Positions 1-64,000 of a stretch of 64,000 nucleotides of DNA are shown one piece after another (within the stretch, counting starts at the first letter, position 1; each line of letters starts with the position of its first letter). The stretch covers positions 23,008 to 87,007 of the forward strand of contig CAZTQY010000001.1 in NCBI GenBank assembly GCA_964616425.1. Reading direction: 5' to 3'. The position numbers and the translations under genes were made by a program. Under the pieces are notes generated by a model. The model ran no database searches, had not been told where the DNA came from, and saw only the letters and a list, made by a program, of their open reading frames with translations. The DNA is from an uncultured Candidatus Saccharibacteria bacterium. Lineage in GTDB: Bacteria > Patescibacteriota > Minisyncoccia > Phycocordibacterales > DATDWN01.

Positions 1-310
1 CTTTTATAACTAGTCCTGCACCAAGAACAAACTGGAATGGCTCACCTCTTGAGACAGAGCTATCGAAAACTGTTCCATCTACAAACCTTCCAGTGTAGTG
101 CACAACTACCCTATTGCCAGATTCCGCTAAATCACCAGTTCCGATGACTTCATCATTTATTAACAGCCGTGATTGTGTCGACATTGTATTTATATTATTT
201 TCTGAGTTACTAAATATTGAAATTAATGTTTGACCAAAAACAAAGAAGAAACCAACAACAAAGACAGCTATTACTGTTGCTATCCATTCTTTTTGACTTA
301 ATTTTTTCAT
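1..310 (-). CDS. FKBP-type peptidyl-prolyl cis-trans isomerase; 5' part only, gene runs off the left window edge
   Basis: Minus-strand ATG at 308-310. Translation [23 protein letters not shown]...[36 protein letters not shown] matches the FKBP_C signature (VHYxGxxxDGxxFDSS...F.LG). Not in the ORF track because it lacks a stop within the window. Confidence 0.7.
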
Positions 311-373
311 ATAGATAGTATATTATGCAAAATCTTTAATGTAAATTAGGAAAACTTAGTAAAGACCTATATA

Positions 374-1156
374 ATGCCAAACATGGCAAAACCTAAAAAA
401 GTCGCACCAAAAGCTCCGGATACTTACCCTATGCGTATCAACAAATACCTGGCACACAAAGGCCTGGCTACTCGCACAGGAGTAGATGAACTAATAAAAA
501 GTAATAAAATCCTGATAAACGGAGTTATCGCTAAACTTGGTGACAAAGTAAAAGAAACAGACAAAGTAGAAGTTAGAGGAGTTCATAATAAGAAATATAT
601 TTATCTTGCATACAACAAAGGTATGGGTATTGTTAGCACGAATCCTCAAGGTGACGAGAAAAGTATTATGGACAATGTAAAAGTATCTGCCCTGCCCGCA
701 GATGCTACGCGACCAGCGTTGCAGGCGGGAAAAGTTTTCCCTATTGGTAGACTAGATAAAGAGTCTCATGGACTAATTATCTTAACTGATGATGGACGTG
801 TTACTGATAGACTACTTTCTCCAGACAAAAATCACGAGAAAGAATACTTAGTCAAACTTGATCGCAAATACACACCAGGTTTTGTCAGAAACATGCAAGA
901 AGGTGTGAACCTTACAGATGGCATGACAAAACCAGCCAAAGTTGAAGAGGTTGATGATATACGCTTCAAACTCACATTAACTGAAGGCCGAAATAGACAA
1001 ATACGAAGGATGGCAGAAAAACTAGGTTTTACAGTTAGAGATCTCCAAAGAATCCGGATTCAAAATATTGAACTCGACAAACTACCATTGAACTCTTATA
1101 GAGAAATAAAAGGAGATGAAAAGGCTGAATTTCTTAAAAGTATAGGTCTGGAATAA
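374..1156 (+). CDS. Pseudouridine synthase, RsuA/RluB family (S4 domain plus PSU catalytic domain)
   Basis: N-terminal S4-like MRINKYLAHKGLATRTGVDELIK. Catalytic motif PIGRLDKESHGLIILTDDG. The gene carries an in-frame 13-aa GC-rich insert (LPADATRPALQAGK) at nt 692-729. Confidence 0.8.
   Translation: MPNMAKPKKVAPKAPDTYPMRINKYLAHKGLATRTGVDELIKSNKILINGVIAKLGDKVKETDKVEVRGVHNKKYIYLAYNKGMGIVSTNPQGDEKSIMDNVKVSALPADATRPALQAGKVFPIGRLDKESHGLIILTDDGRVTDRLLSPDKNHEKEYLVKLDRKYTPGFVRNMQEGVNLTDGMTKPAKVEEVDDIRFKLTLTEGRNRQIRRMAEKLGFTVRDLQRIRIQNIELDKLPLNSYREIKGDEKAEFLKSIGLE
692..729 (+). repeat. 38-bp GC-rich imperfect-palindromic element inserted in-frame (copy 1)
   Basis: Sequence is ctgcccgcagatgctacgc-gacca-gcgttgcaggcggg. 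It is identical to the 2202-2239 copy on the opposite strand except for the 5-nt centre. It encodes LPADATRPALQAG. Confidence 0.7.
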
Positions 1157-1195
1157 GTTCTTGCAGTAATACCATTACCAAAGTAAAATAAAAGC

Positions 1196-1984
1196 ATGTC
1201 AGAAGATCAAATCACAGTAGTTTCTCAAAATGAACCAGTTATAGAAATACCGATAGACGTCGAAAAGGAAGTTATAAATGTTCCCCCAAAAGAATCCCCA
1301 GTAGAAATACTTACGAGACAGGAACTCCATGATACCGCAGTAGAAAGAGTACATTTAATATCAAAAGAGTTTACTGATGCATTTAACTTTTTAAGAAAAT
1401 ATCCTAAATCTGTAACATTTTTTGGAGGTAGCCATTTTAAAGAATCAGACAAGGAATATCACAAAGCACATGAACTTGGTGCAAAAATCGCCAACGAACT
1501 AAGTTACTCAGTTGTTACAGGTGGAGGTCCTGGGATAATGGAAGCAGCAAACAGAGGAGCATTTGAAAGTGAAGGTCAATCTATTGGATTAACAATCGAA
1601 CTATCCAAGCATCAAATAAAAAATGCTTATTTAACCGACAACTTAGATTTTTACTATTTCTTTAGTAGAAAAGTTTGCTTGTCATTTTCAGCGGAGGCAT
1701 ATGTATTTTTCCCAGGTGGTTTCGGAACTTTTGATGAATTCTTTGAAATTGTAACATTGGTACAAACTAAAAAAATAGAGAGAGTTCCAATAATATGTGT
1801 GGGGTCAGATTTTTGGAGTCCATTTCATGAACTAATGAAAAAAGAAATGTTGTCTCGCGGAACTATCGGCGAAGACGACTTGGAACTATATAAAATATTA
1901 GATGATACAGATGAGATAATTAAAGCTATTAAAAACTCTCCAGTCAAAAATGGAATAAAGTTTAACCACAACGCTCACCAATAA
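1196..1984 (+). CDS. LOG-family protein (cytokinin riboside 5'-monophosphate phosphoribohydrolase-like, TIGR00730 family)
   Basis: Motifs VVTGGGPGIMEAANRGA and PGGFGTFDEFFE are diagnostic of the LOG/YvdD Rossmann-fold family. Confidence 0.8.
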   Translation: MSEDQITVVSQNEPVIEIPIDVEKEVINVPPKESPVEILTRQELHDTAVERVHLISKEFTDAFNFLRKYPKSVTFFGGSHFKESDKEYHKAHELGAKIANELSYSVVTGGGPGIMEAANRGAFESEGQSIGLTIELSKHQIKNAYLTDNLDFYYFFSRKVCLSFSAEAYVFFPGGFGTFDEFFEIVTLVQTKKIERVPIICVGSDFWSPFHELMKKEMLSRGTIGEDDLELYKILDDTDEIIKAIKNSPVKNGIKFNHNAHQ

Positions 1985-1987
1985 AAT

Positions 1988-2015
1988 AACCCGCCAAATG
2001 GCGGGTTATTTTATT
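1988..2015. terminator. Bidirectional rho-independent terminator between the convergent LOG and xseB genes
   Basis: Hairpin aacccgcc-aaat-ggcgggtt, with a T-run on the plus strand and an A/T-rich tail on the minus strand. Confidence 0.7.
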
Positions 2016-2265
2016 TCTGTATCTCTTTCTTTATCTCCTTGAATTCGTTTTCGATTTCAGAAAGTCGTTCTCGAGATGTTTTTATCAACTCTGCGCCCTC
2101 TTTTACATACTCTAGACCCTTTTCAACGTCTAGTTCTGACTGAGACTCAAACCATGAAACAATTTCAGCAAGTTTCTTTAGAGAATCTTTTAAATTTGCC
2201 CCCGCCTGCAACGCTTTATGCGTAGCATCTGCGGGCAGGTCACCTATAGTTTTTTTTGTTACCAT
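2011..2265 (-). CDS. xseB: Exodeoxyribonuclease VII small subunit
   Basis: Core LKDSLKKLAEIVSWFESQSELDVEKGLEYVKEGAELIKTSRERL is the typical XseB helical hairpin. It lies immediately upstream of xseA. The N-terminus carries the in-frame GC-rich insert LPADATHKALQAG. Confidence 0.8.
   Translation of the reverse strand: MVTKKTIGDLPADATHKALQAGANLKDSLKKLAEIVSWFESQSELDVEKGLEYVKEGAELIKTSRERLSEIENEFKEIKKEIQK
2202..2239 (-). repeat. 38-bp GC-rich imperfect-palindromic element inserted in-frame (copy 2, reverse orientation)
   Basis: Reverse complement is ctgcccgcagatgctacgc-ataaa-gcgttgcaggcggg. It is read in the same relative orientation as copy 1 and encodes LPADATHKALQAG within xseB. Confidence 0.7.
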
Positions 2266-2266
2266 A

Positions 2267-3430
2267 TTATTTTGTTATTGCCTTTATAATACCGTCTTTA
2301 ACTGATACGTCCAGCTCCTCTCCACTTTTTACATCCTTTATACTTTTTACTATTTTACCACCAACTTTTACAATACTATATCCATATGCCAACTGTCTTT
2401 CAGGATTTGAGATATCTAGCATTTTTTTTGACTGAGTAATGAAATCCATACTATTTTCTAACATGGTAGAGAATGCCCTAACTATTTCAATACCAATGTT
2501 CGAAACTCGATCAGAAACTCTTTTTATACTACTTTCCATATGAACAATAGAATTTTCAACCGCAGACTGTTTTTCTTTTAGCACAGCTTGAAACTTTGAA
2601 AAAATTCTTTCTTCACCAAGTTTTACCAGAGACAATGCATCATTCCAAGTTGAGTTGAGTAGATTTGCAACAGCAGTTGGTGTTGAAACATTTCTATCAG
2701 AAACCATTGAGACCAAAGGTTCATCCTTATCGTGACCGATTCCAGTTAAAACAGGTACTGGGAAATCAGCTACAGCACGAACCAAAACTTCGTTATTAAA
2801 TGCCTGAAATGACTCCAGAGAACCACCCCCTCTCATTATCACAAGTACATCAATATCTTTGGTTTTAAGGGTATCTATGGCCCCCAGAAGGTCCTTTATA
2901 GCATCCACACCTTCCACTTTTGAATCAACAAAAAGTATCTCATAACCAAACTTACCTATGTTAGTTAAAAAGTCGTTTATTACCGCTCCGCTCTTTGAAG
3001 TTATAACCCCTACTTTATGCGGATACATAGGTATCTCTCTTTTTTTTGTAACAGCAAATAAACCCTCTTTTTCAAGTTTTAGTTTTAACTGATCATATGC
3101 CATTTTCAAAGCGCCTTCACCAACCAACTCAACAGACTCTATTTGCATTGTCAGACCTCCGTTTGGTTTATAAATACTTGGGTAAGCAGTTACTATCACC
3201 TCTAGGCCATCTTTCAAGGCCACTCCTGACAGAGTAAAATCCCTCTTCCACATAAAACACTTTAGAGTCGATTGGTCTTTTGTATCTTTTATATTGAAAT
3301 ATAGATACGAACGACCTTCATACATCTGAACTCCAGAAACTTCACCAATGATTCTCGCACCCTCTTGTTTTAAAGTAGAGTTTAACTTATCTAAATATAA
3401 ACTAACTGAAATAATATCTTTATCTTTCAT
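2267..3430 (-). CDS. xseA: Exodeoxyribonuclease VII large subunit
   Basis: N-terminal OB-fold region. Catalytic-domain motifs GGGSLESFQAFNNEVLVRAVADFPVPVLTGIGHDKD are characteristic of XseA. It overlaps xseB by 1 nt, an operon arrangement. Confidence 0.85.
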   Translation of the reverse strand: MKDKDIISVSLYLDKLNSTLKQEGARIIGEVSGVQMYEGRSYLYFNIKDTKDQSTLKCFMWKRDFTLSGVALKDGLEVIVTAYPSIYKPNGGLTMQIESVELVGEGALKMAYDQLKLKLEKEGLFAVTKKREIPMYPHKVGVITSKSGAVINDFLTNIGKFGYEILFVDSKVEGVDAIKDLLGAIDTLKTKDIDVLVIMRGGGSLESFQAFNNEVLVRAVADFPVPVLTGIGHDKDEPLVSMVSDRNVSTPTAVANLLNSTWNDALSLVKLGEERIFSKFQAVLKEKQSAVENSIVHMESSIKRVSDRVSNIGIEIVRAFSTMLENSMDFITQSKKMLDISNPERQLAYGYSIVKVGGKIVKSIKDVKSGEELDVSVKDGIIKAITK

Positions 3431-4034
3431 TTTTTCTCTTTATAGCCATTACATATTCGTATATTGATGGAGAAAGTGAAACCAATATAATCAAAATAAC
3501 CATATAGTGTAGATATTTTTCAACGCCAGGAATAGTTCTGCCCAAATAAAAACCAATCGTTGTTATGCCTATTGTCCAAAGCACCCCTCCGATAAGAGAA
3601 TCTCGATTAAATTTCTTAAATGGCATCTTTACTGCACCAGCAAATGTTGGAGAAAAAGATCTAACAATTGGAACAAAACGACCTATGATTATAGTTTTGT
3701 CACCGTATTTATCATAAAACTCTTTTGTGTATTCTAGATGCTTTTTTTTGAACCAATACCTGTCATTGCTTTTCAATATAAAGTCACGAAGTCTCTCTCC
3801 CATAAAGTAACTAAAATTGTAACCCAAAATACTAGCTACAAATAAACTAGTCAAAAGTAGTGGCATATTAAAATAACCCTGGGAAGCAAGAAAACCTGTC
3901 GTAAATAATAGAGAATCACCTGGAAGATAAAATGTCATCGGAAATGACTCGAGAAATATGATCAAAAATAAAATAAAATAAGCATAATAGCCAACATCCT
4001 TTATAAGGTTTATTAAATGTTCCATGAAGGACAT
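3420..4034 (-). CDS. DedA/SNARE-associated (VTT-domain) membrane protein
   Basis: Multi-TM protein with DedA-family motifs (FLESFPMTFYLPGDSLLFTTGFL, GRFVPIVRSFSPTFAGA). The track ORF extends to 4115, but a start at MSFMEHL (4034) is more plausible because the upstream part overlaps a 14-bp inverted repeat. Confidence 0.7.
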   Translation of the reverse strand: MSFMEHLINLIKDVGYYAYFILFLIIFLESFPMTFYLPGDSLLFTTGFLASQGYFNMPLLLTSLFVASILGYNFSYFMGERLRDFILKSNDRYWFKKKHLEYTKEFYDKYGDKTIIIGRFVPIVRSFSPTFAGAVKMPFKKFNRDSLIGGVLWTIGITTIGFYLGRTIPGVEKYLHYMVILIILVSLSPSIYEYVMAIKRKNER

Positions 4035-4060
4035 TGTAATAGAAATTTTACATAAAGGAA

Positions 4061-4108
4061 ACTCCGCACGTTTTGACGGAACGTGGAAGTCCCCAAAACG
4101 TGCGGAGT
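4061..4108. terminator. Perfect 14-bp inverted repeat (actccgcacgtttt / aaaacgtgcggagt) with a 20-nt loop. Likely terminator of the small GC-rich peptide gene and 5' UTR structure of the DedA gene
   Basis: Seen directly. It lies between the stop of the 4127-4257 gene and the DedA start. Confidence 0.5.
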
Positions 4109-4126
4109 GAACCAAACTGCGACCGA

Positions 4127-4257
4127 CTAGGCGTTGAGCATCATTGCGACTCCAATGATGACCAGGACGACGAGCAGGACGACCCAGAGCTTTCCTGAGT
4201 GTCGTTCGCTGGTCGAAGTCGTACCAGTCTCCACTGACGATCTTGAAATTGAGTTCA
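4127..4257 (-). CDS. Small GC-rich gene encoding a 43-aa peptide with a C-terminal transmembrane helix (toxin-like, tail-anchored). Function unknown
   Basis: Encodes MNSISRSSVETGTTSTSERHSGKLWVVLLVVLVIIGVAMMLNA. A strong SD (gggagga) sits 4 nt before the ATG. Uses GC-rich codons unlike the neighbours. The longer track ORF 4127-4330 has no RBS at its start. Confidence 0.4.
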
Positions 4258-4365
4258 TACCGTCCTCCCTATATAAAATACTAGACCTTTTGAAATCTAG
4301 AGTCAACAATAAAACCTTATGGTTTAACATAAGGCTTTATTGTGTTTAATATGTTTTTATGACAG

Positions 4366-5634
4366 TTACTCGATGAATGTAAGTGCTTTGCCTTTCTTTC
4401 CAGCTCGTCCTGTTCGGCCTATTCGGTGCACATAGTCCTCATATGTAGCTGGAATATCGAAGTTAATAACATGAGATACTCCAGAGATATCCAAACCTCT
4501 AGCAGCAACATCTGTCGCAACTAATACCTGAGCTTTATCATCTTTGAAAGTTTTAAGTGCTCTCTGTCGCGCTGACTGATTTTTATCACCATGAATAGAC
4601 TCAGCCTTGAAACCACGCGCATTTAACATTGTTGTTAGTTTTTCAACTCCATGCTTTGTTCTTCCGAAAATCAGAACTTTGCTGAACTCTGGCTGTACAA
4701 GCATTGTATGTAAAATATCAAGCTTATTGTCGCCTCTGTTTACTCTCACAACATCCTGATCAACATTTTTTGATGTATCTTGTGTTTTTACAGATATCAT
4801 TACTGGATTTTTCAAGAAATCTTTTATAAGTGCAGAAATCTCTGGAGAAAGAGTCGCAGAGAAAAACAGAGTATGTCTATCTTTTGGCATCATAGCCATC
4901 ATGAACTTCATATCGTTTATGAAACCCATGTCTAGCATTCTGTCAGCTTCATCCAAAACAACTGTTTTGAAATATGAGAGATTTAAAACTTTTCTTTCGA
5001 TAAGATCCTTTAGTCTTCCTGGCGTACCTATAACAAACTCGTTTCTATATCTTAGTTGTCGTATTTGTGAACCTATTGGTGCACCTCCAACACAAACAAC
5101 AGAGTACAATTGCAAGCCTTTTATAAAATCCTTTAGTTCATCCTCTATCTGTATTGCAAGTTCACGTGTAGGACACATGATGAGTATGTTTTCTGTTGGA
5201 TTTGAAAGCACTTTGTGAATAAGTGGTATAAGAAAAGCTGCAGTTTTACCTGTACCAGTGTTTGCAATACCAACAACATCCTCACCTTTTAGTATATGCG
5301 GAATAGCCCGATCTTGGATCGGAGATGGGTCAACATAACCTTTTGTTATGATGTTATTTTTTAATCTTTCATCTATAAGAAAATCTGAGAACTTGTGCTC
5401 AGGCACAAATTGCTCAACAGTTTCAGTTATAACTGCTTTGTTAACAAACTTTGATGGATGGATACTTTGTGAAGCACCTCGGCCTCTACCACCTCCACCT
5501 CTGTTTCCTCCACGTACTGGGAACCTTGAACGTCCTCCAGAAGTAGAACCGTAAGCGCTACGAGTAGGTCTTCCTGAAAAGGAAGGTTTCTTAAATGTCC
5601 GCGAAAGGACACCTTTTTGTATTTTTGATTGCAT
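4366..5634 (-). CDS. DEAD-box ATP-dependent RNA helicase with an N-terminal RGG-rich region
   Basis: Q-motif/Walker A NTGTGKTAAF, DEAD box VLDEADRMLDMGF, SAT, and HRIGRTGRAG motif VI. N-terminal GGRSRFPVRGGNRGGGGRGRG low-complexity segment. Confidence 0.9.
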   Translation of the reverse strand: MQSKIQKGVLSRTFKKPSFSGRPTRSAYGSTSGGRSRFPVRGGNRGGGGRGRGASQSIHPSKFVNKAVITETVEQFVPEHKFSDFLIDERLKNNIITKGYVDPSPIQDRAIPHILKGEDVVGIANTGTGKTAAFLIPLIHKVLSNPTENILIMCPTRELAIQIEDELKDFIKGLQLYSVVCVGGAPIGSQIRQLRYRNEFVIGTPGRLKDLIERKVLNLSYFKTVVLDEADRMLDMGFINDMKFMMAMMPKDRHTLFFSATLSPEISALIKDFLKNPVMISVKTQDTSKNVDQDVVRVNRGDNKLDILHTMLVQPEFSKVLIFGRTKHGVEKLTTMLNARGFKAESIHGDKNQSARQRALKTFKDDKAQVLVATDVAARGLDISGVSHVINFDIPATYEDYVHRIGRTGRAGKKGKALTFIE

Positions 5635-5740
5635 TTAATTAATTGAGTGTGAGCCCGAAGGTCTCTCCATCTCAAGTTAATAAATAAAGTAGAGAAGACT
5701 CAATATGTCAACTATATACTAATTAGCCTCGTTTGTCAAA

Positions 5741-6250
5741 TTATCTAAACAGTGCCCAGGATTTTTTTGCATGATCCAGATAGTGGTCCAAACCAATCAT
5801 TCCAGCCGTTTTATGAGCAAGCATTAATAGTATTGCCAAAACCAAAAGTTGTGGATTTGTACTCACAGTTCCAGCCAAGAGATAATTCAAATTCATAAAT
5901 GCACCAAAGAATGATGCTACAAAAGTTAACGCTCCAAATATAAGTCCAAGTCCAACCAATATCTCTCCATATGTTATCGCATGAGACCAAATGTTCGCGT
6001 ACGGCAAAACTGCGTGTTGTAGAAACCATGCATACCACATTGAAACATCAGGATGCAGACCAGTAGTTTTTGTAAGAGCCCCATTTACGAATCCAGTTAT
6101 TCCAACTCCAGCTTTTTCCCCTACCCAAACAGGATTTATCAACTTTTCATAACCAGCATAAAGCCATTCCCAACCAACACATACTCTGACTATAAGCCAA
6201 ACAAAAGACAGTTTAGGGTTAGCAAAAATAGTATTTAGAAAAGTTTTCAT
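5741..6250 (-). CDS. DoxX-family membrane protein
   Basis: Four-TM protein. VWLIVRVCVGWEWLYAGYEKL and HAITYGEILVGLGLIFG are typical DoxX. Confidence 0.7.
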   Translation of the reverse strand: MKTFLNTIFANPKLSFVWLIVRVCVGWEWLYAGYEKLINPVWVGEKAGVGITGFVNGALTKTTGLHPDVSMWYAWFLQHAVLPYANIWSHAITYGEILVGLGLIFGALTFVASFFGAFMNLNYLLAGTVSTNPQLLVLAILLMLAHKTAGMIGLDHYLDHAKKSWALFR

Positions 6251-6328
6251 ATTTGATTAAATAAATTAATAATTAGTTTCCTTGCAATATTAATTATATC
6301 AAGGTTTAATTCAATAGATACAAAACTT

Positions 6329-7579
6329 ATGCACAAACATACTGAAACAGAATGGGATGTAGTTGTAATCGGTGGAGGTCCAGCGGGAATGATGACTGCA
6401 GGCAGAGCCGGATCTCTTGGAAAAAAAGTACTTCTTATCGAAAAAAATGAATCCCTTGGAAAAAAACTCTTGATAACTGGAGGTGGCAGGTGCAATGTAA
6501 CAAATGCTGAACAAGAACTACGGGTTCTACTTTCAAAGTTCAAAGACTCTGACAAATTTCTTTTTTCAGCTTTTTCTCAGTTTGGAATTAAAGATACTTT
6601 AGATTTTTTCAACTCCAGAGGGATGGAGACAAAAGTTGAAGCAAACAATAGAGTCTTCCCTATTTCTAACAAAGCTGAATCCGTATGGAATGTACTACTT
6701 CAATATCTAAAAACGAACAATGTTGTAGTGCAATCAAATTGTACTGTTACAGGTTTTGAAAAAAATGGTGAAAAAATAACGAATATTGTTTTAAAAGACA
6801 AACAAAAAATCTATGCTAAGTCATTTGTACTATCAACTGGAGGCAAATCTCACCCAGAAACGGGATCAACAGGCGACGGTTTCAAATGGTTATCTGAACT
6901 TGGTCATAAAGTAACAGAACCTACTGCATCATTAGTACCTATTTCTGTTGATGATGCATGGGTAAAAACCCTGCAAGGCGTGAGTCTTGAAAATGTAAAA
7001 ATTACAGTTCTTCAAAACGAAGTAAAACAAGAAGTTAAAAAAGGTAAAATTCTTTTTACACATTTTGGATTATCTGGCCCTACAATACTTAACCTCAGCG
7101 GTGAAGTTGGAGAACTTTTGAAATACGGTGATGTTTTTCTTTCACTCGACGCTCTTCCAGATCTCGACTATGGACAACTCAACTTGAGACTACAAGACAT
7201 TTTCAAAGAAAAGAGTAATAAAAAATTTAAAAACACTTTGGATTCACTCCTCCCATTTGCTTTAGCACCAGTGTTAGTGGCGCTGTCTGGAATAGATGGA
7301 GATAAACCTTCTCACAGCATAACTAGAGAAGAAAGACTGCATCTAGTTCATGTTTTGAAGGATTTACGAGTAAAAGTTACTGGGCTACTAGGTGAAGATA
7401 AAGCAATAGTGACTTCAGGAGGAGTTTCTCTAGAAGAAGTAAACTTTAAAACTATGTCGTCTAAACTTTATTCAAATCTATATCTTGTTGGTGACATACT
7501 CAATATCGATAGACCAAGTGGTGGGTATAGTTTACAACTGTGTTGGACAACTGGTTTTGTGGCAGGAACTAGTGCCTAG
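6329..7579 (+). CDS. BaiN/HI0933-like NAD(P)/FAD-dependent flavoprotein
   Basis: N-terminal dinucleotide fold DVVVIGGGPAGMMTAGRAG. LITGGGRCNVTN motif and overall HI0933-like architecture. Confidence 0.8.
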   Translation: MHKHTETEWDVVVIGGGPAGMMTAGRAGSLGKKVLLIEKNESLGKKLLITGGGRCNVTNAEQELRVLLSKFKDSDKFLFSAFSQFGIKDTLDFFNSRGMETKVEANNRVFPISNKAESVWNVLLQYLKTNNVVVQSNCTVTGFEKNGEKITNIVLKDKQKIYAKSFVLSTGGKSHPETGSTGDGFKWLSELGHKVTEPTASLVPISVDDAWVKTLQGVSLENVKITVLQNEVKQEVKKGKILFTHFGLSGPTILNLSGEVGELLKYGDVFLSLDALPDLDYGQLNLRLQDIFKEKSNKKFKNTLDSLLPFALAPVLVALSGIDGDKPSHSITREERLHLVHVLKDLRVKVTGLLGEDKAIVTSGGVSLEEVNFKTMSSKLYSNLYLVGDILNIDRPSGGYSLQLCWTTGFVAGTSA

Positions 7580-8077
7580 CTATTTTATATGGATAGTTTT
7601 TAGTTCCATTACAAGCTTTTCATAATTAGGCAAAGTTTCTCCAACCAAATCCCAAAACTTTTGTGAGTGATTAAACTGACCTCTGTGACATAACTCATGG
7701 ACAATAACATAGTCAGCAAGATGTGGTGATAACAAAGCAATCTTGTAGTTAAAGTTTAGATTGCCTTTACTAGAGCAACTCCCCCAACGACTTCTTTGAT
7801 TTCGTATAGAAACTTTTCCATAAGATAATTTGTAATGTAGGTTAAAAAATTCTAAACGATTATAAGCAAGCTCACGGGCTTTCTCTTTATACTCCAAATA
7901 CTTTTTAGAAGGTAATTTTCTTTTTACCACTCTACGTCTGACTCTTTTAAAATAGAAAAACATTTTTTTCATGTTATAGAAAGATAACACATATCCACGT
8001 AAAATCGAATTAACTATTTTTAGAGCCTTGCACAGGAAATTAGAAAACAACGACGAACGGAAAGAAGACTGAAGCAC
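7580..8077 (-). CDS. YgjP-like (DUF45 / WLM-type) zinc metallohydrolase
   Basis: HEXXH motif in VIVHELCHRGQFNHSQKFW. The start may be the internal M (MKKMFF, about 7972). Confidence 0.6.
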   Translation of the reverse strand: MLQSSFRSSLFSNFLCKALKIVNSILRGYVLSFYNMKKMFFYFKRVRRRVVKRKLPSKKYLEYKEKARELAYNRLEFFNLHYKLSYGKVSIRNQRSRWGSCSSKGNLNFNYKIALLSPHLADYVIVHELCHRGQFNHSQKFWDLVGETLPNYEKLVMELKTIHIK

Positions 8078-8201
8078 TGTTTGAACGTAGTGAGTTTGCG
8101 AGAAGTCTCTGGAGTGAGGACGATTGTTTTCTTGATTTGCGAGCAGAGCAAAAACTCAGCAGAGTTTTATGCGAGCTGTAAAAATAGTTAATTCGTAAAA
8201 T

Positions 8202-9653
8202 TTACTTATCTAGTGCAAACGTCTCATCTATTCTTATCTGTTTAACAAACTCCGGCACATGAGATACAAGTATCATAGCACCTTCATATTTATCTAACGC
8301 TTCTGCAATAACAGGTATGTGTCGAAAGTTAATATGGTTTGTTGGTTCATCTAGTATCAAAAGTCCGGGCTTTTGCAAAACAAGTCTAGCAAATGCAACT
8401 AAACCTTTTTGCCCCTCAGAAAGATCACCAATTTTTGTATTAATCAGTTCACCGCTGATCAAAAAACCCGCAGCAGTTGATCGAAGTCTTTCTTCTAACT
8501 GCTCATCCATAACCTGCATTAGAGATTCACGGACGGTATGATCAAAATTTAGAGTTGAAAAGTCTTGTCTATAGTAACCAACTTTAATTCCTGGAGATAT
8601 AGTAGCGCCCTTTGCAGTTCCAGAAGCGAGCGCTTCCAAAAGAGTACTCTTTCCTATTCCATTTGGTCCAGTTAAAAGTAGATGTTCTTTTTTTCTTAAA
8701 ACGATATTACACTTCCTTGCTACAGGTTTGTGATTTTTTATCATACTAAATGAAGTAATATTTATTATTTCTCCATTAATATCTTTTTGGCACGGAATAA
8801 CAAAAGGTCGTATTGTTTTATCTTCTTTTCTTACATCGACTTTTTCTTCTTCTAGTTCCTCAGCTTTTTCTCTCATCCTTCTAGCCACAAGTCTCATCTG
8901 TCCTCCTTTATTCGCAAAAAAGTTAGCCTTGTCTTTATTTTCTTGTATCTCCTTTGCCAACTGAGCATTTTTTCTATTTTCTTTCTCTATTCTGGCCGAT
9001 ATTTCCGCTACTACATCGTAGTAATTTCCAACATATTGTTCGATTTTTCTTGTGTTAACATCGAGATATAAAACTCCATGAGTAAACGCATTTAGGAATT
9101 CTGCATCATGAGAAATAACTAAACATGTTTTTTTGTATTCTATTAGAAACTTTGTAAGGTGTTCGATTCCATCTTTATCCAAATTATTTGTTGGCTCGTC
9201 TAAAAGTAAAATATCCGGATCTTGAATTAGTGCCGAGGCAAGTAGTAATCTTGCCTGTTGACCACCTGAAAAAGATTTTACTATCCTATCTACTGGTGCA
9301 TTCAAATTAACAACATCTAATACTTTTTTGATTTTAGGATCTATATCATAAACCTTAGTTTTAAAACAATTCTGAAAGAAATCATGAACGTTCATCTCCA
9401 ACTCATTTCTAGGTATAACCTGTCGAGCAATAGCGATGCTCATCTTTTCATTTATAAAAATTTTTCCGGCCTCTGGTTTATGCGTCCGAGTAATAAGACC
9501 AAACAATGTACTTTTACCAGCACCGTTTTGACCCATGATTGTTATTTTTGTCCCAGCGCGCACGTTAAAAGACACCTCATCTAAAATAGGTTTTTTTATA
9601 CCGAAATCAAAAGAAACTTCCTCAAAACGAATTATTGATTCTCCAGAAGACAT
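8202..9653 (-). CDS. ABC-F family ATPase (two tandem ABC domains, no TMD)
   Basis: Two Walker A motifs (GQNGAGKST, GPNGIGKST) and two ABC signatures (LSGGQQARLLLA, LSEGQKGLVAFA), with an inter-domain linker. Confidence 0.85.
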   Translation of the reverse strand: MSSGESIIRFEEVSFDFGIKKPILDEVSFNVRAGTKITIMGQNGAGKSTLFGLITRTHKPEAGKIFINEKMSIAIARQVIPRNELEMNVHDFFQNCFKTKVYDIDPKIKKVLDVVNLNAPVDRIVKSFSGGQQARLLLASALIQDPDILLLDEPTNNLDKDGIEHLTKFLIEYKKTCLVISHDAEFLNAFTHGVLYLDVNTRKIEQYVGNYYDVVAEISARIEKENRKNAQLAKEIQENKDKANFFANKGGQMRLVARRMREKAEELEEEKVDVRKEDKTIRPFVIPCQKDINGEIINITSFSMIKNHKPVARKCNIVLRKKEHLLLTGPNGIGKSTLLEALASGTAKGATISPGIKVGYYRQDFSTLNFDHTVRESLMQVMDEQLEERLRSTAAGFLISGELINTKIGDLSEGQKGLVAFARLVLQKPGLLILDEPTNHINFRHIPVIAEALDKYEGAMILVSHVPEFVKQIRIDETFALDK

Positions 9654-9687
9654 AGATTATCACTGTACAGTAGTTGGAGACAAAAAT

Positions 9688-10737
9688 CTATAGAGACTTT
9701 GAGTTCAAAATAAGATCTTGATATATATCGATAAGAGTAAAAAACAAAGCAACAAGTAGTGGCCCAAATATAAATCCAATAGGGCCAAAAAATGCTAGCC
9801 CCCCCAATACTGCAAACAACATAATTAATTGATGTATTTCAATATTTCTAGAATATAGATACGGCGACAAGAGATTATCAACTAGACTAACGCCCAAAAC
9901 CCACCAAACAATAAGACCCAATGTATGTGGAATATTTCCAGAAATATAACTATAGATTATAGCTGGAACAAAAGTAATAGTAGTACCTAAACCAGGCACA
10001 AGCGATGCCACAGCAGATACACTACCCCATAATGTTGGGTTTGGTATACCAAACAACCACATACCTAAACCAGATAGTGCTCCCTGTATAATAGCTATCA
10101 AAACAATACTAATTACTGTTGCATCAACTGTTTGCTTTAATTTTACTGAAATTTTCTCATCATATTTGTCACCAAGCGGACTGAGACCAATCAAAATCTT
10201 TTTAAACTTTTCGCCATCTCGCAAGAAAAAGAACAAAGAGAAAAATATAAGAAGAATGTCTATCAAAATATTAAAGACTGACGAAATTATTGCAGTCAAA
10301 TGACTAGTGATCCAATCTGCTCCGACAGAAGCTATTGCACTAATATCTACTGAAAAATCAGGCGAGAACTTTTGGATTGGTTTTTCTATAGAATCAGAAA
10401 TTTTTTGAATGTAATCTATTTCTGAATGATTTGATAATTGTGAATATATATTTTTTGATTCATCTAAAAGTTTAAATGTTAGGAAAATCGAAGGAATTAG
10501 AATTACCACCAAAAATGAGACAACTAAGATAAATGCTGAAAGGCCATTTCTTCCACCAAGTCTTCTGGTTAACCGTTTTTGCAATGGAGACAAAACAATA
10601 GAAAATATCGCAGAAAGAACTATAACCTCTATAAATGGCAGAAATACAAAAAACACCAACACTGATATAACAAATAGTAAACCTATAAAAAAATACTTCT
10701 GTAAGACATCTCTATCCATCGTCAAATTATACCACAA
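9688..10737 (-). CDS. AI-2E family transporter (UPF0118/PerM-like)
   Basis: Eight-TM profile with family-typical topology and conserved GxxxG/P segments. Confidence 0.6.
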   Translation of the reverse strand: MWYNLTMDRDVLQKYFFIGLLFVISVLVFFVFLPFIEVIVLSAIFSIVLSPLQKRLTRRLGGRNGLSAFILVVSFLVVILIPSIFLTFKLLDESKNIYSQLSNHSEIDYIQKISDSIEKPIQKFSPDFSVDISAIASVGADWITSHLTAIISSVFNILIDILLIFFSLFFFLRDGEKFKKILIGLSPLGDKYDEKISVKLKQTVDATVISIVLIAIIQGALSGLGMWLFGIPNPTLWGSVSAVASLVPGLGTTITFVPAIIYSYISGNIPHTLGLIVWWVLGVSLVDNLLSPYLYSRNIEIHQLIMLFAVLGGLAFFGPIGFIFGPLLVALFFTLIDIYQDLILNSKSL

Positions 10738-10821
10738 CTAATATGAAATTTTAATTTATTTACAAAAAAAGTTATCAACAACAAACATTGATAAACATTA
10801 ATAGACTGCTATTATAGATAT

Positions 10822-11070
10822 ATGGCAAATCTTTTTATAACAATCAAACAAGCTTCAAAAATACTAGGAGTTTCCCCTCTCACACTTCGTAATTGGGACA
10901 ATAATGGAAAGCTAAAAGCTCATAGGCACCCAATGAACAATTATCGTGTTTATAAAATAGAAGACTTAGAAACAGTAATACGTGACATTGAAGCAGGAAC
11001 AGGCAGAAGAATCAGCACAAAGCAGGAGATAAAAAAACTTATAGTGAAGCACTTAAGAGATGATGAGTAA
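10822..11070 (+). CDS. MerR-family / excisionase-like HTH DNA-binding protein
   Basis: ITIKQASKILGVSPLTLRNWDNNGKL is a MerR-type HTH. Confidence 0.6.
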   Translation: MANLFITIKQASKILGVSPLTLRNWDNNGKLKAHRHPMNNYRVYKIEDLETVIRDIEAGTGRRISTKQEIKKLIVKHLRDDE

Positions 11071-11083
11071 ATTTTTTGAGATT

Positions 11084-11467
11084 TTATTTGTTCTCTTCCA
11101 AATCTAGACACACGGAATTCAGACAGTAACGCATTCCCGTATCAGTTGGACCATCATTAAACACATGACCCAAATGTGAACCGCACTTTGAACAAACAAC
11201 TTCCGTTCTTTGCATTCCTTGCGTATCATCTGTTATCTCTTTAACAGCACCTGGTAGAGCCTGATCAAATGAAGGCCAACCTGTTCCAGAGTCAAACTTC
11301 GCTTCTGAAGAGAACAGGTTCTGCCCACAAACTTTACATTTATACATACCATCTCTATCGTCATGTAAAAGTTTTCCAGAAAATGGAGCTTCTGTCCCCT
11401 TTTGCCTCAATACAGCATACTCCTCTGCTGTTAACTTTGTCTTTAATTCATCTTCGTTAATATTCAT
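11084..11467 (-). CDS. msrB: Peptide-methionine (R)-S-oxide reductase
   Basis: SelR domain with two CxxC zinc motifs (CKVCGQ, CSKCGSH), GWPSF, and the catalytic region RYCLNS. Confidence 0.9.
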   Translation of the reverse strand: MNINEDELKTKLTAEEYAVLRQKGTEAPFSGKLLHDDRDGMYKCKVCGQNLFSSEAKFDSGTGWPSFDQALPGAVKEITDDTQGMQRTEVVCSKCGSHLGHVFNDGPTDTGMRYCLNSVCLDLEENK

Positions 11468-14400
11468 TTATTTGTTATTTATTTTATTAATTTCTGATCT
11501 TGTTTTTGGACCCAACAATCCATATCCTGTAGTCGCAGGCGTACCGTTACATACTATCCCATTATCACATTGGAATTTTTGTATAGCCTTTTGTGTGAGA
11601 GAGCCAAACAAATTTGTTTCATTACCAGGTGAACCTGGGCCAGATTTAGCTAAAATATAACCATGATTGTTCAAAAACACTTGAAGAAGTTTTACATCAT
11701 CCCCTCTACTATTTAACGATAACTTTTTTTTGAATATTATAATTTCAGTTGACGTTGTGACAGGAATATTATTATTTATTTTAAAGACATATGGTTGGAC
11801 ATTGACCTTACCAAATAAATCTGGCTGACCGTTACTTATTTGCATATTTGATTGGACAACAACAGGTAATGCTTCTGTTGTAAAAAGATACAATGCACTA
11901 GTAGATGAATTTCCTGCATTATCATACACACTCACTGAGTATGAATACCCTACAGCCGGAGATAGACTCGAATCAATCCATGAAGTTGAAGTTGTAGCCC
12001 CAGAATCTGTAGATAATGTTGTATTTTGAAATAAATAAGTTGCAATATCAGATAGAGCATCCACACTTCCAGATATAGAAATAGTTATTGAACTGGTTGT
12101 TATATCCGAAGAAGAAACAGAACCTGGAGTTGGAGGTACAGTATCTACTTTAAAAGCAACGCCTCCACTGTTAGCTGTAGAATACCCTGATTCACCAGCA
12201 TAATTATCTATTGCTTTTACCCTCCAGTAGTAAGCCGAACTATCTGAAATAGTTTGTCCAAAAGATCCAGTTGTATAATTCCCGCTACCAACAGCCTGAC
12301 CGACTGTAAATTCAAAAGATCCTTGAGAATCAAGTTCCGAAGTGTAATCTACTACAGGTGACGAGAAATCTGATGAATCATCTATTTGAATCTGATATTT
12401 TACCGTATCGCTCACATCTGTATCAGATAGAGTAAAGTTAAAAGTTGGAGTATTGTCAGTTCCCCAAGCACCATCCGTTACAGAACCTGAAGTGATTGAT
12501 GGTGATGAAGGATTGTTATTACATGCTAAAAATGTCCACGCGTTATTTGATGTATTAGTTGAGCTTCTTGTGGTCATACTACCAGCCATATTTGATATAG
12601 ATAAGTCATACAATGTAAAAGTACCAACACCAGACCATGTTCTTTGAGTTGGTGATGCAGATGAATTTATAACTATAGCGTCAACACCTCCACAAGAAGA
12701 ACCACTACCATCAAGACTGATAGACCCTGAGTTTGTAACATCTCCACCCAGAGTAATATCCCCAGTACCAGTATTTGACCACGTACCAAAAGCGGAAACC
12801 GTTGTTGCTCCTCCAATCGTTAAGTTAAATGTTGCCCCTTGGTCAAAAGTTCCAGAAGCAACCTCAAGTGTATTCCCGAGAACAATATTGCTAGCCATAG
12901 TTACACTATTTCCAACTGATTTATTTACTTTTAATTTTGCGCCAATAGTTGTATTTGATGATATTGTCTTATCTACAGCACCATTCATTTCAAGAGTAAG
13001 GTTTGCTCCACCAAATGTTGAACTTGTGTTTGAATTGTTTTGTAAAACATTCCCACCAATAGTCCATACATACGCACTGGCTGGATTTGGAATACTGCCA
13101 CCCGTAATTGTTAAATTGCCAGCAATTGCACAGTTGCCAGTAGGTGTCAGGGTTCTATCAATATATAATTTATTTATTGATAGTGAGGCAAAAGTTGCAG
13201 CTCCACAATTAATTGACCCTGAATTTCCACTTTGCAATGTTAGAGCAGTATTGTTTGGAATTGTCCCACTTGTATAAAGAAAACTTTCTTCGGCTATCAT
13301 AGTTGGGTTTACATTCATTGTAAGAGTTCCAGTGTTAGTAAATGATCCTCCACAACAATTACCTACCATTACGTCCAATTCAGAAAGGCTTGTGGTAATC
13401 GTTCCAGAGTTTGAAAGATCACCATTAATTGTCCATGTTCCAGTTCCTACATTTAATGTACCCCCATTATAAATGGTACCAGTAGAAGTTGGATCGTTTC
13501 CTAGAGGTAAAGAATTATTTCCACAACTTGAAGCGATAGAAATATACCTATCGGACCAAGTCTTGTTTACTATAAATGATGCAAATGAATAACTACCGCA
13601 AGTAATTGTTCCTCCACTACTTGAGTCTTGTGCATACAATGTTATACCGCTAGGTTGAGTTCCACTAGTAAAATTAAGACCGGCACTTACACGGATAATT
13701 GGACTACTACCCATAGTAAGAGTTCCATTGTTTGTAAAAGACCCTCCACCATTTGGTTCTGCAAAATACAATTCAGTTAAACTAGTAGTTACCGTTCCAT
13801 TGTTCGTCAGATTACCATTCAAGTTAAGTGCACCTGTTCCCAAAGTTATAGTTCCATTGTTTGTAATAGTTCCAACCCATGTTGGACTGTTACCGCCCTG
13901 AATATTACAATTTGAACCAATTGTAATAGTTCTATCTGCAAATTGCATACTGAGTGTCACACTTGAAAATGTTACATTGTTACAACTCAAGATAGAACCA
14001 CCAGAGCCTGAAAATGTTATTGAACCTGAATTCGCATTAAATGTAGGTGAACCAGATACAGTAAAACTACTTTGCACTGTTAATGTTCCACTCGTTGACC
14101 TAAATGTGCCACCTGTAAGTGAAAAAGTACTACTTACAGAAATGGCTTGTGATGCACCATTAAACGTACCCGCTGCTTGGCTATATGCCCCACTAATAGT
14201 GAGGGCTCTTGCTTGAGTTATAGTCCCAGAATATCCTGATGAAATAGTCATGCCAGTGACTGTTCCCTGAAAACTTGAATCGAGTGTTGCATCTTTTGTT
14301 GATGTACCATCAAATACAACCGAGTCAGATGAAGTAGGAGTTGAATCAGCAGACCAGTTAGCAGCACATGACCATTTATTACCATCACCAGCGACTCCAC

Positions 14401-14545
14401 CGCATGTTCCATCTGAACCACCACCATCCCATGTTCGTACAGCAGCAAAAGTATTATTTGGAATAGCCAAAAAGATTAAAAATAACAAAAAAATACTACC
14501 AATTAATGTAATCTTATATTTTTTTGATTTCATTAATCTAATCAT
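11468..14545 (-). CDS. Large secreted surface protein (1025 aa): Ser/Thr/Gly/Asn-rich beta-helix-like repeats, FN3-like module, C-terminal peptidoglycan-binding domain
   Basis: Signal peptide/TM at the N-terminus. Degenerate GTxTNxGT repeats. FN3-like module (YYWRVKAIDNYAGESGYS) at about nt 12136-12415. C-terminal PG_binding_1-like region LLQVFLNNHGYILAKSG...GSLTQKAIQKFQ. Confidence 0.7.
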   Translation of the reverse strand: MIRLMKSKKYKITLIGSIFLLFLIFLAIPNNTFAAVRTWDGGGSDGTCGGVAGDGNKWSCAANWSADSTPTSSDSVVFDGTSTKDATLDSSFQGTVTGMTISSGYSGTITQARALTISGAYSQAAGTFNGASQAISVSSTFSLTGGTFRSTSGTLTVQSSFTVSGSPTFNANSGSITFSGSGGSILSCNNVTFSSVTLSMQFADRTITIGSNCNIQGGNSPTWVGTITNNGTITLGTGALNLNGNLTNNGTVTTSLTELYFAEPNGGGSFTNNGTLTMGSSPIIRVSAGLNFTSGTQPSGITLYAQDSSSGGTITCGSYSFASFIVNKTWSDRYISIASSCGNNSLPLGNDPTSTGTIYNGGTLNVGTGTWTINGDLSNSGTITTSLSELDVMVGNCCGGSFTNTGTLTMNVNPTMIAEESFLYTSGTIPNNTALTLQSGNSGSINCGAATFASLSINKLYIDRTLTPTGNCAIAGNLTITGGSIPNPASAYVWTIGGNVLQNNSNTSSTFGGANLTLEMNGAVDKTISSNTTIGAKLKVNKSVGNSVTMASNIVLGNTLEVASGTFDQGATFNLTIGGATTVSAFGTWSNTGTGDITLGGDVTNSGSISLDGSGSSCGGVDAIVINSSASPTQRTWSGVGTFTLYDLSISNMAGSMTTRSSTNTSNNAWTFLACNNNPSSPSITSGSVTDGAWGTDNTPTFNFTLSDTDVSDTVKYQIQIDDSSDFSSPVVDYTSELDSQGSFEFTVGQAVGSGNYTTGSFGQTISDSSAYYWRVKAIDNYAGESGYSTANSGGVAFKVDTVPPTPGSVSSSDITTSSITISISGSVDALSDIATYLFQNTTLSTDSGATTSTSWIDSSLSPAVGYSYSVSVYDNAGNSSTSALYLFTTEALPVVVQSNMQISNGQPDLFGKVNVQPYVFKINNNIPVTTSTEIIIFKKKLSLNSRGDDVKLLQVFLNNHGYILAKSGPGSPGNETNLFGSLTQKAIQKFQCDNGIVCNGTPATTGYGLLGPKTRSEINKINNK

Positions 14546-14546
14546 A

Positions 14547-16175
14547 TCAATTATTCTTTACAAGACTACTTCCCGTCATCTCTTTGGGCTGTTCTATTCC
14601 CATTAATTTTAAAACTGTTGGAGCCACATCTATTAATGATCCAGTTGTAGGTTCTTCAAATAAATTACTTAAATTTTTATCACTCACCTCTTGAAGTGAA
14701 TCTGTAATAAAAACTATTGGAACATTTGCAGTAGAATGTTGAGTGTCACTATTTTTTGTAGATGGGTCAATCATTTCTTCTATATTTCCGTGATCAGCTG
14801 TAACTATAACAATATCCTTTGATAGATCGTGTGCAAGAACTACTTGTTTTAAAGATTCATCTACTTTTGCAAGAGCTTGCTCAGCTGCTTCTATACTTCC
14901 TGAATGAGCAACCATATCTGTATTTGCAAAATTTACTATAACAAAACGACAGGAACTATTTACGCTTTCCAATACAACTTTTACTATTTCGTCAGCCGCC
15001 ATTTCAGGATGAACAGTATAATCTTCACCATTTAAAACACGTGAAGGGACTATCTTTCTTTCTTCACCAATATATGGAACTAACCTTCCACCATTAAAAA
15101 AGTTTGTAACATGAGCTTCCTTTTCACTTTCTGCTACACGAAGCTGTTTAATATTTTTATTACTAAATATTTCTCCCAAAGTGTTATCTATAATTGTAGG
15201 TGGGTATGCTACCAGTACTTTAAATAAATTACTGTACTCAGCCATTGTTACTACTGATAAATTCAAATATGCATTACCCCTATCAAAACTCGTAAAATCT
15301 TCTGAAACAAAAGTAGAAACAAGCTCTTTCATTCTGTCGTTACGAAAGTTAAAGAAAACCACACCATCACCGTCATTTATCTTTGCCGTATTACCCAATG
15401 AATCTGAAATAGAAATAGGGACAATGTCAGCATCAAAAATGCCTTGGCTATGCGATTTCTTTATGTAATCGATTGGTTCTCCATCCCATTTTTCACTTTT
15501 CCCAGCCATAGCAGCCCAAGACTTCTCTATTAGACTCCAGTTGCCCACCCTATCCATTGCATAATTCCTACCACTTATAGATGCTATCTTTGCACCAGTC
15601 TCAAGCAAAACTAAATTTAGTTTTTCCATACTACTTATTGAAGATTCCCTACCAGAATCCTCACCATCCGTTATGACATGGACATGTACTGATTTAAAAT
15701 TATACTTGTGAAAAAATCTAAGTAATGCAAAAAGATGATCCTCGTGTGAATGAATTCCTCCAGTGCTTAAGCAACCTATTATATGAATATTTGTTTTATT
15801 ATCCTTTGTGTGATTTAAAACTTTTAAAAAAGCTAGATTTTTGAAAAATTCCCCATTATCTATTTCACTATTTATTCGAGCTAAACTCTGTATTACAACT
15901 CTTCCTGTACCTATAGCTGAGTGACCCACTTCACTATTCCCATACTTTCCCCAATTAAGCCCAACAACGAGACCTGAAGCGGTTATACTTTGAGTCTTAT
16001 ATTTTGATAACAAACTATTTAAAAAAGGCATATTTTCCTCCCTCACTGGATTACCATAGCCTGGAGGTGCTATACCAAATCCATCCAAAACAATTAGAGT
16101 GACTTTATTTACCATATTTGCATTCCTTAAATTATAACTCAATTTCCTTACTAACCCAGCCTTCTTTTGCATCAA
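14547..16175 (-). CDS. gpmI: 2,3-bisphosphoglycerate-independent phosphoglycerate mutase
   Basis: LIVLDGFGIAPPG, NSEVGHSAIGTGRVV and VVTADHGNIEEM are iPGM metal-binding/catalytic motifs. Confidence 0.8.
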   Translation of the reverse strand: MMQKKAGLVRKLSYNLRNANMVNKVTLIVLDGFGIAPPGYGNPVREENMPFLNSLLSKYKTQSITASGLVVGLNWGKYGNSEVGHSAIGTGRVVIQSLARINSEIDNGEFFKNLAFLKVLNHTKDNKTNIHIIGCLSTGGIHSHEDHLFALLRFFHKYNFKSVHVHVITDGEDSGRESSISSMEKLNLVLLETGAKIASISGRNYAMDRVGNWSLIEKSWAAMAGKSEKWDGEPIDYIKKSHSQGIFDADIVPISISDSLGNTAKINDGDGVVFFNFRNDRMKELVSTFVSEDFTSFDRGNAYLNLSVVTMAEYSNLFKVLVAYPPTIIDNTLGEIFSNKNIKQLRVAESEKEAHVTNFFNGGRLVPYIGEERKIVPSRVLNGEDYTVHPEMAADEIVKVVLESVNSSCRFVIVNFANTDMVAHSGSIEAAEQALAKVDESLKQVVLAHDLSKDIVIVTADHGNIEEMIDPSTKNSDTQHSTANVPIVFITDSLQEVSDKNLSNLFEEPTTGSLIDVAPTVLKLMGIEQPKEMTGSSLVKNN

Positions 16176-19100
16176 TAGGCAAGCTAATTTGTCTCATTGG
16201 GTTAATATGAGCAGCTGTATATGCTTTGAGTATATGCTGACCTCTAGTAGATAGAATAAAATATCGGCCCTGCTCATCAGAAACAGTGAACTTTTCTCTC
16301 TGTCCATTAATATTGTGTAAAGCAATAAATGTAAATGGCAAAACATTCTTAGTTAGATTCTCCAAAGTTAATCCAAATGATTTAAGTTTAAAGCCTGAAA
16401 CTCTAAAAAGAGCTGCGACCAAAATCAAAACAATAGGAAGTAGGCCGAGTAAATTAGGATGTGTTGTATAATTTGTAATTCCAAATATAACTCCAACAAC
16501 AAATAATCCGTCAGAAAGTCTAGTCAATAGATTATTAAACCCAACTGATATTATTCCAAAATATGTTGGCCTTAAAACTTTATCTATACTTAATGGATCC
16601 ATTGGTACATCAAAGTTAACAGTAGTGTCTTGAACATTTATAGGTCCTCCTTGATAAATATTTTCATATAGAATCTTTTCGTTTGTTGTTGGTATTTCAA
16701 CAGATGGGAAGCTATAATTCTTTTGATAAACTTTTAACTGTATGAGAGCGTTACTACCGAGGGCAAACTGAGGTGAAACTAGGAAACCGTATCGTCCTTC
16801 AATATCAGTTACGGCAGACTCTAACTTTCTTGACTCACTATTAAGTAACTCAACCCTAGCAAATGGAATCGGTCTCTTTGTTATTGAGTCATAAACTGTG
16901 CCCCATGGTTTTGATTTTCTTTTTACTTTTATTAGCTGTGGTACAAAATAAAACAAATAAGAAGCGAACCCAGCAAATGGTACTGCCCCATTAGCAAAAG
17001 CTCTTGTAGACAAAGCCAGAGACGTCAGAAGTGGCACAGCAACAGCAACATTACCAACAGATTGAACATAAACATTATCTACCCTATCTGGTAGTGTTCC
17101 AATAAAGTCTTGCGTATCTGCCGAAGCATAATCATAATATGAGGTGTATATATCACTAAAATACTCTGATGGAGATTCATAACCGATACCAGATATGCCG
17201 TTTATTATACTTGAAATTATATCTTTTATTGTAGATGTGTTGTCTTGGTCATTATTTAAATCATTTGAGATAGTCTCACTCGGAGTTGACGGAGTATTTG
17301 TTTCTTCTTTTGTTACAGAAGGCAAAACAACCTCTTTGTAAACAATACAAGGGTTTCCATCTTTATCAGCAGAAACTACACCAGTATTAACTGATACAAC
17401 ATTAGAACCATCGTTGTTAGTTGAAGGTGAACTATCAGTTACATTTTCATTAGATGAATTTGACCCATCGTTTGTTACTGTATTTGTACTAGTAGATAAC
17501 TGCGTTGAAACCTGAATATTTTCTGTAGAGGTTCCAGACTGTTCAACTACTATTGGCGCAGGTGTTGGTACATTTTTAGGCTTATTTTTAAGAAAAGCTT
17601 TTCTGATTTTTCTTGCATTTCTAGCAATTTCCCTAGAAACCTTATACTGATCATTGGCATATTTAATTACAGCTTTATGATTTGGATCTTTTTTATTTAT
17701 GCTATTTATTACTAATTTTCTAAATTCTCTTGCATGCTTGATAGATGATACAAATATTGCGTTGACTTCTTTTATTGTAGCTCCATTATTTATACTGTAG
17801 TCAAATGAATCCACTGGCAAAGCCACGACATTTTCCACTGGAGTTGCTTTATTAGCATTAGAACTAGATTTTGAACTTTGATTTTTTTCACTTGCATTAC
17901 TAGATGCAGCAGCGATATAAGCTCCTAGTACAGTAGGACACGGTGGAAGACTACTCAAATCAGCAGGATTTGGTGTAGTTGTAACCGTATTTGTTACTTC
18001 TACAGTTTCTGGTTGAGTAGTCTCTTCTGTTACTATCTCATTAACAGTAGTAGTTGAAGTTTTTGTATCAACCTCTGTTGTTATTTTTACATCAGATTTA
18101 ACTTCTACAGGAACTGGCTCTGGAACAGAAGAAGTCAAAACTGGTGGAGTTGGAGGAGGGTTACCAGATTGTATAGATGCAATAAATGGTGAAACATAAG
18201 GTGTATTTATCTGACCATATGATCCAACAATAGGTCCATTCGATGCATTCCCACTACTTGGAGTTGATGGAGTAGGTGTAGGAGTTGATGGAATTCCAAC
18301 TATGAAAGCAACGTCTCCACTATTGGCAGTAGAATACGCTGTACTTACCCCATTATTATCAGTAGCACGCACCCTCCAATAATATGAATCGTCAGAGAGA
18401 GTCTGACCTGAAGAACCGACAGTGTAAACGCCATTACCTTCTGACTGTCCTACAACAAAAGATATATCGTTCCAAGATCCCCACTCTGAAGTATAGTCAA
18501 CAACTGGTGATGAAAAATCAGACGAATTATCAATTTGCACTTGATATTTTGCCGGGAAAGAAAAGTTAAATGAAATTGTTGGAGTTGATTCTGCACCAGA
18601 AGATCCGTCTACTCTATTTGATGGACCGAGAGCTGTAATAGTTACTGGTAAAGTATTTAGCATCTTTACCAAAAAATTATCATCTATTCCATTTGTATCA
18701 GAAGCGACTAAACTCGTTCCCCCTGACATAAAATGAACATATTGACCATCAGGCGATATTCCTGAACCCCAACCTCCATCAGCAACACAGTCTGAATTGG
18801 CACTTGCAATCCTGGTTGTTGATGCTACCCTATCTCGAACGAAAATATCATAACCTGTTGCAGTAACATCTGTAACAACATCAGTGTCTTCAGATTCAAA
18901 TGTAATATATCGACCATCATAAGACATGTAGTTATCATAATATGAGTATCCATACGTGGATACAGGAGCTCCTCTATCATTTAAATCTACTTTTTCAGTG
19001 GTAGAATTATTCATGTCTCTCACATAAACATCCCAATTGGCATTGACATCACCTTCAACTAGATTTGTTGAATCTGATTCAAATGCAACTATCATTCCAT

Positions 19101-22100
19101 CCCATGATATAGATGGGTCATATGCACCCTGATCTGCCCCAACTCCAGACGTTGACACAGAAACCCTTCTTGTTTCTCCAGTTTGAGTATCGTGCCAAAA
19201 TACATCTCTTTTTGCTTCATTTAAATTACCGGAATTGTTATCACCAGCAGCTAGGTTATCATCGACAGAAGCAAAGACCACGTATCTACCATCATATGAT
19301 AGAACTGGATTTGATGAGTAACCAACAGCCTCTACTCCACCAGTAGCCTCACTAACACGAGTTGTAACTCCAGATGTTAAATCTTTTATAAATATATCTT
19401 GCTGTCCATTAGTATCTGAGGCAATCATATCTGATGCGCCTGAACTAAACGCAACCTTATTACCGTCGGGAGAAATAAATGGAGAAAGTGCGTCACCTGC
19501 GGCAAAACCACCACCCAATGCATTTGAAACGAGTATAGTAGTATTTGATACTCTATCTCTTATAAAGATATCCCAGTGTGCATTTGTATCATCTGATACT
19601 AAGTTAGTAGCGGCTGATTCAAAAACAACATAACGACCATCAGCAGATATTTGTGGATAATCAGATACTCCATCGGATTCTCCTCCAGCACTCGAGACAC
19701 TAATTCTCTCTGTAGTTTGATTAACGCGATCATACACAAAGACATCCTCAACTGTGTTTAGGTCGCCTGAAACTAGATTTGTAGCTTTAGATGAATAAGC
19801 TATATATCTTCCATCTGCTGAAACTGAAGATTTTAATCCACCAGAAACATCATTAGCTTCTGTTCCTGTACTACTTACGTTGTATCTTATAGGTTGGTTA
19901 CATGTTGCTGGTGCTTCTGGAGTAGGTTCATCATCACCACCGGTTACAGTAAAAGCAATTGCTCCACTGTTAGCTGAGGTGTATGCAGAAGATGCAGTAT
20001 CTTGATCAAGTGTTTTCACCTTCCAATAATAATCGCCATTATAAAGTGTTTGGCCAGATGATCCTACGTTATATGTTCCAAGCCCAGCGGACTGGCCAAC
20101 TGTAAATGAAAAACTGCCCTGCGATGTTATTGAAGAAACATAATCAACTGATGGTGAAGAAAAATCAGAATTATGACTAATGATTACTCTATACTTAACA
20201 GTATCCAAAACATCATCATCAGAAAGATTAAAAGTAAATTGTGGCTGAGTATTTGTTGTTGATGAACCATCTACATATTGTGTAGGACCAAGTGAAGTTG
20301 GGGCGTTAGGTGACGTGTTACTGAAAATAGCAAAATTTGTTAGAAAGTTTGGAGATGTTGTTGAATTTGTCTGGTCAAAAACACCCCCAATTATTAATTT
20401 ATTACCGTTTGAAAATAAACTAGTTAAAGAAGTATAACCGTAAGAACGATTTAAATTTGGTAACCAAGAATAAAGACTACTGTTGCTCAGATTGAAAGCC
20501 ATAGCTTCATCACCTGGCAGCTTATACTCGCCTCTAGTAAAGGATGAGTATGTATAACTTGGGTTTGGAATGCTTATTTGTCTACCAATATAAAGCAAAT
20601 CATCTGTAGCTAATATAGTCTTAACGGGATAATGACTCCAACCACCATATGATTTTGTACCCAAATCTGGATTAAATGAGGTTACTGTTCCATCTGTTAA
20701 ATTAAATCCAGCGACATCATCTCTGTACACTGGAGTTGTTGCATAATTTACAGCTGTAAATTGACCCCCGGCATACAAAGCATTGGAATTGAGAGAAATA
20801 CTATATATAAGTATATCTTGGTCTTTTCTAACAACTTCAGTGGGCACAAGATAATAACTAGTTCCAGACCAATTTTGACCAACCTGACCAGAGGTATTGT
20901 CGCCCCAAGCAAAAAGTCTACCTGTTGTTTTTAAACCAACAGAATGATCTTCACCTCCATATGCATAAGCCCAATCTGTATCTGTACCAACCTGAGTTGG
21001 AGATAGACGTTGAGTTGTATCATTCAAACCTAATTTATAATTAGAGTTAAGTCCCCAAGCGTAGAGTGTTCCATTTTGTTTTACCGCAAAGCTCCAAGCA
21101 TCACCTGCTCCCAGACTAGCCCAATCTGTATCTGTCCCAACTTGTGTAGGAGAAAGGCGCTGAGTTGTATCGCCCAAACCCAATCTTCCATTTGCATTAT
21201 AACCCCAAGCCCAGAGAGTGTGGCTTGTTTTCAATGCAAGCACATGATCACTATCCGCAACGACATCAGACCAGTCTGTATCAGTTCCAACCTGTGTTGG
21301 AACATCTCGCTCAGTAGTGTCACCCAAACCCAATCTTCCATTTGCATTATAACCCCAAGCCCAGAGAGTGCCATCTGATTTTATAGCTAAACTAAATTCA
21401 GAACCTGCTGCAATTTTAATCCAATTAGTATCTGTACCAATTTGTGTTGGAGTATACCTATGAACTAAATCATTTTGACCTAACTCCCCATCATAATTTG
21501 AACCCCAAGCCCAGAGAGTTCCGTCAGACTTTAAAGCAAGTGTATGGTAAAGACCTAAAACAACACGACTCCAATCACTATCACTACCAACTTGTAAAAT
21601 TGTCCTCTTAATCAATAAATCACCCAAACCAAGTTCTCCAAAAGCATTTAATCCCCATGACCACATAGTTCCATCAGTTTTTATACCTATGGCACTTGCA
21701 TCGCCATCACTTGCAGCTATATCTTTCCAAGTATCAGTACCAACTTGTGTAGGGTCACTTGAATCTCGTTCATGATTGCCCAGCTCACCATAACAGTCAC
21801 AGCCCCATGACCACAATGTTCCATTTGTTTTTAAGGATAATGTAAACTGAGTTCCAGCAGTAGTTGTAGCCCAATCAGTATCGCTAATTGGACTATTATG
21901 GATACTTGGGTTCCAACTCGTGACCGCACCATTTGTTAAGTTAAATGCTGCCAAGTTATACCTAGTTGCTGGAGTTGTTCCATTATTTACAGTACTAAAC
22001 AATCCCGCAGCATATAGTGTTGTAGAAGAAAGTGCTATTGAATTGACTAAATGTTGATCTCCATTTATTGGGTCTGTGCCAGTGTCAATATCTGGATTCC

Positions 22101-23898
22101 AACTTGTAACTGTACCATCTGTAAGGTTGAACGAAGCTAGATTATTCCTAGTTGTTGCACCATTAACAGTTGTAAACAGGCCACCTGCATATAGATTTGT
22201 GTCATTAACAGCGATAGACTTTACATATGAACCATATGAAGTAGTAACATTAGGATCCCAACTAGTTGCAGTACCTGTAGTAAGATCAAAAGCGGCAAGA
22301 CCATTTCGTACAGTACCGCCATTTACACTTTTAAATTGACCTCCGGCGTACAAATTACCTCCATGTATTGCTATTGAATAAACTCCAAAGTGATTTGTAT
22401 CATCATAAATAACATTTGGATCCCAACTTGTAACCTGCCCTGTAGTTGGATCAATTGCAGCAAGGCCATTTCTATCTACATATGGTCCAACATATGTCAT
22501 ATTTTGAGTACCACCTCCAACATACACATCAGTCACGCTTGTAGTCGCATTAACATTTTCAAATCCGGTACCAGAACATGTACTATTCAACTTTGTATCT
22601 CCACAGATAGGATCAGGGTTCCAACTTGTTACCGTACCATTTACTAAATCAAATGCAGCATAATCATTACGAGCTGTATTAGTTGTACCTATATTCACAT
22701 GATCAATATTTCCAGCAACATAAACAGCATTATTGTTTATAGCTAAGCTTCGAATGGCGTATGTACTGTTTGATGCACCAGTAATAGCTATATCTGGATT
22801 CCAACTTTGTACCACCCCACTAAAATCAAAGGCTGCAAGATTTACTCTAGTGGTTGTACTAGTTGTTGAGCTAGCTACTTCAAAAATACCTCCCACATAA
22901 ACTGTAGTATCACTAACAGCTATAGCATAAATTGGTGGGCCTTGTGTTGGAAACTGCGGGTCAGTAACTCCACCCGTAAAGCTTGATTTTAGTGAACCAT
23001 CAAGTAAGTCAAATGCAGCTAAACTCTTGTGAGCTATCGAGCTGACAGAAGTAAATGTTCCTCCAACATACAAAGTATCTGCAGAAGCTGCGGCAGATAT
23101 AACTTTCGGTGACCCGGGTCCTCCAAAAGATGGATCCCAACTTGTTACAGTACCATCTGTAAGGTTAAATGCTGCTATTCCGCCACTTCTGGTTGCAGGT
23201 GTAGTTGTGGTATTAACTTGAGTAAAACCACTACCGTATATATAGGCAGTAGAACTGGCAATAAGCATTCCAACTGGTGAGGCATTTAAACTAGGATCCC
23301 AACTAGTAACAACTCCGTTACTTATATCAAATGCTGCAGCACGTTTTCTTAAAACAGGGGTTGAATTTATATTTACAGTTAAAAAATTACCGACAGAATA
23401 CAGAGTACTACCATCTAAAACAATAGAATAGACTTCTCCATCAGTACTTGGATCAAAATTAGTGTCCAAACTTCCATTTGAATTTATGTGAGCTATGTTG
23501 TTCCTTGAAACGTCCTGTACTGTACTAAAGGAACCGCCAATATACCAACCACCTGAACCATCAGGAACAGCTGATCGTATTCGACCATTAGTCCTGCCTC
23601 TGGAGTTCAGAGTCGCAACTGCTGTACTTTGGTCAACAGCAATACCTCCACCAACCAGTGGAACACTCACCACTTCGTCAAAGAAACCTCCGACATATAT
23701 TGTCCCATCTGGACCAATTACCGTTGAATACACCTCACCGTTAAACCCAATTGTGTCAGTCCTTGGAATAGAAGTGAACGCGCCCGTTTTATAAATATCA
23801 AAACTAAGAAAACAAATGAGGACCGAAATAAACAATACACTAAATGCAATAGTTGAAGACTTGTACCGAAAAATCTGATTAATAATTCTTTGGGGCAT
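16132..23898 (-). CDS. Giant surface protein (2588 aa): beta-propeller repeats (delta-60/SBBP-like), RCC1 repeats, TolB/PD40-like repeats, two FN3-like modules, TSP-rich linker, C-terminal CarboxypepD_reg-like domains and TM anchors
   Basis: N-terminal TM. AAFDLxDGTVTSWNP repeats. RCC1 repeats (LWAWGYNANGRLGLGDTT). PD40-like (ADGRYVVFESAATNLVSDDTN). Modules VKYxVxIxxxSDFSSP...YYWxVxxxD at two sites. C-terminal DIEGRYGF / DEQGRYFIL and hydrophobic segments. Confidence 0.75.
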   Translation of the reverse strand: MPQRIINQIFRYKSSTIAFSVLFISVLICFLSFDIYKTGAFTSIPRTDTIGFNGEVYSTVIGPDGTIYVGGFFDEVVSVPLVGGGIAVDQSTAVATLNSRGRTNGRIRSAVPDGSGGWYIGGSFSTVQDVSRNNIAHINSNGSLDTNFDPSTDGEVYSIVLDGSTLYSVGNFLTVNINSTPVLRKRAAAFDISNGVVTSWDPSLNASPVGMLIASSTAYIYGSGFTQVNTTTTPATRSGGIAAFNLTDGTVTSWDPSFGGPGSPKVISAAASADTLYVGGTFTSVSSIAHKSLAAFDLLDGSLKSSFTGGVTDPQFPTQGPPIYAIAVSDTTVYVGGIFEVASSTTSTTTRVNLAAFDFSGVVQSWNPDIAITGASNSTYAIRSLAINNNAVYVAGNIDHVNIGTTNTARNDYAAFDLVNGTVTSWNPDPICGDTKLNSTCSGTGFENVNATTSVTDVYVGGGTQNMTYVGPYVDRNGLAAIDPTTGQVTSWDPNVIYDDTNHFGVYSIAIHGGNLYAGGQFKSVNGGTVRNGLAAFDLTTGTATSWDPNVTTSYGSYVKSIAVNDTNLYAGGLFTTVNGATTRNNLASFNLTDGTVTSWNPDIDTGTDPINGDQHLVNSIALSSTTLYAAGLFSTVNNGTTPATRYNLAAFNLTNGAVTSWNPSIHNSPISDTDWATTTAGTQFTLSLKTNGTLWSWGCDCYGELGNHERDSSDPTQVGTDTWKDIAASDGDASAIGIKTDGTMWSWGLNAFGELGLGDLLIKRTILQVGSDSDWSRVVLGLYHTLALKSDGTLWAWGSNYDGELGQNDLVHRYTPTQIGTDTNWIKIAAGSEFSLAIKSDGTLWAWGYNANGRLGLGDTTERDVPTQVGTDTDWSDVVADSDHVLALKTSHTLWAWGYNANGRLGLGDTTQRLSPTQVGTDTDWASLGAGDAWSFAVKQNGTLYAWGLNSNYKLGLNDTTQRLSPTQVGTDTDWAYAYGGEDHSVGLKTTGRLFAWGDNTSGQVGQNWSGTSYYLVPTEVVRKDQDILIYSISLNSNALYAGGQFTAVNYATTPVYRDDVAGFNLTDGTVTSFNPDLGTKSYGGWSHYPVKTILATDDLLYIGRQISIPNPSYTYSSFTRGEYKLPGDEAMAFNLSNSSLYSWLPNLNRSYGYTSLTSLFSNGNKLIIGGVFDQTNSTTSPNFLTNFAIFSNTSPNAPTSLGPTQYVDGSSTTNTQPQFTFNLSDDDVLDTVKYRVIISHNSDFSSPSVDYVSSITSQGSFSFTVGQSAGLGTYNVGSSGQTLYNGDYYWKVKTLDQDTASSAYTSANSGAIAFTVTGGDDEPTPEAPATCNQPIRYNVSSTGTEANDVSGGLKSSVSADGRYIAYSSKATNLVSGDLNTVEDVFVYDRVNQTTERISVSSAGGESDGVSDYPQISADGRYVVFESAATNLVSDDTNAHWDIFIRDRVSNTTILVSNALGGGFAAGDALSPFISPDGNKVAFSSGASDMIASDTNGQQDIFIKDLTSGVTTRVSEATGGVEAVGYSSNPVLSYDGRYVVFASVDDNLAAGDNNSGNLNEAKRDVFWHDTQTGETRRVSVSTSGVGADQGAYDPSISWDGMIVAFESDSTNLVEGDVNANWDVYVRDMNNSTTEKVDLNDRGAPVSTYGYSYYDNYMSYDGRYITFESEDTDVVTDVTATGYDIFVRDRVASTTRIASANSDCVADGGWGSGISPDGQYVHFMSGGTSLVASDTNGIDDNFLVKMLNTLPVTITALGPSNRVDGSSGAESTPTISFNFSFPAKYQVQIDNSSDFSSPVVDYTSEWGSWNDISFVVGQSEGNGVYTVGSSGQTLSDDSYYWRVRATDNNGVSTAYSTANSGDVAFIVGIPSTPTPTPSTPSSGNASNGPIVGSYGQINTPYVSPFIASIQSGNPPPTPPVLTSSVPEPVPVEVKSDVKITTEVDTKTSTTTVNEIVTEETTQPETVEVTNTVTTTPNPADLSSLPPCPTVLGAYIAAASSNASEKNQSSKSSSNANKATPVENVVALPVDSFDYSINNGATIKEVNAIFVSSIKHAREFRKLVINSINKKDPNHKAVIKYANDQYKVSREIARNARKIRKAFLKNKPKNVPTPAPIVVEQSGTSTENIQVSTQLSTSTNTVTNDGSNSSNENVTDSSPSTNNDGSNVVSVNTGVVSADKDGNPCIVYKEVVLPSVTKEETNTPSTPSETISNDLNNDQDNTSTIKDIISSIINGISGIGYESPSEYFSDIYTSYYDYASADTQDFIGTLPDRVDNVYVQSVGNVAVAVPLLTSLALSTRAFANGAVPFAGFASYLFYFVPQLIKVKRKSKPWGTVYDSITKRPIPFARVELLNSESRKLESAVTDIEGRYGFLVSPQFALGSNALIQLKVYQKNYSFPSVEIPTTNEKILYENIYQGGPINVQDTTVNFDVPMDPLSIDKVLRPTYFGIISVGFNNLLTRLSDGLFVVGVIFGITNYTTHPNLLGLLPIVLILVAALFRVSGFKLKSFGLTLENLTKNVLPFTFIALHNINGQREKFTVSDEQGRYFILSTRGQHILKAYTAAHINPMRQISLPIDAKEGWVSKEIEL
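21168..21382. repeat. Intragenic tandem repeat: about 55-bp identical segments at about 21175-21229 and 21325-21379, with a 150-bp period equal to one RCC1 unit
   Basis: Seen directly: cccaaacccaatcttccatttgcattataaccccaagcccagagagtg occurs twice. Confidence 0.7.
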
Positions 23899-24026
23899 TA
23901 CTGGTTTTATCTTTAATTTGATTTTTGGAAATCAAATACGCAGAAAACATTTACCTCACTAATTTGGCTAATTTAATTATACCAAAACACCCCTAAACAT
24001 AAAGCTATTTATCAACAAAAAATGTG

Positions 24027-24563
24027 CTATTTTTTGAGCAATTTTTCAAAATTCTTGCTTACTTTTTCCAGTTTTGGATTAATAACTAACTCACAATATG
24101 GAGCTTCTTTATTTTTCTCAAAATAATCCTTGTGATAGCTCTCTGCTACGTAAAAAACATCAAGCGGCATAACTTCTGTAACCACAGGTTTTCCTTCTTC
24201 ATTAGAATTATTAATTTCCACTATAAAATCCTCAGCGATTCGCTTTTGTTCTAGTGTTGTATAAAAAATAACAGAACGATACTGTGTACCAACATCATTA
24301 CCTTGTCTGTTTACAGTTGTTGGGTCGTGACTACCGAAAAATACAGTGAGAAGATCTCTATAGCTCACCTCTTTTGGGTTAAATTCTATTTTAGTGCATT
24401 CAGCATGACCTGTTGTGCCAGAACTAACCTGCTCATATGTAGGATTTGGTGTTGTGCCACCTGAATACCCAGGTAAGACAGCCGAGACTCCTTTTAACAT
24501 CTTGAAAACTGCTTCTGTACACCAGAAACAACCTCCACCAAATACTGCTATTTCTTTTTCCAT
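24027..24563 (-). CDS. msrA: Peptide-methionine (S)-S-oxide reductase
   Basis: Active-site motif GGGCFWC. Likely start at MEKEIAVFGGG; the track ORF extends to 24587. Confidence 0.9.
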   Translation of the reverse strand: MEKEIAVFGGGCFWCTEAVFKMLKGVSAVLPGYSGGTTPNPTYEQVSSGTTGHAECTKIEFNPKEVSYRDLLTVFFGSHDPTTVNRQGNDVGTQYRSVIFYTTLEQKRIAEDFIVEINNSNEEGKPVVTEVMPLDVFYVAESYHKDYFEKNKEAPYCELVINPKLEKVSKNFEKLLKK

Positions 24564-24631
24564 AACCTTATTATATAACAAAACCACTCTTTTGAGTGGT
24601 TTTGTAAAATGAATATATTTTATTTTTTTAT

Positions 24632-25492
24632 TTATTGTGTGACTCCTATTTTAAATGCTGCTAACTCGGCTGCCGGGTTACCCTGTCCTCCATGTTGAGC
24701 CATAAAAGAACTAGTTGCATCTACACCACACATACCCTTAATTGCTGCTTGACCTCCAGGATGCTGAGAAATCCAAGCAGTTAGGTTGTAAACTCCACCA
24801 TTAACCACAGACCAACAGTCTGAAGCTGAATTATGTGTAGAAACCTGAGCAAGAGTATATTTTGGCAAAGTTGAGCCTGTAGAAGCTGAAACTGAGACAT
24901 TTGGGACACTCACACCAGCAGATACTCTAGTTGTTCCACCTCTATCATCGTCATCATCGTCTTCTGATTCATTTTCATCATCTGAATCATCTCCTCTTCT
25001 TTCTGTTTTTTTAACTGATTCTGAATTACTTGATTTTACAGTAGAAGTTAGGCTCACTTTATCTTCTAAAGTCTCATCATCTGAATCTTCACTGTTTACT
25101 CCAATGTTTGCGGCGATTTCAGAATGACTTTTTACTTCTCTCTCAAAATCACCATCTATCTCGTCAGCAGATTTTGAGTCACCCTTTGCTCTGATCTTTA
25201 TGACGTTCTCATTTATCAGATCAACTTCTTTTAAAAATGAATTTTTAATTTCTATACTCTGTTCTGCAGATAAACTTCCCTTTTCCTTCAATTTTTCTGC
25301 TTCAACTAAACGTTTTGCAGCCTGATGAACAGAAACTTTTGCATCAGCCTTTGCAGTTAAAGCTAAAGCAGACTCGAGTTTCTCATTTATATTGATTTTA
25401 ATAGGATACAATGCATCTCCGGGTAAAGAATTTTCAGCTACAACCCCAGTTCCTCCACCAATTACTAACAGTATTAATAATGCTATAGGCAT
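24632..25492 (-). CDS. Secreted protein with a DUF5667-like N-terminal region, acidic low-complexity linker, and C-terminal cytochrome b5-like heme-binding domain
   Basis: N-terminal signal/TM. DDSDDENESEDDDDDD tract. C-terminal YTLAQVSTHNSASDCWSVVNGGVYNLTAWISQHPGG...FMAQHGG matches the cyt-b5 HPGG motif. Confidence 0.6.
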   Translation of the reverse strand: MPIALLILLVIGGGTGVVAENSLPGDALYPIKININEKLESALALTAKADAKVSVHQAAKRLVEAEKLKEKGSLSAEQSIEIKNSFLKEVDLINENVIKIRAKGDSKSADEIDGDFEREVKSHSEIAANIGVNSEDSDDETLEDKVSLTSTVKSSNSESVKKTERRGDDSDDENESEDDDDDDRGGTTRVSAGVSVPNVSVSASTGSTLPKYTLAQVSTHNSASDCWSVVNGGVYNLTAWISQHPGGQAAIKGMCGVDATSSFMAQHGGQGNPAAELAAFKIGVTQ

Positions 25493-25572
25493 AATATGAT
25501 AATTAAATTATAAATCAAAATAACGGTTAACCCAATTTGAGACGGCTTTCCAGCACGAATCTTACACCAAAA

Positions 25573-26574
25573 CTAAACTATCATTACTGGTTCGATGATT
25601 ATAGATTTGTAAATATATAATAAACCAAAAATTATAAAAAGTATGCCTATAGCGAGGATGACTGCCCTTATATTGTGCGCCCTAAACTCAACAAAGACTG
25701 TAAAGACTAGACCAATAACGACAAGTAATGCGATAAATAGATATACAAAACTCAAAGTCCTCTCTGGAGAGAGTAATGCTTGCTCTATAAAGCTAGAATA
25801 TTTTATTTGAGGGGCAACCGTGGTTGCCACTGGTGTCTTTTCAACTGAAACAAAAAGTTCTGTTGTTCCATTTTCAGATGTTACTTCTGTTGAAGTTGAT
25901 TCAGAAAGCACAGAACTCACATTTGTACCCAAGCCTATGTTAGAACTTGATTGGGGTTTACTCGAAACTACTTTTGGCACTTCTTTACTTGCACTAATAG
26001 TTGATACAGATTTTGCAGGTCTACCAAAAAGTTGAACAACAAAAGTTGTCATTCTACCTTTATACATACCATCTGCAGTTGCGATACCTACTTCAGAAAA
26101 ATTATTGTTCATTATGTTGTCTCTGTGACCAGGTGAGTTCATCCAAGCAGTATTTACATCAACAGAATCATTAAAGTTAACAGCTAGATTTTCTCCAGCA
26201 TAACTAAAATCATATCCAGCCTCCTTAAACCAATACCATGGAGTTTTGCCATCTGGACTTTTGTGAGCAAAGTAACCTTTTTCTGCCATATCATTAGCCT
26301 TGAGCTGTGCAGCCTTTTCCAAAACAGGATTGATGGCCAAGTGACTATAGTTTTTTGCATCACGATCCTTGTTTGCATAATCAACCAAAACCTTTGGCAA
26401 TACAAGAGCGGTAAAATCTGTACTAACCAAAAATCTACCAGAAACTGCAACTAGAAATAGAACGAAAACAGTGAGCAGTATTATAAAAACAGAAAGTCCT
26501 CGAAATATATGTGGTCTATAATTATTTACTTTGTGAGGAATAAAATATTTCTTGAACCATTTGAACATTCTCAA
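25573..26574 (-). CDS. CAP/SCP/PR-1-like extracellular domain protein with N- and C-terminal TM segments
   Basis: MAEKGYFAHKSPDGKTPWYWFKEAGYDFSYAGENLAVNF...SPGHRDNIMNNNFSEVGIA matches CAP-domain motifs. Confidence 0.7.
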   Translation of the reverse strand: MRMFKWFKKYFIPHKVNNYRPHIFRGLSVFIILLTVFVLFLVAVSGRFLVSTDFTALVLPKVLVDYANKDRDAKNYSHLAINPVLEKAAQLKANDMAEKGYFAHKSPDGKTPWYWFKEAGYDFSYAGENLAVNFNDSVDVNTAWMNSPGHRDNIMNNNFSEVGIATADGMYKGRMTTFVVQLFGRPAKSVSTISASKEVPKVVSSKPQSSSNIGLGTNVSSVLSESTSTEVTSENGTTELFVSVEKTPVATTVAPQIKYSSFIEQALLSPERTLSFVYLFIALLVVIGLVFTVFVEFRAHNIRAVILAIGILFIIFGLLYIYKSIIIEPVMIV

Positions 26575-26621
26575 ATTGTAGCAATTGAAACCAAAAAATA
26601 CAAATCAAGTTTTGTAAAGGT

Positions 26622-26655
26622 AACAAAAAGCCCTATTTCTAGGGCTTTTTGTGCC
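26622..26655 (-). terminator. Rho-independent terminator downstream of the 26679-31100 gene
   Basis: Hairpin aaaagccctatttctagggctttt, followed by a T-run on the minus strand. Confidence 0.6.
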
Positions 26656-26678
26656 AAACTTTAAATTGTACTAGCTAA

Positions 26679-29600
26679 TTATTGAGCGTTTGGGTTCAAT
26701 GACCAAGGAACTAGTGGAGGTAACTCCAAAGATAGTTCTGGACATTCAAGCTGATTAATTTTCTTTACTGTTGATAGATATACAATACCTGTTGGACCTG
26801 TTAGACCCCATGGTTTTAGAATATCATCTCCATATTTTTCCTGGAACTTCTTAACTTGTACAAATGTTAGTGGTCCATAGAATCCAGTTACTGGAATGTT
26901 AGAACCTAGCCATTTGTTTAGGAAAGTCTGAAGTTTCTTTACTTGTTCAGAATTATTCTTTGAACTTCCAAGTTTGAAGTGTGAATTGATATAGATACCG
27001 CATGATTCACCCAAAACTTCACCCTGTGGAGCTCCATTACCAAGTACGAATCCAAAGTTAACTGGACCATTACCTCCTCCACCACCAGTTGTTCTGAATG
27101 TTGGAGTGTCATCTGTTGGCTCTTCCTCATCTATAACTACTGGGTTTGATGTTGAATAAGTTAGGTTATCAATAAGGAATCCTTTTCCTGTGTTTGCTGG
27201 ATGAGCTGTTCCTCTAGCCTGGAAGATTAGAGTCTTTACGATTCTTGGTGATTGTTCTGCTGATGACTCTGAATCGAATCTATAATAATTCTCCCAACTT
27301 TTTCCAGTGTGAACCAAAACACCATCAATGTAGATTTTTACGATATCGTTAGATGCTCCGTCAACAAAGTCCATTACAAACTTAATTTTGTGTGGGATAG
27401 ATCGATTTAGATTATCAGCAACTAGCACCTCATCAAAGCTTATTGGGCCTGTACCAGATACATCATCAAAGTAGACATCCAATCCACCTGCAGTATCTTC
27501 AAATCTTAGGTAGCTCATTCTTGAACCATCTCCTCGATCTGGTGAAACTGAAATATGTAGACCTGGTTGTTCCTGACATGGTTGAGTTGATGCAATATCA
27601 AACTGAGCCTCAAAGTGAGTTTGTCGAGTACCTGCTGAGAATGCGCCAGCTGTTGCAGAAGCCTCTCCAGCTCCATTTGCTACTCCTGGAGCAAACACCC
27701 AGTCTCCAAATGAACCACTTGTAGCTCCATCAGAGATTCTAAATGATTGTGAATCAAAGCTTGCATAACCATATGTGTTTGGCACAATAGCGAAGTCATA
27801 TGGGCCTGTTGCTGACCAACCATTTTGTCCATTGATTGCGCCAGTTGTATAACTCTGAGTAGACTCAAATCTAATAGCTCCACTGTTATCTGATGTGTCT
27901 GTATAAGTCGCAGGACATGATGGTGGTTCAACTGGTCCTGGACAAGGTTTGTTTACAACAATCACTGTTCTATCTGATGTTATATCTGTAAATACAGGTG
28001 CTGTTTCAGTCAACGTAGCTGAAAGTGCTGATGAAAGATCATTGCCTGATTTGTAACCAAGTAAGTAATACTTTCCAACTTCACAAGCTTCTGAGTTTGA
28101 AACAACCACTGCACCGTCTACTACTTCTGAAGTTGTGTAATCTGCTGGAGCTTCCATTGGAGCAGTATCGGCTGAATATTTTAGAGTTGCTCCTCCATGA
28201 TTATCTCCAAGCACATATGATCCTGATGATGATACACCACTATTCAAGTTGGCTGTTTGCCATGTTGCTGTCATTGGGAAAGCTGGAATCTCTGCATTGT
28301 CTGAAACCTGAGAAATTCCATCACCATTATCTAGATATTTGTATATATGTACCTTTAGTGTAGTTGCACCTTGTACCTCTCCACACTTATGGTTCCAAAC
28401 TATCATGTAACTCTCACCATCAATAGTGAAAACTGGAGGAGTAAGACTTTTAGTTGCATTTTGTGCCTCACTCAGACTAGATCCTGAAGTGTAACCTACA
28501 AGTTCATACTGTTTACCTTCCTGACAGCTTGCTCCAACTAGACTTGTATCCAAGTTTTCGTTTGCAGTATATGTCGCACCAGCTGGCATTTCAGAAGTTG
28601 ATGCCTCATAAGGCTCATCTCCATTTGTCCATCCTGAAGGACTTAGAGTAAATGGTGCATTATAAGTAGCAGTAAACATTGGGAATGATGCAGAAACTGC
28701 ATTTATAATGTTTGCCTGTTCACCATCAATATATTTGAAAATGTGAACATGACCATTTGTTGGTTCATGAGGAGTTTCTGGAGGAACACATCTTAAACTT
28801 ACACCATCAATATATCCACCATAGCTTGTATCTGTTCCAATATCATTGAATCCAATAACAGTTGATGTAGTCGTTGCTGTAAAGTTTCTAGTGTATGAAG
28901 TCCATACAGTATCTGAATTTGATGTTCCGTCTGCAGTTATAGATGAACCAAGAACTAATCCGCCTGCCTGAGCTTCTAGAGCGTTATCAGCAGAGTCTCG
29001 TCCTGGTCGTGGTGAATATTTGAACGTAAGAGCATAATTCATACCTGGAGTTGTAGAAATATTTTGAGAAATATTTACTGGGTGATAACCATCTAGTTCT
29101 GCGAACTGATCACCTAATCCTGGATCTGGGTTACCAGCAACGTGATTTTGGATTTCAAGTCCCAATACTCCACTTGTTAGTGGATTGAACCATGCTACCA
29201 ACCATTTAAGAGCTGGATTTGAATCTGGAACTACACCCCATGTACCTGAACCCATAGCTGGATCTTCAAAAGAACCATTTTGTATTAATTCTACATTTGC
29301 GTCACAGACTGGAAGTTCACTTTGGCAAAGTGGTGAGTATGGTGAAATCGCTAGTGACTTGTCTGTAAACTCAAATGAAAGTTCTGAGCTTACTGTATGT
29401 CTTTCTGCAAAGAATACATCCACGATATGAGTACCTGCAGTCATGCTGATTGAACCAGACTGAGTACTTGCTGCATGTATACCATGGTTATCAACCTGCA
29501 CTACTCCGTCAACCAATACCCAAGCATCATCATCAGATGAAAGCGTATAGGCATAGTTACCAGTTACAGGAACAATAACTTTTGCTGAAGAATGAACTCC

Positions 29601-37340: not shown

Positions 37341-37709
37341 TCAAACTTTCTTTCTCCACCCTTTAGCATGATGCTTATTGTTTGCATTTTTATCTACATT
37401 ATTTAATACGATTCCATGTTCTTGCAATATCTGTTTCATAGTTTTTCCAGATTTTAGTTCTTGCTTGACCTGTTCTTTATCAAGGCCTAGACCACTTGCA
37501 ATAACCCCCGCCCTACCAACTGAATTCCACTTATGCGTAAAGTGCATTCCATTGGCTGAAGCATTTTGTGTATATGCCGGTATAGATAAATCTGAAGTTT
37601 CAGCAAATGCAGTATTCCCAGAACCCATAAGTATCATACCTGCAACAATTCCCGAACTCGCTCCTGCTATAATCGCTTTTTTAACTCTTTTGTATCTTTT
37701 ATCTTTCAT
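37341..37709 (-). CDS. Hypothetical small secreted protein
   Basis: N-terminal signal-like hydrophobic segment AIIAGASSGIVAGMILMGSGNTAFA. No recognised domain. Confidence 0.4.
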   Translation of the reverse strand: MKDKRYKRVKKAIIAGASSGIVAGMILMGSGNTAFAETSDLSIPAYTQNASANGMHFTHKWNSVGRAGVIASGLGLDKEQVKQELKSGKTMKQILQEHGIVLNNVDKNANNKHHAKGWRKKV

Positions 37710-37790
37710 ATTTTTAATTATTGTTATATCAGTTGATACAAAGAAGATTTTATTTTATTTCAAAAAAATACAAACGCGACAACTACACTG

Positions 37791-38522
37791 TTATTCTGTC
37801 AACTTACTTACTCCGTACGCTTTTATTCCTTCTTTTACCCTATCTCCAGCTATAAAAACACGATCTCCTGGTCGCAATACCAAAGTAAAGACATCTGAAT
37901 TGTTTGGCATAAATACTTCGACAGTAACGTCATCAGAATCAGCATCAAAATCATTGTGTTTCATATAGAAAGTACTCGTACTCTCTATAGATACAACTTC
38001 GCCACGGAAAATACCTTGATTTCCATGTGACATTCTCAGGCCAGAGTAAAACCCACCAGCCAAAGGTAGATTTTTACTTTCCGCTCTGTTCATTAGTAAC
38101 CTGTGAAATGAAGTGTAATTTATAAGAGTCGCTAGGGCTGTAATAGAAACCATAGTCACTATAAGCAAAAACAATATAGAACTGTTATAACCAAACCTAA
38201 AACTCTTTAGTAACCAATCAATAAATGCAATAAGACAAATATCGATAAGCAAAATAAGCCAAGGCAAGGCCAAAAAGAAATGATACATACCTCTGGGGCC
38301 AAATGCCAAAAGACTGAACTGCCCTCCAACTTTTATACTGTACAAAACATAACTAACTATTACAGAGGACAAAATAAAAGTAATGAAAATAGTCAGAGCA
38401 AGAGCAACTAGCTTAAGCATAAAATAATATTTTGGGCGCATGTTTACTTCCCCAGATCTTATTTTTGAAAGTATCTGGTCTTTGATGTCTATGCTATTTT
38501 TTTGTATATTTTCTTGATTCAT
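37791..38522 (-). CDS. Membrane protein, putative anti-sigma factor; overlaps the ECF sigma gene by 4 nt
   Basis: Three to four TM helices plus a C-terminal soluble domain. Translationally coupled position downstream of the ECF sigma factor. Confidence 0.35.
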   Translation of the reverse strand: MNQENIQKNSIDIKDQILSKIRSGEVNMRPKYYFMLKLVALALTIFITFILSSVIVSYVLYSIKVGGQFSLLAFGPRGMYHFFLALPWLILLIDICLIAFIDWLLKSFRFGYNSSILFLLIVTMVSITALATLINYTSFHRLLMNRAESKNLPLAGGFYSGLRMSHGNQGIFRGEVVSIESTSTFYMKHNDFDADSDDVTVEVFMPNNSDVFTLVLRPGDRVFIAGDRVKEGIKAYGVSKLTE

Positions 38523-39115
38523 ATTTTTGGTATCTCTATGTTTGATTTCTCTATGGCTTCTTTCAAAATGTCCTTTGCTCTCATTATTCTTACTCCCACC
38601 GTACCTATAGGTATGTGGAGTATCTCAGCTATCTCTTTGTAACTTAACTCTTCGATATAAAACAGCACGAGTATTTCTCGATACTTTGGTTCAATCAGTG
38701 AAAGTCCTTTGTCTATAATCTCCTTCATCTCTTTTTGCTCTTTTTCCCGAACAACTGGATCATCTACAACTGTGTATGAAAGAAGTGTGTCAAAATCAAA
38801 CAGATACTTTGGCCCAATAGAACTTTTCTTTATAGCATTTATATAGGTGTTGTGGGCAATACGATAAATCCACGGAGAAAATCTCTGTGTAGTATCAAAG
38901 CTATTTATATTCTTGAATGTTTTAATAAAAACATCTTGAACAGAGTCCTCTATGTTATCGCTATCAGAAAGAAACTTTCTTCCATAGCGAAAAATCTTTG
39001 CTTGATATCGCTCCATAAGTACACCGAATTTATCTATATCTCCGTCTTGAACTAACCTTGCCAGTTGTTCATCAGAGAGAGCCGTTATATCAGTATCCAT
39101 TTGTATACTATACAC
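38519..39115 (-). CDS. ECF-type RNA polymerase sigma-70 family factor
   Basis: Region 2 (DSVQDVFIKTFKNINSFDTTQRFSPWIYRIAHNTYINAIKK) and region 4 HTH (LSYKEIAEILHIPIGTVGVRIMRAKDIL). Confidence 0.85.
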   Translation of the reverse strand: MYSIQMDTDITALSDEQLARLVQDGDIDKFGVLMERYQAKIFRYGRKFLSDSDNIEDSVQDVFIKTFKNINSFDTTQRFSPWIYRIAHNTYINAIKKSSIGPKYLFDFDTLLSYTVVDDPVVREKEQKEMKEIIDKGLSLIEPKYREILVLFYIEELSYKEIAEILHIPIGTVGVRIMRAKDILKEAIEKSNIEIPKI

Positions 39116-39158
39116 CTAATACAGCCAAAAGTGAGAAAAAATTACATTAAAAGGTTCT

Positions 39159-39608
39159 CTACTTAGTGATATGAAATGATAGCTTATAGTCCCTTGTTTC
39201 AATCTGTTTTTTACTAGTATTAACTGGTTTAACATCTGTCATTGATATTTTATATATTCCAAAGACTATAGGTTTTGAATCAGAAGAAATTTCCTTTGCT
39301 TCACTTGTTTTTCCAGCAGAAAAATTCACCTGTGCACGCACTCTGCCAGCCTGAATACAGACTACATCAACTGGACATCTAGAATCTTCTAAAATTTTAT
39401 TTAAGACCAAATTAAAATCTCCAACATTTTTACTTTCACCGACTTTCAAAGTTAGATCTAAAGGAAAAGAAATACTAACGGACGTCGTTGTATTTTTAAC
39501 TCTTTCAAACTTAGAGCCTAAACAAAAAGCCAGCCAAAAAGTGCCGACAAAAACTACAATCGCGAGTAATTTTGAATACCATGTAACTCTGTTCCATTCT
39601 ATGCTCAT
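39159..39608 (-). CDS. Hypothetical membrane-anchored protein
   Basis: N-terminal TM (LLAIVVFVGTFWLAFCLG). No recognised domain. Confidence 0.4.
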   Translation of the reverse strand: MSIEWNRVTWYSKLLAIVVFVGTFWLAFCLGSKFERVKNTTTSVSISFPLDLTLKVGESKNVGDFNLVLNKILEDSRCPVDVVCIQAGRVRAQVNFSAGKTSEAKEISSDSKPIVFGIYKISMTDVKPVNTSKKQIETRDYKLSFHITK

Positions 39609-39730
39609 ATACTGAAATTATATGATAAATAAAAGTCTAATCCAACGCATAATAGATAAATGTGGATAAGTCAGTTTTCTTAGGTATTGACGTATTTTAA
39701 AAATACTTTATAATTTATACAGGAGGGTCA

Positions 39731-39976
39731 ATGAACGCTAATGGGTACCACCAACACGGAGAACTCCTCTTCCGTATGGCAAGAGGAAAGCCCGTAGAGG
39801 TCAAGGCCGGTGATTCGATCATCATGATCGACCAAACCGTCATGAAAGACGGTGTAGTCGTAAAGGTGACCGCAATTCACCTACCCTGTGCCGAACGTGG
39901 ACTGCACGTTCTGGACCTCTTCGTTCCAAGGAGACGCATGGTGGTGAGAGCCACCATACACGAGGTCAGTCACTAG
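39731..39976 (+). CDS. Hypothetical protein encoded by a GC-rich mini-islet
   Basis: Strong SD caggagggtca before the ATG. GC content far above the neighbours. Followed by its own terminator. Confidence 0.5.
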   Translation: MNANGYHQHGELLFRMARGKPVEVKAGDSIIMIDQTVMKDGVVVKVTAIHLPCAERGLHVLDLFVPRRRMVVRATIHEVSH

Positions 39977-39994
39977 GATGACCCCGAAAAACTG

Positions 39995-40030
39995 AAGGAG
40001 GCCCAAAACACCGTGGCCTCCTTTTCTTAT
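39995..40030. terminator. Bidirectional rho-independent terminator
   Basis: ggaggcc-caaaacaccgt-ggcctcc hairpin followed by a T-run. Sits between convergent genes. Confidence 0.7.
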
Positions 40031-41316
40031 TTAAGTGGTGGAACTCCAGCTCGTATTTTTAATGCATCAATAAGAGAAGTTGAATTAAACTCTGAACTTA
40101 GTTGAGTCTTCCAATCCTTATCTGTTGTTTTTACATTTGGATCAACACCCAAACCTTCTATCGACTGGTTATCGTCTCGCAAAGTTATACTATTTACCAA
40201 AAGCAAAGTGTACTTAACACTTGGATCAATAACAGTTTCTATAGGATAAGTGTTTTCAACAGTTCCCCATCCACGAGTGTTTGTTCCAACAGTCTTTGCC
40301 AAATGAAGTCTTTTAAATGTTGCCGCTGTTAGTTCTGCGGTTGACTGTGTCATATTATCAGTAAGTATTGCGATTTCTTTGTATCTGTCTAAAAGCGAAT
40401 ACTTTGGCTGAACGGTTCTCTGAACTTGGTAATCTCCCTGATGGAAAAGGTCAAAGGCGTACTGATTTGGGCCAACAAAAATTCCAAGAAAATTTTGAAG
40501 AAAATCTAGAGAACCTCCAACATTTCCACGAAAATCAATTATCATACTATTTAGTTTTGGTGTGGTTGAAGCTCCATCAATTGCATACGCAAACTCACCA
40601 AAAGTTGTCGGCGATATTTTACTAACATACAAATACAGAGTGTTACCTATTTTGTGGGTAAAAATCGTTGGTTCAATGCCTGCTTGATCATAAAGAGTTT
40701 TACTTTGTGGGTTGGTTAAAACATTTTTTGTATAGGCCAGCTGTTCTCTTTCAGCCTTTGCTTCGGGTGAAGTAGAAGCCTTTAACTCTGTGTCTTTTTT
40801 GTCATAAGCCTTTACTACATCCTCTGACGAAGCCCCCTTTTCTAGACCAAGATTTTGATAAAGATTTTTTGTTGTATCGATGTTTGCAACATTTTGTCTG
40901 AGTGCAGTTTCCTGTTGCGTTGAGAGCATCCCGTTTCTACCGACTGGCTGTAGATTATACAAAGTTACTATTGCGGTGTTCAGAGCGATATTTCTTTTAG
41001 CTTCTGTTGATGTAGCCTCATTTATTGCTACTGAAAGCATTTGTGCCACCCCTTCACGTGTAGTTGTAGAGAGAACAAATGTTTTGCCGACTGTTTTTTC
41101 CAAAGCTAATTTATAAAAATTATTCAGATCATACTGTGTATGTGGAGCCCAGTAGTTCAAAAGTATAGAATCATAAACTTCCATATCAAAACGAACAAAA
41201 TCATCTGACTCATATACAGTTTTGTACAAAACACTTTCTGTATTTTTATGATTCTTATAATAAAAACCAAAACTTAACAAACCAACAATAAAAATAATAG
41301 ATAAAAGTTTTTTCAT
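40027..41316 (-). CDS. S41-family C-terminal processing peptidase-like protein
   Basis: N-terminal TM. C-terminal IAILTDNMTQSTAELTAATFKRLHLAKTVGTNTRGWG resembles the S41 Ser/Lys-dyad region. Confidence 0.5.
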   Translation of the reverse strand: MKKLLSIIFIVGLLSFGFYYKNHKNTESVLYKTVYESDDFVRFDMEVYDSILLNYWAPHTQYDLNNFYKLALEKTVGKTFVLSTTTREGVAQMLSVAINEATSTEAKRNIALNTAIVTLYNLQPVGRNGMLSTQQETALRQNVANIDTTKNLYQNLGLEKGASSEDVVKAYDKKDTELKASTSPEAKAEREQLAYTKNVLTNPQSKTLYDQAGIEPTIFTHKIGNTLYLYVSKISPTTFGEFAYAIDGASTTPKLNSMIIDFRGNVGGSLDFLQNFLGIFVGPNQYAFDLFHQGDYQVQRTVQPKYSLLDRYKEIAILTDNMTQSTAELTAATFKRLHLAKTVGTNTRGWGTVENTYPIETVIDPSVKYTLLLVNSITLRDDNQSIEGLGVDPNVKTTDKDWKTQLSSEFNSTSLIDALKIRAGVPPLK

Positions 41317-41458
41317 CTTATATTTTCATCCAATATTTAAAATATAAATAAATCAAAACAAGGAGCACTAATAAAATACTAAACAAAACAATATAATATT
41401 TTGAATGATGGCGAATAGACATATAACTATTATAAATGTTTTGATGCTGTTTGCAAAA

Positions 41459-41487
41459 AGACCACCTGTTAGAGTGGTCTTTTTTTC
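41459..41487 (-). terminator. Rho-independent terminator of the 41505-41891 gene
   Basis: agaccac-ctgttaga-gtggtct hairpin with a T-run on the minus-strand transcript. Confidence 0.6.
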
Positions 41488-41504
41488 TGTCATGAAGCAG
41501 AGAA

Positions 41505-41891
41505 TCAAGCGTTGATCAGACGTTGGCGCTGGAAAGCGAACTCCTCCATCAGTCGCACGAGCGACCTCTTGAAAGAATTGCCTTTGCTTGCTTTGGTGAC
41601 AAACCCGTTGAACGGGTGCTTGGGCTGTTCCTTCATGGTGAACATGCCAAAGCTCAACACGACGAGCTTGCTGTTGATGGATTTCATCTTGTCCGCGAAC
41701 TTGCGATCAGACTCAGATGTTCCAACGACCAGCAATTGAAGAGTGTTCTCCGTAGTCACTCTGCAAGCCTCCTCCTCATTGCTCGTCACGATGTAGTCTT
41801 CGCTCGACACCACGTCTGAGTGAGAAAGATCCTCCTTCAACCTCTCGACCAGTTCTTCTGAAAGCTGGTAAATAACAATCGCTGGCGACAT
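41505..41891 (-). CDS. Hypothetical protein encoded by a GC-rich mini-islet
   Basis: SD aaaggaggtggtc immediately before ATG(MSPAIVIY). The longer track start at 41921 lacks an RBS. GC-rich. Confidence 0.5.
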   Translation of the reverse strand: MSPAIVIYQLSEELVERLKEDLSHSDVVSSEDYIVTSNEEEACRVTTENTLQLLVVGTSESDRKFADKMKSINSKLVVLSFGMFTMKEQPKHPFNGFVTKASKGNSFKRSLVRLMEEFAFQRQRLINA

Positions 41892-41948
41892 GACCACCTC
41901 CTTTGAAAAAATACCACACACATCATGAAGGCCTAATTAATTCTAACT

Positions 41949-42422
41949 TTATCCTTTCTGAAAAATCTCGAAATCATTCAAATCTTCGTTTGGACCAGCT
42001 GGGATTAAGTTCAATTTTGCTGGCTTACCATTCCAAGTTGCTTTTATAATCGCCCCTTCTGATGCTTTAAAATCAATTTTGAATCTTTCTGTTGTTAGAA
42101 CCTGAGCACACATTTCACCTTGAGTAGTTGCAGTAAACTCAAGTGTAACTTGTTCAGGCAAAGACTCTGAAACAACCGCCCTTGTGTCCAAAGCATAACA
42201 AGGAGTTGGCAGGTTTACTTCCCCTGCGACAATATGACTACCGCTTTTAAATTGATGTTTTGCTGTTATATCTGGAATATTTTCAGTCTCCTCACCCTTT
42301 ACCTCTGGAACTGGTTCAGATGAATTATGAAATTTTACCCAACCCCAAGTACCAGCTACCACGAGAAAGAGGACAATAATAATACCCCATATAACACCCT
42401 TGTTCATTCCTTCATTTTCCAT
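41949..42422 (-). CDS. Hypothetical secreted/membrane-anchored protein
   Basis: N-terminal TM VIWGIIIVLFLVVAGTWGW. Confidence 0.4.
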   Translation of the reverse strand: MENEGMNKGVIWGIIIVLFLVVAGTWGWVKFHNSSEPVPEVKGEETENIPDITAKHQFKSGSHIVAGEVNLPTPCYALDTRAVVSESLPEQVTLEFTATTQGEMCAQVLTTERFKIDFKASEGAIIKATWNGKPAKLNLIPAGPNEDLNDFEIFQKG

Positions 42423-42486
42423 ATGTTTTTTGTTAGTTAGTAATCTGCACTATATTATACCCTGAAACACGTAAATAAATTACAAT

Positions 42487-43314
42487 CTACAAATTAACCT
42501 TTTCTACCTTTATATCTTTACCAAAAAATTTACTGCCCAGTTTTTGGAATTTATCTGAATGGTCTGTTGTACAAAACCTAATTTTTTTACCCTTTGATAT
42601 TTTGTTTTCAATCTCAGAGTGTCTATTTAAATAATCCAAAAGCTTATTTGGGACAACCCTGGCCTCAGATATTATTTTTACATCTTTTCCAACTATCTTT
42701 TTAATTTTATTTTCCAAAATACCATAATGAGTGCACCCCAAAACCAAAGTATCTACTTTTTTGTCTACAAGTGGCTTCAGATACTGCTCTAAAATATTTT
42801 TTGTGGACAATTTATTTACTTCACCCAACTCAACTATAGGTACAAGTAACGGACAGGCTTTTTGAAAAACTTTTATTTTAGAATCAACTTTCCTAAACTC
42901 ATCTAGAAATGCCTTCGACTCAACACTCGCTTCAGTTGCGATAACTCCAACTCTTTTATTTTTTGTCTTTATACCAGCGTCTTCAACAGCTGGAATCAAA
43001 ACACCCAAAACTCTTTTGTTTGGGTATTTCTTTGGAAGATATTTTTGCTGAATAATACGCAAAGCTTCACTAGAAGCAGTGTTGCAAGCAAATATAATAA
43101 TTTCACAGCCTTCTTTGAACAAAAAATCCACCGCCTGTTTTGAGAACTTAAGTATTACTTCTTGAGACCTATTTCCATATGGAGCGCGTGCGCTGTCACC
43201 CAAATACACATAATCGTAATCTGGTAATTTTTTAACTATTCCCTTCAAAATATCTAAACCACCAAAACCAGAATCAAAAACACCAATAGATTTAGACTTC
43301 TGACTACCGGCCAT
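42487..43314 (-). CDS. murI: Glutamate racemase
   Basis: IGVFDSGFGGL, ACNTAS and LVLGCTHY are MurI catalytic-cysteine motifs. Confidence 0.9.
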   Translation of the reverse strand: MAGSQKSKSIGVFDSGFGGLDILKGIVKKLPDYDYVYLGDSARAPYGNRSQEVILKFSKQAVDFLFKEGCEIIIFACNTASSEALRIIQQKYLPKKYPNKRVLGVLIPAVEDAGIKTKNKRVGVIATEASVESKAFLDEFRKVDSKIKVFQKACPLLVPIVELGEVNKLSTKNILEQYLKPLVDKKVDTLVLGCTHYGILENKIKKIVGKDVKIISEARVVPNKLLDYLNRHSEIENKISKGKKIRFCTTDHSDKFQKLGSKFFGKDIKVEKVNL

Positions 43315-43315
43315 A

Positions 43316-43867
43316 CTAATACTCGATGTTTATAGGAAAAGATATTGAAGCATCTTTTTCAGACATACCAGATGGGTTGTCTTTCTCAAAGACTAAAGTA
43401 GCTGGACCAATATATGAATCTGGAACTTTCAGATCTATTTTGAAATTAACAAAATCAGTTGTCATCCAATCACTCTGTGCTTGTGCTGGACCCTGAGCCA
43501 AGACATTGCCGTCTTTATCTAAAACTTTAACAGGAAATGATGCTTCAAAATACCAAGTACCTCTAGCTTTGCCAGTTACAGAAAAATCTTTACCCGTAAC
43601 TGCTCCTGGGAACGGCAACTCTGGAACTATATCGTTTGTTGTTGCATTATTGTATGTGATTTTCTCTGGTATCTCCTCTGCAAACAACCTTCCGTCTGGA
43701 GTTCGACACTGTCTAGGATAACTCTCCATAACTGGATAATACTTTCCGCAATCCTCAAAAGATTTGATTTGAGACAAATCCACTTTTTTGGATCGACTAA
43801 AACTCAACCAACCAATAGCAATAACAACGATTAATATAAATATATACAGGAAATTTTTGTTTTTCAT
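43316..43867 (-). CDS. Hypothetical secreted protein
   Basis: N-terminal TM/signal. Confidence 0.4.
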   Translation of the reverse strand: MKNKNFLYIFILIVVIAIGWLSFSRSKKVDLSQIKSFEDCGKYYPVMESYPRQCRTPDGRLFAEEIPEKITYNNATTNDIVPELPFPGAVTGKDFSVTGKARGTWYFEASFPVKVLDKDGNVLAQGPAQAQSDWMTTDFVNFKIDLKVPDSYIGPATLVFEKDNPSGMSEKDASISFPINIEY

Positions 43868-43906
43868 ATTTAGTCGTATTATACCATCGAAACTAGCTAG
43901 TCAAAA

Positions 43907-44686
43907 CTATCTACCACCATACCCTCGACCTCCCCTCATCGCACCATTTCCATACATCATCCCACCAGTTTCTGTATCAGAGAGTATTATCTGGTTATAA
44001 TCTTGTTTCGAAATATATTTTGGTTCATATACAACACCTAGAGAACTTAACTGTGATGCAAATGCTCGCAAATGGTTTCTCGAACCACGATTTAAATTCT
44101 CATAAACCATTTTAATATCTTGGTTATCAGTTTTTGCAACATATTTATCCAAGTCGCTGATATCAAGATCTTCTATAGTTGCACCGACAGTCAGTGCATC
44201 CTCTCTAGATGTCAGGCCTTTGTTCACTAAACTCGTATACAAATTTTTCAAATCTGAATTTACAAATACTCCAACAGTATCATCAACGACTGGATCAGTA
44301 ATGTTGTATTTTACCAACAAAGCTTTTACTGCATCTGTGTGAGTCTGCTCACTTTGAGAAATATTTGAGAAAATTTGCATTCCCCACTTTTTATACAAAG
44401 TTGTGTACACATCACGAGCAAGTTTTTCTTCCTCACGCATATACAGCAAACCCACTTTTTCATCTGCGGATATTTCCTGGTTAGGTAGATTTGTAATCTC
44501 TGAATTCATAGTCAGATAACCTACAGAATTCACCTTATTACCAGACCAAGTATTTTTAATAAACCTTGACTCTGCACCGTCATAAAACGACAAACCAACA
44601 ACAGCAACCACCAACAAAACACCCAAAACTATCAGTGTAGTTTTCATATAGTTAATTATTAGCTTATACACCATTAGTACACCCAC
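43907..44686 (-). CDS. DUF2202-like ferritin-superfamily protein with N-terminal TM and C-terminal Gly-rich tail
   Basis: Paired EEEKLARDVY...E..H helices typical of DUF2202/ferritin-like proteins. GGMMYGNGAMRGGRGYGGR tail. Confidence 0.45.
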   Translation of the reverse strand: MGVLMVYKLIINYMKTTLIVLGVLLVVAVVGLSFYDGAESRFIKNTWSGNKVNSVGYLTMNSEITNLPNQEISADEKVGLLYMREEEKLARDVYTTLYKKWGMQIFSNISQSEQTHTDAVKALLVKYNITDPVVDDTVGVFVNSDLKNLYTSLVNKGLTSREDALTVGATIEDLDISDLDKYVAKTDNQDIKMVYENLNRGSRNHLRAFASQLSSLGVVYEPKYISKQDYNQIILSDTETGGMMYGNGAMRGGRGYGGR

Positions 44687-44783
44687 AAAAGTGGTTTTAT
44701 AACATACAGAGAAAACTATAGATATCTGATATTTGTCAGATAAAAAATTCGCTCCACCCCGCCAATGTTCAAATATTTAACTA

Positions 44784-46535
44784 TTATCCAAAAGTAAATG
44801 TAAATGCTTGTAATCCAGCTTTTGGTATTACGATTCGGAGTGTGTGTTTTCCATAATCAGAACCTTGGATAAGTGGGTAAAGCGTCTCATCTTTAATCAA
44901 GATTTTTTTAATAAATACATCATCTTTATATATTTCAACTTCAACCCCTTCTACTGATCCTGCCGCAATATATACATTCTTTGCTTCATATTTAAAAACA
45001 ATACTTCCAGCACTTTTGTTTTCAGCATACTCTGGTGTCATATTCCATGTTCCTCCAAGATAAAGTCCATTAAAAGTAACGGAAGAAGGAACAGATAAAT
45101 TTTGTTCGCCTGACCGAAGGGCATTACCATTTGCGAGATATTGGTTTCTAGATGATCCAAAATACACCTCAGGGCTTTTAACTTTAGTCGAATCGACTGG
45201 GATAACATCCAAAGGATTTGTAATCGTCGTCGAAACCTTGTCCTCCATACCCATGCGGGAAGCGCGTTCTTTAAGAGCCTCTTGGATTGCCTTTTCAGTC
45301 TCCTCATAATTTCCTTCACCAATATGGTCATAGACAATATATCCATCTATATCTATTAGATATTTACGTGGCCAATACTGGTTACCAAGTTCACTCCATG
45401 TTGAATAATCATTGTCCAAAACAACTGGGTATTTGATACCAAATTTTTCTACAGCCTTCTCAACATTTGATTGAATTTTTTCAAATGCAAATTCTGGTGT
45501 ATGAAGACCAACCACCACAAGCCCTTGATCTTTGTATTTCTCATACCATTTATTTATATACGGCAAAGTTCGCTGGCAGTTAATACAGCTATATGTCCAG
45601 ATATCTAGTAGCACCACCTTACCTTTTAACTCTGCTAACGTAATCGGTTTACCTTCTGTGTTTACATAACCGTCGATGGAACTCAATTCTGGAACCTTTT
45701 TGTATTTTAATCTTTTCTGCTCAACTGTTAGATACAAATCGGAATCTGTATTCATAGAACTTTCTTTTGCTACTTCCTTTGTTGATTTATTGTTTGAACT
45801 ATCACTCTTTTGCAAAAGGCTTTGTTCGATTTTTGTTACATCAAACAGCCCGGCATCAAGAAGAAATATTTGAGTTTTTTTGTCGAACCCTCCTATGATA
45901 GCAATACCAACAATCAAAAAGACGACGCCGAGTGTTTTTTTGAACCATCCATTCGGATCTGCTACAACTCCAAGCTTATTCATTATCTTTTGTCCAACAA
46001 CAGAAATAATCAGAAGAGAAAGACAAAGGCCAACAGTGTATGCAAGTAAATAAGTCAAACCGAGAAATAAATTACTTGGTAGAACTGTCGCCAAAACAAT
46101 AAAGTAAGTTGGACTACAAGTAGAAAAAACCGGCCCAAGTGAAGCCCCCACAATGACATCACCGAGAAAACTCTTTTTTTGATCACCTCTACCTAAAAGA
46201 ATATTTGATTTTGCACTAAGCTGTGCAGTAAATTGGTTTTCCCATATGGATGGGAAAATAGTAATCAGTCCAAGAAACAATACAATACCTCCAGAAATCC
46301 ACTTCCATACGTATTCTGGAATATCAATAAAGAGTGTGCTCGCTTTTAGCAACAGGGTAAAAACAATAACCGATACTCCCAGAGATAGAATGACAGTAAA
46401 AGCTTTCTTCTTATTGAATACTGAAACACCTCCATCAAATAACGTACCCCCCACTATTACTGGCAAAAGTGGCAGAATACAAGGAGCAAGTACAGTCAAA
46501 ACTCCAGCGATAAATGAAATAAAAAGTAATAACAT
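44784..46535 (-). CDS. Cytochrome c-type biogenesis CcdA/DsbD-like transmembrane domain fused to a thioredoxin-like (TlpA/redoxin) domain
   Basis: VLAPCILPLLP (CcdA-like), then WTYSCINCQRTLPYINKWYEKYKDQGLVVVGLHTPEF (CxxC redoxin). Confidence 0.7.
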   Translation of the reverse strand: MLLLFISFIAGVLTVLAPCILPLLPVIVGGTLFDGGVSVFNKKKAFTVILSLGVSVIVFTLLLKASTLFIDIPEYVWKWISGGIVLFLGLITIFPSIWENQFTAQLSAKSNILLGRGDQKKSFLGDVIVGASLGPVFSTCSPTYFIVLATVLPSNLFLGLTYLLAYTVGLCLSLLIISVVGQKIMNKLGVVADPNGWFKKTLGVVFLIVGIAIIGGFDKKTQIFLLDAGLFDVTKIEQSLLQKSDSSNNKSTKEVAKESSMNTDSDLYLTVEQKRLKYKKVPELSSIDGYVNTEGKPITLAELKGKVVLLDIWTYSCINCQRTLPYINKWYEKYKDQGLVVVGLHTPEFAFEKIQSNVEKAVEKFGIKYPVVLDNDYSTWSELGNQYWPRKYLIDIDGYIVYDHIGEGNYEETEKAIQEALKERASRMGMEDKVSTTITNPLDVIPVDSTKVKSPEVYFGSSRNQYLANGNALRSGEQNLSVPSSVTFNGLYLGGTWNMTPEYAENKSAGSIVFKYEAKNVYIAAGSVEGVEVEIYKDDVFIKKILIKDETLYPLIQGSDYGKHTLRIVIPKAGLQAFTFTFG

Positions 46536-46536
46536 G

Positions 46537-47061
46537 TTATTTAATTTCTGCTACAAGCGAAGCGAGAGTAGGGCTACCACTCCATTTTTTAATAAGGTTT
46601 CCATTCTTATCAACTTGTACAAAAGTATGCTGGTATGTAACACCATATTTCTGTTTTAATGCAGTTGAGTTGTCATAATTTACATCAAGGATTGTTACAT
46701 CAGATGGCATTTTACCCAAGTTTGCTTTAATATCAGCATCTACAACTCGACAGGTTGGACACCAACTTGCTCTAAAGAAAAGAACAACGTTGTGTTCGGC
46801 ATTTGCCATCGCTATCTTTTCTGGAGAATATGCCTCGTATGATCCAGCTTTCATCATTGAATCATCTGTGCTTGTCATGCTTGTATCGTCTTGTTTCATC
46901 ATGGCTTTTTCTTCTGTGTTTTTTGTAGATTCCATAGAATCTTTGCCTACCGACTCTTTCAGCATCATTGCCTGATCACCTTTTTTATTTGAAAAGTATA
47001 CTCCTCCAACAATAACCAAAATAACTGCAAACCCTATTATAATTCCTGTACTTTTATTCAT
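46537..47061 (-). CDS. Membrane-anchored thioredoxin-like protein
   Basis: WCPTC active site, thioredoxin fold. Confidence 0.75.
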   Translation of the reverse strand: MNKSTGIIIGFAVILVIVGGVYFSNKKGDQAMMLKESVGKDSMESTKNTEEKAMMKQDDTSMTSTDDSMMKAGSYEAYSPEKIAMANAEHNVVLFFRASWCPTCRVVDADIKANLGKMPSDVTILDVNYDNSTALKQKYGVTYQHTFVQVDKNGNLIKKWSGSPTLASLVAEIK

Positions 47062-47116
47062 AAATATTATTAGTATTAATTTTTAATATGTATTAAGTAT
47101 ATAAAATGTGAAATAC

Positions 47117-47150
47117 CATGTAAAGTAGACTTTACATGGTATACGTGGAT
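47117..47150 (-). terminator. Terminator hairpin downstream of the 47169-47531 gene
   Basis: accatgtaaag-tagac-tttacatggt, followed by a T-rich tract on the minus strand. Confidence 0.5.
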
Positions 47151-47168
47151 AAATATTAGCTTTAACTG

Positions 47169-47531
47169 CTACAGATTCCTATCACTCCAGATGCGTGTAG
47201 CGATTTTTGCTATCACCATCACAATAAGTGTTATAACAAGCCACTCATCAACACTATGAGTATATCCCTGAACAATAATCCCAAGTATCAATGAAGCAGA
47301 CCCAGCAAGAAAAGCGTTTCTTCCAGCTAGCACCTTGTGTTGATCGTCTCGTTCATCTATAGACTTTTCTCTGAGAATAAAACTAGCAAATATACCGAAC
47401 AGAACCAGTATACAAGCGAGCATACTCACCATCATCATGTTCGGCATCCAGAAATGAAATGGATTTAAAAGTAACACGGCAATAGCAATGAGCCCAAAGG
47501 TTACGACTGTTTCTTTAATATTATTTTTCAT
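47169..47531 (-). CDS. Small membrane protein; downstream partner of the XRE regulator (DUF2975-like arrangement)
   Basis: Three to four TM helices. Overlaps the XRE gene. Confidence 0.4.
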   Translation of the reverse strand: MKNNIKETVVTFGLIAIAVLLLNPFHFWMPNMMMVSMLACILVLFGIFASFILREKSIDERDDQHKVLAGRNAFLAGSASLILGIIVQGYTHSVDEWLVITLIVMVIAKIATRIWSDRNL

Positions 47532-47733
47532 AAGAGATTTTAAAAATTTTCTCGACTGGCATCTTGAAAAAACCAGCGATTTTAAGTGCTAGTAAAATTG
47601 ATGGTGTGTAATTACCTTTTTCCAGAGCGATGATGGTTTGACGACTAACATTTACCTTTGTCGCCAAATCTTCCTGCGTCACACCGCTTTCTGTGCGAAA
47701 CTTACTTACTTCATTTTTAATACGTTCTGCCAT
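47521..47733 (-). CDS. XRE-family HTH transcriptional regulator
   Basis: GVTQEDLATKVNVSRQTIIALEKG is a Cro/C1-type HTH. Confidence 0.8.
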   Translation of the reverse strand: MAERIKNEVSKFRTESGVTQEDLATKVNVSRQTIIALEKGNYTPSILLALKIAGFFKMPVEKIFKISYEK

Positions 47734-47885
47734 ACATTTGGATGTAGGTGATTATATATTTCTAATTTAGGAATGTAAAGTTGTCTTTACTACATAAATA
47801 TTCTACAAGAGTGGTTTTATAACATTTTGAAAATAAGAAATAGTAATTATAAACTAATATTAACAGTCTGTACGAAGTTCGAACT

Positions 47886-48299
47886 TTATTGAGATAGAAA
47901 AGGGATGATAGTTTTAGGGAGTATCTTAACATTTAAAATGTTTGATGTCTCAATCCACTTAAAATCAATATGAGACTCTTGTGATTCAGTTTTGGTATCT
48001 TTATTAATCTCAGCATCAAAAATCATATTTACTTCAGCATGAGGCTCTAAACCATCATCATCAGTATAAAAGTGCTCAAGATAACCTTTAAATTTAAAAC
48101 TTTTAATATCCTTTTCTGTCCACCCCAACTCCTCTGCCGTTTCTTTATAAATTGTCTTTTCAAAAGTATCTAGAAACTCCACATGACCGCCAGGAAGAAA
48201 ATAATTGTTATTTTTTTTATTAAAACAAAGTAATACTTTGTTTTCTCTCTTAATCACTAATCTTACAATTAATTCAACTACACCTTTATATTTATTCAT
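47886..48299 (-). CDS. NUDIX hydrolase
   Basis: NUDIX box GGHVEFLDTFEKTIYKETAEELG. Confidence 0.75.
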   Translation of the reverse strand: MNKYKGVVELIVRLVIKRENKVLLCFNKKNNNYFLPGGHVEFLDTFEKTIYKETAEELGWTEKDIKSFKFKGYLEHFYTDDDGLEPHAEVNMIFDAEINKDTKTESQESHIDFKWIETSNILNVKILPKTIIPFLSQ

Positions 48300-48303
48300 A
48301 CAC

Positions 48304-48801
48304 TTAATTTTTATTTATATTTTTAAACATTTCCAAAGCTCTTGCCATGATTCTATCTCCGATTTCACCCCAGTCAAAATATTGTTTGTAGTTTTTTGGA
48401 TCAATTAATTTTATTTCAGTTATACTTCCATCTGGATCAGAAATGAAATCTCCATAAGGCTTCACTATGCAAAGATAGCGTAATTGATTGAATATGTTTC
48501 CGCTAAAGTGAACTTCCTGATACCCAATTGGAACGAAATGAACGATCTCCATATTTGATTCCTCTTTAACCTCCCTTTTTAAACACTCCTCAAAATTTTC
48601 TCCTTCTTCAATAGTTCCACCCGGGAGAACCCAGTGATTACCTTTACTGCTATAGACAATAATTATTTTATCCTCAAAAAAACAAACGCCGTATGCCTGA
48701 GTTACTTTCTTATCTAAAAGATGCTCAAACGAATCAGCATCTTCATATGTAACTTCTGCTAGTTTGCCTTCCTTATCAACGAATTGAGATTTTATTTGCA
48801 T
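48304..48801 (-). CDS. NUDIX hydrolase
   Basis: NUDIX box GGTIEEGENFEECLKREVKEESN. Confidence 0.75.
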   Translation of the reverse strand: MQIKSQFVDKEGKLAEVTYEDADSFEHLLDKKVTQAYGVCFFEDKIIIVYSSKGNHWVLPGGTIEEGENFEECLKREVKEESNMEIVHFVPIGYQEVHFSGNIFNQLRYLCIVKPYGDFISDPDGSITEIKLIDPKNYKQYFDWGEIGDRIMARALEMFKNINKN

Positions 48802-48802
48802 A

Positions 48803-50161
48803 TTATTTATCTAGTTTTTTAACAAAAATAAGAATTTCTGTAAGAGCATTATTTTGTTTCTCATTAGCTACCTTACGAGTATTTTCAATAACCTCTTTCA
48901 AAACACTGAAGGTGTGCTCCGTATTTATTAATGGTTCGACAGAGATTTGATATGGATCTTTGAGTTTTTGATATTGATTCAAAAGAAATGTCAATGCATT
49001 TTCTTCTCTACGTAAAATCTTTTTGATTGATCCAAAAATAATCGATATAAAAAAGTCAATTCGATAAGATTCAGAAACGACAACTTTATTAGGATTATAA
49101 CTCATTTCGCCAAGAGGAAGTTCAATTTCCCCAAATAAATTTTTACTTCCTTTAAATATGCATGATGTCGATTCTGGACAGAGAGAATAGTCAACAACCA
49201 ATAAGCCGACCCTTGTCTTATATATGACTGAAGATTGAACCCCATTTATAGGAGCATTTTGCGGTGGTTCACAAATATGAATAATTTCCCCAACTTGGGC
49301 ATAGTATTCAAAACGTTCTTCTAATGCTTTAGATATATTCTCATTATTAAACGTAAGCCAAACATCGATATCGCTCCACATATCAGCGTCGCCTCGAGCT
49401 ATTGAACCGAAGTAGTGTCCTTCTATTGCAACAGGCTGGAATACTTTCTTAATTTTCTCCAATCTTGCTTTTCGTATTCTCGGCATGAAATATTGCATCG
49501 GAAAATCAGGATGTTCCTTGTTTATCGTATCTAGATTTTCTCCGTATAAGCCATGAAAACCGAACGGTTTTTTATATTCTCCATAGTCGGACTGAACACT
49601 GAACTTCATTGCAAGTTCTACGGGAGCAAATCTCAGACCTTCTTTTTCAAATAGATCCTTGTACCATGCACATAGGGCGATATCTTCCGGATGCATATTT
49701 ATGATTTTTCCGTCACTAGCCAATTTCGCAGAAATCTCCAGAAATTTTTTACTACGCAAACAAAACCCTCCATTACCAACTACATAATGGGGTTTCGGAA
49801 TATCTAACTTCCATTCTTTCCATGTACTCGTATCTATCGGTCCGCCAATATAGTCATAAGAAAGAAATTCTGGATTCCAGCGAGCAGCATTCAAGACGAA
49901 TCCATCATATTGAACTAAGAGAACAAAGTCAGTATCAACATATTTATGCAAGTCCTCAATACAGAAACGGGAATAATCCTCTATAGATCCAATATGAGGT
50001 ATTACAACTAAATGACTATCTTTTATGGGAAGCGAGGTTAATAATTTTACCGCACCAAATTCTATATCTTGTTGTGATACATCCATTGCAACCTGTAACC
50101 GTTCTACATTTAAACAATCAATACCGAGAAGGGTGACATTCGGGAGTTCAAGTTTTTTCAT
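48803..50161 (-). CDS. Nucleotidyltransferase-domain protein with an N-terminal domain of unknown function
   Basis: C-terminal Pol-beta-type NTase motif FGSIARGDADMWSDIDVWL. Confidence 0.5.
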   Translation of the reverse strand: MKKLELPNVTLLGIDCLNVERLQVAMDVSQQDIEFGAVKLLTSLPIKDSHLVVIPHIGSIEDYSRFCIEDLHKYVDTDFVLLVQYDGFVLNAARWNPEFLSYDYIGGPIDTSTWKEWKLDIPKPHYVVGNGGFCLRSKKFLEISAKLASDGKIINMHPEDIALCAWYKDLFEKEGLRFAPVELAMKFSVQSDYGEYKKPFGFHGLYGENLDTINKEHPDFPMQYFMPRIRKARLEKIKKVFQPVAIEGHYFGSIARGDADMWSDIDVWLTFNNENISKALEERFEYYAQVGEIIHICEPPQNAPINGVQSSVIYKTRVGLLVVDYSLCPESTSCIFKGSKNLFGEIELPLGEMSYNPNKVVVSESYRIDFFISIIFGSIKKILRREENALTFLLNQYQKLKDPYQISVEPLINTEHTFSVLKEVIENTRKVANEKQNNALTEILIFVKKLDK

Positions 50162-50176
50162 TAAGTAATTCTAACA

Positions 50177-50212
50177 AAAAATCACTGATCTTAAAAATCA
50201 GTGATTTTTTGT
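50177..50212. terminator. Rho-independent terminator
   Basis: aatcactgat-cttaaaa-atcagtgatt, followed by TTTTTT. Confidence 0.6.
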
Positions 50213-50300
50213 CTTGAATACTGCTCTCAGCAGGTATGCGGTGATGGAATAGATACTTGAGCCATTTCGACACTCCTCGGAGTCCGAAACTATCTCAAAC

Positions 50301-50374
50301 TGGCTGGGGGGGAAGGAATCGGACCTTCATTAGAAGCTTCAAAGGCTCCTGTCCTGCCATTAGACGACCCCCCA
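50301..50374 (-). tRNA. tRNA-Gln (anticodon UUG), 74 nt with encoded CCA
   Basis: Manual fold: U1-A72, six G-C acceptor pairs, U8, A14, GG in the D-loop, G10, anticodon stem GGAGC/GCUUC, loop CUUUGAA (U33, UUG, A37), T-arm GAAGG-UCCGAUU-CCUUC, G73 discriminator, CCA. Atypical features: a short D-loop and C at the position-55 equivalent. Confidence 0.6.
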
Positions 50375-50376
50375 AA

Positions 50377-51063
50377 TTAAATATTTCTAAAAATTGCTTC
50401 TGACCACCCAGTAATCTGCCTAAGTAGTGAAGAACTGGAACTTACTCTAACCCGAATTAGACCATAATACAAGTCTTTTGTATTTCTTCTTTTTGTTTTT
50501 ATATCATTTTTCTTATAGTAAATTGTGTTAAATTTTTCAATTTTAGACTTTGTGATTTTTGACCAATATTTCCTAACAACATCAATATTGTTCTGACTAT
50601 TTCTATGAATATATATTTCAAAACCAATTCTATCCTCATTAATATTACATATTTCCTTTAACCACCTAAGAAACACTTGGATTATACGTGGATCTGAATT
50701 ACTGAACCTAATACCGATTCCGTGTTGATATTCTTTTTCTTTCGAACCTTCTGCCCAATATAATACTATTCCAATTATCCACAATTCTCTTTTTGAAATG
50801 TGCTTAATATCAGACAAAGAATTCCTTAATATTTCTTGAGTTTTAATAATCCTTTGTTGCCTTCTGGCCTCTCCACCTCTTTTTCCTGCTGCTAATCTTT
50901 TCTCTGTTAATCTCTGAAATTGTTTTGTAGACAAACCAACATCTCTCAGCCATAAAGACAGCGTTGATTTTGCAACTGGAATTTCTTTCAAAATCTCGGA
51001 ATAAGTTTTACCAGATTTCCTCATCTGAACCGCATTTTCCTTTATTGATATACTTATGGACAT
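50377..51063 (-). CDS. HTH-domain protein with a LAGLIDADG-like endonuclease-type core (putative homing-endonuclease-like)
   Basis: N-terminal HTH (SGKTYSEILKEIPVAKSTLSLWLRD). LWIIGIVLYWAEGSKEKE resembles a LAGLIDADG motif. Adjacent to the tRNA. Confidence 0.3.
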   Translation of the reverse strand: MSISISIKENAVQMRKSGKTYSEILKEIPVAKSTLSLWLRDVGLSTKQFQRLTEKRLAAGKRGGEARRQQRIIKTQEILRNSLSDIKHISKRELWIIGIVLYWAEGSKEKEYQHGIGIRFSNSDPRIIQVFLRWLKEICNINEDRIGFEIYIHRNSQNNIDVVRKYWSKITKSKIEKFNTIYYKKNDIKTKRRNTKDLYYGLIRVRVSSSSSLLRQITGWSEAIFRNI

Positions 51064-51142
51064 CTTTCGTGATTATAATTATACCATAACCCTAGTTCGT
51101 AAAGTTATAGATGTGGATAAATTATTTTGTTACAATTACGCT

Positions 51143-51625
51143 ATGAACCCAATCCCCCTCACAGAAGAATATTTAGTGGCAGCAGTAAAAATGGTAAATG
51201 AAGTTTTCCCTCAAGACACCGACGCCATCTGGAATCCGGAGAAATCTCTTCCCCTCAGTCTCCGCCCACAAAGTGAATTGAAAGAAGATGCTTTTGTAGA
51301 TTATTGGATTGTACTCGATGATAAAAATGAAATCATAGCTGTGACTGGTATGTACAGAATCAAAGACGATCCAGAGGATGTAGTGTGGCTTGGTTGGTAT
51401 TGTGTTCGTGCTGACCAGAGAGGAAAAGGTCTTGGACGAAAACTATTGAATTGGACTGCTGACAAAGCCAAAGAAAGAGGCTTTAAGAAAATGAAACTAT
51501 ACACATCAACAGACCCGAACGAAGCTGCTGCGCAAATACTCTACGAAAAAGAGGGTTTCAAAATAACTGAAGAGAATGAAGGTGACGGTATTCACAAGAC
51601 TTTATATAGAGAGAAAATATTATAA
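51143..51625 (+). CDS. GNAT-family N-acetyltransferase
   Basis: Acetyl-CoA-binding motif VRADQRGKGLGRKLL. A start at MNPIPL is more plausible than the track start 51056, which overlaps the upstream gene. Confidence 0.7.
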   Translation: MNPIPLTEEYLVAAVKMVNEVFPQDTDAIWNPEKSLPLSLRPQSELKEDAFVDYWIVLDDKNEIIAVTGMYRIKDDPEDVVWLGWYCVRADQRGKGLGRKLLNWTADKAKERGFKKMKLYTSTDPNEAAAQILYEKEGFKITEENEGDGIHKTLYREKIL

Positions 51626-51645
51626 AAATTGGCTATAATATTCTC

Positions 51646-52095
51646 ATGTACATAATATACGCACTGCTGGGAGCCCTCATGGCCAGCCTAGGAACAATAT
51701 TCGCGAAACTTGGTTTAAAAGGTGTTGATGCAAATTTATTAACTGCTATTAGAGGTATCGTGATGGCTATCATTGTTACTATCGCTGCACTTTCTTTTGG
51801 TAAGCTTTCTTCTTCAACTCTTAGCACACTCAGTCAAAAGCAATGGATATTTGTTATCCTCTCTGCAATGGGCGGAGCACTTTCTTGGATTTTCTTTTAT
51901 CAAGCCCTCTCTATGGGCCCAACTGTTGCTGTGACTGTAATAGATAAATTTTCTTTGGTGTTAACTGCAATACTCGCTGTTTTTGTTTTGTCAGAGGGCA
52001 TAACTTTACAGTCTGGAATAGGGCTAGGGTTGGTTGCTCTCGGTACCCTACTCGTCTCTATCCCTTGGGAAAAGATTAAAATACTTTGGAGTTAA
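51646..52095 (+). CDS. EamA-domain (DMT superfamily) half-size transporter
   Basis: Four to five TM helices with EamA-like pattern. Confidence 0.55.
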   Translation: MYIIYALLGALMASLGTIFAKLGLKGVDANLLTAIRGIVMAIIVTIAALSFGKLSSSTLSTLSQKQWIFVILSAMGGALSWIFFYQALSMGPTVAVTVIDKFSLVLTAILAVFVLSEGITLQSGIGLGLVALGTLLVSIPWEKIKILWS

Positions 52096-52133
52096 ATTTA
52101 ATTTAACTTAATTAATTTTGCTATAATACATAT

Positions 52134-52430
52134 ATGAAAAAACCATTTTTACATGCCTTAGCAGCGGCATTATATATAGTTGCTATAGTCCTTATTGCAG
52201 AGCGAGTTGGTAATGCATTAAAAAACCAGCCAGATACCATAGTCATCCCGATGACAATGCTGAGCCTATTTGTTTTGTCTGCCGCTATCATGGGATATAT
52301 TTTCCTATCTGAACCATTACAACTACTCATAGAGGGTAAGAAAAAAGAAGCCGTGACTTTCTTTTCAAAAATCGTAGGATTTTTTGCTTGCTTCGTTTTG
52401 CTTTACACAATCATACTTTTTTTGATCTAA
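52134..52430 (+). CDS. Small hypothetical membrane protein
   Basis: Three TM helices. Confidence 0.4.
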   Translation: MKKPFLHALAAALYIVAIVLIAERVGNALKNQPDTIVIPMTMLSLFVLSAAIMGYIFLSEPLQLLIEGKKKEAVTFFSKIVGFFACFVLLYTIILFLI

Positions 52431-52464
52431 ACAACTAGTAAATTAATTTTGATATACTAGTTAA

Positions 52465-53157
52465 ATGCTTGAAGAACAAATAACTCCTAAAACGAATTTA
52501 ATAAGCTCGGTTGTTCAGATCGCTTCAGTCTGGATTTTTTCCTATATTGGATATTATATTTTCCTGCCTGCACTCGGTTTTGATGGCGGATATAACACAC
52601 ATCCTATACAAATAACTATCTACTATCTCGTGTGGACCCTTATCTCTCTCCTAGCTTTTAAAGATATCTTTAGAGATAAAGTAATACTAGAAAAGAGAGT
52701 AGGAACCTATGTCTCGATAATAACAATAAATGCAATTATTCTTTTTTATGTTTTTTATATACTCCCGTTATTGCCATCAATAACCTGGACGCCACCATGG
52801 ATGCCACCGTCGGAACTACTGAAAGCCACGACTTGGTATTTCCTACCGAAATCAATAGAAATATTTCTACAACAAATCCTGCTTCTAGCTCTTGTGATTT
52901 CTTTCTTGGATAATCAATACAAATTTAAGACCACGGCAGTTTGGTGCGCAATACTGTTTGGTGGGAGTCACCTCCTGTTGGTTTTCAACGCTGGTTTTAT
53001 TTACGCCTCTGTTTTCACTGTTATAGCAGTTGTTTCATCTTTTATATTTACATACCTTTTGCTAGAAGTAAGAAATGGTTTTCTATACTCATATTTTTTA
53101 CACTGGATGTTCTATGCACTAGTTGTCGTTATTACAAAAACAGTTTTTCACGTTTAA
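52465..53157 (+). CDS. CPBP-family (CAAX/Abi) intramembrane metalloprotease-like protein
   Basis: Polytopic. ILFGGSHLL and a later H...N-like motif resemble CPBP motifs 2 and 3. Confidence 0.4.
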   Translation: MLEEQITPKTNLISSVVQIASVWIFSYIGYYIFLPALGFDGGYNTHPIQITIYYLVWTLISLLAFKDIFRDKVILEKRVGTYVSIITINAIILFYVFYILPLLPSITWTPPWMPPSELLKATTWYFLPKSIEIFLQQILLLALVISFLDNQYKFKTTAVWCAILFGGSHLLLVFNAGFIYASVFTVIAVVSSFIFTYLLLEVRNGFLYSYFLHWMFYALVVVITKTVFHV

Positions 53158-53159
53158 AA

Positions 53160-53190
53160 CAAAACCCCTTTCGGGGTTTTGTTTTTTATC
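53160..53190. terminator. Bidirectional rho-independent terminator
   Basis: aaaacccctttcggggtttt hairpin flanked by T/A runs on both strands. Confidence 0.75.
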
Positions 53191-53202
53191 GAGCTTTCGA
53201 AT

Positions 53203-53295
53203 TACTTTTTTCCTACCTGACATCCGCAAGAACATGTACCATCTTCATTTGCATGAACGTGTCCGCAAGCTTCACACTTCATTTCATCTGACATG
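53203..53295 (-). CDS. Unannotated small Cys/His-rich peptide (30 aa), putative metal-binding
   Basis: Manual translation of the minus strand gives MSDEMKCEACGHVHANEDGTCSCGCQVGKK followed by stop. Ends at the bidirectional terminator. No clear SD. Confidence 0.35.
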
Positions 53296-53448
53296 TGTGT
53301 TTTTGATTATGTCTAATATATTCGACCTACCTGTATTATACAACCTATAACTTGTAAATATTCCATATATTCTACACTTGACTAATGAATAAATTTATGC
53401 TATCATTGTGGGTAGTAGTTATTTAAAAACAAACCCAAAGGAGGACCT

Positions 53449-54441
53449 GTGTCTACGACTGAAGGCGGCAACGCCCCGCTCGTCACGATACTCGTCCCCT
53501 GTTACCAGTACGGACGATATCTGAAAACTTGTCTGGATGGAATTTTCGCCCAGACGATAATCAACGAGATTTCATTTGAAATCATCGTCATCAACGACGG
53601 CTCAACAGATGAGACCGACGAGGTGATGTATGAATTCAATGATCCTCGGATTCGTTACATCCGTCTACCTGAAAACCAAGGCATCTGTAATGCGCTAGCA
53701 CAAGGCATTACACTGGCAAAAGGAAAGTACTTTGCCAGGATTGATGCTGACGACAGGTGGAAGCCACACTTTCTCGAGGAAGTACTACCGATCCTCGAGA
53801 AACACCCTGATGTTGGACTTGTGTACGGCGATGTAATACACATCGACAAACACAACAACGTCATCCAGGATCCGAGCACGATCTGCTCGATCATCCACCA
53901 CAACGGAAGAGACTTCAAAGGAGACGAATTCTTTTTCCAGCTTATGGGATGCAGTATTGGTACAGCTGGTGTGATTGGCAGAACTTCTGCCCTTCGTCCA
54001 GCAATACCTTTCCCAAGTAGTTTCACTTGGGGCTACCCATCTGACTGGTGGTTGCATATGGTGGTTCTAAGGGATCACCAGATGTACTACACCAGACGCG
54101 TCATCGGCGAGTACAGAATGCACGCCGAAAGCATGACGAGTCAGGGAAAAATTGTTTCTTCGTCCTACGAAGAAACAATGATCGGGGCTTTGGACATTCT
54201 CTTTAGCGAGGGAAGACGAGCGAGTGAACGTCGAAAGTCCTACGCGTACATGTGGACTAGTGTGGGTAACATACATTTCGAAAGAAACTATGGAGCCTGC
54301 GCAAGAAGAGCCTACATGAAAGCTGTGATGTACCGACCGGATTACATTTTCCGGAAGTCCATCGTCCGGCACTTTCTGTCGAGTCTTCTGCCAAGGCCTA
54401 TGTACGAGGTAATAAAGAAAGGGGTAAAGAAAATGTTCTGA
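53449..54441 (+). CDS. Family 2 glycosyltransferase; GC-rich, putative horizontally acquired
   Basis: ILVPCYQYGRYLKTCLDGIFAQT, INDGSTDETDEV and RIDADD are GT2 DxD motifs. GTG start preceded by aaaggagg. GC content clearly above the neighbours. Confidence 0.8.
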   Translation: MSTTEGGNAPLVTILVPCYQYGRYLKTCLDGIFAQTIINEISFEIIVINDGSTDETDEVMYEFNDPRIRYIRLPENQGICNALAQGITLAKGKYFARIDADDRWKPHFLEEVLPILEKHPDVGLVYGDVIHIDKHNNVIQDPSTICSIIHHNGRDFKGDEFFFQLMGCSIGTAGVIGRTSALRPAIPFPSSFTWGYPSDWWLHMVVLRDHQMYYTRRVIGEYRMHAESMTSQGKIVSSSYEETMIGALDILFSEGRRASERRKSYAYMWTSVGNIHFERNYGACARRAYMKAVMYRPDYIFRKSIVRHFLSSLLPRPMYEVIKKGVKKMF

Positions 54442-54478
54442 GCCGGCCTGTGCTAACGCAAGGGTCGGCTTTTACTAT
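54440..54478 (+). terminator. Terminator hairpin after the GT2 gene
   Basis: agccggcc...gggtcggct followed by tttt. Confidence 0.5.
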
Positions 54479-54485
54479 TAAAAAA

Positions 54486-55517
54486 CTATTTTTGACTGAT
54501 TATATTTACCAAAGCAAGTTCTAGTGGCAGAGATGGAATGTACGCTCCTGTTGTTTTTTCGTAAGCGCCTAAAAGCTCAACTAGATCAGATGAAGATAAA
54601 CTTCCCTCTCCTTTGGCCAACGTACTGACAAATTCAAACTCAACTTCTGACAACTCGTCTTTTATAATATTTCCAGCATTAAAACGAACGAGGAGAAAAG
54701 CTCTAGACATGTGCAAAATCAATTTCAAAAAGACAGACATGTCTATATTTTGACTTACGGCTTTTTTTATAGAACCCAAACCAAGTTCCAAATTTTTGTT
54801 TACGATAGAAGTGATGACATCATTTACTAGGTCTATGGCTGGAGCTCCAGTTACTAAACGAACATCATCCTCACTAACTGCTGTTTGTTTTTTACTTTTA
54901 CTATAAACCAAAATCTTTTGGAGAATTCCCAAAGTATCACGGAATGAACCATCACCCAAAAGAGCAACTAAATCTGATGATGCGTCATCTAATGTAAAAC
55001 CTTCTTTCTTTGCGACGTTAGTTACAACTTTTTTCAAGACATCTTGTGATGGTTTTTTGAATGTATAAGTTTCGCAACGAGAAAGCACTGTTTCAGGTAT
55101 TTTGTGAGTCTCTGTTGTCGCAAGAATAAATACAACATGAGATGGAGGCTCCTCCAAAGTTTTTAACAAAGCATTTGCAGCGGACTTTGAGAGCATGTGA
55201 ACTTCATCCAAAATGTAGACTTTGTATTTTGACTCGAAAGGTAAAGTAAATACAGAATCATTGAGATTACGAATATCATCAACGCTTGTATTTGATGCTG
55301 CATCTATTTCATAAATATCATTTTTAGATGTGCCTATTGCGTCAGCAAATATTCTAGCAATAGAAGTTTTTCCTGTGCCACGTGTTCCAGAAAAAAGATA
55401 TGCGTGAGAAATATCTCCGGACTTTGCCTCAGCGTCTAAAACTTTAACTATATGATCCTGTCCAACAACTTCAGAAAACTTTCCTGGCCTGTATTTTCTA
55501 TATAATGCTTCTGACAT
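54486..55517 (-). CDS. dnaX: DNA polymerase III gamma/tau subunit (short, 343 aa)
   Basis: YRPGKFSEVVGQDHIV, Walker A GTRGTGKTS, and DEVHML. Confidence 0.85.
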   Translation of the reverse strand: MSEALYRKYRPGKFSEVVGQDHIVKVLDAEAKSGDISHAYLFSGTRGTGKTSIARIFADAIGTSKNDIYEIDAASNTSVDDIRNLNDSVFTLPFESKYKVYILDEVHMLSKSAANALLKTLEEPPSHVVFILATTETHKIPETVLSRCETYTFKKPSQDVLKKVVTNVAKKEGFTLDDASSDLVALLGDGSFRDTLGILQKILVYSKSKKQTAVSEDDVRLVTGAPAIDLVNDVITSIVNKNLELGLGSIKKAVSQNIDMSVFLKLILHMSRAFLLVRFNAGNIIKDELSEVEFEFVSTLAKGEGSLSSSDLVELLGAYEKTTGAYIPSLPLELALVNIISQK

Positions 55518-55519
55518 AT

Positions 55520-56165
55520 TAACTAGTATATCTTATTGTGGATTTTGGACAAAACAGTAACGCGAATGGGGGCCGTCAGATGACGGCCCCCTAAAAAAAA
55601 TTTACCCGTAACGAGGCATGGCATCCTCCAGTTTACGACTGTTTGAGGTGGCACCGCGCCACTACGGTCTTAGGCTATGAAGCCTAGCTTCACTGCTGCC
55701 GTGCCGGCCCAGCTCGTGTTGAACACAGTTGATATTCCCTACCAAGGGCGAGCTCTTAGGCATCCATTATGTCAACTGGTCTAACTAAACAGTATCACAT
55801 CCAAAAAACATACGTCAATTTTTTGTATTAAAAAAGTCGGGCGCAATGCATCCCGACGAACTGGGCCACCAGCAGTTGAAAGACTTGTCTACAACTGCCG
55901 GTGGCCAATCTACCTAGCCTCCCCAATACGTGAGGAGTATGATTGCCAACCAAGAGTCTCCCAAAACCCTCGATAAGCAATGAAATGTGGATGTGGCTCA
56001 AGCCCACACAAGACTGATTAGCCCCGTCAGTATTGTAAGGCGATCCAAACTTTCCACAGAGATCCAGACCGTGCATCCATTGGTACTTTTTGGGAAAAGC
56101 ACCACACGGCGGACCATCTGACCATCATTATATACTTTTTACATGAAAAGTCAATGAGGTCAGTG
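55520..56165 (-). ncRNA. GC-rich ~640-bp non-coding region with strong secondary structure, probably containing one or two structured ncRNAs. Identity unresolved; SRP RNA upstream of dnaX is one candidate
   Basis: No credible ORF. GC content far above the genome background. Minus-strand terminator gtcgggatgcattgcgcccgac + UUUUUU at about 55827-55860. A 16-bp imperfect stem at 55864-55910. Conserved ffs-dnaX synteny in many bacteria. Confidence 0.35.
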
Positions 56166-56169
56166 GCTT

Positions 56170-57171
56170 TTAAAAGTTATCTTTTATGTAAACTTCTACA
56201 ATATCAGAAATTTCTTTTGCATCTTTGGCTTCCATCAATCTAACTCTAAGTTCTTTTGCACCATCCCATCCGTTTACGTAAGCCTTATAATGTTTTTTCA
56301 TTATTGCAAAACTTTTATGAGAAAGAATGCTCTCAAAAAGTTTTGTGTGTTCCACCATAACATGGAGTCTTTCTGGTATCGAAATATCATCCCTTTTAAT
56401 TCCAACATTAAACAACCAAGGATTTCCAAAAATAGCTCGCCCGAGCATTACACCATCACAACCAGTCTCTATAACTTTTTTCTGTGAATCATTCAAATCC
56501 AAAGCATCACCATTACCAAAAATTAAAGTTTCGCTTTTGACTCCATTTGAATCAACAAAATCATTTCGAATCTCAACCGCTCTTTTTATATGTTCCCATC
56601 TTGCAGGAACCAGTGACATTTCTTTTCTTGTCCTTGCGTGGACAGTTATTACCGCAGGGTTTGTCTCCAATATTGCAGGTAACCAAGTTTCAAGTTCATT
56701 TTTATTGTAACCAATTCTAGTTTTTACACTTACTGGAATATTTTTACCATTTTTACTTGCACCTCTTTGGGCAGCACGAATTATTTCTTGGGCAAGTTTT
56801 GGATTTTTTATTAGACCAGCACCAGCACCTTGTTTTTCAATACTTTTATCAGGACAACCCATATTTATATCTATTCCATCAAAACCCAAATCCACTGCAA
56901 GTTCAGCAGCTTTTTCCATCATCTCTGGCTTACTTGTAAAAAATTGCGCAACTATAGGGCGCTCTTCTTCAGTAAATGCCAGGTCTTTTATCAATGCGTC
57001 ATATCCCCCCAGAAAAAGTCCGTCTGCGGAAACAAACTCAGTCCAAGTCACATCTGGTTTTCCGTATTTTGCAATAATACTTCGAAAAGCAGGATCAGTA
57101 ACATCCGCCATTGGAGCCAATACCATTATTCCGTCTGGTCTATTATTTTTTAAATCTTTCCAAAAATTCAT
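56170..57171 (-). CDS. dusB: tRNA-dihydrouridine synthase
   Basis: VLAPMADVTDPAFR N-terminal motif, TIM-barrel Dus family. Confidence 0.85.
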   Translation of the reverse strand: MNFWKDLKNNRPDGIMVLAPMADVTDPAFRSIIAKYGKPDVTWTEFVSADGLFLGGYDALIKDLAFTEEERPIVAQFFTSKPEMMEKAAELAVDLGFDGIDINMGCPDKSIEKQGAGAGLIKNPKLAQEIIRAAQRGASKNGKNIPVSVKTRIGYNKNELETWLPAILETNPAVITVHARTRKEMSLVPARWEHIKRAVEIRNDFVDSNGVKSETLIFGNGDALDLNDSQKKVIETGCDGVMLGRAIFGNPWLFNVGIKRDDISIPERLHVMVEHTKLFESILSHKSFAIMKKHYKAYVNGWDGAKELRVRLMEAKDAKEISDIVEVYIKDNF

Positions 57172-57174
57172 ACT

Positions 57175-57975
57175 CTATATATTCAAAAATAAACTTGCTA
57201 ACGTAACTGGACCAACGCCACCAGGCACAGGAGTAATAAGCCCTGCTTTATCACTACAACCTGGATCAACATCCCCTACTATCTTTCCGTTTTGTTCACT
57301 GGTACCAGCATCTATTAGAATTACACCTTCTTTTATCATGTCTGGTTTTATCATATATGGAGAGCCTGCACCAGATATGATTATGTCTGCAGAATATATT
57401 AACTTTTTACTCAAACTCATATCTGTATTTTTATCTATTACCTTAAACTGGATGTTTTTTGATTTGAACATTGCACTAACTGGCTCTCCAACCAGCTTTC
57501 CAGTTCCAATAATCAGAATTTCTTTATTTTCAATTTCAATATTATAAAATTCCAATATCTCTGAAATCGCACGAGATACTGGAGGAACTTTCTCTATTGA
57601 TTTGTTTTTATACAGAGTCTTTGCTTTGTCGCTCAAAACATCTATATCTAGTTCTACTGGAACCATATTTAACACTTCCTGGGTTGGTAAATCTTTAGGT
57701 AGTGGAAGCTGTATAACCATACCCACTACATCTCTAGATGTAATATCTCTTATGACTTTTTCAACTTGGTCAAAAGATAGAGACTCGGGATGAGCTTCTA
57801 CTGTAGTTTTTATTCCCAAAGATTCTGCAAACCTGCATTTCATTGCAACAAACTGTTTACTTGCAGGATCATTACCAAAAATTACAAAACAAACCTCTTT
57901 TTTGGGTTTATCTTTTAAATTCAATATTATTTTTTCTTTTAGCTTGGCTGAGACTAGCTTTCCATCGGCTATCAT
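57175..57975 (-). CDS. folD: Bifunctional methylenetetrahydrofolate dehydrogenase/cyclohydrolase
   Basis: FolD-wide similarity, with QLPLP and GxGxxVG motifs. Confidence 0.85.
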   Translation of the reverse strand: MIADGKLVSAKLKEKIILNLKDKPKKEVCFVIFGNDPASKQFVAMKCRFAESLGIKTTVEAHPESLSFDQVEKVIRDITSRDVVGMVIQLPLPKDLPTQEVLNMVPVELDIDVLSDKAKTLYKNKSIEKVPPVSRAISEILEFYNIEIENKEILIIGTGKLVGEPVSAMFKSKNIQFKVIDKNTDMSLSKKLIYSADIIISGAGSPYMIKPDMIKEGVILIDAGTSEQNGKIVGDVDPGCSDKAGLITPVPGGVGPVTLASLFLNI

Positions 57976-58862
57976 AGTTTTTCCCCTTTTAGTTTGTAAA
58001 ACAACTTATTGCCATAACGTAAGTCGATATACTCTATAGGCAAATCAGAATTTGTGCTAGTAGACATGGCAGGAGTTCTCAAAAGTGACTCAAGATTTTG
58101 AGAAATTTCATTAAGTGGTTTTTTCATATCAAATAAAATCTCTCCACCTCCAGATATAACCAATGAAAAGTCTCCTCCCTCACCAGCAACCAAATATATT
58201 GGGTGCAAAGACATTCGTCTAACGGATTCGATAAAACTATTTATTTCATCAAACTCTGTAGATGATGAAATATAGTAATTTCCTATCGGAGTGCTCGTGC
58301 CTATAGAACCATAATATTTAAAATATGCATTTCCAGAAAAGTATGGTGCCTCTGAAAAAATAGTACTGTTCTGGTCGATAAAATAACATTTTTGGTCATC
58401 TGAACCTTCACTCAACACTGGAGATGATGTAGAGACAGTCGCATGAATCAATAAAGATTCGCACCAAATAGCAAAAGGTTTTCTTTCTTCTATTGTGACA
58501 ATCATGGTCGTCAAACCATCTAAGTCTATGTTTATATTTTCAATTCTCTTGAAGTTTTGTTTCAAATAGTCCTTTAATTTATTTTTTGGATACCAAAAAC
58601 TACTATTTTTTGGGAAAAGCCAGAAATACGAACCGCTCATGTATTCAAAAGATTTTTCTCCCACATCTCCATTTGTCACAAGCACACCACCAGTCAAAAC
58701 AATTTTAGTTATTCGAACCTCCTTCCTGTGAGATGCATAAGAAAATAATCCGATTGCCAATATAATGAAAAAAAATATTGCAGAATATTTTAGTATTCTT
58801 TTTTTTCTTTTTCTCCTTAAATATTCTTCACGAGAAGGCAATGTTGAATTATTTATTGGCAT
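57972..58862 (-). CDS. ftsQ: Cell-division protein FtsQ/DivIB-like (POTRA domain)
   Basis: N-terminal TM, then POTRA-like ITKIVLTGGVLVTNGDVGEKS...TMIVTIEERKPFAIW. Confidence 0.5.
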   Translation of the reverse strand: MPINNSTLPSREEYLRRKRKKRILKYSAIFFFIILAIGLFSYASHRKEVRITKIVLTGGVLVTNGDVGEKSFEYMSGSYFWLFPKNSSFWYPKNKLKDYLKQNFKRIENINIDLDGLTTMIVTIEERKPFAIWCESLLIHATVSTSSPVLSEGSDDQKCYFIDQNSTIFSEAPYFSGNAYFKYYGSIGTSTPIGNYYISSSTEFDEINSFIESVRRMSLHPIYLVAGEGGDFSLVISGGGEILFDMKKPLNEISQNLESLLRTPAMSTSTNSDLPIEYIDLRYGNKLFYKLKGEKL

Positions 58863-59065
58863 AGGTTTTTCAATTTTTGTTTTTTAGAGCACGCATAATC
58901 GCAGGCTTGCGATTTGCTCTCACTCAACGATCAAGAAAACTATTTTCCTCATTCCAGAGCCCTCTCGCAAACTCGGGCTCTGCCCTCAAACAGCACTCCA
59001 GGCTTCTTCTCATTCGTTGTCGTTATCTAATCACTTCCGCAGTCTCCAAAACCAAGAAAAAGTTC

Positions 59066-60349
59066 CTAGCGTTTAGAGATTACAGCTTGTCCGTTCATGT
59101 ATGGACGTAGAACTTCTGGAACACTGATTGAACCATCTGCATTCTGATAGTTCTCAACCAACATAATAAGTGGCCTACCAGAAAGTGCTGTGTTGTTTAG
59201 AGAGTGCACAAATTTCATCTTTCCATCTTCGTCTCTGTATCTGATATTAAGTCTGCGAGTCTGGAAATCATGAAAATATGATGCTGAACCAGTCTCTCTA
59301 TATGTAGCTTCTGACGGAAGCCAAACTTCTATATCGTATTTCTTTACCTGACCTAAGCCCAAATCCCCTCCACAGTTTGCAACTACATGGTAGTGAAGTC
59401 CTAGTGCTTCTGTTATTTCTTCACTGTTTCTTTGAATCTCTTCGTGATGCTTTACTGATTCTTCGTGAGAAGCCTCACACAATACTACTTGTTCATATTT
59501 GAAAAACTCGTGAACTCGTATTAAACCTTTTGTATCCTTTCCATGACTTCCAGCTTCTCGTCTAAAAGCAGGAGAAAAAGAAAGCATTTTGAGTGGCAAA
59601 TCTTTTTTTTCTAAAACTTCATCCATATAGTAACCCATAGTTGCAACCTCTGCAGTTCCTGCCAAATAATCACCATCCTGAGTTTTATACAAATCCTCCT
59701 CACCTTGTGGTAAATATCCAGTTCCCATGAACACTTCACGTTTTAGTAATGACGGAACAATCATAGAAGTCCAGTTGTTTCCATCCAAGTTCTTTTTATA
59801 AAAATAATCTTGCGTGAAATTCCACAGAGCGTTCATAAGGCGAACACCGTCACCCTTTAGAAAATATCCTCTAAAGCCAGCAACTTTTGTTCCTCGTTCT
59901 AGATCAAGCATACCTAAATTTGTCATGAGTTCGATATGATCCTTTGGAGCGAAATCAAATACTGGCTTTTCACCCCAAACCTTTACCTCTTTGTTATCCT
60001 TGTCATCAACTCCTTCTGGAACAGACATGTCTGGAATGTTCGGAACTGCGACCATCAACACTTGCCAATCATGCATCACAGTTTTTAGTTCTTCCTCTTC
60101 TTTTTGCAGAGACTCTTTGAGAGTTTTCATCTCAGCTATCATTGTTGCCTTTTCTGCCGGGTCAGTGATACTAACTATTTTCTGGCTTACCTCGTTTTGC
60201 TCTGCTCTTTTTTTATCAATAGATAAAATTAGTTCTTTTCGTCTATCATCAACTTTTATAAGTGCTTCCACATCGAAATCAATGTGTTTTTTTATTGCCC
60301 CCATTGCCACGAGATCCTTATTTTCTCGAATGAATTTGATATCTAACAT
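59066..60349 (-). CDS. serS: Seryl-tRNA synthetase
   Basis: N-terminal coiled coil plus class II aaRS motifs (FRREAGSHGKDTKGLIRVHEF, GSASYFHDFQTRR). Confidence 0.9.
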   Translation of the reverse strand: MLDIKFIRENKDLVAMGAIKKHIDFDVEALIKVDDRRKELILSIDKKRAEQNEVSQKIVSITDPAEKATMIAEMKTLKESLQKEEEELKTVMHDWQVLMVAVPNIPDMSVPEGVDDKDNKEVKVWGEKPVFDFAPKDHIELMTNLGMLDLERGTKVAGFRGYFLKGDGVRLMNALWNFTQDYFYKKNLDGNNWTSMIVPSLLKREVFMGTGYLPQGEEDLYKTQDGDYLAGTAEVATMGYYMDEVLEKKDLPLKMLSFSPAFRREAGSHGKDTKGLIRVHEFFKYEQVVLCEASHEESVKHHEEIQRNSEEITEALGLHYHVVANCGGDLGLGQVKKYDIEVWLPSEATYRETGSASYFHDFQTRRLNIRYRDEDGKMKFVHSLNNTALSGRPLIMLVENYQNADGSISVPEVLRPYMNGQAVISKR

Positions 60350-60384
60350 ATTTAGGATTGTAACAGAATTTTTTATATATGAGA

Positions 60385-60412
60385 ATAGCCGGTCTCCCGG
60401 CTATTTTAATTA
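60385..60412. terminator. Terminator hairpin
   Basis: agccggtctcccggct, followed by atttt. Confidence 0.55.
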
Positions 60413-60430
60413 CTTCACCTCCTTTTTTGG

Positions 60431-60676
60431 TCAGACTTTCTTGTACCGACCGACAAGCTCACGCTTGAGAGCGTACAAAACACCACCGTCTCCCACAGTT
60501 CGCATTGGCACAACAAACAATCTTGTTGTGTTATCGTCAGACGGGTTGAGTCTCACATCCCGCTTCATGGGGTTCTCGATGTTGACTGTAGTACCAGCAT
60601 AACAAACACCTGCCAATACAAGCTCCCTCAAACGATCATAATACACGGGGATGTTGTCAGTAAGTCTGACCAGCAT
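60431..60676 (-). CDS. Hypothetical protein encoded by a GC-rich mini-islet
   Basis: SD ttaggagggtac before the ATG. GC-rich. Own terminator downstream. Confidence 0.45.
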   Translation of the reverse strand: MLVRLTDNIPVYYDRLRELVLAGVCYAGTTVNIENPMKRDVRLNPSDDNTTRLFVVPMRTVGDGGVLYALKRELVGRYKKV

Positions 60677-60745
60677 GTACCCTCCTAATAATTAGGTTAC
60701 CTTTTTAAATATCAGTGTCAATTATTTTGCTATACTATATATGTT

Positions 60746-61600
60746 ATGGAAATCAGAGATCTTCCAAAGAAAGATTTTCCTCCACTATTAAATGAAATCA
60801 ACGACCCACCGAAATCTTTACGGATCGTGGGCACCTTACCTCGAACCGAAAAATACCTAGCCGTTGTTGGTTCAAGAAAATATAGTGAGTATGGAAAAGC
60901 TGTTTGCGAAAAATTGATTGAGGGTTTACGAGGTTATCCTATTACTATAGTGTCTGGACTGGCACTCGGTATGGATTCTATTGGCCACAGAGCAGCACTC
61001 AAAGCCGGACTCCATACGATAGCAATCCCAGGTTCAGGACTTGATGAAAAGGTTATATATCCATCAAGCCATTTAAATCTAGCAAAAGAAATAGTGGAAA
61101 AAGGTGGATGTCTACTTTCGGAATTCCCAGATGACTACCGACCTCATTTATATAGTTTTGGACAACGCAACAGAATAGTAGCTGGTATGTGTCACGCAAC
61201 ACTTATAATAGAAGCTGAACTTAAATCCGGAACACTTATCACTTCAAAATATGCAATTGAGTACAACCGAGATGTTTTTACTGTTCCCAACTCAATCTTT
61301 TCTAAAACTTCTGAAGGTCCGCATATGTTACTACGACTTGGAGCTACACCCATAACTCAATCAAACGATATTATCACAGCTCTAGGACTAACTCCTCATG
61401 AGAATCTTTTTGAAAGACGAGACTACAAAGATTGCTCAAGTGACGAACACGAAGTTATAAATCTGCTTTCTGAACCGATATCGCGAGATCAAATCATTCA
61501 AAGACTCGACAAACCTGTTTATGTAACACAAACAATTCTAGCAACCATGGAAATTAAAGGGATCATAGAAGAAGTAATGGGAGAAATACATTTGAAATAG
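60746..61600 (+). CDS. dprA: DNA-processing protein A (SMF family)
   Basis: Rossmann-like SMF core: VVGSRKYSEYGKAVCEKL, VSGLALGMDSIGHRAAL, and TLIIEAELKSGTLITSKYAIEYNRDVF. Confidence 0.85.
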   Translation: MEIRDLPKKDFPPLLNEINDPPKSLRIVGTLPRTEKYLAVVGSRKYSEYGKAVCEKLIEGLRGYPITIVSGLALGMDSIGHRAALKAGLHTIAIPGSGLDEKVIYPSSHLNLAKEIVEKGGCLLSEFPDDYRPHLYSFGQRNRIVAGMCHATLIIEAELKSGTLITSKYAIEYNRDVFTVPNSIFSKTSEGPHMLLRLGATPITQSNDIITALGLTPHENLFERRDYKDCSSDEHEVINLLSEPISRDQIIQRLDKPVYVTQTILATMEIKGIIEEVMGEIHLK

Positions 61601-61641
61601 TTTTTTATTTCACGTATAAATAATGTAGAACTGGAGGGTTC

Positions 61642-61908
61642 ATGATACTCGCACTTGAAAAAATGTCGGTGGATGTCCCGATTTCCGCCGGAGACAAGTT
61701 GCAGTGGAACAACGAAGGTAAGTTCATCACTGCACAGGCGCAAAGTGGGAAACCACTCTATTGGCAGGGCAACCAGTTGAAGAAGATGGCTAGCTGGTTG
61801 CGGAGCGATGAACAGTTCGACAGCTATGTGATGATTCTGGCAGAAATACTCAATCTCAAGGCTGTCCTCGTTGAAGGTGAACGTCACAGGACGTATAGAT
61901 TTGAGTGA
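61642..61908 (+). CDS. Hypothetical protein encoded by a GC-rich mini-islet
   Basis: SD ctggagggttc before the ATG. GC-rich. Followed by a hairpin at 61926-61957. Confidence 0.45.
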   Translation: MILALEKMSVDVPISAGDKLQWNNEGKFITAQAQSGKPLYWQGNQLKKMASWLRSDEQFDSYVMILAEILNLKAVLVEGERHRTYRFE

Positions 61909-62134
61909 TGTTCTTTCGTCCACAAACGGCTCCACGTATTATGCGTCGGAGCCGTTAAACTTTATTCCATATCCGACCTTTAATTTTGAGTAAAATCCGA
62001 GGAGGAATAGAAAAATAATTTGAGTCGTATACACAAGTACGGTGAAAATTATTTTTTGAATTCCGACAAAGGAGTTTGCCAAAATTAGAGGTTATATTGG
62101 ACAAAAATTATTTTTATAGTAATACTAGATAGCA

Positions 62135-64000
62135 ATGACAAAATTATTAATCGTTGAGTCTCCAGCAAAAGCAAAAACGATTTCAAAATATTTAGACGGA
62201 AAATACAAAGTAGTTGCTAGTGTTGGACACGTTAGAGATCTGCCCAAATCAAACAAAAAAGCCATCGACATCGAGGGTGGTTTTGTTCCCCACTACGAAA
62301 TCTCAAAGGGTAAAGAGAAAGTTATTGAAGAGATTGCTGCTCTTGCAAAAAAAGCTGACGAAATATTACTGGCAACTGACCCCGATCGAGAAGGTGAAGC
62401 TATTGCTTGGCATGTTGCACAAGCTACTGGAATTAAAAACCCAAAACGTGTTGTATTCCACGAAATTACAGAGGAAGCTGTAAAAGAAGCTATTCAACAC
62501 CCACGCAAAATAGATATGAATCTAAAAGAGGCTCAAGAAGCAAGACGGGTGCTAGACAGACTAGTGGGATATGACTTGTCAGGTCTAATATGGAAAAAAG
62601 TTAGATACGGATTGTCAGCGGGACGAGTGCAATCCCCAGCACTTCGTATAGTTATGGAACGTGAACGAGAAATCCGAGCTTTTAAATCACATACTTTCTG
62701 GATTATTTCCGCAGACGTCATAAGTAATTCAAATATACCTTTTACTGTTGTATGTGAAGAAGAGCCAACAGATAAAAAAGTTTTAGACAACATCGTAAAG
62801 ATAGCTGAAAAAGCTGGTAAAGAAAATAAATGGGAAGTTAAAGATGTAAAAGAAACTGAAGTAAAAAAATCTCCACGACCGCCTTTTATCACATCCACCC
62901 TACAACAGTCTGCTTCATCACGACTAGGCTTTGCTCCATCTCGAACTATGGGAATCGCTCAGAAACTTTACGAGGAAGGACATATTACTTACATGAGAAC
63001 GGACTCCACAAACCTTTCTAACCAGGCAATGGGAGATATTGAAAAAGTTGTAAATAAAAAATACGGAAAAGGAATATTTCAAGCACGAAAATACACAGCT
63101 AAAAGTAAAAACGCCCAAGAAGCACACGAAGCAATTCGTCCAACACATTTTGATGTTGAATCTGCTGGACACACAGATGAGCAAAAGAAACTTTACCAAC
63201 TGATTTGGAGACGTGCTCTATCTTCACAAATGATAGATGCTCAAACTCTAAGAACAAAAATAACTGCTCACGCAAAGGACGAAGATATACCTGTTTTTTC
63301 TATTACTGGTTCACAAATCAAATCTGCTGGATGGCTTGTTGCAGATCCAGAATCTAGAGGTGACGATGTTGAGCTACCAAAAGTTTCAGCAGGTGAAAAT
63401 TTAAAGTTAAACGAAATTAAAACTGAAGAAAAACAAACTGAACCACCTGGACGATATTCAGAAGCTGGATTAATTAAAGAACTAGAAAAAAGAGGCATTG
63501 GTAGACCTTCAACATATGCGTCTATTATAAAAACTTTGGAAGACCGCGGGTATGTTGAGAAAATCAACAAAGCTTTATTCCCTACTGATACTGGAGATGT
63601 AGTATCAAGTTTTCTAGAAGCAAACTTTCCAGACTATATTTCTGATGGATTTACTGCTGAAATGGAAGACAAACTAGACCTCATCGCAGAAGGAAAAGAA
63701 GAGTATGTAAAAACTCTAAAAACTTTCTATAAACCTTTTCTAGCTGAGGTCAAAAGCAAGGATAAAATGGATAAAGTCACAAACCTGGGTGATGCAGATC
63801 CAAAATTTAAATGCCCAGTTTGTGGAAGTCCGATGATCATAAAACTATCTCGATCCGGAAAATTCCTTTCATGCTCAAGATATCCTGACTGTGAAGGTGC
63901 ACTAACTATGGATGGCGTTGAGATAAAGAAGGATGCGCCTATTGGAAATGACCCAGAGACAGGACTACCTATATTTGTTTTATTCGGAAAATATGGACCA
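62135..64000 (+). CDS. topA: DNA topoisomerase I; 3' end beyond the window
   Basis: Manual translation MTKLLIVESPAKAKTISKYLDGKYKVVASVGHVRDLPKS... is the TOPRIM N-terminus. C-terminal zinc ribbon CPVCGSPM. Open to the window end, which is why it is absent from the ORF track. Confidence 0.9.
   Translation, partial: MTKLLIVESPAKAKTISKYLDGKYKVVASVGHVRDLPKSNKKAIDIEGGFVPHYEISKGKEKVIEEIAALAKKADEILLATDPDREGEAIAWHVAQATGIKNPKRVVFHEITEEAVKEAIQHPRKIDMNLKEAQEARRVLDRLVGYDLSGLIWKKVRYGLSAGRVQSPALRIVMEREREIRAFKSHTFWIISADVISNSNIPFTVVCEEEPTDKKVLDNIVKIAEKAGKENKWEVKDVKETEVKKSPRPPFITSTLQQSASSRLGFAPSRTMGIAQKLYEEGHITYMRTDSTNLSNQAMGDIEKVVNKKYGKGIFQARKYTAKSKNAQEAHEAIRPTHFDVESAGHTDEQKKLYQLIWRRALSSQMIDAQTLRTKITAHAKDEDIPVFSITGSQIKSAGWLVADPESRGDDVELPKVSAGENLKLNEIKTEEKQTEPPGRYSEAGLIKELEKRGIGRPSTYASIIKTLEDRGYVEKINKALFPTDTGDVVSSFLEANFPDYISDGFTAEMEDKLDLIAEGKEEYVKTLKTFYKPFLAEVKSKDKMDKVTNLGDADPKFKCPVCGSPMIIKLSRSGKFLSCSRYPDCEGALTMDGVEIKKDAPIGNDPETGLPIFVLFGKYGP

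Follow-up and report, generated by a model that had tools for sequence, protein, structure and literature searches.

Known short palindromic repeats

REPs are GC-rich imperfect palindromes of 20-40 nt; their sub-families differ by complementary changes in the stem, and one end carries a conserved tetranucleotide, GTAG or CGTC (Di Nocera et al. 2013, PMC3733652). Some copies lie in-frame in genes for known proteins, pseudouridine synthases included, and some families are found without a dedicated transposase (PMC3733652). The repeat family considered here, of which two copies lie in the window (the whole 64-kb stretch of DNA that was analysed), is likewise short (39 nt), GC-rich and dispersed, is predicted to form a stem-loop, and is found partly in-frame in genes. 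It lacks the GTAG or CGTC end tag, however. REPs are species-specific, occur in many copies per genome and are mainly extragenic, whereas this family has a low copy number (tens per genome), arms that are conserved over class- and phylum-level lineages, and a large share of its 39-nt class inside genes. Moreover, while a REP associates with a RAYT flanked by the same repeat, the sole RAYT-like gene encountered here has another cognate repeat.

Rickettsia palindromic elements (RPEs) are palindromic repeats that lie in-frame in functional housekeeping genes, to which they add a peptide segment (PMC3733652). The present repeat is also in-frame, at non-core positions of intact genes; compared by description, RPE-1 is longer (~100-150 nt against 39 nt here, or 18 nt for the core version) and the host phylum is unrelated. 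Ogata and colleagues are said to have reported, in 2000, that in a small AT-rich genome RPEs lie in-frame in housekeeping genes. A further parallel is offered by the GC clusters of yeast mitochondria, short GC-rich palindromes in an AT-rich genome that are mostly intergenic and are also found in-frame, in var1 (PMC8811140). In both systems the loops evolve fastest, elements merge or nest into new ones, and there is an association with AT-rich repeats. GC clusters are organellar, however, and have terminal AG/TAG repeats which are read as target duplications; none is seen for the present family at the two window loci.

Other mobile or dispersed elements can also be compared with it. MITEs, which measure 70-300 nt and have terminal inverted repeats and target duplications, are similarly non-autonomous and presumably mobilised in trans, but the present repeat is 39 nt long and, despite its inverted arms, has no target duplication at either window locus. 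Elements of the IS200/IS605 type use hairpins, make no target duplication and require a fixed target of 4-5 nt; the present repeat has a hairpin and no duplication, but shows a weak TA|CG preference in place of the fixed target. DNA uptake sequences occur about once per kb and arise by substitution, whereas the copies described here are insertions and number ~2-3 per 100 kb. Finally, 'byp' elements are skipped by the ribosome, whereas the present insert, because of its length and frame statistics, is probably translated. Searches of the literature by sequence, peptide and topic did not find a description of the family, which is apparently undescribed so far.

Two copies of a 39-nt repeat in rluF and xseB

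A preliminary description of this DNA, which is from a Parcubacteria genome, had reported a 38-bp GC-rich near-palindrome in two genes. The pattern CCTGCCCGCAGATGCTACGC-N5-GCGTTGCAGGCGGG has exactly two matches in the window, at 692-729 on the plus strand and 2201-2238 on the minus strand, and none in 100 dinucleotide-preserving shuffles of it. The element is therefore real, and the first of the two intervals had been given exactly, while the second (2202-2239) was one base off. The length also requires correction: the comparison of filled with empty orthologous sites sets the ends of the unit at 691-729 and 2201-2239, so that it includes one additional C and measures 39 nt.

Copy 1 (CCTGCCCGCAGATGCTACGCGACCAGCGTTGCAGGCGGG; 691-729, plus strand) is an in-frame insertion in an RluF-like gene, where it encodes LPADATRPALQAG. 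It comprises a conserved 5' arm (CCTGCCCGCAG, 691-701), a variable inner part (702-718) and a conserved 3' arm (TTGCAGGCGGG, 719-729); in the predicted hairpins the two arms are paired. Copy 2 (CCTGCCCGCAGATGCTACGCATAAAGCGTTGCAGGCGGG; 2201-2239, minus strand) lies in-frame near the N-terminus of XseB and encodes LPADATHKALQAG. Both are exact matches to the pattern. They are identical at 35 of 39 positions and, as had been described, all four differences fall inside the 5-nt centre, which reads GACCA in one and ATAAA in the other. The contrast with an AT-rich background was also borne out, the GC content of the copies being 72% and 64% compared with 37.2% for the window. With 38/39 identity, the xseB copy resembles the family consensus more than it does the rluF copy located 1.5 kb away (35/39).

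The first host ORF (374-1156, plus strand) encodes an rRNA pseudouridine synthase with an S4 domain and a PseudoU_synth_2 domain, in which all residues of the catalytic core are kept. It had been assigned to RsuA; the family is right, as the two belong to one, but the gene is nearer to RluF. The second (2011-2265, minus strand) encodes the small subunit of exodeoxyribonuclease VII, XseB, with 84 aa against the usual 67-73; no other 84-aa XseB was found among the entries of the protein database. Translation gives ...SA-LPADATRPALQAG-KVFPIGRLD around the first insert and MVTKKTIGD-LPADATHKALQAG-ANLKD around the second, which confirms that orientation and frame with respect to the host ORF are the same in both copies; the shared peptide is LPADATxxALQAG. 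In protein alignments the nearest orthologues of both hosts lack exactly 13 residues at the insert positions. An alignment with Escherichia coli RluF (PDB 3dh3) was used in place of an AlphaFold model of the RluF-like protein, which was unusable (17-sequence alignment, mean pLDDT 52); it shows a 13-residue gap between ...VNHS and KRVFPIGRLD. The segment is thus specific to the insert and, as proposed earlier, adds some 13 residues outside the conserved cores.

Filled, empty and short sites

In the closest relatives, at 89-94% nucleotide identity, exactly the 39 nt are missing, and the comparison of filled and empty sites reveals no target-site duplication at either window locus. Judged from such alignments, the element enters DNA as a discrete unit, with an exact boundary and without a target-site duplication.

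The two loci differ in their distribution. The rluF copy is missing from relatives L150 and L152 but is found in L274 and in L275/L276, where it is identical, and in L004, where it matches at 37 of 39 positions. The L004 copy retains the unusual centre GACCA, while the gene itself is only 79% identical (P = 0.0065). As it is common to relatives that are 21% diverged, the rluF copy is old. The xseB copy is missing from the xseB genes of L150, L152, L004 and L275/L276; among the relatives compared it is found in the source genome only, and is a recent gain.

At the same two sites in other lineages there is an 18-nt palindromic core, CCTGCCTGCGCAGGCAGG. Depending on the lineage, the same nucleotide position in rluF and xseB may thus be occupied by the 39-mer, by a version of 18 or 21 nt, or not at all. 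For one and the same site, public metagenomes offer clean natural alleles that are filled, empty or of the short form, and these provide material with which to study how palindromic repeats that lack a transposase spread and are removed, a question which also concerns the CGTC-type REPs, the RPEs and the mitochondrial GC clusters.

Distribution, hosts and reading frame

Pattern scans recovered 23 further complete copies outside the window, in genomes labelled as seven CPR lineages (Gottesman-, Levy-, Roizman-, Woese-, Uhr-, Berkelbacteria and Saccharibacteria), and a metagenome scan yielded at least 122 more. Another 17 members were found in 718 kb of flanking low-GC DNA, or ~2.4 per 100 kb. 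On the basis of the window, with its two copies in 64 kb, and of the flanks of other bearer loci, the family is estimated at some tens of copies per genome in numerous lineages of Patescibacteria (CPR); it is also present in at least one other phylum. The outer arm bases are near-invariant in 23 of the 25 genome matches, even though the pattern left them free, while the uniformity of the arms across lineages is partly a product of the search patterns used.

The host proteins are unrelated. By Pfam they include polyprenyl synthase, ATP synthase gamma, RsmH, TsaD, PGK, GatB, EF-Ts, an XerC/D-type integrase and TrmD; additional hosts were assigned by eye, and SecA is also among them. The search for further copies that had been proposed at the outset thus found many in other genomes and in unrelated genes, the window itself holding only two. 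A bias in reading frame, on which a check had likewise been proposed, is strong: among the matches listed, counts over the four open frames are 26:7:4:4 (chi-square p = 3e-7). The favoured frame encodes a small hydrophilic peptide, LPADATHQALQAG, placed at loops, linkers or termini.

Length and location are related. Among the matches listed, 41 of 61 39-mers lie in long ORFs, as do nine of 30 40-mers and none of six 38-mers. The repeat is tolerated in-frame, and it is the versions with a length divisible by three (39 nt) that persist within genes, mostly in one frame; those of 38 and 40 nt are almost all intergenic. Members of the 40-nt class are enriched close to tRNA genes, with 12 of 30 lying within 300 nt of one, and are also found directly upstream of small GIY-YIG genes. 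This class was considered as a possible interrupter of tRNA genes and rejected, as its excision in silico restored no tRNA.

Six low-GC MAG contigs bearing the element are labelled 'Gammaproteobacteria/Pseudomonadales'. These labels are doubtful, because the right flank of one of them (L132) resembles that of a Patescibacteria contig (L138).

Fold and covariation

Throughout the family, the conserved arms CCTGCCCGCAG...TTGCAGGCGGG surround an inner part that changes by compensatory substitutions. The DNA hairpins predicted for the 39-nt unit have energies of -10.5 to -13 kcal/mol. The 5-nt centre had been described as variable, which it is, but it is more than a loop: the family has two overlapping inner helices. 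Helix A corresponds in copy 1 to the pairing of 707-710 with 716-719, while the helix B of this copy (701-705 with 709-713) is degraded. When covariation was counted across the family, helix A of at least 4 bp was found in 47 of 68 unique elements, compared with 4.9% of shuffled ones, and with 15 different strand sequences. The helix 12-15/19-22 has 14 double-change cells, a level reached by 0 of 500 shuffles.

Search for a mobiliser, a target and carriers

All-against-all clustering of 2,341 ORFs from ~145 loci revealed no gene that recurs beside the elements; the clusters consist of housekeeping families only, each present in at most 8 loci, and no transposase or other mobilising enzyme was identified in the sampled loci. 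A RAYT was considered as mobiliser and rejected, the sole RAYT-like ORF in the ~1 Mb of sampled loci (L147) being flanked by a different, GTAG-type repeat.

The elements begin with CCTG... and end with ...CGGG. A logo of the flanks of 140 unique copies has T/A at -2/-1 and C/G at +1/+2, each at ~45-50%; this amounts to a weak TA|CG preference, with no fixed target sequence of the kind needed by IS200/IS605. A link between centre and target was also rejected, as by eye the variable centre has no complementarity to the target flanks.

In IMG/VR there were 0 matches for the long pattern, and GenBank phages and PLSDB plasmids gave chance partial matches only. An arms-only viral scan returned, among the matches listed, mostly contigs of ~50% GC or more, which look unrelated or due to chance. 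When tandem consensus peptides were compared with a database of 5.8 billion proteins, a search for which the query is too short, none of 775 word candidates reached E <= 10.

Origin of the repeats

The window copies are probably members of a miniature, non-autonomous, GC-rich hairpin repeat family of the REP or Rickettsia palindromic element kind. This agrees with the initial suggestion of a small mobile palindrome, RPE-like but shorter, with insertion in-frame. That it moves is suggested by the relatives and the other lineages, neither an act of movement nor an enzyme having been observed. Copies may be made in trans by an enzyme encoded away from the elements, and this enzyme may work on the folded single-stranded hairpin, in a manner that would resemble 'peel and paste' transposition of the HUH/Y1 type. 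Action on a folded hairpin would explain why substitutions preserve the fold and why neither an orientation bias nor duplications are seen. Individual insertions might then be spread or removed by homologous recombination between related strains. Against this explanation, the number of copies is small for a REP family, and alleles with the 39-mer, the short form or nothing at the same site are not predicted by a simple model of random insertion.

Near-identical arms in very divergent lineages are also hard to reconcile with lineage-specific transposases. Conceivably, though we think it unlikely, the repeat is an arms-only, minimal hairpin transposon common to most Patescibacteria and reaching other phyla. 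A conserved enzyme, of the host or mobile, would recognise a single-stranded hairpin that switches between two states, and would cut out and paste the repeat exactly, with no target duplication; the palindrome of 18 nt would then be an excision footprint or a landing pad. If so, no smaller transposable unit would be known from bacteria, and the repeat would offer a natural system in which to learn how 'orphan' REP-like repeats move.

Conservation of the arms across phyla, together with the covariation of both overlapping helices (which is unusual for a simple repeat) and the lack of a target duplication, target motif or linked gene, would also be expected if the copies were captured fragments of a conserved, structured 'master' RNA or single-stranded DNA, pasted into breaks by repair or reverse transcription, so that the covariation reflects the evolution of the master and not of the copies. 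We consider this improbable. No Rfam family matches the element, even with a threshold as loose as E = 10 (at gathering score the window contains one c-di-GMP-II riboswitch and one tRNA only), and no recurrent genomic context fit for a master locus was seen in the ~145 loci. Furthermore, elements with identical flanking 'wings' are present in different genes, and therefore more than the hairpin gets copied. Homologous recombination following DNA uptake, perhaps with a bias in uptake or repair like the drive proposed for DNA uptake sequences, could account for spread and loss with no transposition at all. The patchy presence among close relatives (the site is filled in L275 and in L004, which is more distant, but empty in L150, the closest), the mosaic of gene-by-gene identities and the highly conserved DNA that flanks the rluF site are consistent with such exchange. 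It cannot bring the element into genes that are new to it and unrelated, such as xseB or those for TsaD and SecA, however, and at ~2-3 per 100 kb the density falls far short of that known for uptake sequences; nor would it leave the xseB copy nearer to the consensus than to its rluF neighbour, and as the whole explanation it is quite improbable.

Since structure is kept through compensatory changes, many copies are intergenic and the 40-nt class lies near tRNA and GIY-YIG genes, the hairpin might be thought a functional cis-acting RNA or DNA signal, recruited repeatedly to stabilise or process transcripts, to act as a pause site or to bind a protein. Intergenic copies show no bias in orientation relative to the flanking genes, however (9 same, 12 opposite), which also argues against a strand-specific RNA role, and there is no T-run 3' of the hairpin. 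Insertions also fall midway along conserved enzymes, where a signal has no obvious role, and close relatives manage without the element, all of which makes a cis-acting function very unlikely. It is scarcely credible that the 13-residue peptide is under selection as a functional module in its own right: the same peptide occurs in many proteins and in one frame, but the host proteins share no function, copies also occur in intergenic DNA and, within genes, in different frames or on the opposite strand, and conservation is at the DNA level, every synonymous position included, in an AT-rich genome.

Inserts in conserved proteins

CPR genomes are very small and streamlined, and even so a selfish-looking 39-nt hairpin is found inside secA, atpG, tsf, tsaD, gatB and pgk, kept nearly letter for letter over lineages that have long diverged. 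Such inserts inflate protein lengths and split domain matches, and can mislead orthology assignment and annotation in CPR genomes. In the RluF-like protein of the window, the tryptic peptide to be expected is VSALPADATRPALQAGK.

Two copies of a GC-rich insert and their host genes

The sequence CTGCCCGCAGATGCTACGC-N5-GCGTTGCAGGCGGG has two exact matches in the window, at 692-729 on the forward strand and 2201-2238 on the reverse strand, against an expectation of none in shuffled sequence. Both copies had been recognized in the preliminary description, although its interval for the second, 2202-2239, was off by one base. The copies are, as it had claimed, GC-rich in an AT-rich background (72% in rluF and 64% in xseB, versus 37.2% for the window). 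The first lies in an ORF (374-1156, forward strand) for an S4 and PseudoU_synth_2 protein, whose best solved relative is Escherichia coli RluF (3dh3, E 1.5e-46). The second lies in the gene for the exonuclease VII small subunit (2011-2265, reverse strand). Both are read in one common frame relative to their hosts, again as first described, giving the peptides LPADATRPALQAG and LPADATHKALQAG. The names of the homologues place the organism in the Parcubacteria/Patescibacteria. These are the two family members in the 64-kb window, where a search for degenerate extra copies found none.

Filled, empty and short-form sites

Alignments of protein and DNA show the extra segments to be insertions whose boundaries are exact. 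Two RluF orthologues, P0003 and P0004 (97% identical over aligned residues), lack precisely 13 residues, and the alignment with E. coli RluF has a 13-residue gap directly ahead of KRVFPIGRLD. In XseB, the segment is missing from all listed homologues, which are 66-90 aa in size. In syntenic DNA from two relatives, L150 (~92% identity across 3 kb) and L152, both genes lack exactly CCTGCC...GCGGG (39 nt), and comparison of the filled and empty rluF and xseB sites reveals no duplicated target bases.

The two insertions differ in age. The xseB site is empty in the relatives L275/L276 (93%) and L004 (79%), while the L274 contig ends short of the gene and is uninformative. The insertion is therefore a recent gain, and it was found in no other sequence compared. 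The rluF genes of L275/L276 and L274 carry the identical 39-mer and that of L004 a copy with two substitutions. The unusual centre GACCA (the family consensus is ATCAA) is common to the rluF copies of the window, L274, L275 and L004, and the 39-mer is identical at 37/39 positions between the window and L004 despite a gene identity of only 79% (P = 0.0065). On these comparisons, the rluF insertion is old. Its absence from L150 then has three candidate explanations: the copy was lost exactly, an empty allele was recombined in, or elements entered more than once at one and the same nucleotide.

More distant relatives carry shorter forms at these sites. An 18-nt near-palindrome, CCTGCCTGCGCAGGCGGG, occupies the same rluF position in L002/L003, with a 21-nt degenerate version there in L273, and L001 has a perfect palindrome, CCTGCCTGCGCAGGCAGG, in xseB approximately within a codon of the 39-mer position. 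The 39-mer corresponds to the 18-nt core with 21 nt placed at the dyad centre of the core. A further 18-nt version in L002 forms a 6-codon insertion (MPAHAG) in the gene for an HI0933-like flavoprotein; thus the short form is itself a dispersed in-frame insert. The divergent TsaD genes of L146 and L206 provide another case of one site occupied in different lineages: in both, a 39-mer lies in the loop that separates HxxGHL from ALLVSGGHT, and the flanking sequences differ.

Family size and distribution

The family extends beyond the window's two copies. One genome per species was scanned with a pattern that covered part of the element only (CAGATGCTACGC N3-9 CGTTGCAGG). This recovered 25 loci with the consensus CCTGCCCGCAGATGCTACGCATCAAGCGTTGCAGGCGGG; 23 have full arms though the pattern did not demand them, including L142, which is cut off at a contig end. 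The bearer MAGs are labelled Gottesman-, Levy-, Roizman-, Woese-, Uhr- and Berkelbacteria, Saccharibacteria and 'Patescibacteria', and six low-GC contigs are Gammaproteobacteria or Pseudomonadales by record label only. A metagenome scan in which only the arms were fixed yielded at least 122 copies. Among the matches listed, 68 are unique, and the lengths are 39 nt (61), 40 nt (30), 43 nt (12), 37 nt (6) and 38 nt (6), with a few at 41-45 nt. The 43-nt class lies on contigs of 50-62% GC, one of which encodes a protein named by NCBI as from Verrucomicrobiota. A further 17 members of various lengths were counted in 718 kb of low-GC flanking DNA, or ~2.4 per 100 kb.

IMG/VR, GenBank phages and PLSDB plasmids yielded no copies. 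Four IMG/VR contigs of ~50% GC (L075, L095, L124 and L058) contain multi-copy 33- and 36-nt hairpins whose outer arms are those of the family (CCTGCCCGCAATGCTTCGCAACGCGAGGCAGGCGGG; CCTGCCCGCCAGTGCCAGGCGATGGCAGGCGGG) and which lie within larger inverted repeats (CTCTCACAGAG...CTCTGTGAGAG). These are either related to the 39-nt family or merely convergent.

Coding context

Of the copies from the genome scan, at least 11 are within long ORFs and read in the LPADATHQALQAG frame; a further two, near N-termini, use the CPQMLRIKRCRR frame, and about five fall between genes. Four frames of the consensus are open, all three forward ones and one reverse, and 39-mers in long ORFs among the metagenome matches listed are distributed 26:7:4:4 across these four (p = 3e-7), a strong frame bias. 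Among the same matches, 21/30 40-mers and 6/6 38-mers are outside any long ORF. Such frame and length statistics are consistent with a translated insert whose copies selection has sifted, and not with one removed from the mRNA. The hosts are unrelated housekeeping proteins: by Pfam, polyprenyl synthase, ATP synthase gamma, RsmH, a PrmC-like methyltransferase, TsaD, PGK, GatB, EF-Ts, an XerC/D-type integrase and TrmD; and by eye, SecA, DnaG, DNA ligase, MurD, FolC, DusB and RseP. In a Berkelbacteria lepA gene (L143, ~4580-4870) the element is inside a ~190-nt insertion after codon 14, downstream of which the first ~14 codons are duplicated.

Hairpin structure

The arms are able to pair, with predicted DNA hairpins of -10.5 to -13 kcal/mol, and two overlapping inner helices have both been kept through sequence change. 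Helix A (17-20 with 26-29) has at least 4 bp in 47 of the 68 unique elements among the matches listed, versus 4.9% of shuffled sequences, in strand pairs such as ACGC/GCGT, AAAGC/GCTTT, ACAGC/GCTGT, ACGAC/GTCGT and ATCCGTC/GACGGAT. Helix B (11/12-15 with 19-22/23) shows 14 double-change cells, a number reached by 0/500 shuffles; its pairs include ATGC/GCAT, ACGC/GCGT, AGGC/GCCT, GTGC/GCAC and TGTC/GACA. The helices are mutually exclusive, as positions 19-20 are common to both. Intergenic copies show no orientation bias with respect to neighbouring genes (9 same versus 12 opposite). This argues less for a strand-specific RNA than for constraint acting on the DNA when folded, or for a role independent of orientation. 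The element has no match in Rfam.

Flanking sequences and associated features

Flank preference is limited to a weak TA|CG. Copies are bordered by direct repeats of 7 nt or more in 15% of cases (1.6% expected) and by hairpin-extending inverted repeats in 9% (1.5% expected). Approximately 10-15% of 39-mers lie inside 7-nt tandem repeat tracts running in phase across the element; these tracts are AT-rich (GTCAAAA, ACGAWTT, CAATTTY and AATTTCT, in the flanks in L134 6935-6974, L240, L180, L146 and L128). Different host genes, for example those for RseP and DNA ligase, can have the element together with identical flanking 'wings', and some copies adjoin other family members or a 20-nt palindrome. 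In L222, L225, L166 and L193, whose host genes differ, tccgccaaaggcgga ... cgcctctggcgga (peptide SAKGG...ASGG), another type of small hairpin, stands on both sides of the element, so that palindromes are nested within palindromes.

Elements of 40 nt are enriched in the vicinity of tRNA genes. Four copies (L268, L254 and L234, 40 nt; L219, 39 nt) are located just upstream of small GIY-YIG ORFs, 10-30 nt from the predicted start or overlapping it, in tRNA-like D-arm sequence (GGTGTAGCTCAA|TGGTAAA), with a tRNA gene (Asn; Val in L254) ~270-290 nt off, past the ORF. The element was considered as a tRNA interruption, but its excision in silico restores no tRNA.

Proposed mobility and comparison with known repeats

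Exact 39-nt insertions, many copies in unrelated genes and frame bias uphold the original proposal of a small palindromic element that moves into genes in-frame. The data fit a non-autonomous hairpin repeat, similar to REPs and Rickettsia palindromic elements (RPEs), that reaches new sites by being copied whole, with no duplication of the target; inside genes, only copies of 3n length in a benign frame survive. Movement might proceed through a single-stranded hairpin intermediate handled by a putative enzyme, with exact excision and spread by recombination as further possible steps. No recurrent gene family is found next to the elements across the loci compared. One ORF for a RAYT-like Y1 transposase, in the Gottesmanbacteria contig L147 (2305-3040), has a repeat of its own, of the GTAG type and different from the 39-mer, ACGAGGTC(C/G)GACCTCGTAG, on its flanks and, in-frame, within it; thus CPR genomes also contain classical REPtron-like units.

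REPs inside genes, among them pseudouridine synthase genes, have been described, as have REP families that lack a transposase of their own (PMC3733652). The 39-nt family fails the tag test that defines REP elements, and is unusual in its cross-lineage conservation and 18-nt core form. A close analogue in behaviour is provided by the GC clusters of yeast mitochondria (PMC8811140). A literature search of incomplete coverage found no paper describing the family. Its unexplained features, namely two covarying alternative helices, short and long forms at identical sites, heptamer-repeat wings and pan-CPR conservation, make it well suited to studying an old problem, the movement of orphan palindromic repeats.

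Other features of the window

A GC-rich island at 32950-35700, in this 37% GC genome, contains an ORF of 431 aa (33192-34487, reverse strand) that passes the NCBIfam cut-off for NF052498, 'TIGR-Tas system RNA-guided endonuclease' (E 1.2e-41), and has a weak match to IS110 Transposase_20. Around it are at least seven units of ~45-50 nt with conserved ends and centre (GTGAGAC...AGTTCTTTCGAACA...GTCTCAC; GGAC...GTCC), each with two ~10-nt variable segments. The units are most likely a TIGR array, and the island is probably a TIGR-Tas locus that this Parcubacteria genome gained by horizontal transfer. A cyclic di-GMP-II riboswitch (31155-31238, reverse strand; 61.5 bits, above the Rfam gathering score) lies downstream of very large repeat-rich ORFs (~12-31 kb). 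Finally, two 45-nt inverted repeats unrelated to the 39-mer (8092-8136 and 58930-58974), 87% complementary and 50.8 kb apart, are both intergenic and adjoin minus-strand genes.

Follow-up and report, generated by a model that had tools for sequence, protein, structure and literature searches.

What is encoded in the interval that separates the genes for a DEAD-box helicase and a DedA protein? A 43-codon open reading frame (ORF) lies there on the minus strand of the 64-kb stretch of DNA analysed here (the window), and a sequence-only reading had likened its product to a type I toxin. In this study, we analysed the gene structure, coding status, architecture and conservation of this locus in silico. 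The evidence favours a genuine monocistronic small-protein gene, and its product is most likely a small membrane accessory or modulator protein rather than a self-poisoning toxin, a reading to which we assign a probability of roughly 60%.

The small ORF and its start signal

The small ORF comprises 43 codons on the minus strand, from an ATG at 4258..4256 to a TAG stop codon at 4129..4127, and direct translation yields MNSISRSSVETGTTSTSERHSGKLWVVLLVVLVIIGVAMMLNA. This is identical to the peptide given by the sequence-only reading, whose end coordinate (4257) was short by one base. The ORF is flanked by the DEAD-box helicase gene (4366-5634) upstream and the DedA gene (CDS 4025..3420) downstream, within the conserved gene order DoxX, helicase, small ORF, DedA, XseA and XseB. 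A 12-nt tandem duplication (direct repeat D2, 4157..4180, minus strand, 83% identity) is present in the part that codes for the transmembrane (TM) segment. Its copies read GATGACCAGGAC and GACGAGCAGGAC on the plus strand and VLLV/VLVI on the coding strand.

The strong Shine-Dalgarno (SD) sequence claimed earlier can be read directly from the DNA as GGGAGGA at 4263..4269 (minus strand), 4 nt 5' of the ATG. GGAGG is found 5-7 nt ahead of the start codon in all seven lineages that carry the gene, and in two of them (L180 and L181) it is duplicated along with the start codon. Any SD-like motif was detected in 1-2 of the 43 long ORFs of the window, which makes the SD of the small ORF exceptional, and no other ORF of 25-90 codons in the 64-kb window has both a 5-mer SD and a hydrophobic segment. 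In about half of Parcubacteria, 16S rRNA has no anti-SD motif (PMC9297842). Since, in addition, the genome has practically no SD sites, a role of GGGAGGA in ribosome binding is uncertain here.

Coding status and composition

In every pair of lineages, protein similarity was best in the annotated frame (52 vs ≤35, 20 vs ≤7 and 36 vs ≤21), and the dN/dS ratio of the small ORF was 0.35-0.47. At the level of sequence, both results support the small ORF as a genuine small coding gene. Its dS was 0.74, vs 1.15 for the helicase gene. The first nine codons are 63-100% identical between lineages, with most of the changes there being synonymous, and versions of 50 aa had been called independently by public gene callers. 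The small protein is 27-66% identical between lineages, vs 84-95% for the flanking proteins. Thus, next to conserved neighbours, the constraint on the protein is weak.

The GC-richness pointed out by the sequence-only reading is pronounced. GC content is 52-57% across 4050-4250 vs 37% for the window, and GC3 of the small ORF is 0.65, whereas four neighbour genes have 0.26-0.27 and the 43 long ORFs have 0.29 ± 0.10. GC3 is high in all lineages (0.59-0.74). An IS110-family transposase makes up the only other large GC-rich island of the window. A plain small-gene model does not account for two features of the locus, namely the SD in an otherwise leaderless, SD-less genome and the GC-rich codon usage that persists across lineages.

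Peptide architecture

A polar N-terminus followed by a single C-terminal TM helix had been proposed, and hydropathy and charge analysis as well as the AlphaFold2 helix agree with this. Codons 1-23 (4190..4258, minus strand) encode the polar, Ser/Thr-rich N-terminal part MNSISRSSVETGTTSTSERHSGK, which has an S+T fraction of 0.48 and a net charge of +1. It is predicted to be disordered and cytoplasmic, and residues 1-15 are without secondary structure in the AlphaFold2 model (pLDDT about 56). Codons 24-43 (4130..4189, minus strand) encode the TM helix LWVVLLVVLVIIGVAMMLNA, which runs to the C-terminus (Kyte-Doolittle mean of 2.84 for residues 24-42). In the AlphaFold2 model, the helix comprises residues 16-42 with a pLDDT of 85-96.

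This architecture recurs in all seven versions, with an N-terminal part of 23-31 aa, a TM segment ending 0-3 residues from the C-terminus and an invariant W25. The tail of 0-3 residues after the TM segment has a net charge of 0 in six versions and of +1 in L020, and the basic residues are located on the N-terminal side of the helix. Because of these basic residues before the helix, the N-terminus is expected to reside in the cytoplasm. At the end of translation the helix would still be in the ribosome tunnel. Therefore, insertion would have to be post-translational, as for a tail-anchored protein.

Predicted promoter and boundaries of the transcription unit

The promoter scan identified a -35 box (TTGACT, 4301..4306) and a -10 box (TAGTAT, 4278..4283) of the small gene's own promoter on the minus strand. 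With its 17-nt spacer, this promoter has 9 of 12 matches, and TTGAC[TG]-16/17-TA[GA]NAT is present at the equivalent site in all seven lineages. If about 7 nt separate the -10 box from the start site, as is usual, transcription would begin near 4270-4274, giving a leader of about 12-16 nt. The upstream limit of the module is the terminator hairpin of the helicase gene (4306..4343, minus strand; inverted repeat I2, 16-nt arms, 94% complementary), which is AT-rich and followed by a T-run. Its 3' arm adjoins the -35 box of the small gene, and relatives have equivalent hairpins after the helicase stop codon.

On the other side, a -10 box that can be read from the sequence (TACAAT, 4033..4038, minus strand) ends 7 nt before the DedA ATG. 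TG-n-TACAAT or TAGAAT is found 7 nt ahead of the DedA ATG in nearly all related loci, and, over the whole window, -10-like boxes are enriched in a peak whose boxes end 6 nt ahead of start codons. Since DedA has its own -10 box so close to its ATG, it would form a separate leaderless transcription unit, and the box would mark the downstream boundary of the module. The same box, together with the lack of an SD in front of DedA, led us to reject the small ORF as an attenuator or leader peptide for DedA.

The downstream hairpin

A 20-bp GC-rich hairpin with the hexaloop UUCCAC follows the stop codon (4061..4108, minus strand). A perfect 14-bp inverted repeat with a 20-nt loop had been described here; the repeat is indeed perfect, but its arms are 15 nt long (4061-4075 and 4094-4108) and 18 nt apart. 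As RNA, it forms a 20-bp interrupted stem with the hexaloop (-31.1 kcal/mol, z = -6.9), and the equivalent hairpins of relatives have -25 to -32 kcal/mol. The T-rich tail TTCCTTT lies 3' of the hairpin (4054..4060), and the terminator scan picked it up on the minus strand alone. Including the last stem base, the tail is UUUCCUUU, and across lineages it is UUUCCUUU, UUUCCCUUU, UUUCCAUUU or UUUCUCUUU.

No other segment of the module is conserved as well as the hairpin, which has 71-90% nucleotide identity between lineages vs 51-76% in the ORF body. In the hairpin alignment, 94.2% of the cells are paired vs 28-49% with the partners slid, and three pairs are altered on both sides, i.e., in a compensatory manner. 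The covariation score of 0.189 (vs 0.119 in shuffles) was reached by none of 500 shuffles, which is modest evidence with eight sequences. Conservation and compensatory changes suggest that the hairpin most likely terminates the small mRNA and stabilises its 3' end, in line with the terminator option raised before. It shares with intrinsic terminators a GC-rich stem-loop, a T-rich tail behind it on the strand of the preceding gene and a structure kept by compensatory changes. It differs from them in its unusually long stem (20 bp, -31 kcal/mol), in a U-tract that is broken by CC in every lineage and in a loop and 3' arm whose sequences are conserved well past pairing needs. A covariance model found the hairpin once per locus, at the small-gene site only, in about 240 kb of related sequence, and the window has no second copy; thus, a REP- or MITE-like repeated element was rejected.

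Distribution

Relatives of the DedA protein place the window among Parcubacteria/Zambryskibacteria-like genomes of the candidate phyla radiation (CPR). The module was found at the same syntenic site in related genomes in seven distinct versions (the window, L178/179, L004/L002/L109, L175-177, L180, L181 and L020), each with the promoter, the GGAGG start signal, an ORF of 43-53 aa with polar N-terminal part and C-terminal TM segment, and the hairpin. It is missing in the close relatives L001 and L182-185 and is therefore dispensable. Relatives are present in samples such as SRR25018318, SRR14751627, ERZ2855122 and GCA_965661755.1.

Database searches gave little beyond these genomes. The single 43-aa peptide retrieved no homologue in a word-indexed search, and neither this peptide nor the DedA and helicase proteins had an exact match. 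The versions of the window and L020 are absent from 15 billion predicted proteins, having been missed by annotation, and among 1.84 billion cluster representatives there were no relatives outside the own subclade. Searches of phage and plasmid DNA gave no relevant match, and a scan of viral contigs with the hairpin pattern gave 0 matches. A metagenome DNA scan with CGTGYGGAGTTTCYYTT was unspecific and yielded mostly chance matches, with one real module (L109) among the 120 matches listed. Our verdict on this distribution is that the small gene appears to represent a new, narrowly distributed family of small membrane proteins, a fast-evolving orphan family of one Parcubacteria subclade.

Comparison with type I toxins

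Membrane-acting type I toxins are hydrophobic peptides of <60 aa with a putative alpha-helical TM segment and with cationic residues generally in the C-terminal domain; most of them combine an N-terminal TM segment with a cationic C-terminus (PMC8309996). With 43 aa and a single predicted TM helix, the hydrophobic small peptide resembles Hok, TisB, Fst, Ibs, ShoB and SprA1 (PMC8309996). Like their genes, the small gene is an independent intergenic unit with a structured mRNA, here with a strong hairpin, and it evolves fast and is patchy among close relatives. It could therefore be proposed that the locus is a type I toxin-antitoxin-like module, in which a membrane-damaging peptide is encoded by a GC-rich structured mRNA that either an RNA antitoxin or intramolecular folding keeps silent. 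We consider this unlikely.

Silencing by the fold of the mRNA was suggested by the unusually stable predicted transcript (-89.2 kcal/mol, z = -4.9), but much of this z-score is due to the terminator hairpin alone. Furthermore, GGAGG is paired with the 3' tail in three of five MFE folds, yet such pairing of the two ends, which would sequester the SD, does not exceed the shuffled expectation. The pairing probabilities of the SD were 0.91, 0.72 and 0.91 (window, L004 and L020) vs 0.80, 0.87 and 0.89 after downstream shuffling, and 27-82% of the shuffles reached the observed values. The extra 5' segment of L180 and L181 was also considered as a riboswitch-like leader and rejected, as it has no significant structure (z about -0.3) and no Rfam match. 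With respect to an RNA antitoxin, a consensus scan, which is blind to atypical promoters and trans-encoded RNA, detected no sigma-70-like antisense promoter over the mRNA in the window or the six other lineages. This argues against both the plus-strand antisense small RNA and the antisense-RNA target region that the sequence-only reading had envisaged.

The peptide itself also departs from the toxins. It has a long polar part before the TM segment, which lies at the extreme C-terminus, and no cationic C-terminal tail, unlike most membrane type I toxins (PMC8309996). Searches of Pfam, NCBIfam, PADLOC and PHROGs for toxin families (Hok, Fst/Ldr, Ibs, TxpA/BsrG and others) returned only sub-threshold matches that stem from the generic TM segment. 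In ShoB, the hydrophobic stretch is likewise located toward the C-terminal end. The small gene is chromosomal and single-copy in the window, with fixed synteny and without a mobile element, and for a real toxin a near-consensus promoter and a strong SD without visible control would be lethal. A toxin is thus not supported: size and TM segment agree with the class, but the searches for an antisense promoter, a sequestered SD, a cationic C-terminus and a toxin family were all negative.

A possible functional RNA at the 3' end

The conservation of the hairpin raises the question whether the RNA rather than the peptide is the functional product. In such an RNA-centred element, the core would be the 3' hairpin, serving as a 3'-end-derived sRNA, as an RNA that binds a protein or as a substrate of RNase III; alternatively, the whole GC-rich transcript would have a dual function. 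The peptide would be secondary or would need only to be translated. Hairpin and tail are conserved as well as or better than neighbouring coding DNA, while the ORF body is near background. Six of the seven lineages have a near-invariant 3' arm and apical loop (CCACGTYCCGTCAARACGTGCGGAGTTTCC), while wobbles are tolerated in the 5' arm, and the stem is far stronger than ordinary terminators of the genome such as that of the helicase gene. Moreover, a leaderless, SD-less genome leaves room for GGGAGG as an RNA-structure element, as many Parcubacteria are without anti-SD (PMC9297842). The high GC3 in all lineages and a dS below that of the helicase gene also fit this interpretation.

On the other hand, protein similarity is frame-specific, and the open frame has been kept in seven lineages despite near-saturated divergence. 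The joint duplication of GGAGG and start codon in L180 and L181 likewise speaks for translation. Rfam 15 gave no match at gathering thresholds and, up to E = 10, only meaningless miRNA-hairpin matches and no family; the L180 version had none either. Outside the hairpin, no conserved structure is detectable, since the ORF body cannot be aligned, and the hairpin occurs nowhere else in the related sequence searched. Taken together, we regard the RNA-centred interpretation as rather improbable. A further, quite speculative conclusion would be that the small gene is the sole SD-dependent message of the region, a GC-rich, tightly folded mini-mRNA whose output is set by the availability of the 16S anti-SD or by unfolding of the RNA. 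Its 3' hairpin might be a functional RNA, and the locus would then be a CPR-specific toxin-like or regulatory small-protein/RNA module without antisense RNA; this, too, seems improbable to us.

A possible relic and alternative frames

Could the ORF be a foreign or decaying leftover without function, either a horizontally acquired GC-rich fragment or a C-terminal anchor left stranded when a surface-protein gene was lost? Its GC content resembles that of foreign DNA, as the window's one further large GC-rich island is a transposase, and several close relatives are without the module. A similar '...ETGKAWVWVLGV...' anchor forms the end of a larger surface protein encoded just 5' of DedA in L005 and L010. 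Furthermore, the GVDTG-CTERM sorting domain (NCBIfam NF058571) gave a match of 15.4 bits (E = 0.017), which is well below the cut-off of 29 bits, and the small protein shares with C-terminal sorting signals (NF058571, LPXTG/PEP-CTERM-like anchors) a short polar motif (VETG), a Ser/Thr-rich spacer and an extreme C-terminal TM segment. However, conservation of the VETG motif does not extend to the six relatives, P0001, P0002 and L020 gave no match to GVDTG-CTERM, there is no basic tail after the TM segment, and the small protein has no passenger domain, so that the whole protein would be the 'signal'. The small protein is not significantly similar to the C-terminal ends of the surface proteins in L005 and L010 (E about 0.6-0.9), and on this ground a relic of a sorting signal was rejected. 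Moreover, promoter, SD, start codon, open frame, TM segment and terminator have been kept in seven lineages near synonymous saturation (helicase dS 1.15), and dN/dS of the small ORF is <1. A functionless leftover is thus very unlikely. A variable region followed by a conserved hairpin is also reminiscent of the target of a diversity-generating retroelement (DGR), but this idea was rejected, as a second (template) copy is missing from the 64-kb window and a TM peptide is not a known DGR target fold.

Finally, it is extremely improbable that the real gene is the plus-strand ORF at 4134-4349 (71 aa, TTG start), named earlier as the refuting case, or a 67-aa minus-strand ORF from 4330: both exist mechanically, but antisense frames score ≤22 in protein similarity vs 20-52 for the annotated frame, and are interrupted by stops in several lineages, the plus-strand ORF is not conserved as protein, has no Pfam match and would cross the promoter of the small gene and the helicase terminator, and the 67-aa ORF begins within that terminator, 5' of the conserved promoter, and is not the form called in relatives (50 aa).

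Proposed model and significance

Several small single-pass membrane proteins modulate larger ones, among them AcrZ, MgtS, KdpF, CydX and the tail-anchored Prli42 of Listeria. The small protein resembles this class in its size (30-50 residues) with one TM helix, in a poorly conserved sequence with conserved architecture, in the vicinity of its gene to that of a membrane protein (here DedA) and in having been missed by annotation. In contrast to this class, the small gene would be transcribed apart from DedA, from its own promoter and with a strong terminator, its GC3 is twice that of the genome, and it is missing in some relatives that keep DedA. In the L004/L175 pair, it is DedA that has been replaced.

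In our preferred model of a small membrane accessory protein, the sigma-70-type promoter TTGACT-17-TAGTAT would drive a transcript of about 215 nt, whose very short leader bears GGGAGGA as a strong putative ribosome-binding site. The product would be a protein of 43 residues, in which a disordered, slightly basic, Ser/Thr-rich part of 23 residues is followed by one TM helix that extends to the C-terminus. The 20-bp GC-rich hairpin and its T-rich tail would end transcription and protect the 3' end, and the hairpin would insulate this unit from DedA, a leaderless gene that lies 30 nt downstream. Potentially, the small protein acts together with the DedA membrane protein, which is equally variable and to which it is linked by adjacency of the genes.

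As it stands, the small gene is an orphan gene of modest general interest. If its product were toxic, RNA-controlled toxin systems would extend to CPR bacteria. Small membrane proteins are badly under-annotated, and in the CPR almost nothing is known about them. The small gene is a clean and comparatively well-supported example, as it comprises a complete unit from promoter to terminator with seven natural variants. As a lone SD-led gene with GC-rich codons in a leaderless, SD-free stretch, it may also provide a handle on the use of SD and anti-SD in these Parcubacteria and on selection for structured mini-mRNAs.

A small, putatively SD-led gene between the helicase and DedA genes

On the minus strand of the window, 4127-4258 reads ATG...TAG, and its translation matches the 43-residue peptide put forward by the sequence-only reading, whose end coordinate was one base short (the ATG occupies 4258-4256). 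The strong Shine-Dalgarno (SD) sequence noted there is GGGAGGA at 4269-4263, 4 nt 5' of the ATG, and the stretch is indeed GC-rich (52-57% GC, versus 37% for the window). A DEAD-box helicase gene (4366-5634, minus) lies upstream and a DedA/VTT-domain membrane-protein gene (CDS 4025-3420, minus) downstream, with the ExoVII large and small subunit genes farther downstream and a DoxX gene farther upstream. The DedA relatives found among species-representative genomes belong to MAGs of Parcubacteria, Zambryskibacteria and Paceibacterota, and the window therefore comes from a CPR bacterium. One tRNA gene is present in the window.

The peptide alone found no match by word search or exact look-up, and no Rfam family matched the small-gene stretch, even at E = 10. 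Syntenic loci of relatives carry the same module of promoter, SD, ORF and hairpin. Their peptides are P0001 (50 aa; L004, L002 and L109), P0002 (L175-177), P0003 (L178 and L179), one of 46 aa (L020), and peptides of 47-53 aa with an in-frame N-terminal extension (L180 and L181). When 1.84 billion cluster representatives were searched with a profile, only P0001 and P0003 were recovered; therefore, the family is confined to the subclade of the window. The module is missing from L001, the locus with the closest DedA (82% identity), from L003 and L182-185, and from the more distant L186-189.

In L182 (660-897), L183 (249-486) and L185 (1-83), a different insert of ~190 nt, flanked by a 17-nt inverted repeat (CTATTTCGTGAGACA...TGTCTCACGAAATAG), replaces the module in the helicase-DedA spacer. 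The more distant L006 (~3700-3900) and L008 (~3730-3870) have other small GC-rich single-TM ORFs just 5' of DedA on the opposite strand, with the TM N-terminal and the C-terminus charged in translations read by eye. Small membrane-peptide genes seem, from these loci, to be recurrent at the site upstream of DedA. The DoxX-DedA spacers of L186 (847-1201) and L188 (841-1201) are ~355 nt long, contain no called gene and have conserved blocks in common (e.g., GTGTCTTTGAT...CGAGACA); they may represent a non-coding RNA.

Coding status and shared anatomy

In every lineage pair the protein-level alignment score was highest in the annotated frame (52 vs ≤35, 20 vs ≤7, 36 vs ≤21), while the antisense frames scored low and contained stops in several lineages. 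Differences in the conserved first nine codons are mostly synonymous. The dN/dS of the small ORF was 0.35-0.47, compared to 0.07 for the helicase gene in the same lineage pair, and the frame is open in seven lineages despite near-saturated synonymous sites in the helicase (dS 1.15). Together with a GGAGG and start codon that were duplicated as a unit in L180 (1142-1395) and L181 (1140-1384), these data lead us to conclude that the small ORF is translated and evolves under weak purifying selection. Two other candidates for the real gene found no support: the plus-strand ORF 4134-4349, as antisense frames score poorly and carry stops in several lineages, and a 67-aa extension from 4330. Between the duplicated starts of L180 and L181 lie 25-28 conserved in-frame codons (MLYMRNTGNRHCVA.T...), giving possible forms of 75-78 aa; neither significant RNA structure nor an Rfam match was detected in this stretch.

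All seven versions possess a sigma-70-like promoter (TTGAC[TG]-16/17-TA[GA]NAT) immediately past the helicase terminator, and a leader of ~12-16 nt holding little besides a GGAGG 5-7 nt ahead of the start codon. The N-terminal part of the protein is polar and Ser/Thr-rich (23-31 residues, net charge 0 to +3), followed by a hydrophobic helix of 19-22 residues that ends 0-3 residues short of the C-terminus; R6 and W25 are invariant. AlphaFold2 predicted, for four sequences, a disordered N-terminus and a single helix (residues 16-42, pLDDT 85-96). A 12-nt tandem duplication in the TM-coding part (4157-4180; VLLV/VLVI) suggests that the helix may have grown by slippage. Between lineages, the small protein is 27-66% identical, compared to 84-95% for the flanking helicase and XseA proteins and 63-91% for DedA. 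At the DNA level, identity is 71-90% for hairpin and tail, 60-80% for promoter and SD, and 51-76% for the ORF body, where deeper pairs approach background.

A probable SD exception in a mostly leaderless genome

An SD, even as a 4-mer within 20 nt of the start, precedes only 1-2 of the 43 long ORFs of the window. A -10-like box ends 4-12 nt ahead of the ATG in 16 of these 43, peaking sharply at 6 nt, which together with the near-absence of SD sequences indicates widespread leaderless mRNAs. The genome appears to run mainly on such messages, and the small gene is predicted to be the sole clearly SD-led one in the 64 kb. Across the seven versions, the -10 box of DedA (TG-n-TACAAT) lies 20-40 nt beyond the hairpin and 7 nt ahead of the DedA ATG (window 4023-4038, minus), and this layout is repeated in nearly all related loci. 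In a published survey, the anti-SD motif was found in only 48% of Parcubacteria 16S genes (PMC9297842); the 3' end of the organism's own 16S lies outside the window. That the GGAGG-N5-7-start arrangement is conserved, and was also duplicated in L180 and L181, argues that this GGAGG probably works as an SD.

GC-rich codons

GC3 of the small ORF is 0.65, versus 0.26-0.27 in four neighbouring genes and 0.29 +/- 0.10 in the 43 long ORFs, and it lies at 0.59-0.74 in all lineages, whose genomes have 36-44% GC. A foreign origin is possible, because the other large GC-rich island (33076-34573; 1.5 kb, 55% GC against 37% for the window, GC3 ~0.65) encodes on the minus strand a 431-aa ORF (33192-34487) matching the IS110/IS116/IS902 transposase family and was probably acquired horizontally as an insertion sequence. 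The bias persists across lineages, and dS is below that of the helicase gene; both suggest that the RNA is instead under selection to be stable or structured. A family-2 glycosyltransferase ORF (53626-54441), located in a second GC-rich stretch (53.4-54.5 kb), has a GC3 of 0.54, roughly double the value typical of the genome. The window also harbors a full-length c-di-GMP-II riboswitch aptamer (31155-31238, minus; 61.5 bits) just upstream of a 1473-aa ORF (26679-31100, minus) in this CPR genome.

The hairpin and the type I toxin reading

A perfect inverted repeat with 14-bp arms and a 20-nt loop had been described downstream of the ORF; the repeat is perfect, and its arms measure 15 nt (4061-4075 and 4094-4108), separated by 18 nt. 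In the minus-strand RNA the repeat forms an interrupted 20-bp stem capped by a hexaloop (-31.1 kcal/mol, z = -6.9), a T-rich tail follows 3', and the terminator scan marked the minus strand only. In all seven versions the hairpin begins 15-25 nt past the stop codon and has a UUUC(C/U)NUUU tail. Over eight sequences, the hairpin is paired at 94% of cells (28-49% with partners slid) and three pairs are altered on both sides; the 3' arm and loop are nearly invariant in six of the seven lineages. Since DNA identity is also 71-90%, comparative analysis indicates that the hairpin is more constrained than a plain terminator would need, and this excess is the chief argument in favour of a putative RNA-level function. 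A covariance model detected the hairpin once at each locus and nowhere else in the ~240 kb scanned.

Judged by criteria for membrane type I toxins (PMC8309996), the small size and the single predicted TM helix proposed as toxin-like are both present. In contrast to such toxins, no sigma-70-like opposite-strand promoter yielding an overlapping RNA was detected in any of the seven lineages, and the protein has no cationic C-terminus and no match to a known toxin family in Pfam, NCBIfam, PADLOC or PHROGs. Folding of the entire transcript is very stable (z = -4.9), and some MFE folds pair GGAGG with the 3' tail; the pairing probability of GGAGG (0.72-0.91), however, is no higher than with shuffled downstream sequence (0.80-0.89). 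Furthermore, the gene is single-copy in the 64-kb window, in fixed synteny, and the module matched nothing in phage, plasmid or viral-contig collections. Therefore, we consider a type I toxin unlikely.

Proposed role of the small protein

The small gene is probably an independent, well-expressed mini-gene. Its promoter would produce a short leader holding the SD only, and translation would yield the 43-aa protein. In tail-anchored proteins, translation ends before the TM helix has left the exit tunnel, and insertion is hence post-translational. As this would also apply to the sole TM helix here, we infer post-translational insertion as a tail-anchored protein, with an N-in topology expected from the positive charges ahead of the helix. 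The strong hairpin would end transcription, protect the 3' end and insulate the gene from the leaderless DedA promoter. Most likely, the protein acts as a membrane accessory or modulator. DedA is the obvious candidate partner on grounds of adjacency, being co-oriented and unusually variable; relatives that lack the small gene nonetheless retain DedA. A comparison of the near-identical strains of L004 and L175 gives 100% identity at the helicase 3' end, 90-92% in the small-ORF region and only 55-73% for the DNA of DedA. For DedA (L004 3998-4690, L175 5248-5860) the protein identity is 65%, the XseA genes are 93-97% identical, and the breakpoints lie at the gene ends. In this clade, DedA resembles a variable cassette that undergoes recombination.

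In summary, the small gene represents an orphan family of small membrane proteins that has gone unannotated in CPR bacteria. The gene itself is no surprise to the specialist; mildly surprising, and testable, are the apparent SD-led start in an otherwise leaderless genome, the persistently GC-rich codons and the over-conserved hairpin.

Follow-up and report, generated by a model that had tools for sequence, protein, structure and literature searches.

GC-rich, Shine-Dalgarno-led single-gene islets in a Shine-Dalgarno-poor Parcubacteria genome as candidate old horizontal acquisitions

Compositionally atypical acquired genes, described as genomic islets, phage-style 'morons' or the 'atypical genes' of gene finders, are autonomous single units, each transcribed from its own promoter and closed by its own terminator. 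They deviate from the host in codon usage, occur patchily across species and include many ORFans. Integron gene cassettes are also small single-ORF units, often ORFans, with a Shine-Dalgarno (SD) sequence and a hairpin-forming 3' element, and different cassettes can fill one position. With regard to translation initiation, leaderless and SD-led mRNAs coexist in Mycobacterium, Deinococcus and Streptomyces, and the SD-poor Bacteroidetes retain an SD in a few genes, rpsU among them. To our knowledge, the two classes are not split by base composition or apparent origin in any of these organisms. In the Parcubacteria, lineages without the 16S anti-SD motif have been described, the motif being missing in about half of the group as reported, and a conserved SD-led gene subset was not reported there (Tsurumaki et al. 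2022, RNA 28:1041; PMC9297842).

Here, we describe six genes from a window of 64,000 nucleotides of a Parcubacteria (CPR) genome, belonging to a small AT-rich bacterium with 37% GC. The genes are located at 4127-4258 (-), 39731-39976 (+), 41505-41891 (-), 53449-54441 (+; a family-2 glycosyltransferase, GT2), 60431-60676 (-) and 61642-61908 (+), and below they are named by their first position. Their GC content is 0.48-0.53, a level of at least 48% being reached by only 2.5% of the 250-nt windows outside an IS110-type island, and their GC3 is 0.51-0.68 (z = +6.2 to +10.6 against 49 native genes with a mean of 0.270, sd 0.039 and maximum 0.36). The rise affects C3 as well as G3, with AAG, GAG, CAG, CTG and GTC/GTG favoured, so the codon shift resembles a genome of about 50% GC and not a mere preference for C-ending codons. 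An AGGAGG-type motif lies 4-5 nt upstream of the start codon in all six (anti-SD duplex dG -9.8 to -12.9 kcal/mol), whereas the native genes have a median dG of about 0, with just 2 of 50 at or below -6 (Mann-Whitney p = 5e-5). Each gene is followed by a stable 3' hairpin (z = -3.4 to -5.3 against shuffles); four of the six hairpins carry a reasonable U-tract, the tails after 60431 and 61642 are weak, and a simple terminator scan detected none of the six. All six genes are monocistronic, sit in gaps between native operons and share one layout, in which a native-type, AT-rich sigma-70 promoter is followed by a short leader (about 12-20 nt) containing AGGAGG, the GC-rich ORF and the hairpin. The initial annotation had set these genes, GT2 included, apart by their GC content, SD and 3' hairpin from native genes mostly lacking an SD, and this description is borne out; the first ORF, given there as 4127-4257, spans 4127-4258.

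The native genes themselves look, for about a third or more of them, to be of the leaderless type, since a strong -10 hexamer ends 4-10 nt before the ATG in 18 of 50, compared with 5-6 in control bins of equal size. Their SD poverty is clade-wide, in agreement with the report on Parcubacteria, which are of the same phylum. The conservation of AGGAG(G) upstream of every islet orthologue, with varying spacers, argues that the 16S anti-SD is probably still present in this lineage. The genome resembles the mixed-initiation organisms in having two initiation modes in one cell, with a strong SD in the minority, but differs from them in that here the SD-led minority and the GC-rich outliers are almost exactly the same genes. 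Across seven close loci, SD and GC3 were associated with a Fisher odds ratio of 11.7 (p = 1e-5); in 27 more distant loci the association was weak (odds ratio 4, p = 0.07).

The six proteins are unrelated to one another. Gene 4127 encodes 43 aa with a C-terminal hydrophobic helix (KLWVVLLVVLVIIGVAMMLNA) and has a TTGACT/TAGTAT promoter upstream, the SD GGGAGGA at 4269-4263 (dG -11.9), GC 0.52, GC3 0.66 and a hairpin at 4061-4108 (-31 kcal/mol, z = -5.3). No homologue was found among 80 related loci, and the gene is missing from locus L042, whose helicase is 92% identical. The 81-aa ORFan 39731 (GC3 0.62) follows the promoter TTGACG-16-TATAAT at 39687-39714, matching 11 of 12 positions, and the SD AGGAGGG at 39721-39727 (dG -10.8), with its hairpin at 39994-40024 (z = -3.4). 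It is identical in five assemblies of the species and has no homologue in relatives, Parcubacteria bacterium C7867-006 included; in L019 and L018 its slot is taken by unrelated ORFs that are likewise GC-rich and SD-led, and it stands empty in L016, L017 and L028. Gene 41505 (GC3 0.68; SD AGGAGGT at 41902-41896, dG -12.9; terminator hairpin at 41455-41484) encodes a stand-alone 128-aa protein with a predicted receiver-like (pseudo-REC) fold, the AlphaFold model (pLDDT 79) matching CheY-like receiver domains in Foldseek at a TM of about 0.6. The family is small, with 10 representatives, and a homologue (38% identity) with matching composition and an SD lies in a contig of 51% GC.

GT2 (330 aa; Pfam PF00535, E = 1.6e-31; GC3 0.55) has the promoter TTGACT-17-TATCAT at 53378-53406, the SD AGGAGG at 53439-53444 (dG -11.6), a GTG start supported by the aligned ATG of its orthologue, and a hairpin at 54442-54469. 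Its nearest homologues outside the genus (about 40% identity) belong to polysaccharide clusters of genomes with 51% and 67% GC. Between dprA and serS, 60431 (SD AGGAGGG at 60686-60680; hairpin at 60384-60405) encodes 81 aa with a predicted all-beta SH3b-like fold, and between dprA and topA lies the 88-aa ORFan 61642 (GC3 0.60; SD GGAGGG at 61633-61638, dG -9.8; hairpin at 61925-61956), for which a search of 5.8 billion proteins gave only the members of its own 90% cluster. Outside the genus, three of the small proteins lack homologues in 5.8 billion plus 1.8 billion sequences and in IMG/VR. That the small products lack recognisable domains, as first annotated, holds for Pfam and PHROGs, in which none matched, but not for the predicted folds of 41505 and 60431.

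GT2, 60431 and 61642 occupy the same slots, in conserved synteny, in C7867-006. The GT2 orthologue there has 64% amino acid identity and a GC3 of 0.55, and 61642, with 97% amino acid and 94% nucleotide identity (neighbours about 79%) and a dS of 0.32 (neighbours 1.1-2.3), is the most conserved stretch of the 11.6-kb alignment. Gene 60431 is syntenic in two further, deeper lineages as well, and 41505, which like 39731 is missing from C7867-006, has orthologues in L030 and L039 that are syntenic and GC-rich; 39731 and 4127 alone are species-specific. All orthologues are still GC-rich and SD-led, a GC3 of 0.55-0.57 being kept across lineages, and other GC-rich inserts were seen in L039, L042, L043 and L049. 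The native four-fold-site identity is 0.49 between the window and L013 and 0.41 between the window and L036/L038, with a saturation value of 0.36. GT2 has kept a GC4 of 0.49/0.54. Under a neutral decay model, even one starting from an ancestral GC4 of 1.0, the expected value would not exceed 0.37-0.54, and for the deeper split of 60431 it would not exceed 0.23-0.39; the model is a simple one, built on HKY with stationarity and a native mutation spectrum, and the 81-aa gene offers it only 18-30 four-fold sites. Neutral decay as modelled fits the persistence of GC-richness poorly. The comparisons show any acquisition to have been staggered and mostly old, GT2, 60431, 61642 and 41505 predating speciations with near-saturated native synonymous sites. 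The earlier view of independently acquired foreign cassettes agrees with the outlier status, with the distinct translation signal, with the outside homologues in 51-67% GC genomes and with the lack of homologues of 39731 and 4127 in relatives, but the synteny of four of the genes gives no support to independent and recent acquisition. A passively ameliorating gene should not keep its GC3 so long in fast-evolving orthologues, which is a counterpoint to foreign origin, and such retention is also compatible with a native, selection-maintained gene class.

Our preferred reading, with a probability of roughly 0.5, is staggered and mostly old horizontal acquisition of the six genes from higher-GC, SD-using bacteria or their mobile elements, the genes being real, SD-translated accessory genes whose GC has probably been held. 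The islets resemble atypical acquired genes in their autonomy, deviating codon usage, patchiness and many ORFans; they differ in being GC-richer than the host, the less usual direction, in their mode of translation initiation, and in that several orthologues, in the same positions, remain atypical in composition after species-level and deeper splits that should have allowed amelioration. They also differ in having no prophage or mobility genes beside them, and no integrase genes or tRNA targets were found. In the proposed mechanism, the recipient clade would have given up SD-led initiation and become largely leaderless, and the islet mRNAs would begin with a leader and not with AUG. Such mRNAs would require classical 30S SD/anti-SD initiation, a channel apart from the bulk of leaderless or SD-independent mRNAs, which would account for the retention of the SD in all orthologues; it is from this retention that we infer that the ribosome reads the SD. 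What keeps the synonymous GC high is probably either a constraint, such as one on mRNA structure or stability, or renewal through allele replacement via the conserved flanks. The products comprise a pseudo-receiver, an SH3b-like domain, a membrane peptide, two ORFans and a glycosyltransferase, and as small, quickly evolving proteins of restricted lineages they fit accessory or interaction roles better than housekeeping. The nearest outside homologues of GT2 and 41505 make foreign origin plausible; for the three small proteins without outside homologues it is composition that would point to it.

The alternative that survives best, which we consider rather unlikely, is that the genes are not foreign but native and lineage-specific, selection keeping their mRNAs GC-rich, structured and SD-led, each with a strong promoter and a 3' hairpin. 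Such a class could serve high mRNA stability, high output or regulation apart from the leaderless bulk, GC-richness then being a transcript adaptation. It would account for GC3 and SD persisting over near-saturated synonymous divergence, for the GC-rich part being the transcribed unit from SD to hairpin behind AT-rich, native-type promoters, and for the detectable homologues of the small proteins all coming from this group of uncultured bacteria. The islet coding sequences also form more stable folds (-0.30 to -0.36 kcal/mol per nt; native ones -0.15 to -0.23), the z-scores going down to -3.2 for 39731 and, in GT2, to -5.0 for the 5' part, but being unremarkable for 4127, 60431 and 61642. Also in favour of this reading, a neighbouring GC-rich unit at 55830-56122 (-) is probably an ncRNA, structured and about 290 nt long (MFE -122 kcal/mol, z = -6.0), with a promoter at 56154-56127 (11 of 12 positions) and a hairpin-plus-T6 terminator. 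It has no Rfam match and is not alignable with the equally GC-rich slot of C7867-006; beside it lies a second GC-rich unit at about 55600-55786, and no convincing or SD-led ORF was found in the islet at 55560-56130. Against a native class stand the homologues of GT2 and of the 41505 family in higher-GC genomes, the patchy distribution with non-homologous occupants of one slot, and the G-ending Lys, Glu and Gln codons, which selection for tRNA adaptation would not be expected to give. Moreover, a clearly mobile element of the same GC level, the 2.9-kb IS110-type transposase insertion at 32912-35817 (53% GC), is a recent arrival in this strain and missing from sibling strains, so GC-rich DNA does enter this genome.

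We regard it as very unlikely that the islets are site-specific cassettes, integron-like or tied to that island, with a motif after the 61908 stop as a scar. The island contains at least eight hairpin units sharing the 14-mer AGTTCTTTCGAACA, the exact 10-mer TGTTCTTTCG directly follows the stop codon of 61642, and in relatives other GC-rich ORFs take the same slots, as in integrons. However, the copy at 61909, which had been noted as a degenerate island core, has three mismatches to the 14-mer and no flanking stem, and it is also conserved in C7867-006, where the loci examined show no such island; it is probably a coincidence and its link to the island is weak. With one mismatch, the 10-mer has 11 matches against 5.3±2.5 expected, 4 of them inside the island, and the motif is absent from the other islets and from about 120 related loci. 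No shared flanking repeats, attC-like site or integron integrase were found at the islets, which unlike integron cassettes are scattered, not arrayed, and have their own promoters and distinct hairpins resembling ordinary terminators.

Even less credible is that the genes are structured non-coding RNAs, their ORFs being by-products of GC-rich sequence, although structured RNAs are GC-rich where the genome is AT-rich, the islets are overlapped by long antisense ORFs and the 55830-56122 unit looks non-coding. Substitutions are concentrated at third codon positions (dN/dS 0.05 for 61642, 0.23 for 60431 and 0.16 for GT2), SD and start codon are kept in every orthologue, Rfam gave no match for the islet genes and folding z-scores are modest for most; given also the confident fold predictions, the protein family of 41505 and the Pfam match of GT2, the six ORFs are real protein-coding genes. 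An assembly or binning chimera, in which short GC-rich reads of another organism were stitched into the contig, is conceivable for a metagenome assembly but has a negligible probability, as several independent assemblies (NCBI, JGI, ENA and Logan) share these junctions, which also recur in different species.

Two classes of genes with different initiation signals are present in the window, which has a GC content of 37.2%. Exact-sequence matches assign the window to a population of uncultured Parcubacteria (CPR/Patescibacteria) for which several assemblies exist, GCA_020049755.1 being one. The smaller class consists of six GC-rich islet genes located at 4127-4258 (-), 39731-39976 (+), 41505-41891 (-), 53449-54441 (+, hereafter GT2), 60431-60676 (-) and 61642-61908 (+), and is referred to below by start coordinates. 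According to per-gene statistics computed on the ORFs called in the window, the GC content at third codon positions (GC3) of the islet genes is 0.51-0.68, i.e. z = +6 to +10 in relation to the 49 native, AT-rich genes (0.270±0.039, maximum 0.36). The GC outliers reported in the initial annotation are thus real and statistically strong, and their coordinates and description were accurate, except that the first ORF was off by one base and that one extra GC-rich islet without a credible ORF exists at 55560-56130. The codon statistics proposed there as a check likewise identify the genes as outliers, as C-ending and G-ending codons are both enriched, and the genes differ from the host in base composition as well as in codon usage, in the way used to recognise horizontal transfer. 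Translational selection was rejected as the cause of this bias, with G-ending Lys, Glu and Gln codons as well as CTG and GTG also enriched.

All six genes, including GT2, have an AGGAGG-type Shine-Dalgarno (SD) motif 4-5 nt before the start codon, with a duplex dG of -9.8 to -12.9, whereas the median for the native genes is approximately 0 and only two out of 50 have values at or below -6 (p = 5e-5), in agreement with what had been noticed from the sequence. The apparent SDs of the native apbE and of a 127-aa gene were discarded as false positives at internal start codons. In 18 of 50 native genes, a -10 box ends 4-10 nt ahead of the ATG, compared to 5-6 in control bins, and these genes are therefore of the leaderless type. 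Native genes across the window, for example at 60746, 52134, 52465, 54486(-) and 59066(-), combine a TATAAT or TATACT box that ends 6-9 nt ahead of the ATG with the lack of an SD, which makes the genome leaderless in type. The SD poverty is clade-wide, with related Parcubacteria loci being equally SD-poor. Each islet gene has its own promoter of the native type and is followed, as originally described, by a 3' hairpin (z = -3.4 to -5.3), two of which have weak U-tails. Approximately 10% of the genes in the window are GC-rich, SD-led and monocistronic. In 27 more distant loci, GC-rich ORFs represent 6% of the ORFs and their association with SD is only marginal.

The SD is conserved in all islet orthologues. 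The islet mRNAs would be translated by SD/anti-SD pairing, and the bulk of the mRNAs would be leaderless or SD-independent. From such SD-led translation we infer that the anti-SD persists in the lineage of the window, an indirect implication being that a functional anti-SD is still present in an SD-poor lineage of Parcubacteria, about half of which have been reported to lack it (PMC9297842). No 16S rRNA gene was found in eight related loci.

The six islet ORFs are genes. In comparison to the orthologues in Parcubacteria bacterium C7867-006 (GCA_001189155.1), the nearest named relative of the window with approximately 74-81% nucleotide identity over syntenic DNA, dN/dS is 0.045 for 61642, 0.23 for 60431 and 0.16 for GT2, with changes concentrated at third codon positions. 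GT2 belongs to glycosyltransferase family 2, its PF00535 catalytic domain scoring 110 bits (E = 1.6e-31) against a gathering cut-off of 23.3. The small proteins had been described as having no recognisable domains, which holds for Pfam and PHROGs, where nothing significant was found, but not for predicted folds. The product of 41505, a member of a family with 10 representatives among 1.8 billion proteins, is predicted to have strands alternating with helices in a (beta-alpha)5 CheY-like fold, with Foldseek matches to many REC domains (TM 0.57-0.66, probability 1.0). As it has no Pfam Response_reg match and its family alignment has no invariant Asp that could act as the phospho-acceptor of a receiver acidic pocket (the invariant columns being M1, Q52, F65, K70, L76 and F118), it would at best be a pseudo-receiver. 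The product of 60431 is predicted to form an SH3-like beta-barrel resembling the cell-wall-binding SH3b domains, and the 43-aa product of 4127 has a single transmembrane helix. It was compared with type I toxins, which are short hydrophobic peptides with a highly structured, stable mRNA and a cis-antisense RNA: the 3' hairpin of 4127 has a 14-bp stem, and the folding z of its coding sequence is only -0.9. All-against-all BLASTP revealed no relationship among the six islet proteins, IMG/VR scans with four of the small ones returned no viral relatives, and Rfam 15 at gathering and E-value thresholds detected no known RNA in any islet.

The islet genes had initially been interpreted as independently acquired foreign cassettes. 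They do not conform to integron gene cassettes, which are promoterless ORFs sharing attC sites and arrayed next to intI, whereas the islets have their own promoters and unrelated hairpins and are scattered without an integrase. Neither the shared flanking repeats that had been suggested nor other mobility signatures (integrase, tRNA) were seen at the borders of the six loci, and the only transposase is located in a separate island at 32912-35817. A foreign origin as such is plausible. The closest outside homologues of GT2, at approximately 40% identity, reside in polysaccharide gene clusters of genomes with 51% and 67% GC, and a 41505 homologue with 38% identity lies on a contig of 51% GC whose composition matches. 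Together with the strain-specific, GC-rich IS110-type island, these homologues make it plausible that the genes were imported from organisms that have a higher GC content and use SDs. Neither outside homologues nor evidence of a donor were found for the ORFans 39731, 60431 and 61642.

The idea of a recent and independent acquisition is, however, wrong for no fewer than four of the six genes. In the dprA/serS/topA region, GT2, 60431 and 61642 have counterparts of equally high GC content in the matching slots of C7867-006. Two other lineages (L036 and L038) likewise have a 60431 orthologue, with 49-50% amino-acid identity, in the interval from dprA to serS; GC3 is 0.55-0.57 in these orthologues, and TAGGAGG is kept despite saturated synonymous sites. 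The comparison with relatives gave a mixed picture, since these three genes are syntenic while 39731, 4127 and 41505 are absent from at least one close relative. 41505 is absent from C7867-006, and has GC-rich, SD-led orthologues with the same neighbours in the loci L030 and L039; 4127 is absent from a relative in which the neighbouring helicase is 92% identical; and 39731 has no homologue anywhere we searched. The slot of the latter, convergent with an S41 peptidase gene, is empty in three related loci (L016, L017 and L028) and contains different GC-rich, SD-led ORFs of 80-89 aa in two others (L018 and L019). The three occupants have no significant homology in Smith-Waterman shuffle tests (z 1.8, -0.2 and 2.4), after which a motif noted by eye, GExLxRMxRG, was dropped.

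What is out of the ordinary is that the islet genes have persisted as GC-rich and SD-led. The GC content of native genes at four-fold sites (GC4) is 0.15-0.19, and the identity of these sites is 0.49 when the window is compared with C7867-006 and 0.41 when it is compared with L036/L038, with saturation at 0.36. GT2 is equally diverged (four-fold identity 0.43), yet its GC4 is 0.49 and 0.54 in the two lineages. Under an HKY decay process with native equilibrium frequencies and ancestral GC4 set to 1.0, GC4 would now be at most 0.37-0.54 for the split between the window and C7867-006, and at most 0.23-0.39 for the deeper split of 60431. Judged against this modelled decay, passive amelioration of one ancestral import fits poorly, and either a constraint on synonymous GC or allele replacement from outside would account for the persistent GC. 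The coding sequences of the islets form far more stable folds than those of native genes, with 39731 (z = -3.2) and the 5' part of GT2 (z = -5.0) exceeding dinucleotide shuffles. Further, in an 11.6-kb alignment with C7867-006, conservation is highest (93-96% identity) in 61642 and its promoter, and the dS of this gene is 0.32 compared to 1.1-2.3 for its neighbours, which suggests either that lineages have recently exchanged the segment or that its nucleotide sequence is under strong constraint. A comparison of SNP density between islets and flanks among sibling strains was uninformative, the SNPs being clustered in one recombinant tract at 35839-37732 and nearly absent elsewhere.

One reading, to which we assign a probability of roughly 0.2, is that the islets form a second, orthogonal expression channel, in which selection would actively keep fast-evolving, lineage-specific small proteins on GC-rich, SD-led and structured mRNAs in a clade that has given up SD-led initiation for its own, largely leaderless genes. 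Such proteins would include the pseudo-receiver, the membrane peptide and the SH3b-like domain. The channel would perhaps be switched by the state of the ribosome or initiation factors and perhaps serve an episymbiotic lifestyle; if it exists, base composition would mark the channel and not the ancestry of a gene. Candidate phyla radiation (CPR) bacteria represent a large share of bacterial diversity, and to our knowledge little is known about their gene expression. Our literature search found no paper on a dichotomy between GC-rich, SD-led and SD-less genes in these bacteria. The split described here lies within one genome, between native genes that are SD-less and often leaderless and a GC-rich, SD-led class conserved across species, and the combination of GC richness and SD is a simple signature in the sequence by which accessory or interaction genes of CPR genomes can be found. 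It is also a test case for whether deviant composition always reflects recent transfer, as the deviance of the islets outlasts near-saturated synonymous divergence.

A gene finder that has been trained with native genes will probably mis-call islet genes, and GC-rich islets are prone to wrong-strand calls, antisense calls being seen in public annotations of the C7867-006 contig. In its NCBI annotation, an antisense 103-aa ORF at 8736-9047 (+) of the C7867-006 locus (L013) covers the 81-aa SH3b-like gene at 8790-9035 (-), which is itself called in the JGI annotation. Related genomes have other GC-rich inserts of 0.4-1.6 kb and 47-60% GC, located in slots that are otherwise compact, such as the one upstream of a DEAD-box helicase gene; these include L042 383-1949, L043 2693-3652, L049 2996-3811, L039 753-1184 and L019 18161-18811. 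Those of their ORFs that were tested lack Pfam domains, and certain inserts may be non-coding.

The island at 32912-35817 is 2.9 kb long with 53% GC and replaces a 48-bp intergenic spacer of sibling strains. It encodes an IS110-family-like transposase at 33192-34487 (-) (Pfam Transposase_20), for which tblastn against plasmids gave no match, and includes at least eight same-strand hairpin units with loops sharing the 14-mer AGTTCTTTCGAACA. A degenerate copy of this island core had been reported after the 61908 stop codon. The sequence TGTTCTTTCG is indeed present directly after the stop, is unique among the islets and is kept in C7867-006, but it has 3/14 mismatches to the loop motif and no flanking stem; the motif is absent from the other islets, neither it nor its array was found in approximately 120 related loci, and we treat the resemblance as a coincidence. 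In the adjoining 35839-37732 tract, SNP density relative to the sibling strain L008 is approximately 5%, compared to 0.1-0.3% in the next 8 kb, which indicates a recombination import within the population.

Between holB and dus, two GC-rich units at 55600-55786 (-) and 55830-56122 (-) have their own sigma-70-like promoters, with no SD-led ORF and no Rfam match. The latter has a folding energy of -122 kcal/mol (z = -6) and a terminal hairpin followed by T6, and is therefore a candidate for a novel ncRNA of approximately 290 nt; C7867-006 has a similarly GC-rich sequence in the corresponding slot, which is not alignable. Between serS and a 296-aa gene, the segment 58863-59050 (-) has elevated GC, 92-93% identity to C7867-006 compared to approximately 78% in the flanks and a folding z of only -1.8; it could act as a conserved 5' leader or encode a small RNA. 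C7867-006 lacks a 115-bp segment (61966-62080) that lies in the window between the terminator of 61642 and the promoter of topA, and in which a GAGGAGG motif precedes a possible TTG ORF of 22 codons. The only Rfam matches in the window are a tRNA-Gln and a c-di-GMP-II riboswitch at 31155-31238 (-) (61.5 bits), located upstream of the gene for a 1473-aa protein (26679-31100) and a notable regulatory element for a reduced CPR genome.

Follow-up and report, generated by a model that had tools for sequence, protein, structure and literature searches.

The stretch of DNA analysed here, 64,000 nucleotides long and hereafter called the window, carries a gene for a DnaX-like protein of 343 amino acids (54486-55517, minus strand; DNA_pol3_delta2/AAA, E 8e-35) and a dus gene (56170-57171, minus strand; E 9e-61), and the two are separated by a spacer of 652 bp (55518-56169). 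A folD-like gene (THF dehydrogenase/cyclohydrolase) is found at 57175-57975. The relatives of this DnaX place the organism in the Parcubacteria, among Zambryskibacteria/Paceibacteria-like genomes, and the nearest species representative shows 86% DnaX identity. The GC content of the spacer is 47-51% (0.465-0.515 in 200-nt windows), as compared to 33-38% (approximately 35%) in the flanking genes, and a preliminary description of the locus had correctly placed it far above its coding neighbours. The same description saw no plausible ORF, which also holds: the 82-aa ORF at 55828-56076 has neither a Pfam match nor a tblastn match in 185 related loci, and the six-frame ORFs show no conserved translation. 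Coding potential was hence rejected, and the spacer is non-coding.

A second copy of the spacer sequence does not exist elsewhere in the 64-kb window, and a template/variable repeat pair of the diversity-generating retroelement type was rejected for this reason. A phage, plasmid or viral origin was likewise rejected, since the spacer shows no similarity to phage or plasmid sequences or to those in IMG/VR. Nor does the setting fit the RNA of a mobile element (IS110 bridge RNA, retron, omega RNA), since the neighbours are dus and dnaX. A gene of the IS110 family is present approximately 21 kb from the spacer and has no sequence in common with it. The window furthermore holds several GC-rich small ORFs or small protein genes as well as a GC-rich glycosyltransferase gene.

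The transcription signals in the spacer all lie on the minus strand. A consensus scan found three promoters of the sigma-70 type on this strand, with 11/12, 9/12 and 9/12 matches, and a single weaker match (9/12) on the plus strand. The minus strand also folds better than the plus strand (z -7.5 and z -6.0, respectively, for the whole spacer relative to shuffled sequences), and it is supported as the strand of the RNA. The three promoters, together with a terminator and with conservation in related genomes, make the case for two units, A and B. This supports the preliminary description, which had proposed two RNA units on the minus strand; they measure approximately 300 and 225 nt and are parted by a real terminator. 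The RNA ends given in the following are those predicted from sequence motifs.

Folding energies are to be read with caution at this locus. Unit A alone folds with z -5.2 (0/200 shuffles as good) and unit B alone with z -2.7 (1/200 shuffles as good). In a sliding-window control, most windows in dnaX and dus had z values between -2.3 and +1.1; values of -4 to -5.8 were also reached, however, in the GC-rich glycosyltransferase gene, in parts of the folD-like gene and in a window over the 3′ end of dus, which takes in part of unit A. Because some coding windows reach such values, folding scores alone are not specific here, and GC content and folding energy by themselves are no proof of an RNA gene.

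Unit A (55830..56120, minus strand) is a predicted structured RNA of approximately 290 nt with five hairpin domains followed by a terminator. Its 5′ end is placed by the promoter TTGACT-16 nt-TATAAT (56127..56154, minus strand), which has 11/12 consensus matches, begins 16 nt past the stop codon of dus and has a homologous counterpart upstream of the unit A homologue in the related locus L161. The first domain, D1 (56057..56120, minus strand), is a long hairpin of irregular shape; on its 3′ side there is a conserved asymmetric loop, AAUGGAU then GCA (56081-56072), to which AAUAGGAUGCA corresponds in L161. D2 (55988..56056, minus strand) contains CAAUA, CUUGAGCCAC and, at 56054-56048, the segment GGAAAGU, which had been noticed near 56050 and is indeed present there. 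D3 (55937..55981, minus strand) is a hairpin accompanied by the conserved single-stranded segment GCAAUCAUAC (55946-55937), and 8/11 pairs of its upper stem differ on both sides from those in L161. D5 (55864..55906, minus strand) is a long near-perfect hairpin, GGCCACCGGCAGUUG...CAACUGCUGGUGGCC, with 15 perfect and 3 inner pairs. Here, the preliminary description had recognized the stem, though as a 16-bp imperfect one reaching from 55864 to 55910, and its extent is corrected accordingly. The intrinsic terminator (55830..55857, minus strand) consists of the hairpin GUCGGGAUGCAUUGCGCCCGAC (55857-55836) and a run of six U (55835-55830), which confirms a minus-strand terminator previously placed at about 55827-55860. 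This terminator escaped the consensus scan, since the scan is modelled on simple stems whose loops measure 3-8 nt. As a whole, the stems and the terminator of the earlier description were found within a few bases of where they had been put.

We searched approximately 185 related loci (species-representative genomes, metagenome contigs, and contigs encoding close DnaX homologues) and found a single homologue of unit A among them, at L161:1043-1375. The two sequences align locally with z 4.4, and 0/300 shuffles score as high. Their hairpins follow in the same order, and so do the conserved single-stranded anchors AAU(A)GGAUGCA, CAAUA, UUGC and GCAAUCAUAC. When helices were matched by hand, 62/62 pairs were canonical in both sequences, a figure that is partly built in, given that the two folds were predicted separately and their helices then matched by hand; 35/62 pairs had changed on both sides. 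Hand matching was used instead of a MAFFT-based alignment, which shifts the helices by 1-2 columns. The evidence for homology of unit A lies in the common order of anchors and helices. A covariance model built from the core of unit A as a single sequence (R1) was uninformative, because it did not recover the L161 homologue itself. In L161, another RNA gene stands between the unit A homologue and dus.

Unit B (55560..55785, minus strand) is a predicted structured RNA of approximately 225 nt, both ends of which are putative; it has homologues, but no Rfam match. Its promoter, TTGACG-16 nt followed by a TG-extended GATACT (55791..55818, minus strand), is kept in L001, L002, L005, L167-170 and L172-176. 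Homologues of the unit occur in three other lineages (L002:3727-3966, with the same in L086; L172-176; and L185:305-543). The conserved core (55630..55783, minus strand) includes the 9-mer AAUGGAUGC at 55768-55760, which also occurs in unit A; as a tie between the two units this was not statistically compelling and was rejected. Across the four lineages, the mean column identity of the 5′ 150 nt is 96%, and three of the four do not differ at all over the first 95 nt or so. Between the window and L002, nucleotide identity amounts to 94.3% in the unit B core, as compared to 74.7% in dnaX and 81.4% in dus. The next 40 nt or so are variable and contain indels across lineages. Because this 3′ part varies, and because the loop of the terminal hairpin varies while its stem stays, selection on the core is favoured over a recent transfer of the whole cassette.

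The high conservation of unit B comes at a price, in that it yields scant covariation. The core shows one compensatory pair and several wobble-compatible changes. Over the whole unit, 2 pairs are compensatory, several more have changed by wobble, and disruptions are few. Two differing consensus folds were obtained, both of them branched. The invariance of the core suggests numerous sequence-specific contacts, whether to a protein, to a ligand or to another RNA.

The variable 3′ part of unit B contains a possible Shine-Dalgarno sequence, GGAGG (55629-55625), and a 5-codon mini-ORF, AUG CCU CGU UAC GGG UAA (55619-55602; together 55602..55629, minus strand). The Shine-Dalgarno-like sequence lies 5-8 nt ahead of the mini-ORF, and it is kept together with the start codon, the frame and the stop codon in four lineages despite substitutions and indels. 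The predicted peptides in these lineages are MPRYG, MRRYG, MRRYG and MRCCG. This reading is ambiguous, however, because the same changes also fit a UCGUAA/UUACGG helix. The mini-ORF stops 10 nt before a hairpin, which is preceded by eight U residues (55600-55593) and has the form GGGGGCCGUC-loop-GACGGCCCCC (55591-55568; U-run and hairpin together 55568..55600, minus strand). The stem of this hairpin, which spans 55568-55591 rather than 55567-55592 as given previously, is identical in the four lineages, and the loop is variable. We rejected the GGGGGCC stem as an intrinsic terminator, as did the preliminary description, since on the minus strand the U8 lies on its 5′ side and AUUCGCG on its 3′ side, where a U-run is missing. 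On the plus strand the stem is followed by UAAAAAAAA, and the terminator scan found none. Because unit B is devoid of a canonical terminator, read-through toward dnaX is possible.

The third promoter belongs to dnaX. The consensus scan places it at 55517..55552 on the minus strand, with TTGTCC-16 nt-TATACT at 55552-55525 and 7 nt to the ATG at 55517. It is kept in L001, L002, L161, L162, L165, L169 and L170. As there is no Shine-Dalgarno sequence before the ATG, the dnaX mRNA is probably leaderless.

The comparison with related genomes puts the two units into a wider context. The synteny of dus and dnaX extends across Parcubacteria. The spacer between them is only 3-40 nt long in many distant members, whereas it measures 230-1340 nt and is GC-rich in the clade near this genome. 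In this clade, the spacer is an island in which cassettes follow one another in tandem. A cassette has a promoter of the TTGAC type, a GC-rich body, a long hairpin that is nearly perfect and, in most cases, a separate terminator as well. The long hairpin is the equivalent of D5 of unit A and likewise stands just 5′ of the terminator. By sequence, the island comprises at least nine families of units, each of which is found in a few genomes only. The slot directly upstream of dnaX is taken by unit B, by an unrelated RNA (B′), or by a small CxxC protein of 94-106 aa, which is fast-evolving, has no Pfam family and is encoded by a GC-rich gene. The B′ RNAs were found in this slot in L162, L167 and L169. 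Kinship of unit B with them was rejected, and the two are treated as distinct families, because their alignment has z -1 and the unit B model R2 found no match among them.

The preceding slot holds an RNA of approximately 300 nt that is of the A type (as in the window), of the L3 type or of the L69 type. No relation of these three types to one another was detectable. In the predicted pairs, compensatory changes number 11/56 for the L3-type and 23/72 for the L69-type RNAs. Kinship between unit A and the L69-type RNAs was considered and rejected, as the model R3 matched neither the window nor L161 nor the L3-type loci. By eye only, a feature consisting of UGAAGCAC plus a hairpin appears to be common to unit A and the L69-type RNAs.

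The content of the island changes between very close relatives. L172 and L173 have the same DnaX protein and flanks that are 96.6-99.8% identical, and nevertheless carry unrelated RNAs at the unit A slot, namely an L3-type body of approximately 265 nt in L172 and an L69-type body of approximately 295 nt in L173. The breakpoint lies just inside their common 5′ end. At this locus, L162 carries just a single RNA, and L165 just a single small protein. Because close relatives differ in content in this way and some have a single cassette, the cassettes are regarded as optional at the locus and as exchanged between lineages. On sequence grounds, units A and B are optional cassettes in a variable island of RNA and small-protein genes that is found only in one clade.

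Our main reading of these data, to which we assign a probability of roughly 60%, is that the block consists of two stand-alone genes for stable structured non-coding RNAs, which represent new, narrow families and are probably accessory. Unit A would start at its near-consensus sigma-70 promoter past the dus stop codon, fold into five hairpins and end, after approximately 290 nt, at a hairpin with U6. Unit B, of approximately 225 nt, would start at its own promoter and comprise a sequence-invariant core of 150 nt, followed toward the 3′ end by a variable segment and finally a GC hairpin, and dnaX would follow from the third promoter, probably as a leaderless mRNA. Both units would be lineage-restricted cassettes in an island that has widened, in one clade of Parcubacteria, a dus-dnaX junction that is tight elsewhere, and such cassettes would be gained, lost and swapped between close relatives. 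The signals for transcription, the absence of coding capacity, the patterns of conservation and the turnover of the island are borne out by the sequences. Beyond this, we infer that the RNAs may accumulate as abundant stable RNAs and act in trans, by binding proteins or as regulators, rather than in cis on dus or dnaX, and that both are likely to be accessory rather than housekeeping RNAs. As far as the sequence comparisons reach, neither RNA appears to belong to a described family.

We regard it as unlikely that the units act in cis, unit B as a 5′ leader of dnaX or as an element that interferes with it, and unit A as the structured 3′ UTR of dus. In favour of this, the stretch from the dus stop codon to unit A contains no terminator, no canonical one follows unit B, and unit B, where it occurs, always lies immediately upstream of dnaX. 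Within this reading, the conserved Shine-Dalgarno sequence, 5-codon ORF and stop codon directly ahead of the U-run and the hairpin could possibly make unit B a ligand- or ribosome-sensing attenuator. The layout resembles that of leader-peptide attenuators: upstream of dnaX, a Shine-Dalgarno sequence and a short ORF precede a strong hairpin, with 10 nt between the end of the ORF and the hairpin. It differs from them in that the U-run is located 5′ of the hairpin and not 3′, that dnaX has its own promoter past the hairpin, and that the conservation of the ORF can equally be explained by an RNA helix. Against a riboswitch or leader for dnaX stands a separate promoter of leaderless layout downstream of unit B; in its favour are the missing canonical terminator and the possible mini-ORF before the hairpin. 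The TATACT-N7-ATG promoter is kept in genomes with and without unit B, and elsewhere the same slot is occupied by an unrelated RNA with a true terminator (B′) or by a small protein gene. Moreover, read-through transcripts would present a dnaX start codon that is not preceded by a Shine-Dalgarno sequence. As to unit A, a long 3′ UTR of dus had been put forward previously as an alternative, and this is unlikely as the main explanation, considering that unit A has its own 11/12 promoter and is separated from dus by another RNA gene in L161.

A slightly less probable explanation is that the units are highly diverged housekeeping RNAs below the thresholds of Rfam, with unit A being RNase P RNA and unit B being SRP RNA or 6S RNA. 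Both units have strong promoters of the kind expected for stable RNAs, and the core of unit B is conserved to the degree of a housekeeping RNA. SRP RNA (ffs/scr) is encoded upstream of dnaX in Bacillus subtilis, and the preliminary description had pointed to ffs upstream of dnaX as an arrangement conserved in many bacteria. Rfam 15 (4227 families) was searched at the gathering threshold and at E<=10, using the window, the region 55400-56300, unit A alone (316 nt) and the sister islands. No SRP RNA, RNase P RNA, tmRNA or 6S RNA was found at gathering in the 64-kb window or at E<=10 in 55400-56300. Unit A alone gave no match to these four at E<=10, and the sister cassettes were likewise negative. 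The matches at E<=10 in the region are chance-level microRNAs and snoRNAs only. In the window as a whole, Rfam 15 matches are limited to one tRNA and one c-di-GMP-II riboswitch. ARAGORN, run on the window and on 50 related loci, likewise detected no tmRNA.

For SRP RNA, a gathering search beside dnaX in 36 Parcubacteria loci yielded tRNAs only and no SRP RNA, so that the argument from ffs upstream of dnaX fails in this clade, and the suggestion was not borne out. Unit B does resemble the B. subtilis arrangement, in which a small stable RNA gene with a promoter of its own lies just upstream of dnaX and shares its strand. It differs in that the helix 8 motif was not detected and that unit B is confined to four lineages; the stretch GGCAGCAG of unit B becomes GGCAGUGG in L002. 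6S RNA gave no match at E<=10 either, and neither the string of five hairpins in unit A nor the branched folds of unit B are rod-like with a large central bubble; this exclusion is soft, because 6S models are weak across phyla.

RNase P RNA deserved closer attention. Judged by eye against the consensus sequences, GUGGAAAGUUUGGAUCGCC in unit A is CR-I-like, CUUGAGCCACAU with its hairpin J11/12-P12-like and CUAGGUAGAUUGGCC CR-IV-like. None of these three likenesses held up once L161 was compared. The earlier description had noted a GGAAAGU-like segment, but the conserved CR-I segment GGAAAGUCC, present at 56054-56048 in unit A, is not kept in L161, which has AGGAUGGCUGUG instead. A P4 candidate, AAGUUUGG/CCGACUU, can be drawn in the window sequence and has no counterpart in L161. 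The only partner of the GGAAAG segment that is common to unit A and L161 is the U-tail of the terminator, and no pairing of the 5′ and 3′ ends (P1) is common to both. In the sister RNAs, the long 3′ hairpin and the terminator are only 4-15 nt apart, which is too short to leave room for the strands of P4 and P1. RNase P RNAs of CPR bacteria are known to have diverged, and some needed thresholds near 5 bits with RF00010 (PMC8172020). Because of such low scores, the idea was tested by hand: the E<=10 search shows no scores below about 12 bits, and a very diverged RNase P RNA could fall under this. In comparison to RNase P RNA (RF00010/RF00011, including the diverged CPR forms of PMC8172020), unit A is alike in its length of approximately 290 nt, in the GGAAAGU segment after the 5′ hairpin and, by eye, in a UUGAGCCAC-hairpin module and a UAGGUAGAUUGG segment that recall CR-I, J11/12-P12 and CR-IV. 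It differs in being optional at the locus, with unrelated RNAs in its place in close strains. Given that GGAAAG is not kept, that no P4 or P1 is common to both sequences and that Rfam gave no match, unit A was rejected as RNase P RNA. More generally, the cassettes are missing at the locus in close relatives and replaced by unrelated RNAs, which is unexpected for single-copy essential genes.

That the block is non-functional foreign or decayed DNA, a relic of GC-rich small genes or of a mobile element in a permissive spacer, is the least probable explanation: the window does contain GC-rich small ORFs, a GC-rich glycosyltransferase gene and an IS110-family element, island content differs between strains, and relatives have a GC-rich small protein gene in the unit B slot, but the unit B core is 96% identical where the genes of the lineages have diverged by 19-25%, the helices of unit A have been kept through 35 double changes, the promoters of both units are intact, and the region is neither repeated in the window nor similar to phage, plasmid or IMG/VR sequences.

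Two stand-alone RNA genes would have precedents of a general kind. Orphan structured RNA motifs have been identified in long, GC-rich intergenic regions of AT-rich bacteria by the GC-IGR/DIMPL approach (PMC6429828, PMC8723152). The spacer studied here is like these in being a GC-rich, strongly folding region of an AT-rich genome, with stand-alone transcription signals and no coding potential. It differs from them in that no described motif matches (Rfam 15), and in that unrelated RNAs are arranged in tandem as interchangeable cassettes, with allelic replacement at one slot between near-identical strains. We found nothing in the literature that describes the unit A or unit B RNAs. Structured RNA genes of bacteria that lie in a GC-rich spacer of a genome rich in AT are ordinary in kind; what is new about the two units is the family, and what is unusual is their organisation and the speed of their replacement.

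In this context, the fixed slots of the island suggest a further interpretation. The unit A slot may behave like a conflict or compatibility locus. Going further, the junction could be an RNA-cassette island shuffled by recombination, in which unrelated, strongly expressed structured RNAs of approximately 300 nt and small zinc-ribbon proteins swap at fixed slots between near-identical strains, a pattern typical of immunity, compatibility or host-interaction loci. We consider this speculative and rather improbable. If it were true, CPR bacteria would possess a stand-alone system that is based on RNA and specific to the strain; unit A would be one of its alleles, and unit B its conserved partner RNA.

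For the tiny genomes of CPR bacteria, it is a notable outlay to devote approximately 650 bp, and in relatives as much as 1.3 kb, to non-coding RNAs with strong promoters. The 150-nt core of unit B is more conserved than the essential genes that adjoin it. The result warns against annotating such blocks as SRP RNA or RNase P RNA from their position or from short motifs. If transcription is confirmed, the two units would represent new RNA classes from a region of the tree of life that is poorly understood, and the dynamics of the cassettes would make the rapid turnover of structured RNA genes accessible to study.

In the island between dus and dnaX, two related contigs, L172 and L173, encode an identical DnaX protein and their flanks are 96.6-99.8% identical, but the slot that unit A fills in the window is occupied by unrelated RNA bodies of about 265 nt (L172:301-564) and 295 nt (L173:264-558), and the divergence breakpoint lies directly after the 5′ GUUGAGCGGAA that is common to both. 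The other slot, directly upstream of dnaX, holds unit B, an unrelated RNA or a small protein gene. In genomes without unit B it can be filled by the gene for a small, fast-evolving CxxC...CxxC protein of 94-106 aa, whose members are 25-49% identical (starts at L001:3571, L161:1419, L170:1444 and L177:1115). These proteins had no significant Pfam match, and the family is not present in the window.

The island also contains two further RNA families, for neither of which Rfam gave a match. The first, R1 (L001:2990-3172, L161:790-972, L169:975-1155 and L182:about 990-1160), is marked by the conserved core GAUAGNGUNAGYCCUCAACUCCGUCAGGGCACCAGAAAU and, after it, two covarying hairpins. In the second, R2 (L002:3198-3362 and L170:1190-1372), a 14-bp closing helix pairs the 5′ end with the segment directly before a 3′ hairpin and terminator. 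Units A and B, the two putative structured RNA genes of the window, have in common the 9-mer AAUGGAUGC, which lies in conserved parts of both (56081-56073 and 55768-55760, minus strand). These are its sole two minus-strand copies in the window. With about 0.25 such matches expected by chance, it is not unlikely that the sharing is coincidental.

Within the 3′ part of unit B (55602-55629, minus strand), a Shine-Dalgarno-like sequence with a 5-codon ORF persists although the rest of this part varies; it is followed by a U-run and then a GC hairpin. Equivalents occur in L002, L172 and L185, the four peptides being MPRYG, MRRYG, MRRYG and MRCCG, but the substitutions are also compatible with an RNA helix. 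Judged from its start (55517-55552, minus strand), where TATACT stands 7 nt upstream of the ATG without a Shine-Dalgarno sequence, the dnaX mRNA appears to be leaderless, and this layout is kept across the clade (also L001, L002, L161, L162, L165, L169 and L170). In contrast, several short ORFs of high GC content in this genome carry strong GGAGG ribosome-binding sites (39731-39976 and about 61642-61900, plus strand; 41505-41921 and about 4035-4270, minus strand). For these ORFs, Pfam gave nothing significant, with one weak match below its cutoff.

Elsewhere in this Parcubacteria genome, a c-di-GMP-II riboswitch aptamer at 31155-31238 (minus strand) scores 61.5 bits, above its gathering threshold of 53.5. 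A block at 32967-34573 (1.6 kb, 55% GC) contains the gene for a transposase of the IS110/IS116/IS902 family (33192-34487, minus strand; PF02371, E 2.7e-6). Beside this gene lie about 225 nt of non-coding DNA, also GC-rich (32967-33191), which could be the source of the element's guide RNA (bridge or seek). A GT2 glycosyltransferase gene (53449-54441, plus strand) is foreign-looking by its GC content of 46-50%, and its antisense strand folds at z -3 to -5, which shows that such folding z-scores do not single out RNA genes in the window. The window has an overall GC content of 37%, and high GC is in this genome a mark of small accessory genes as well as of RNAs.
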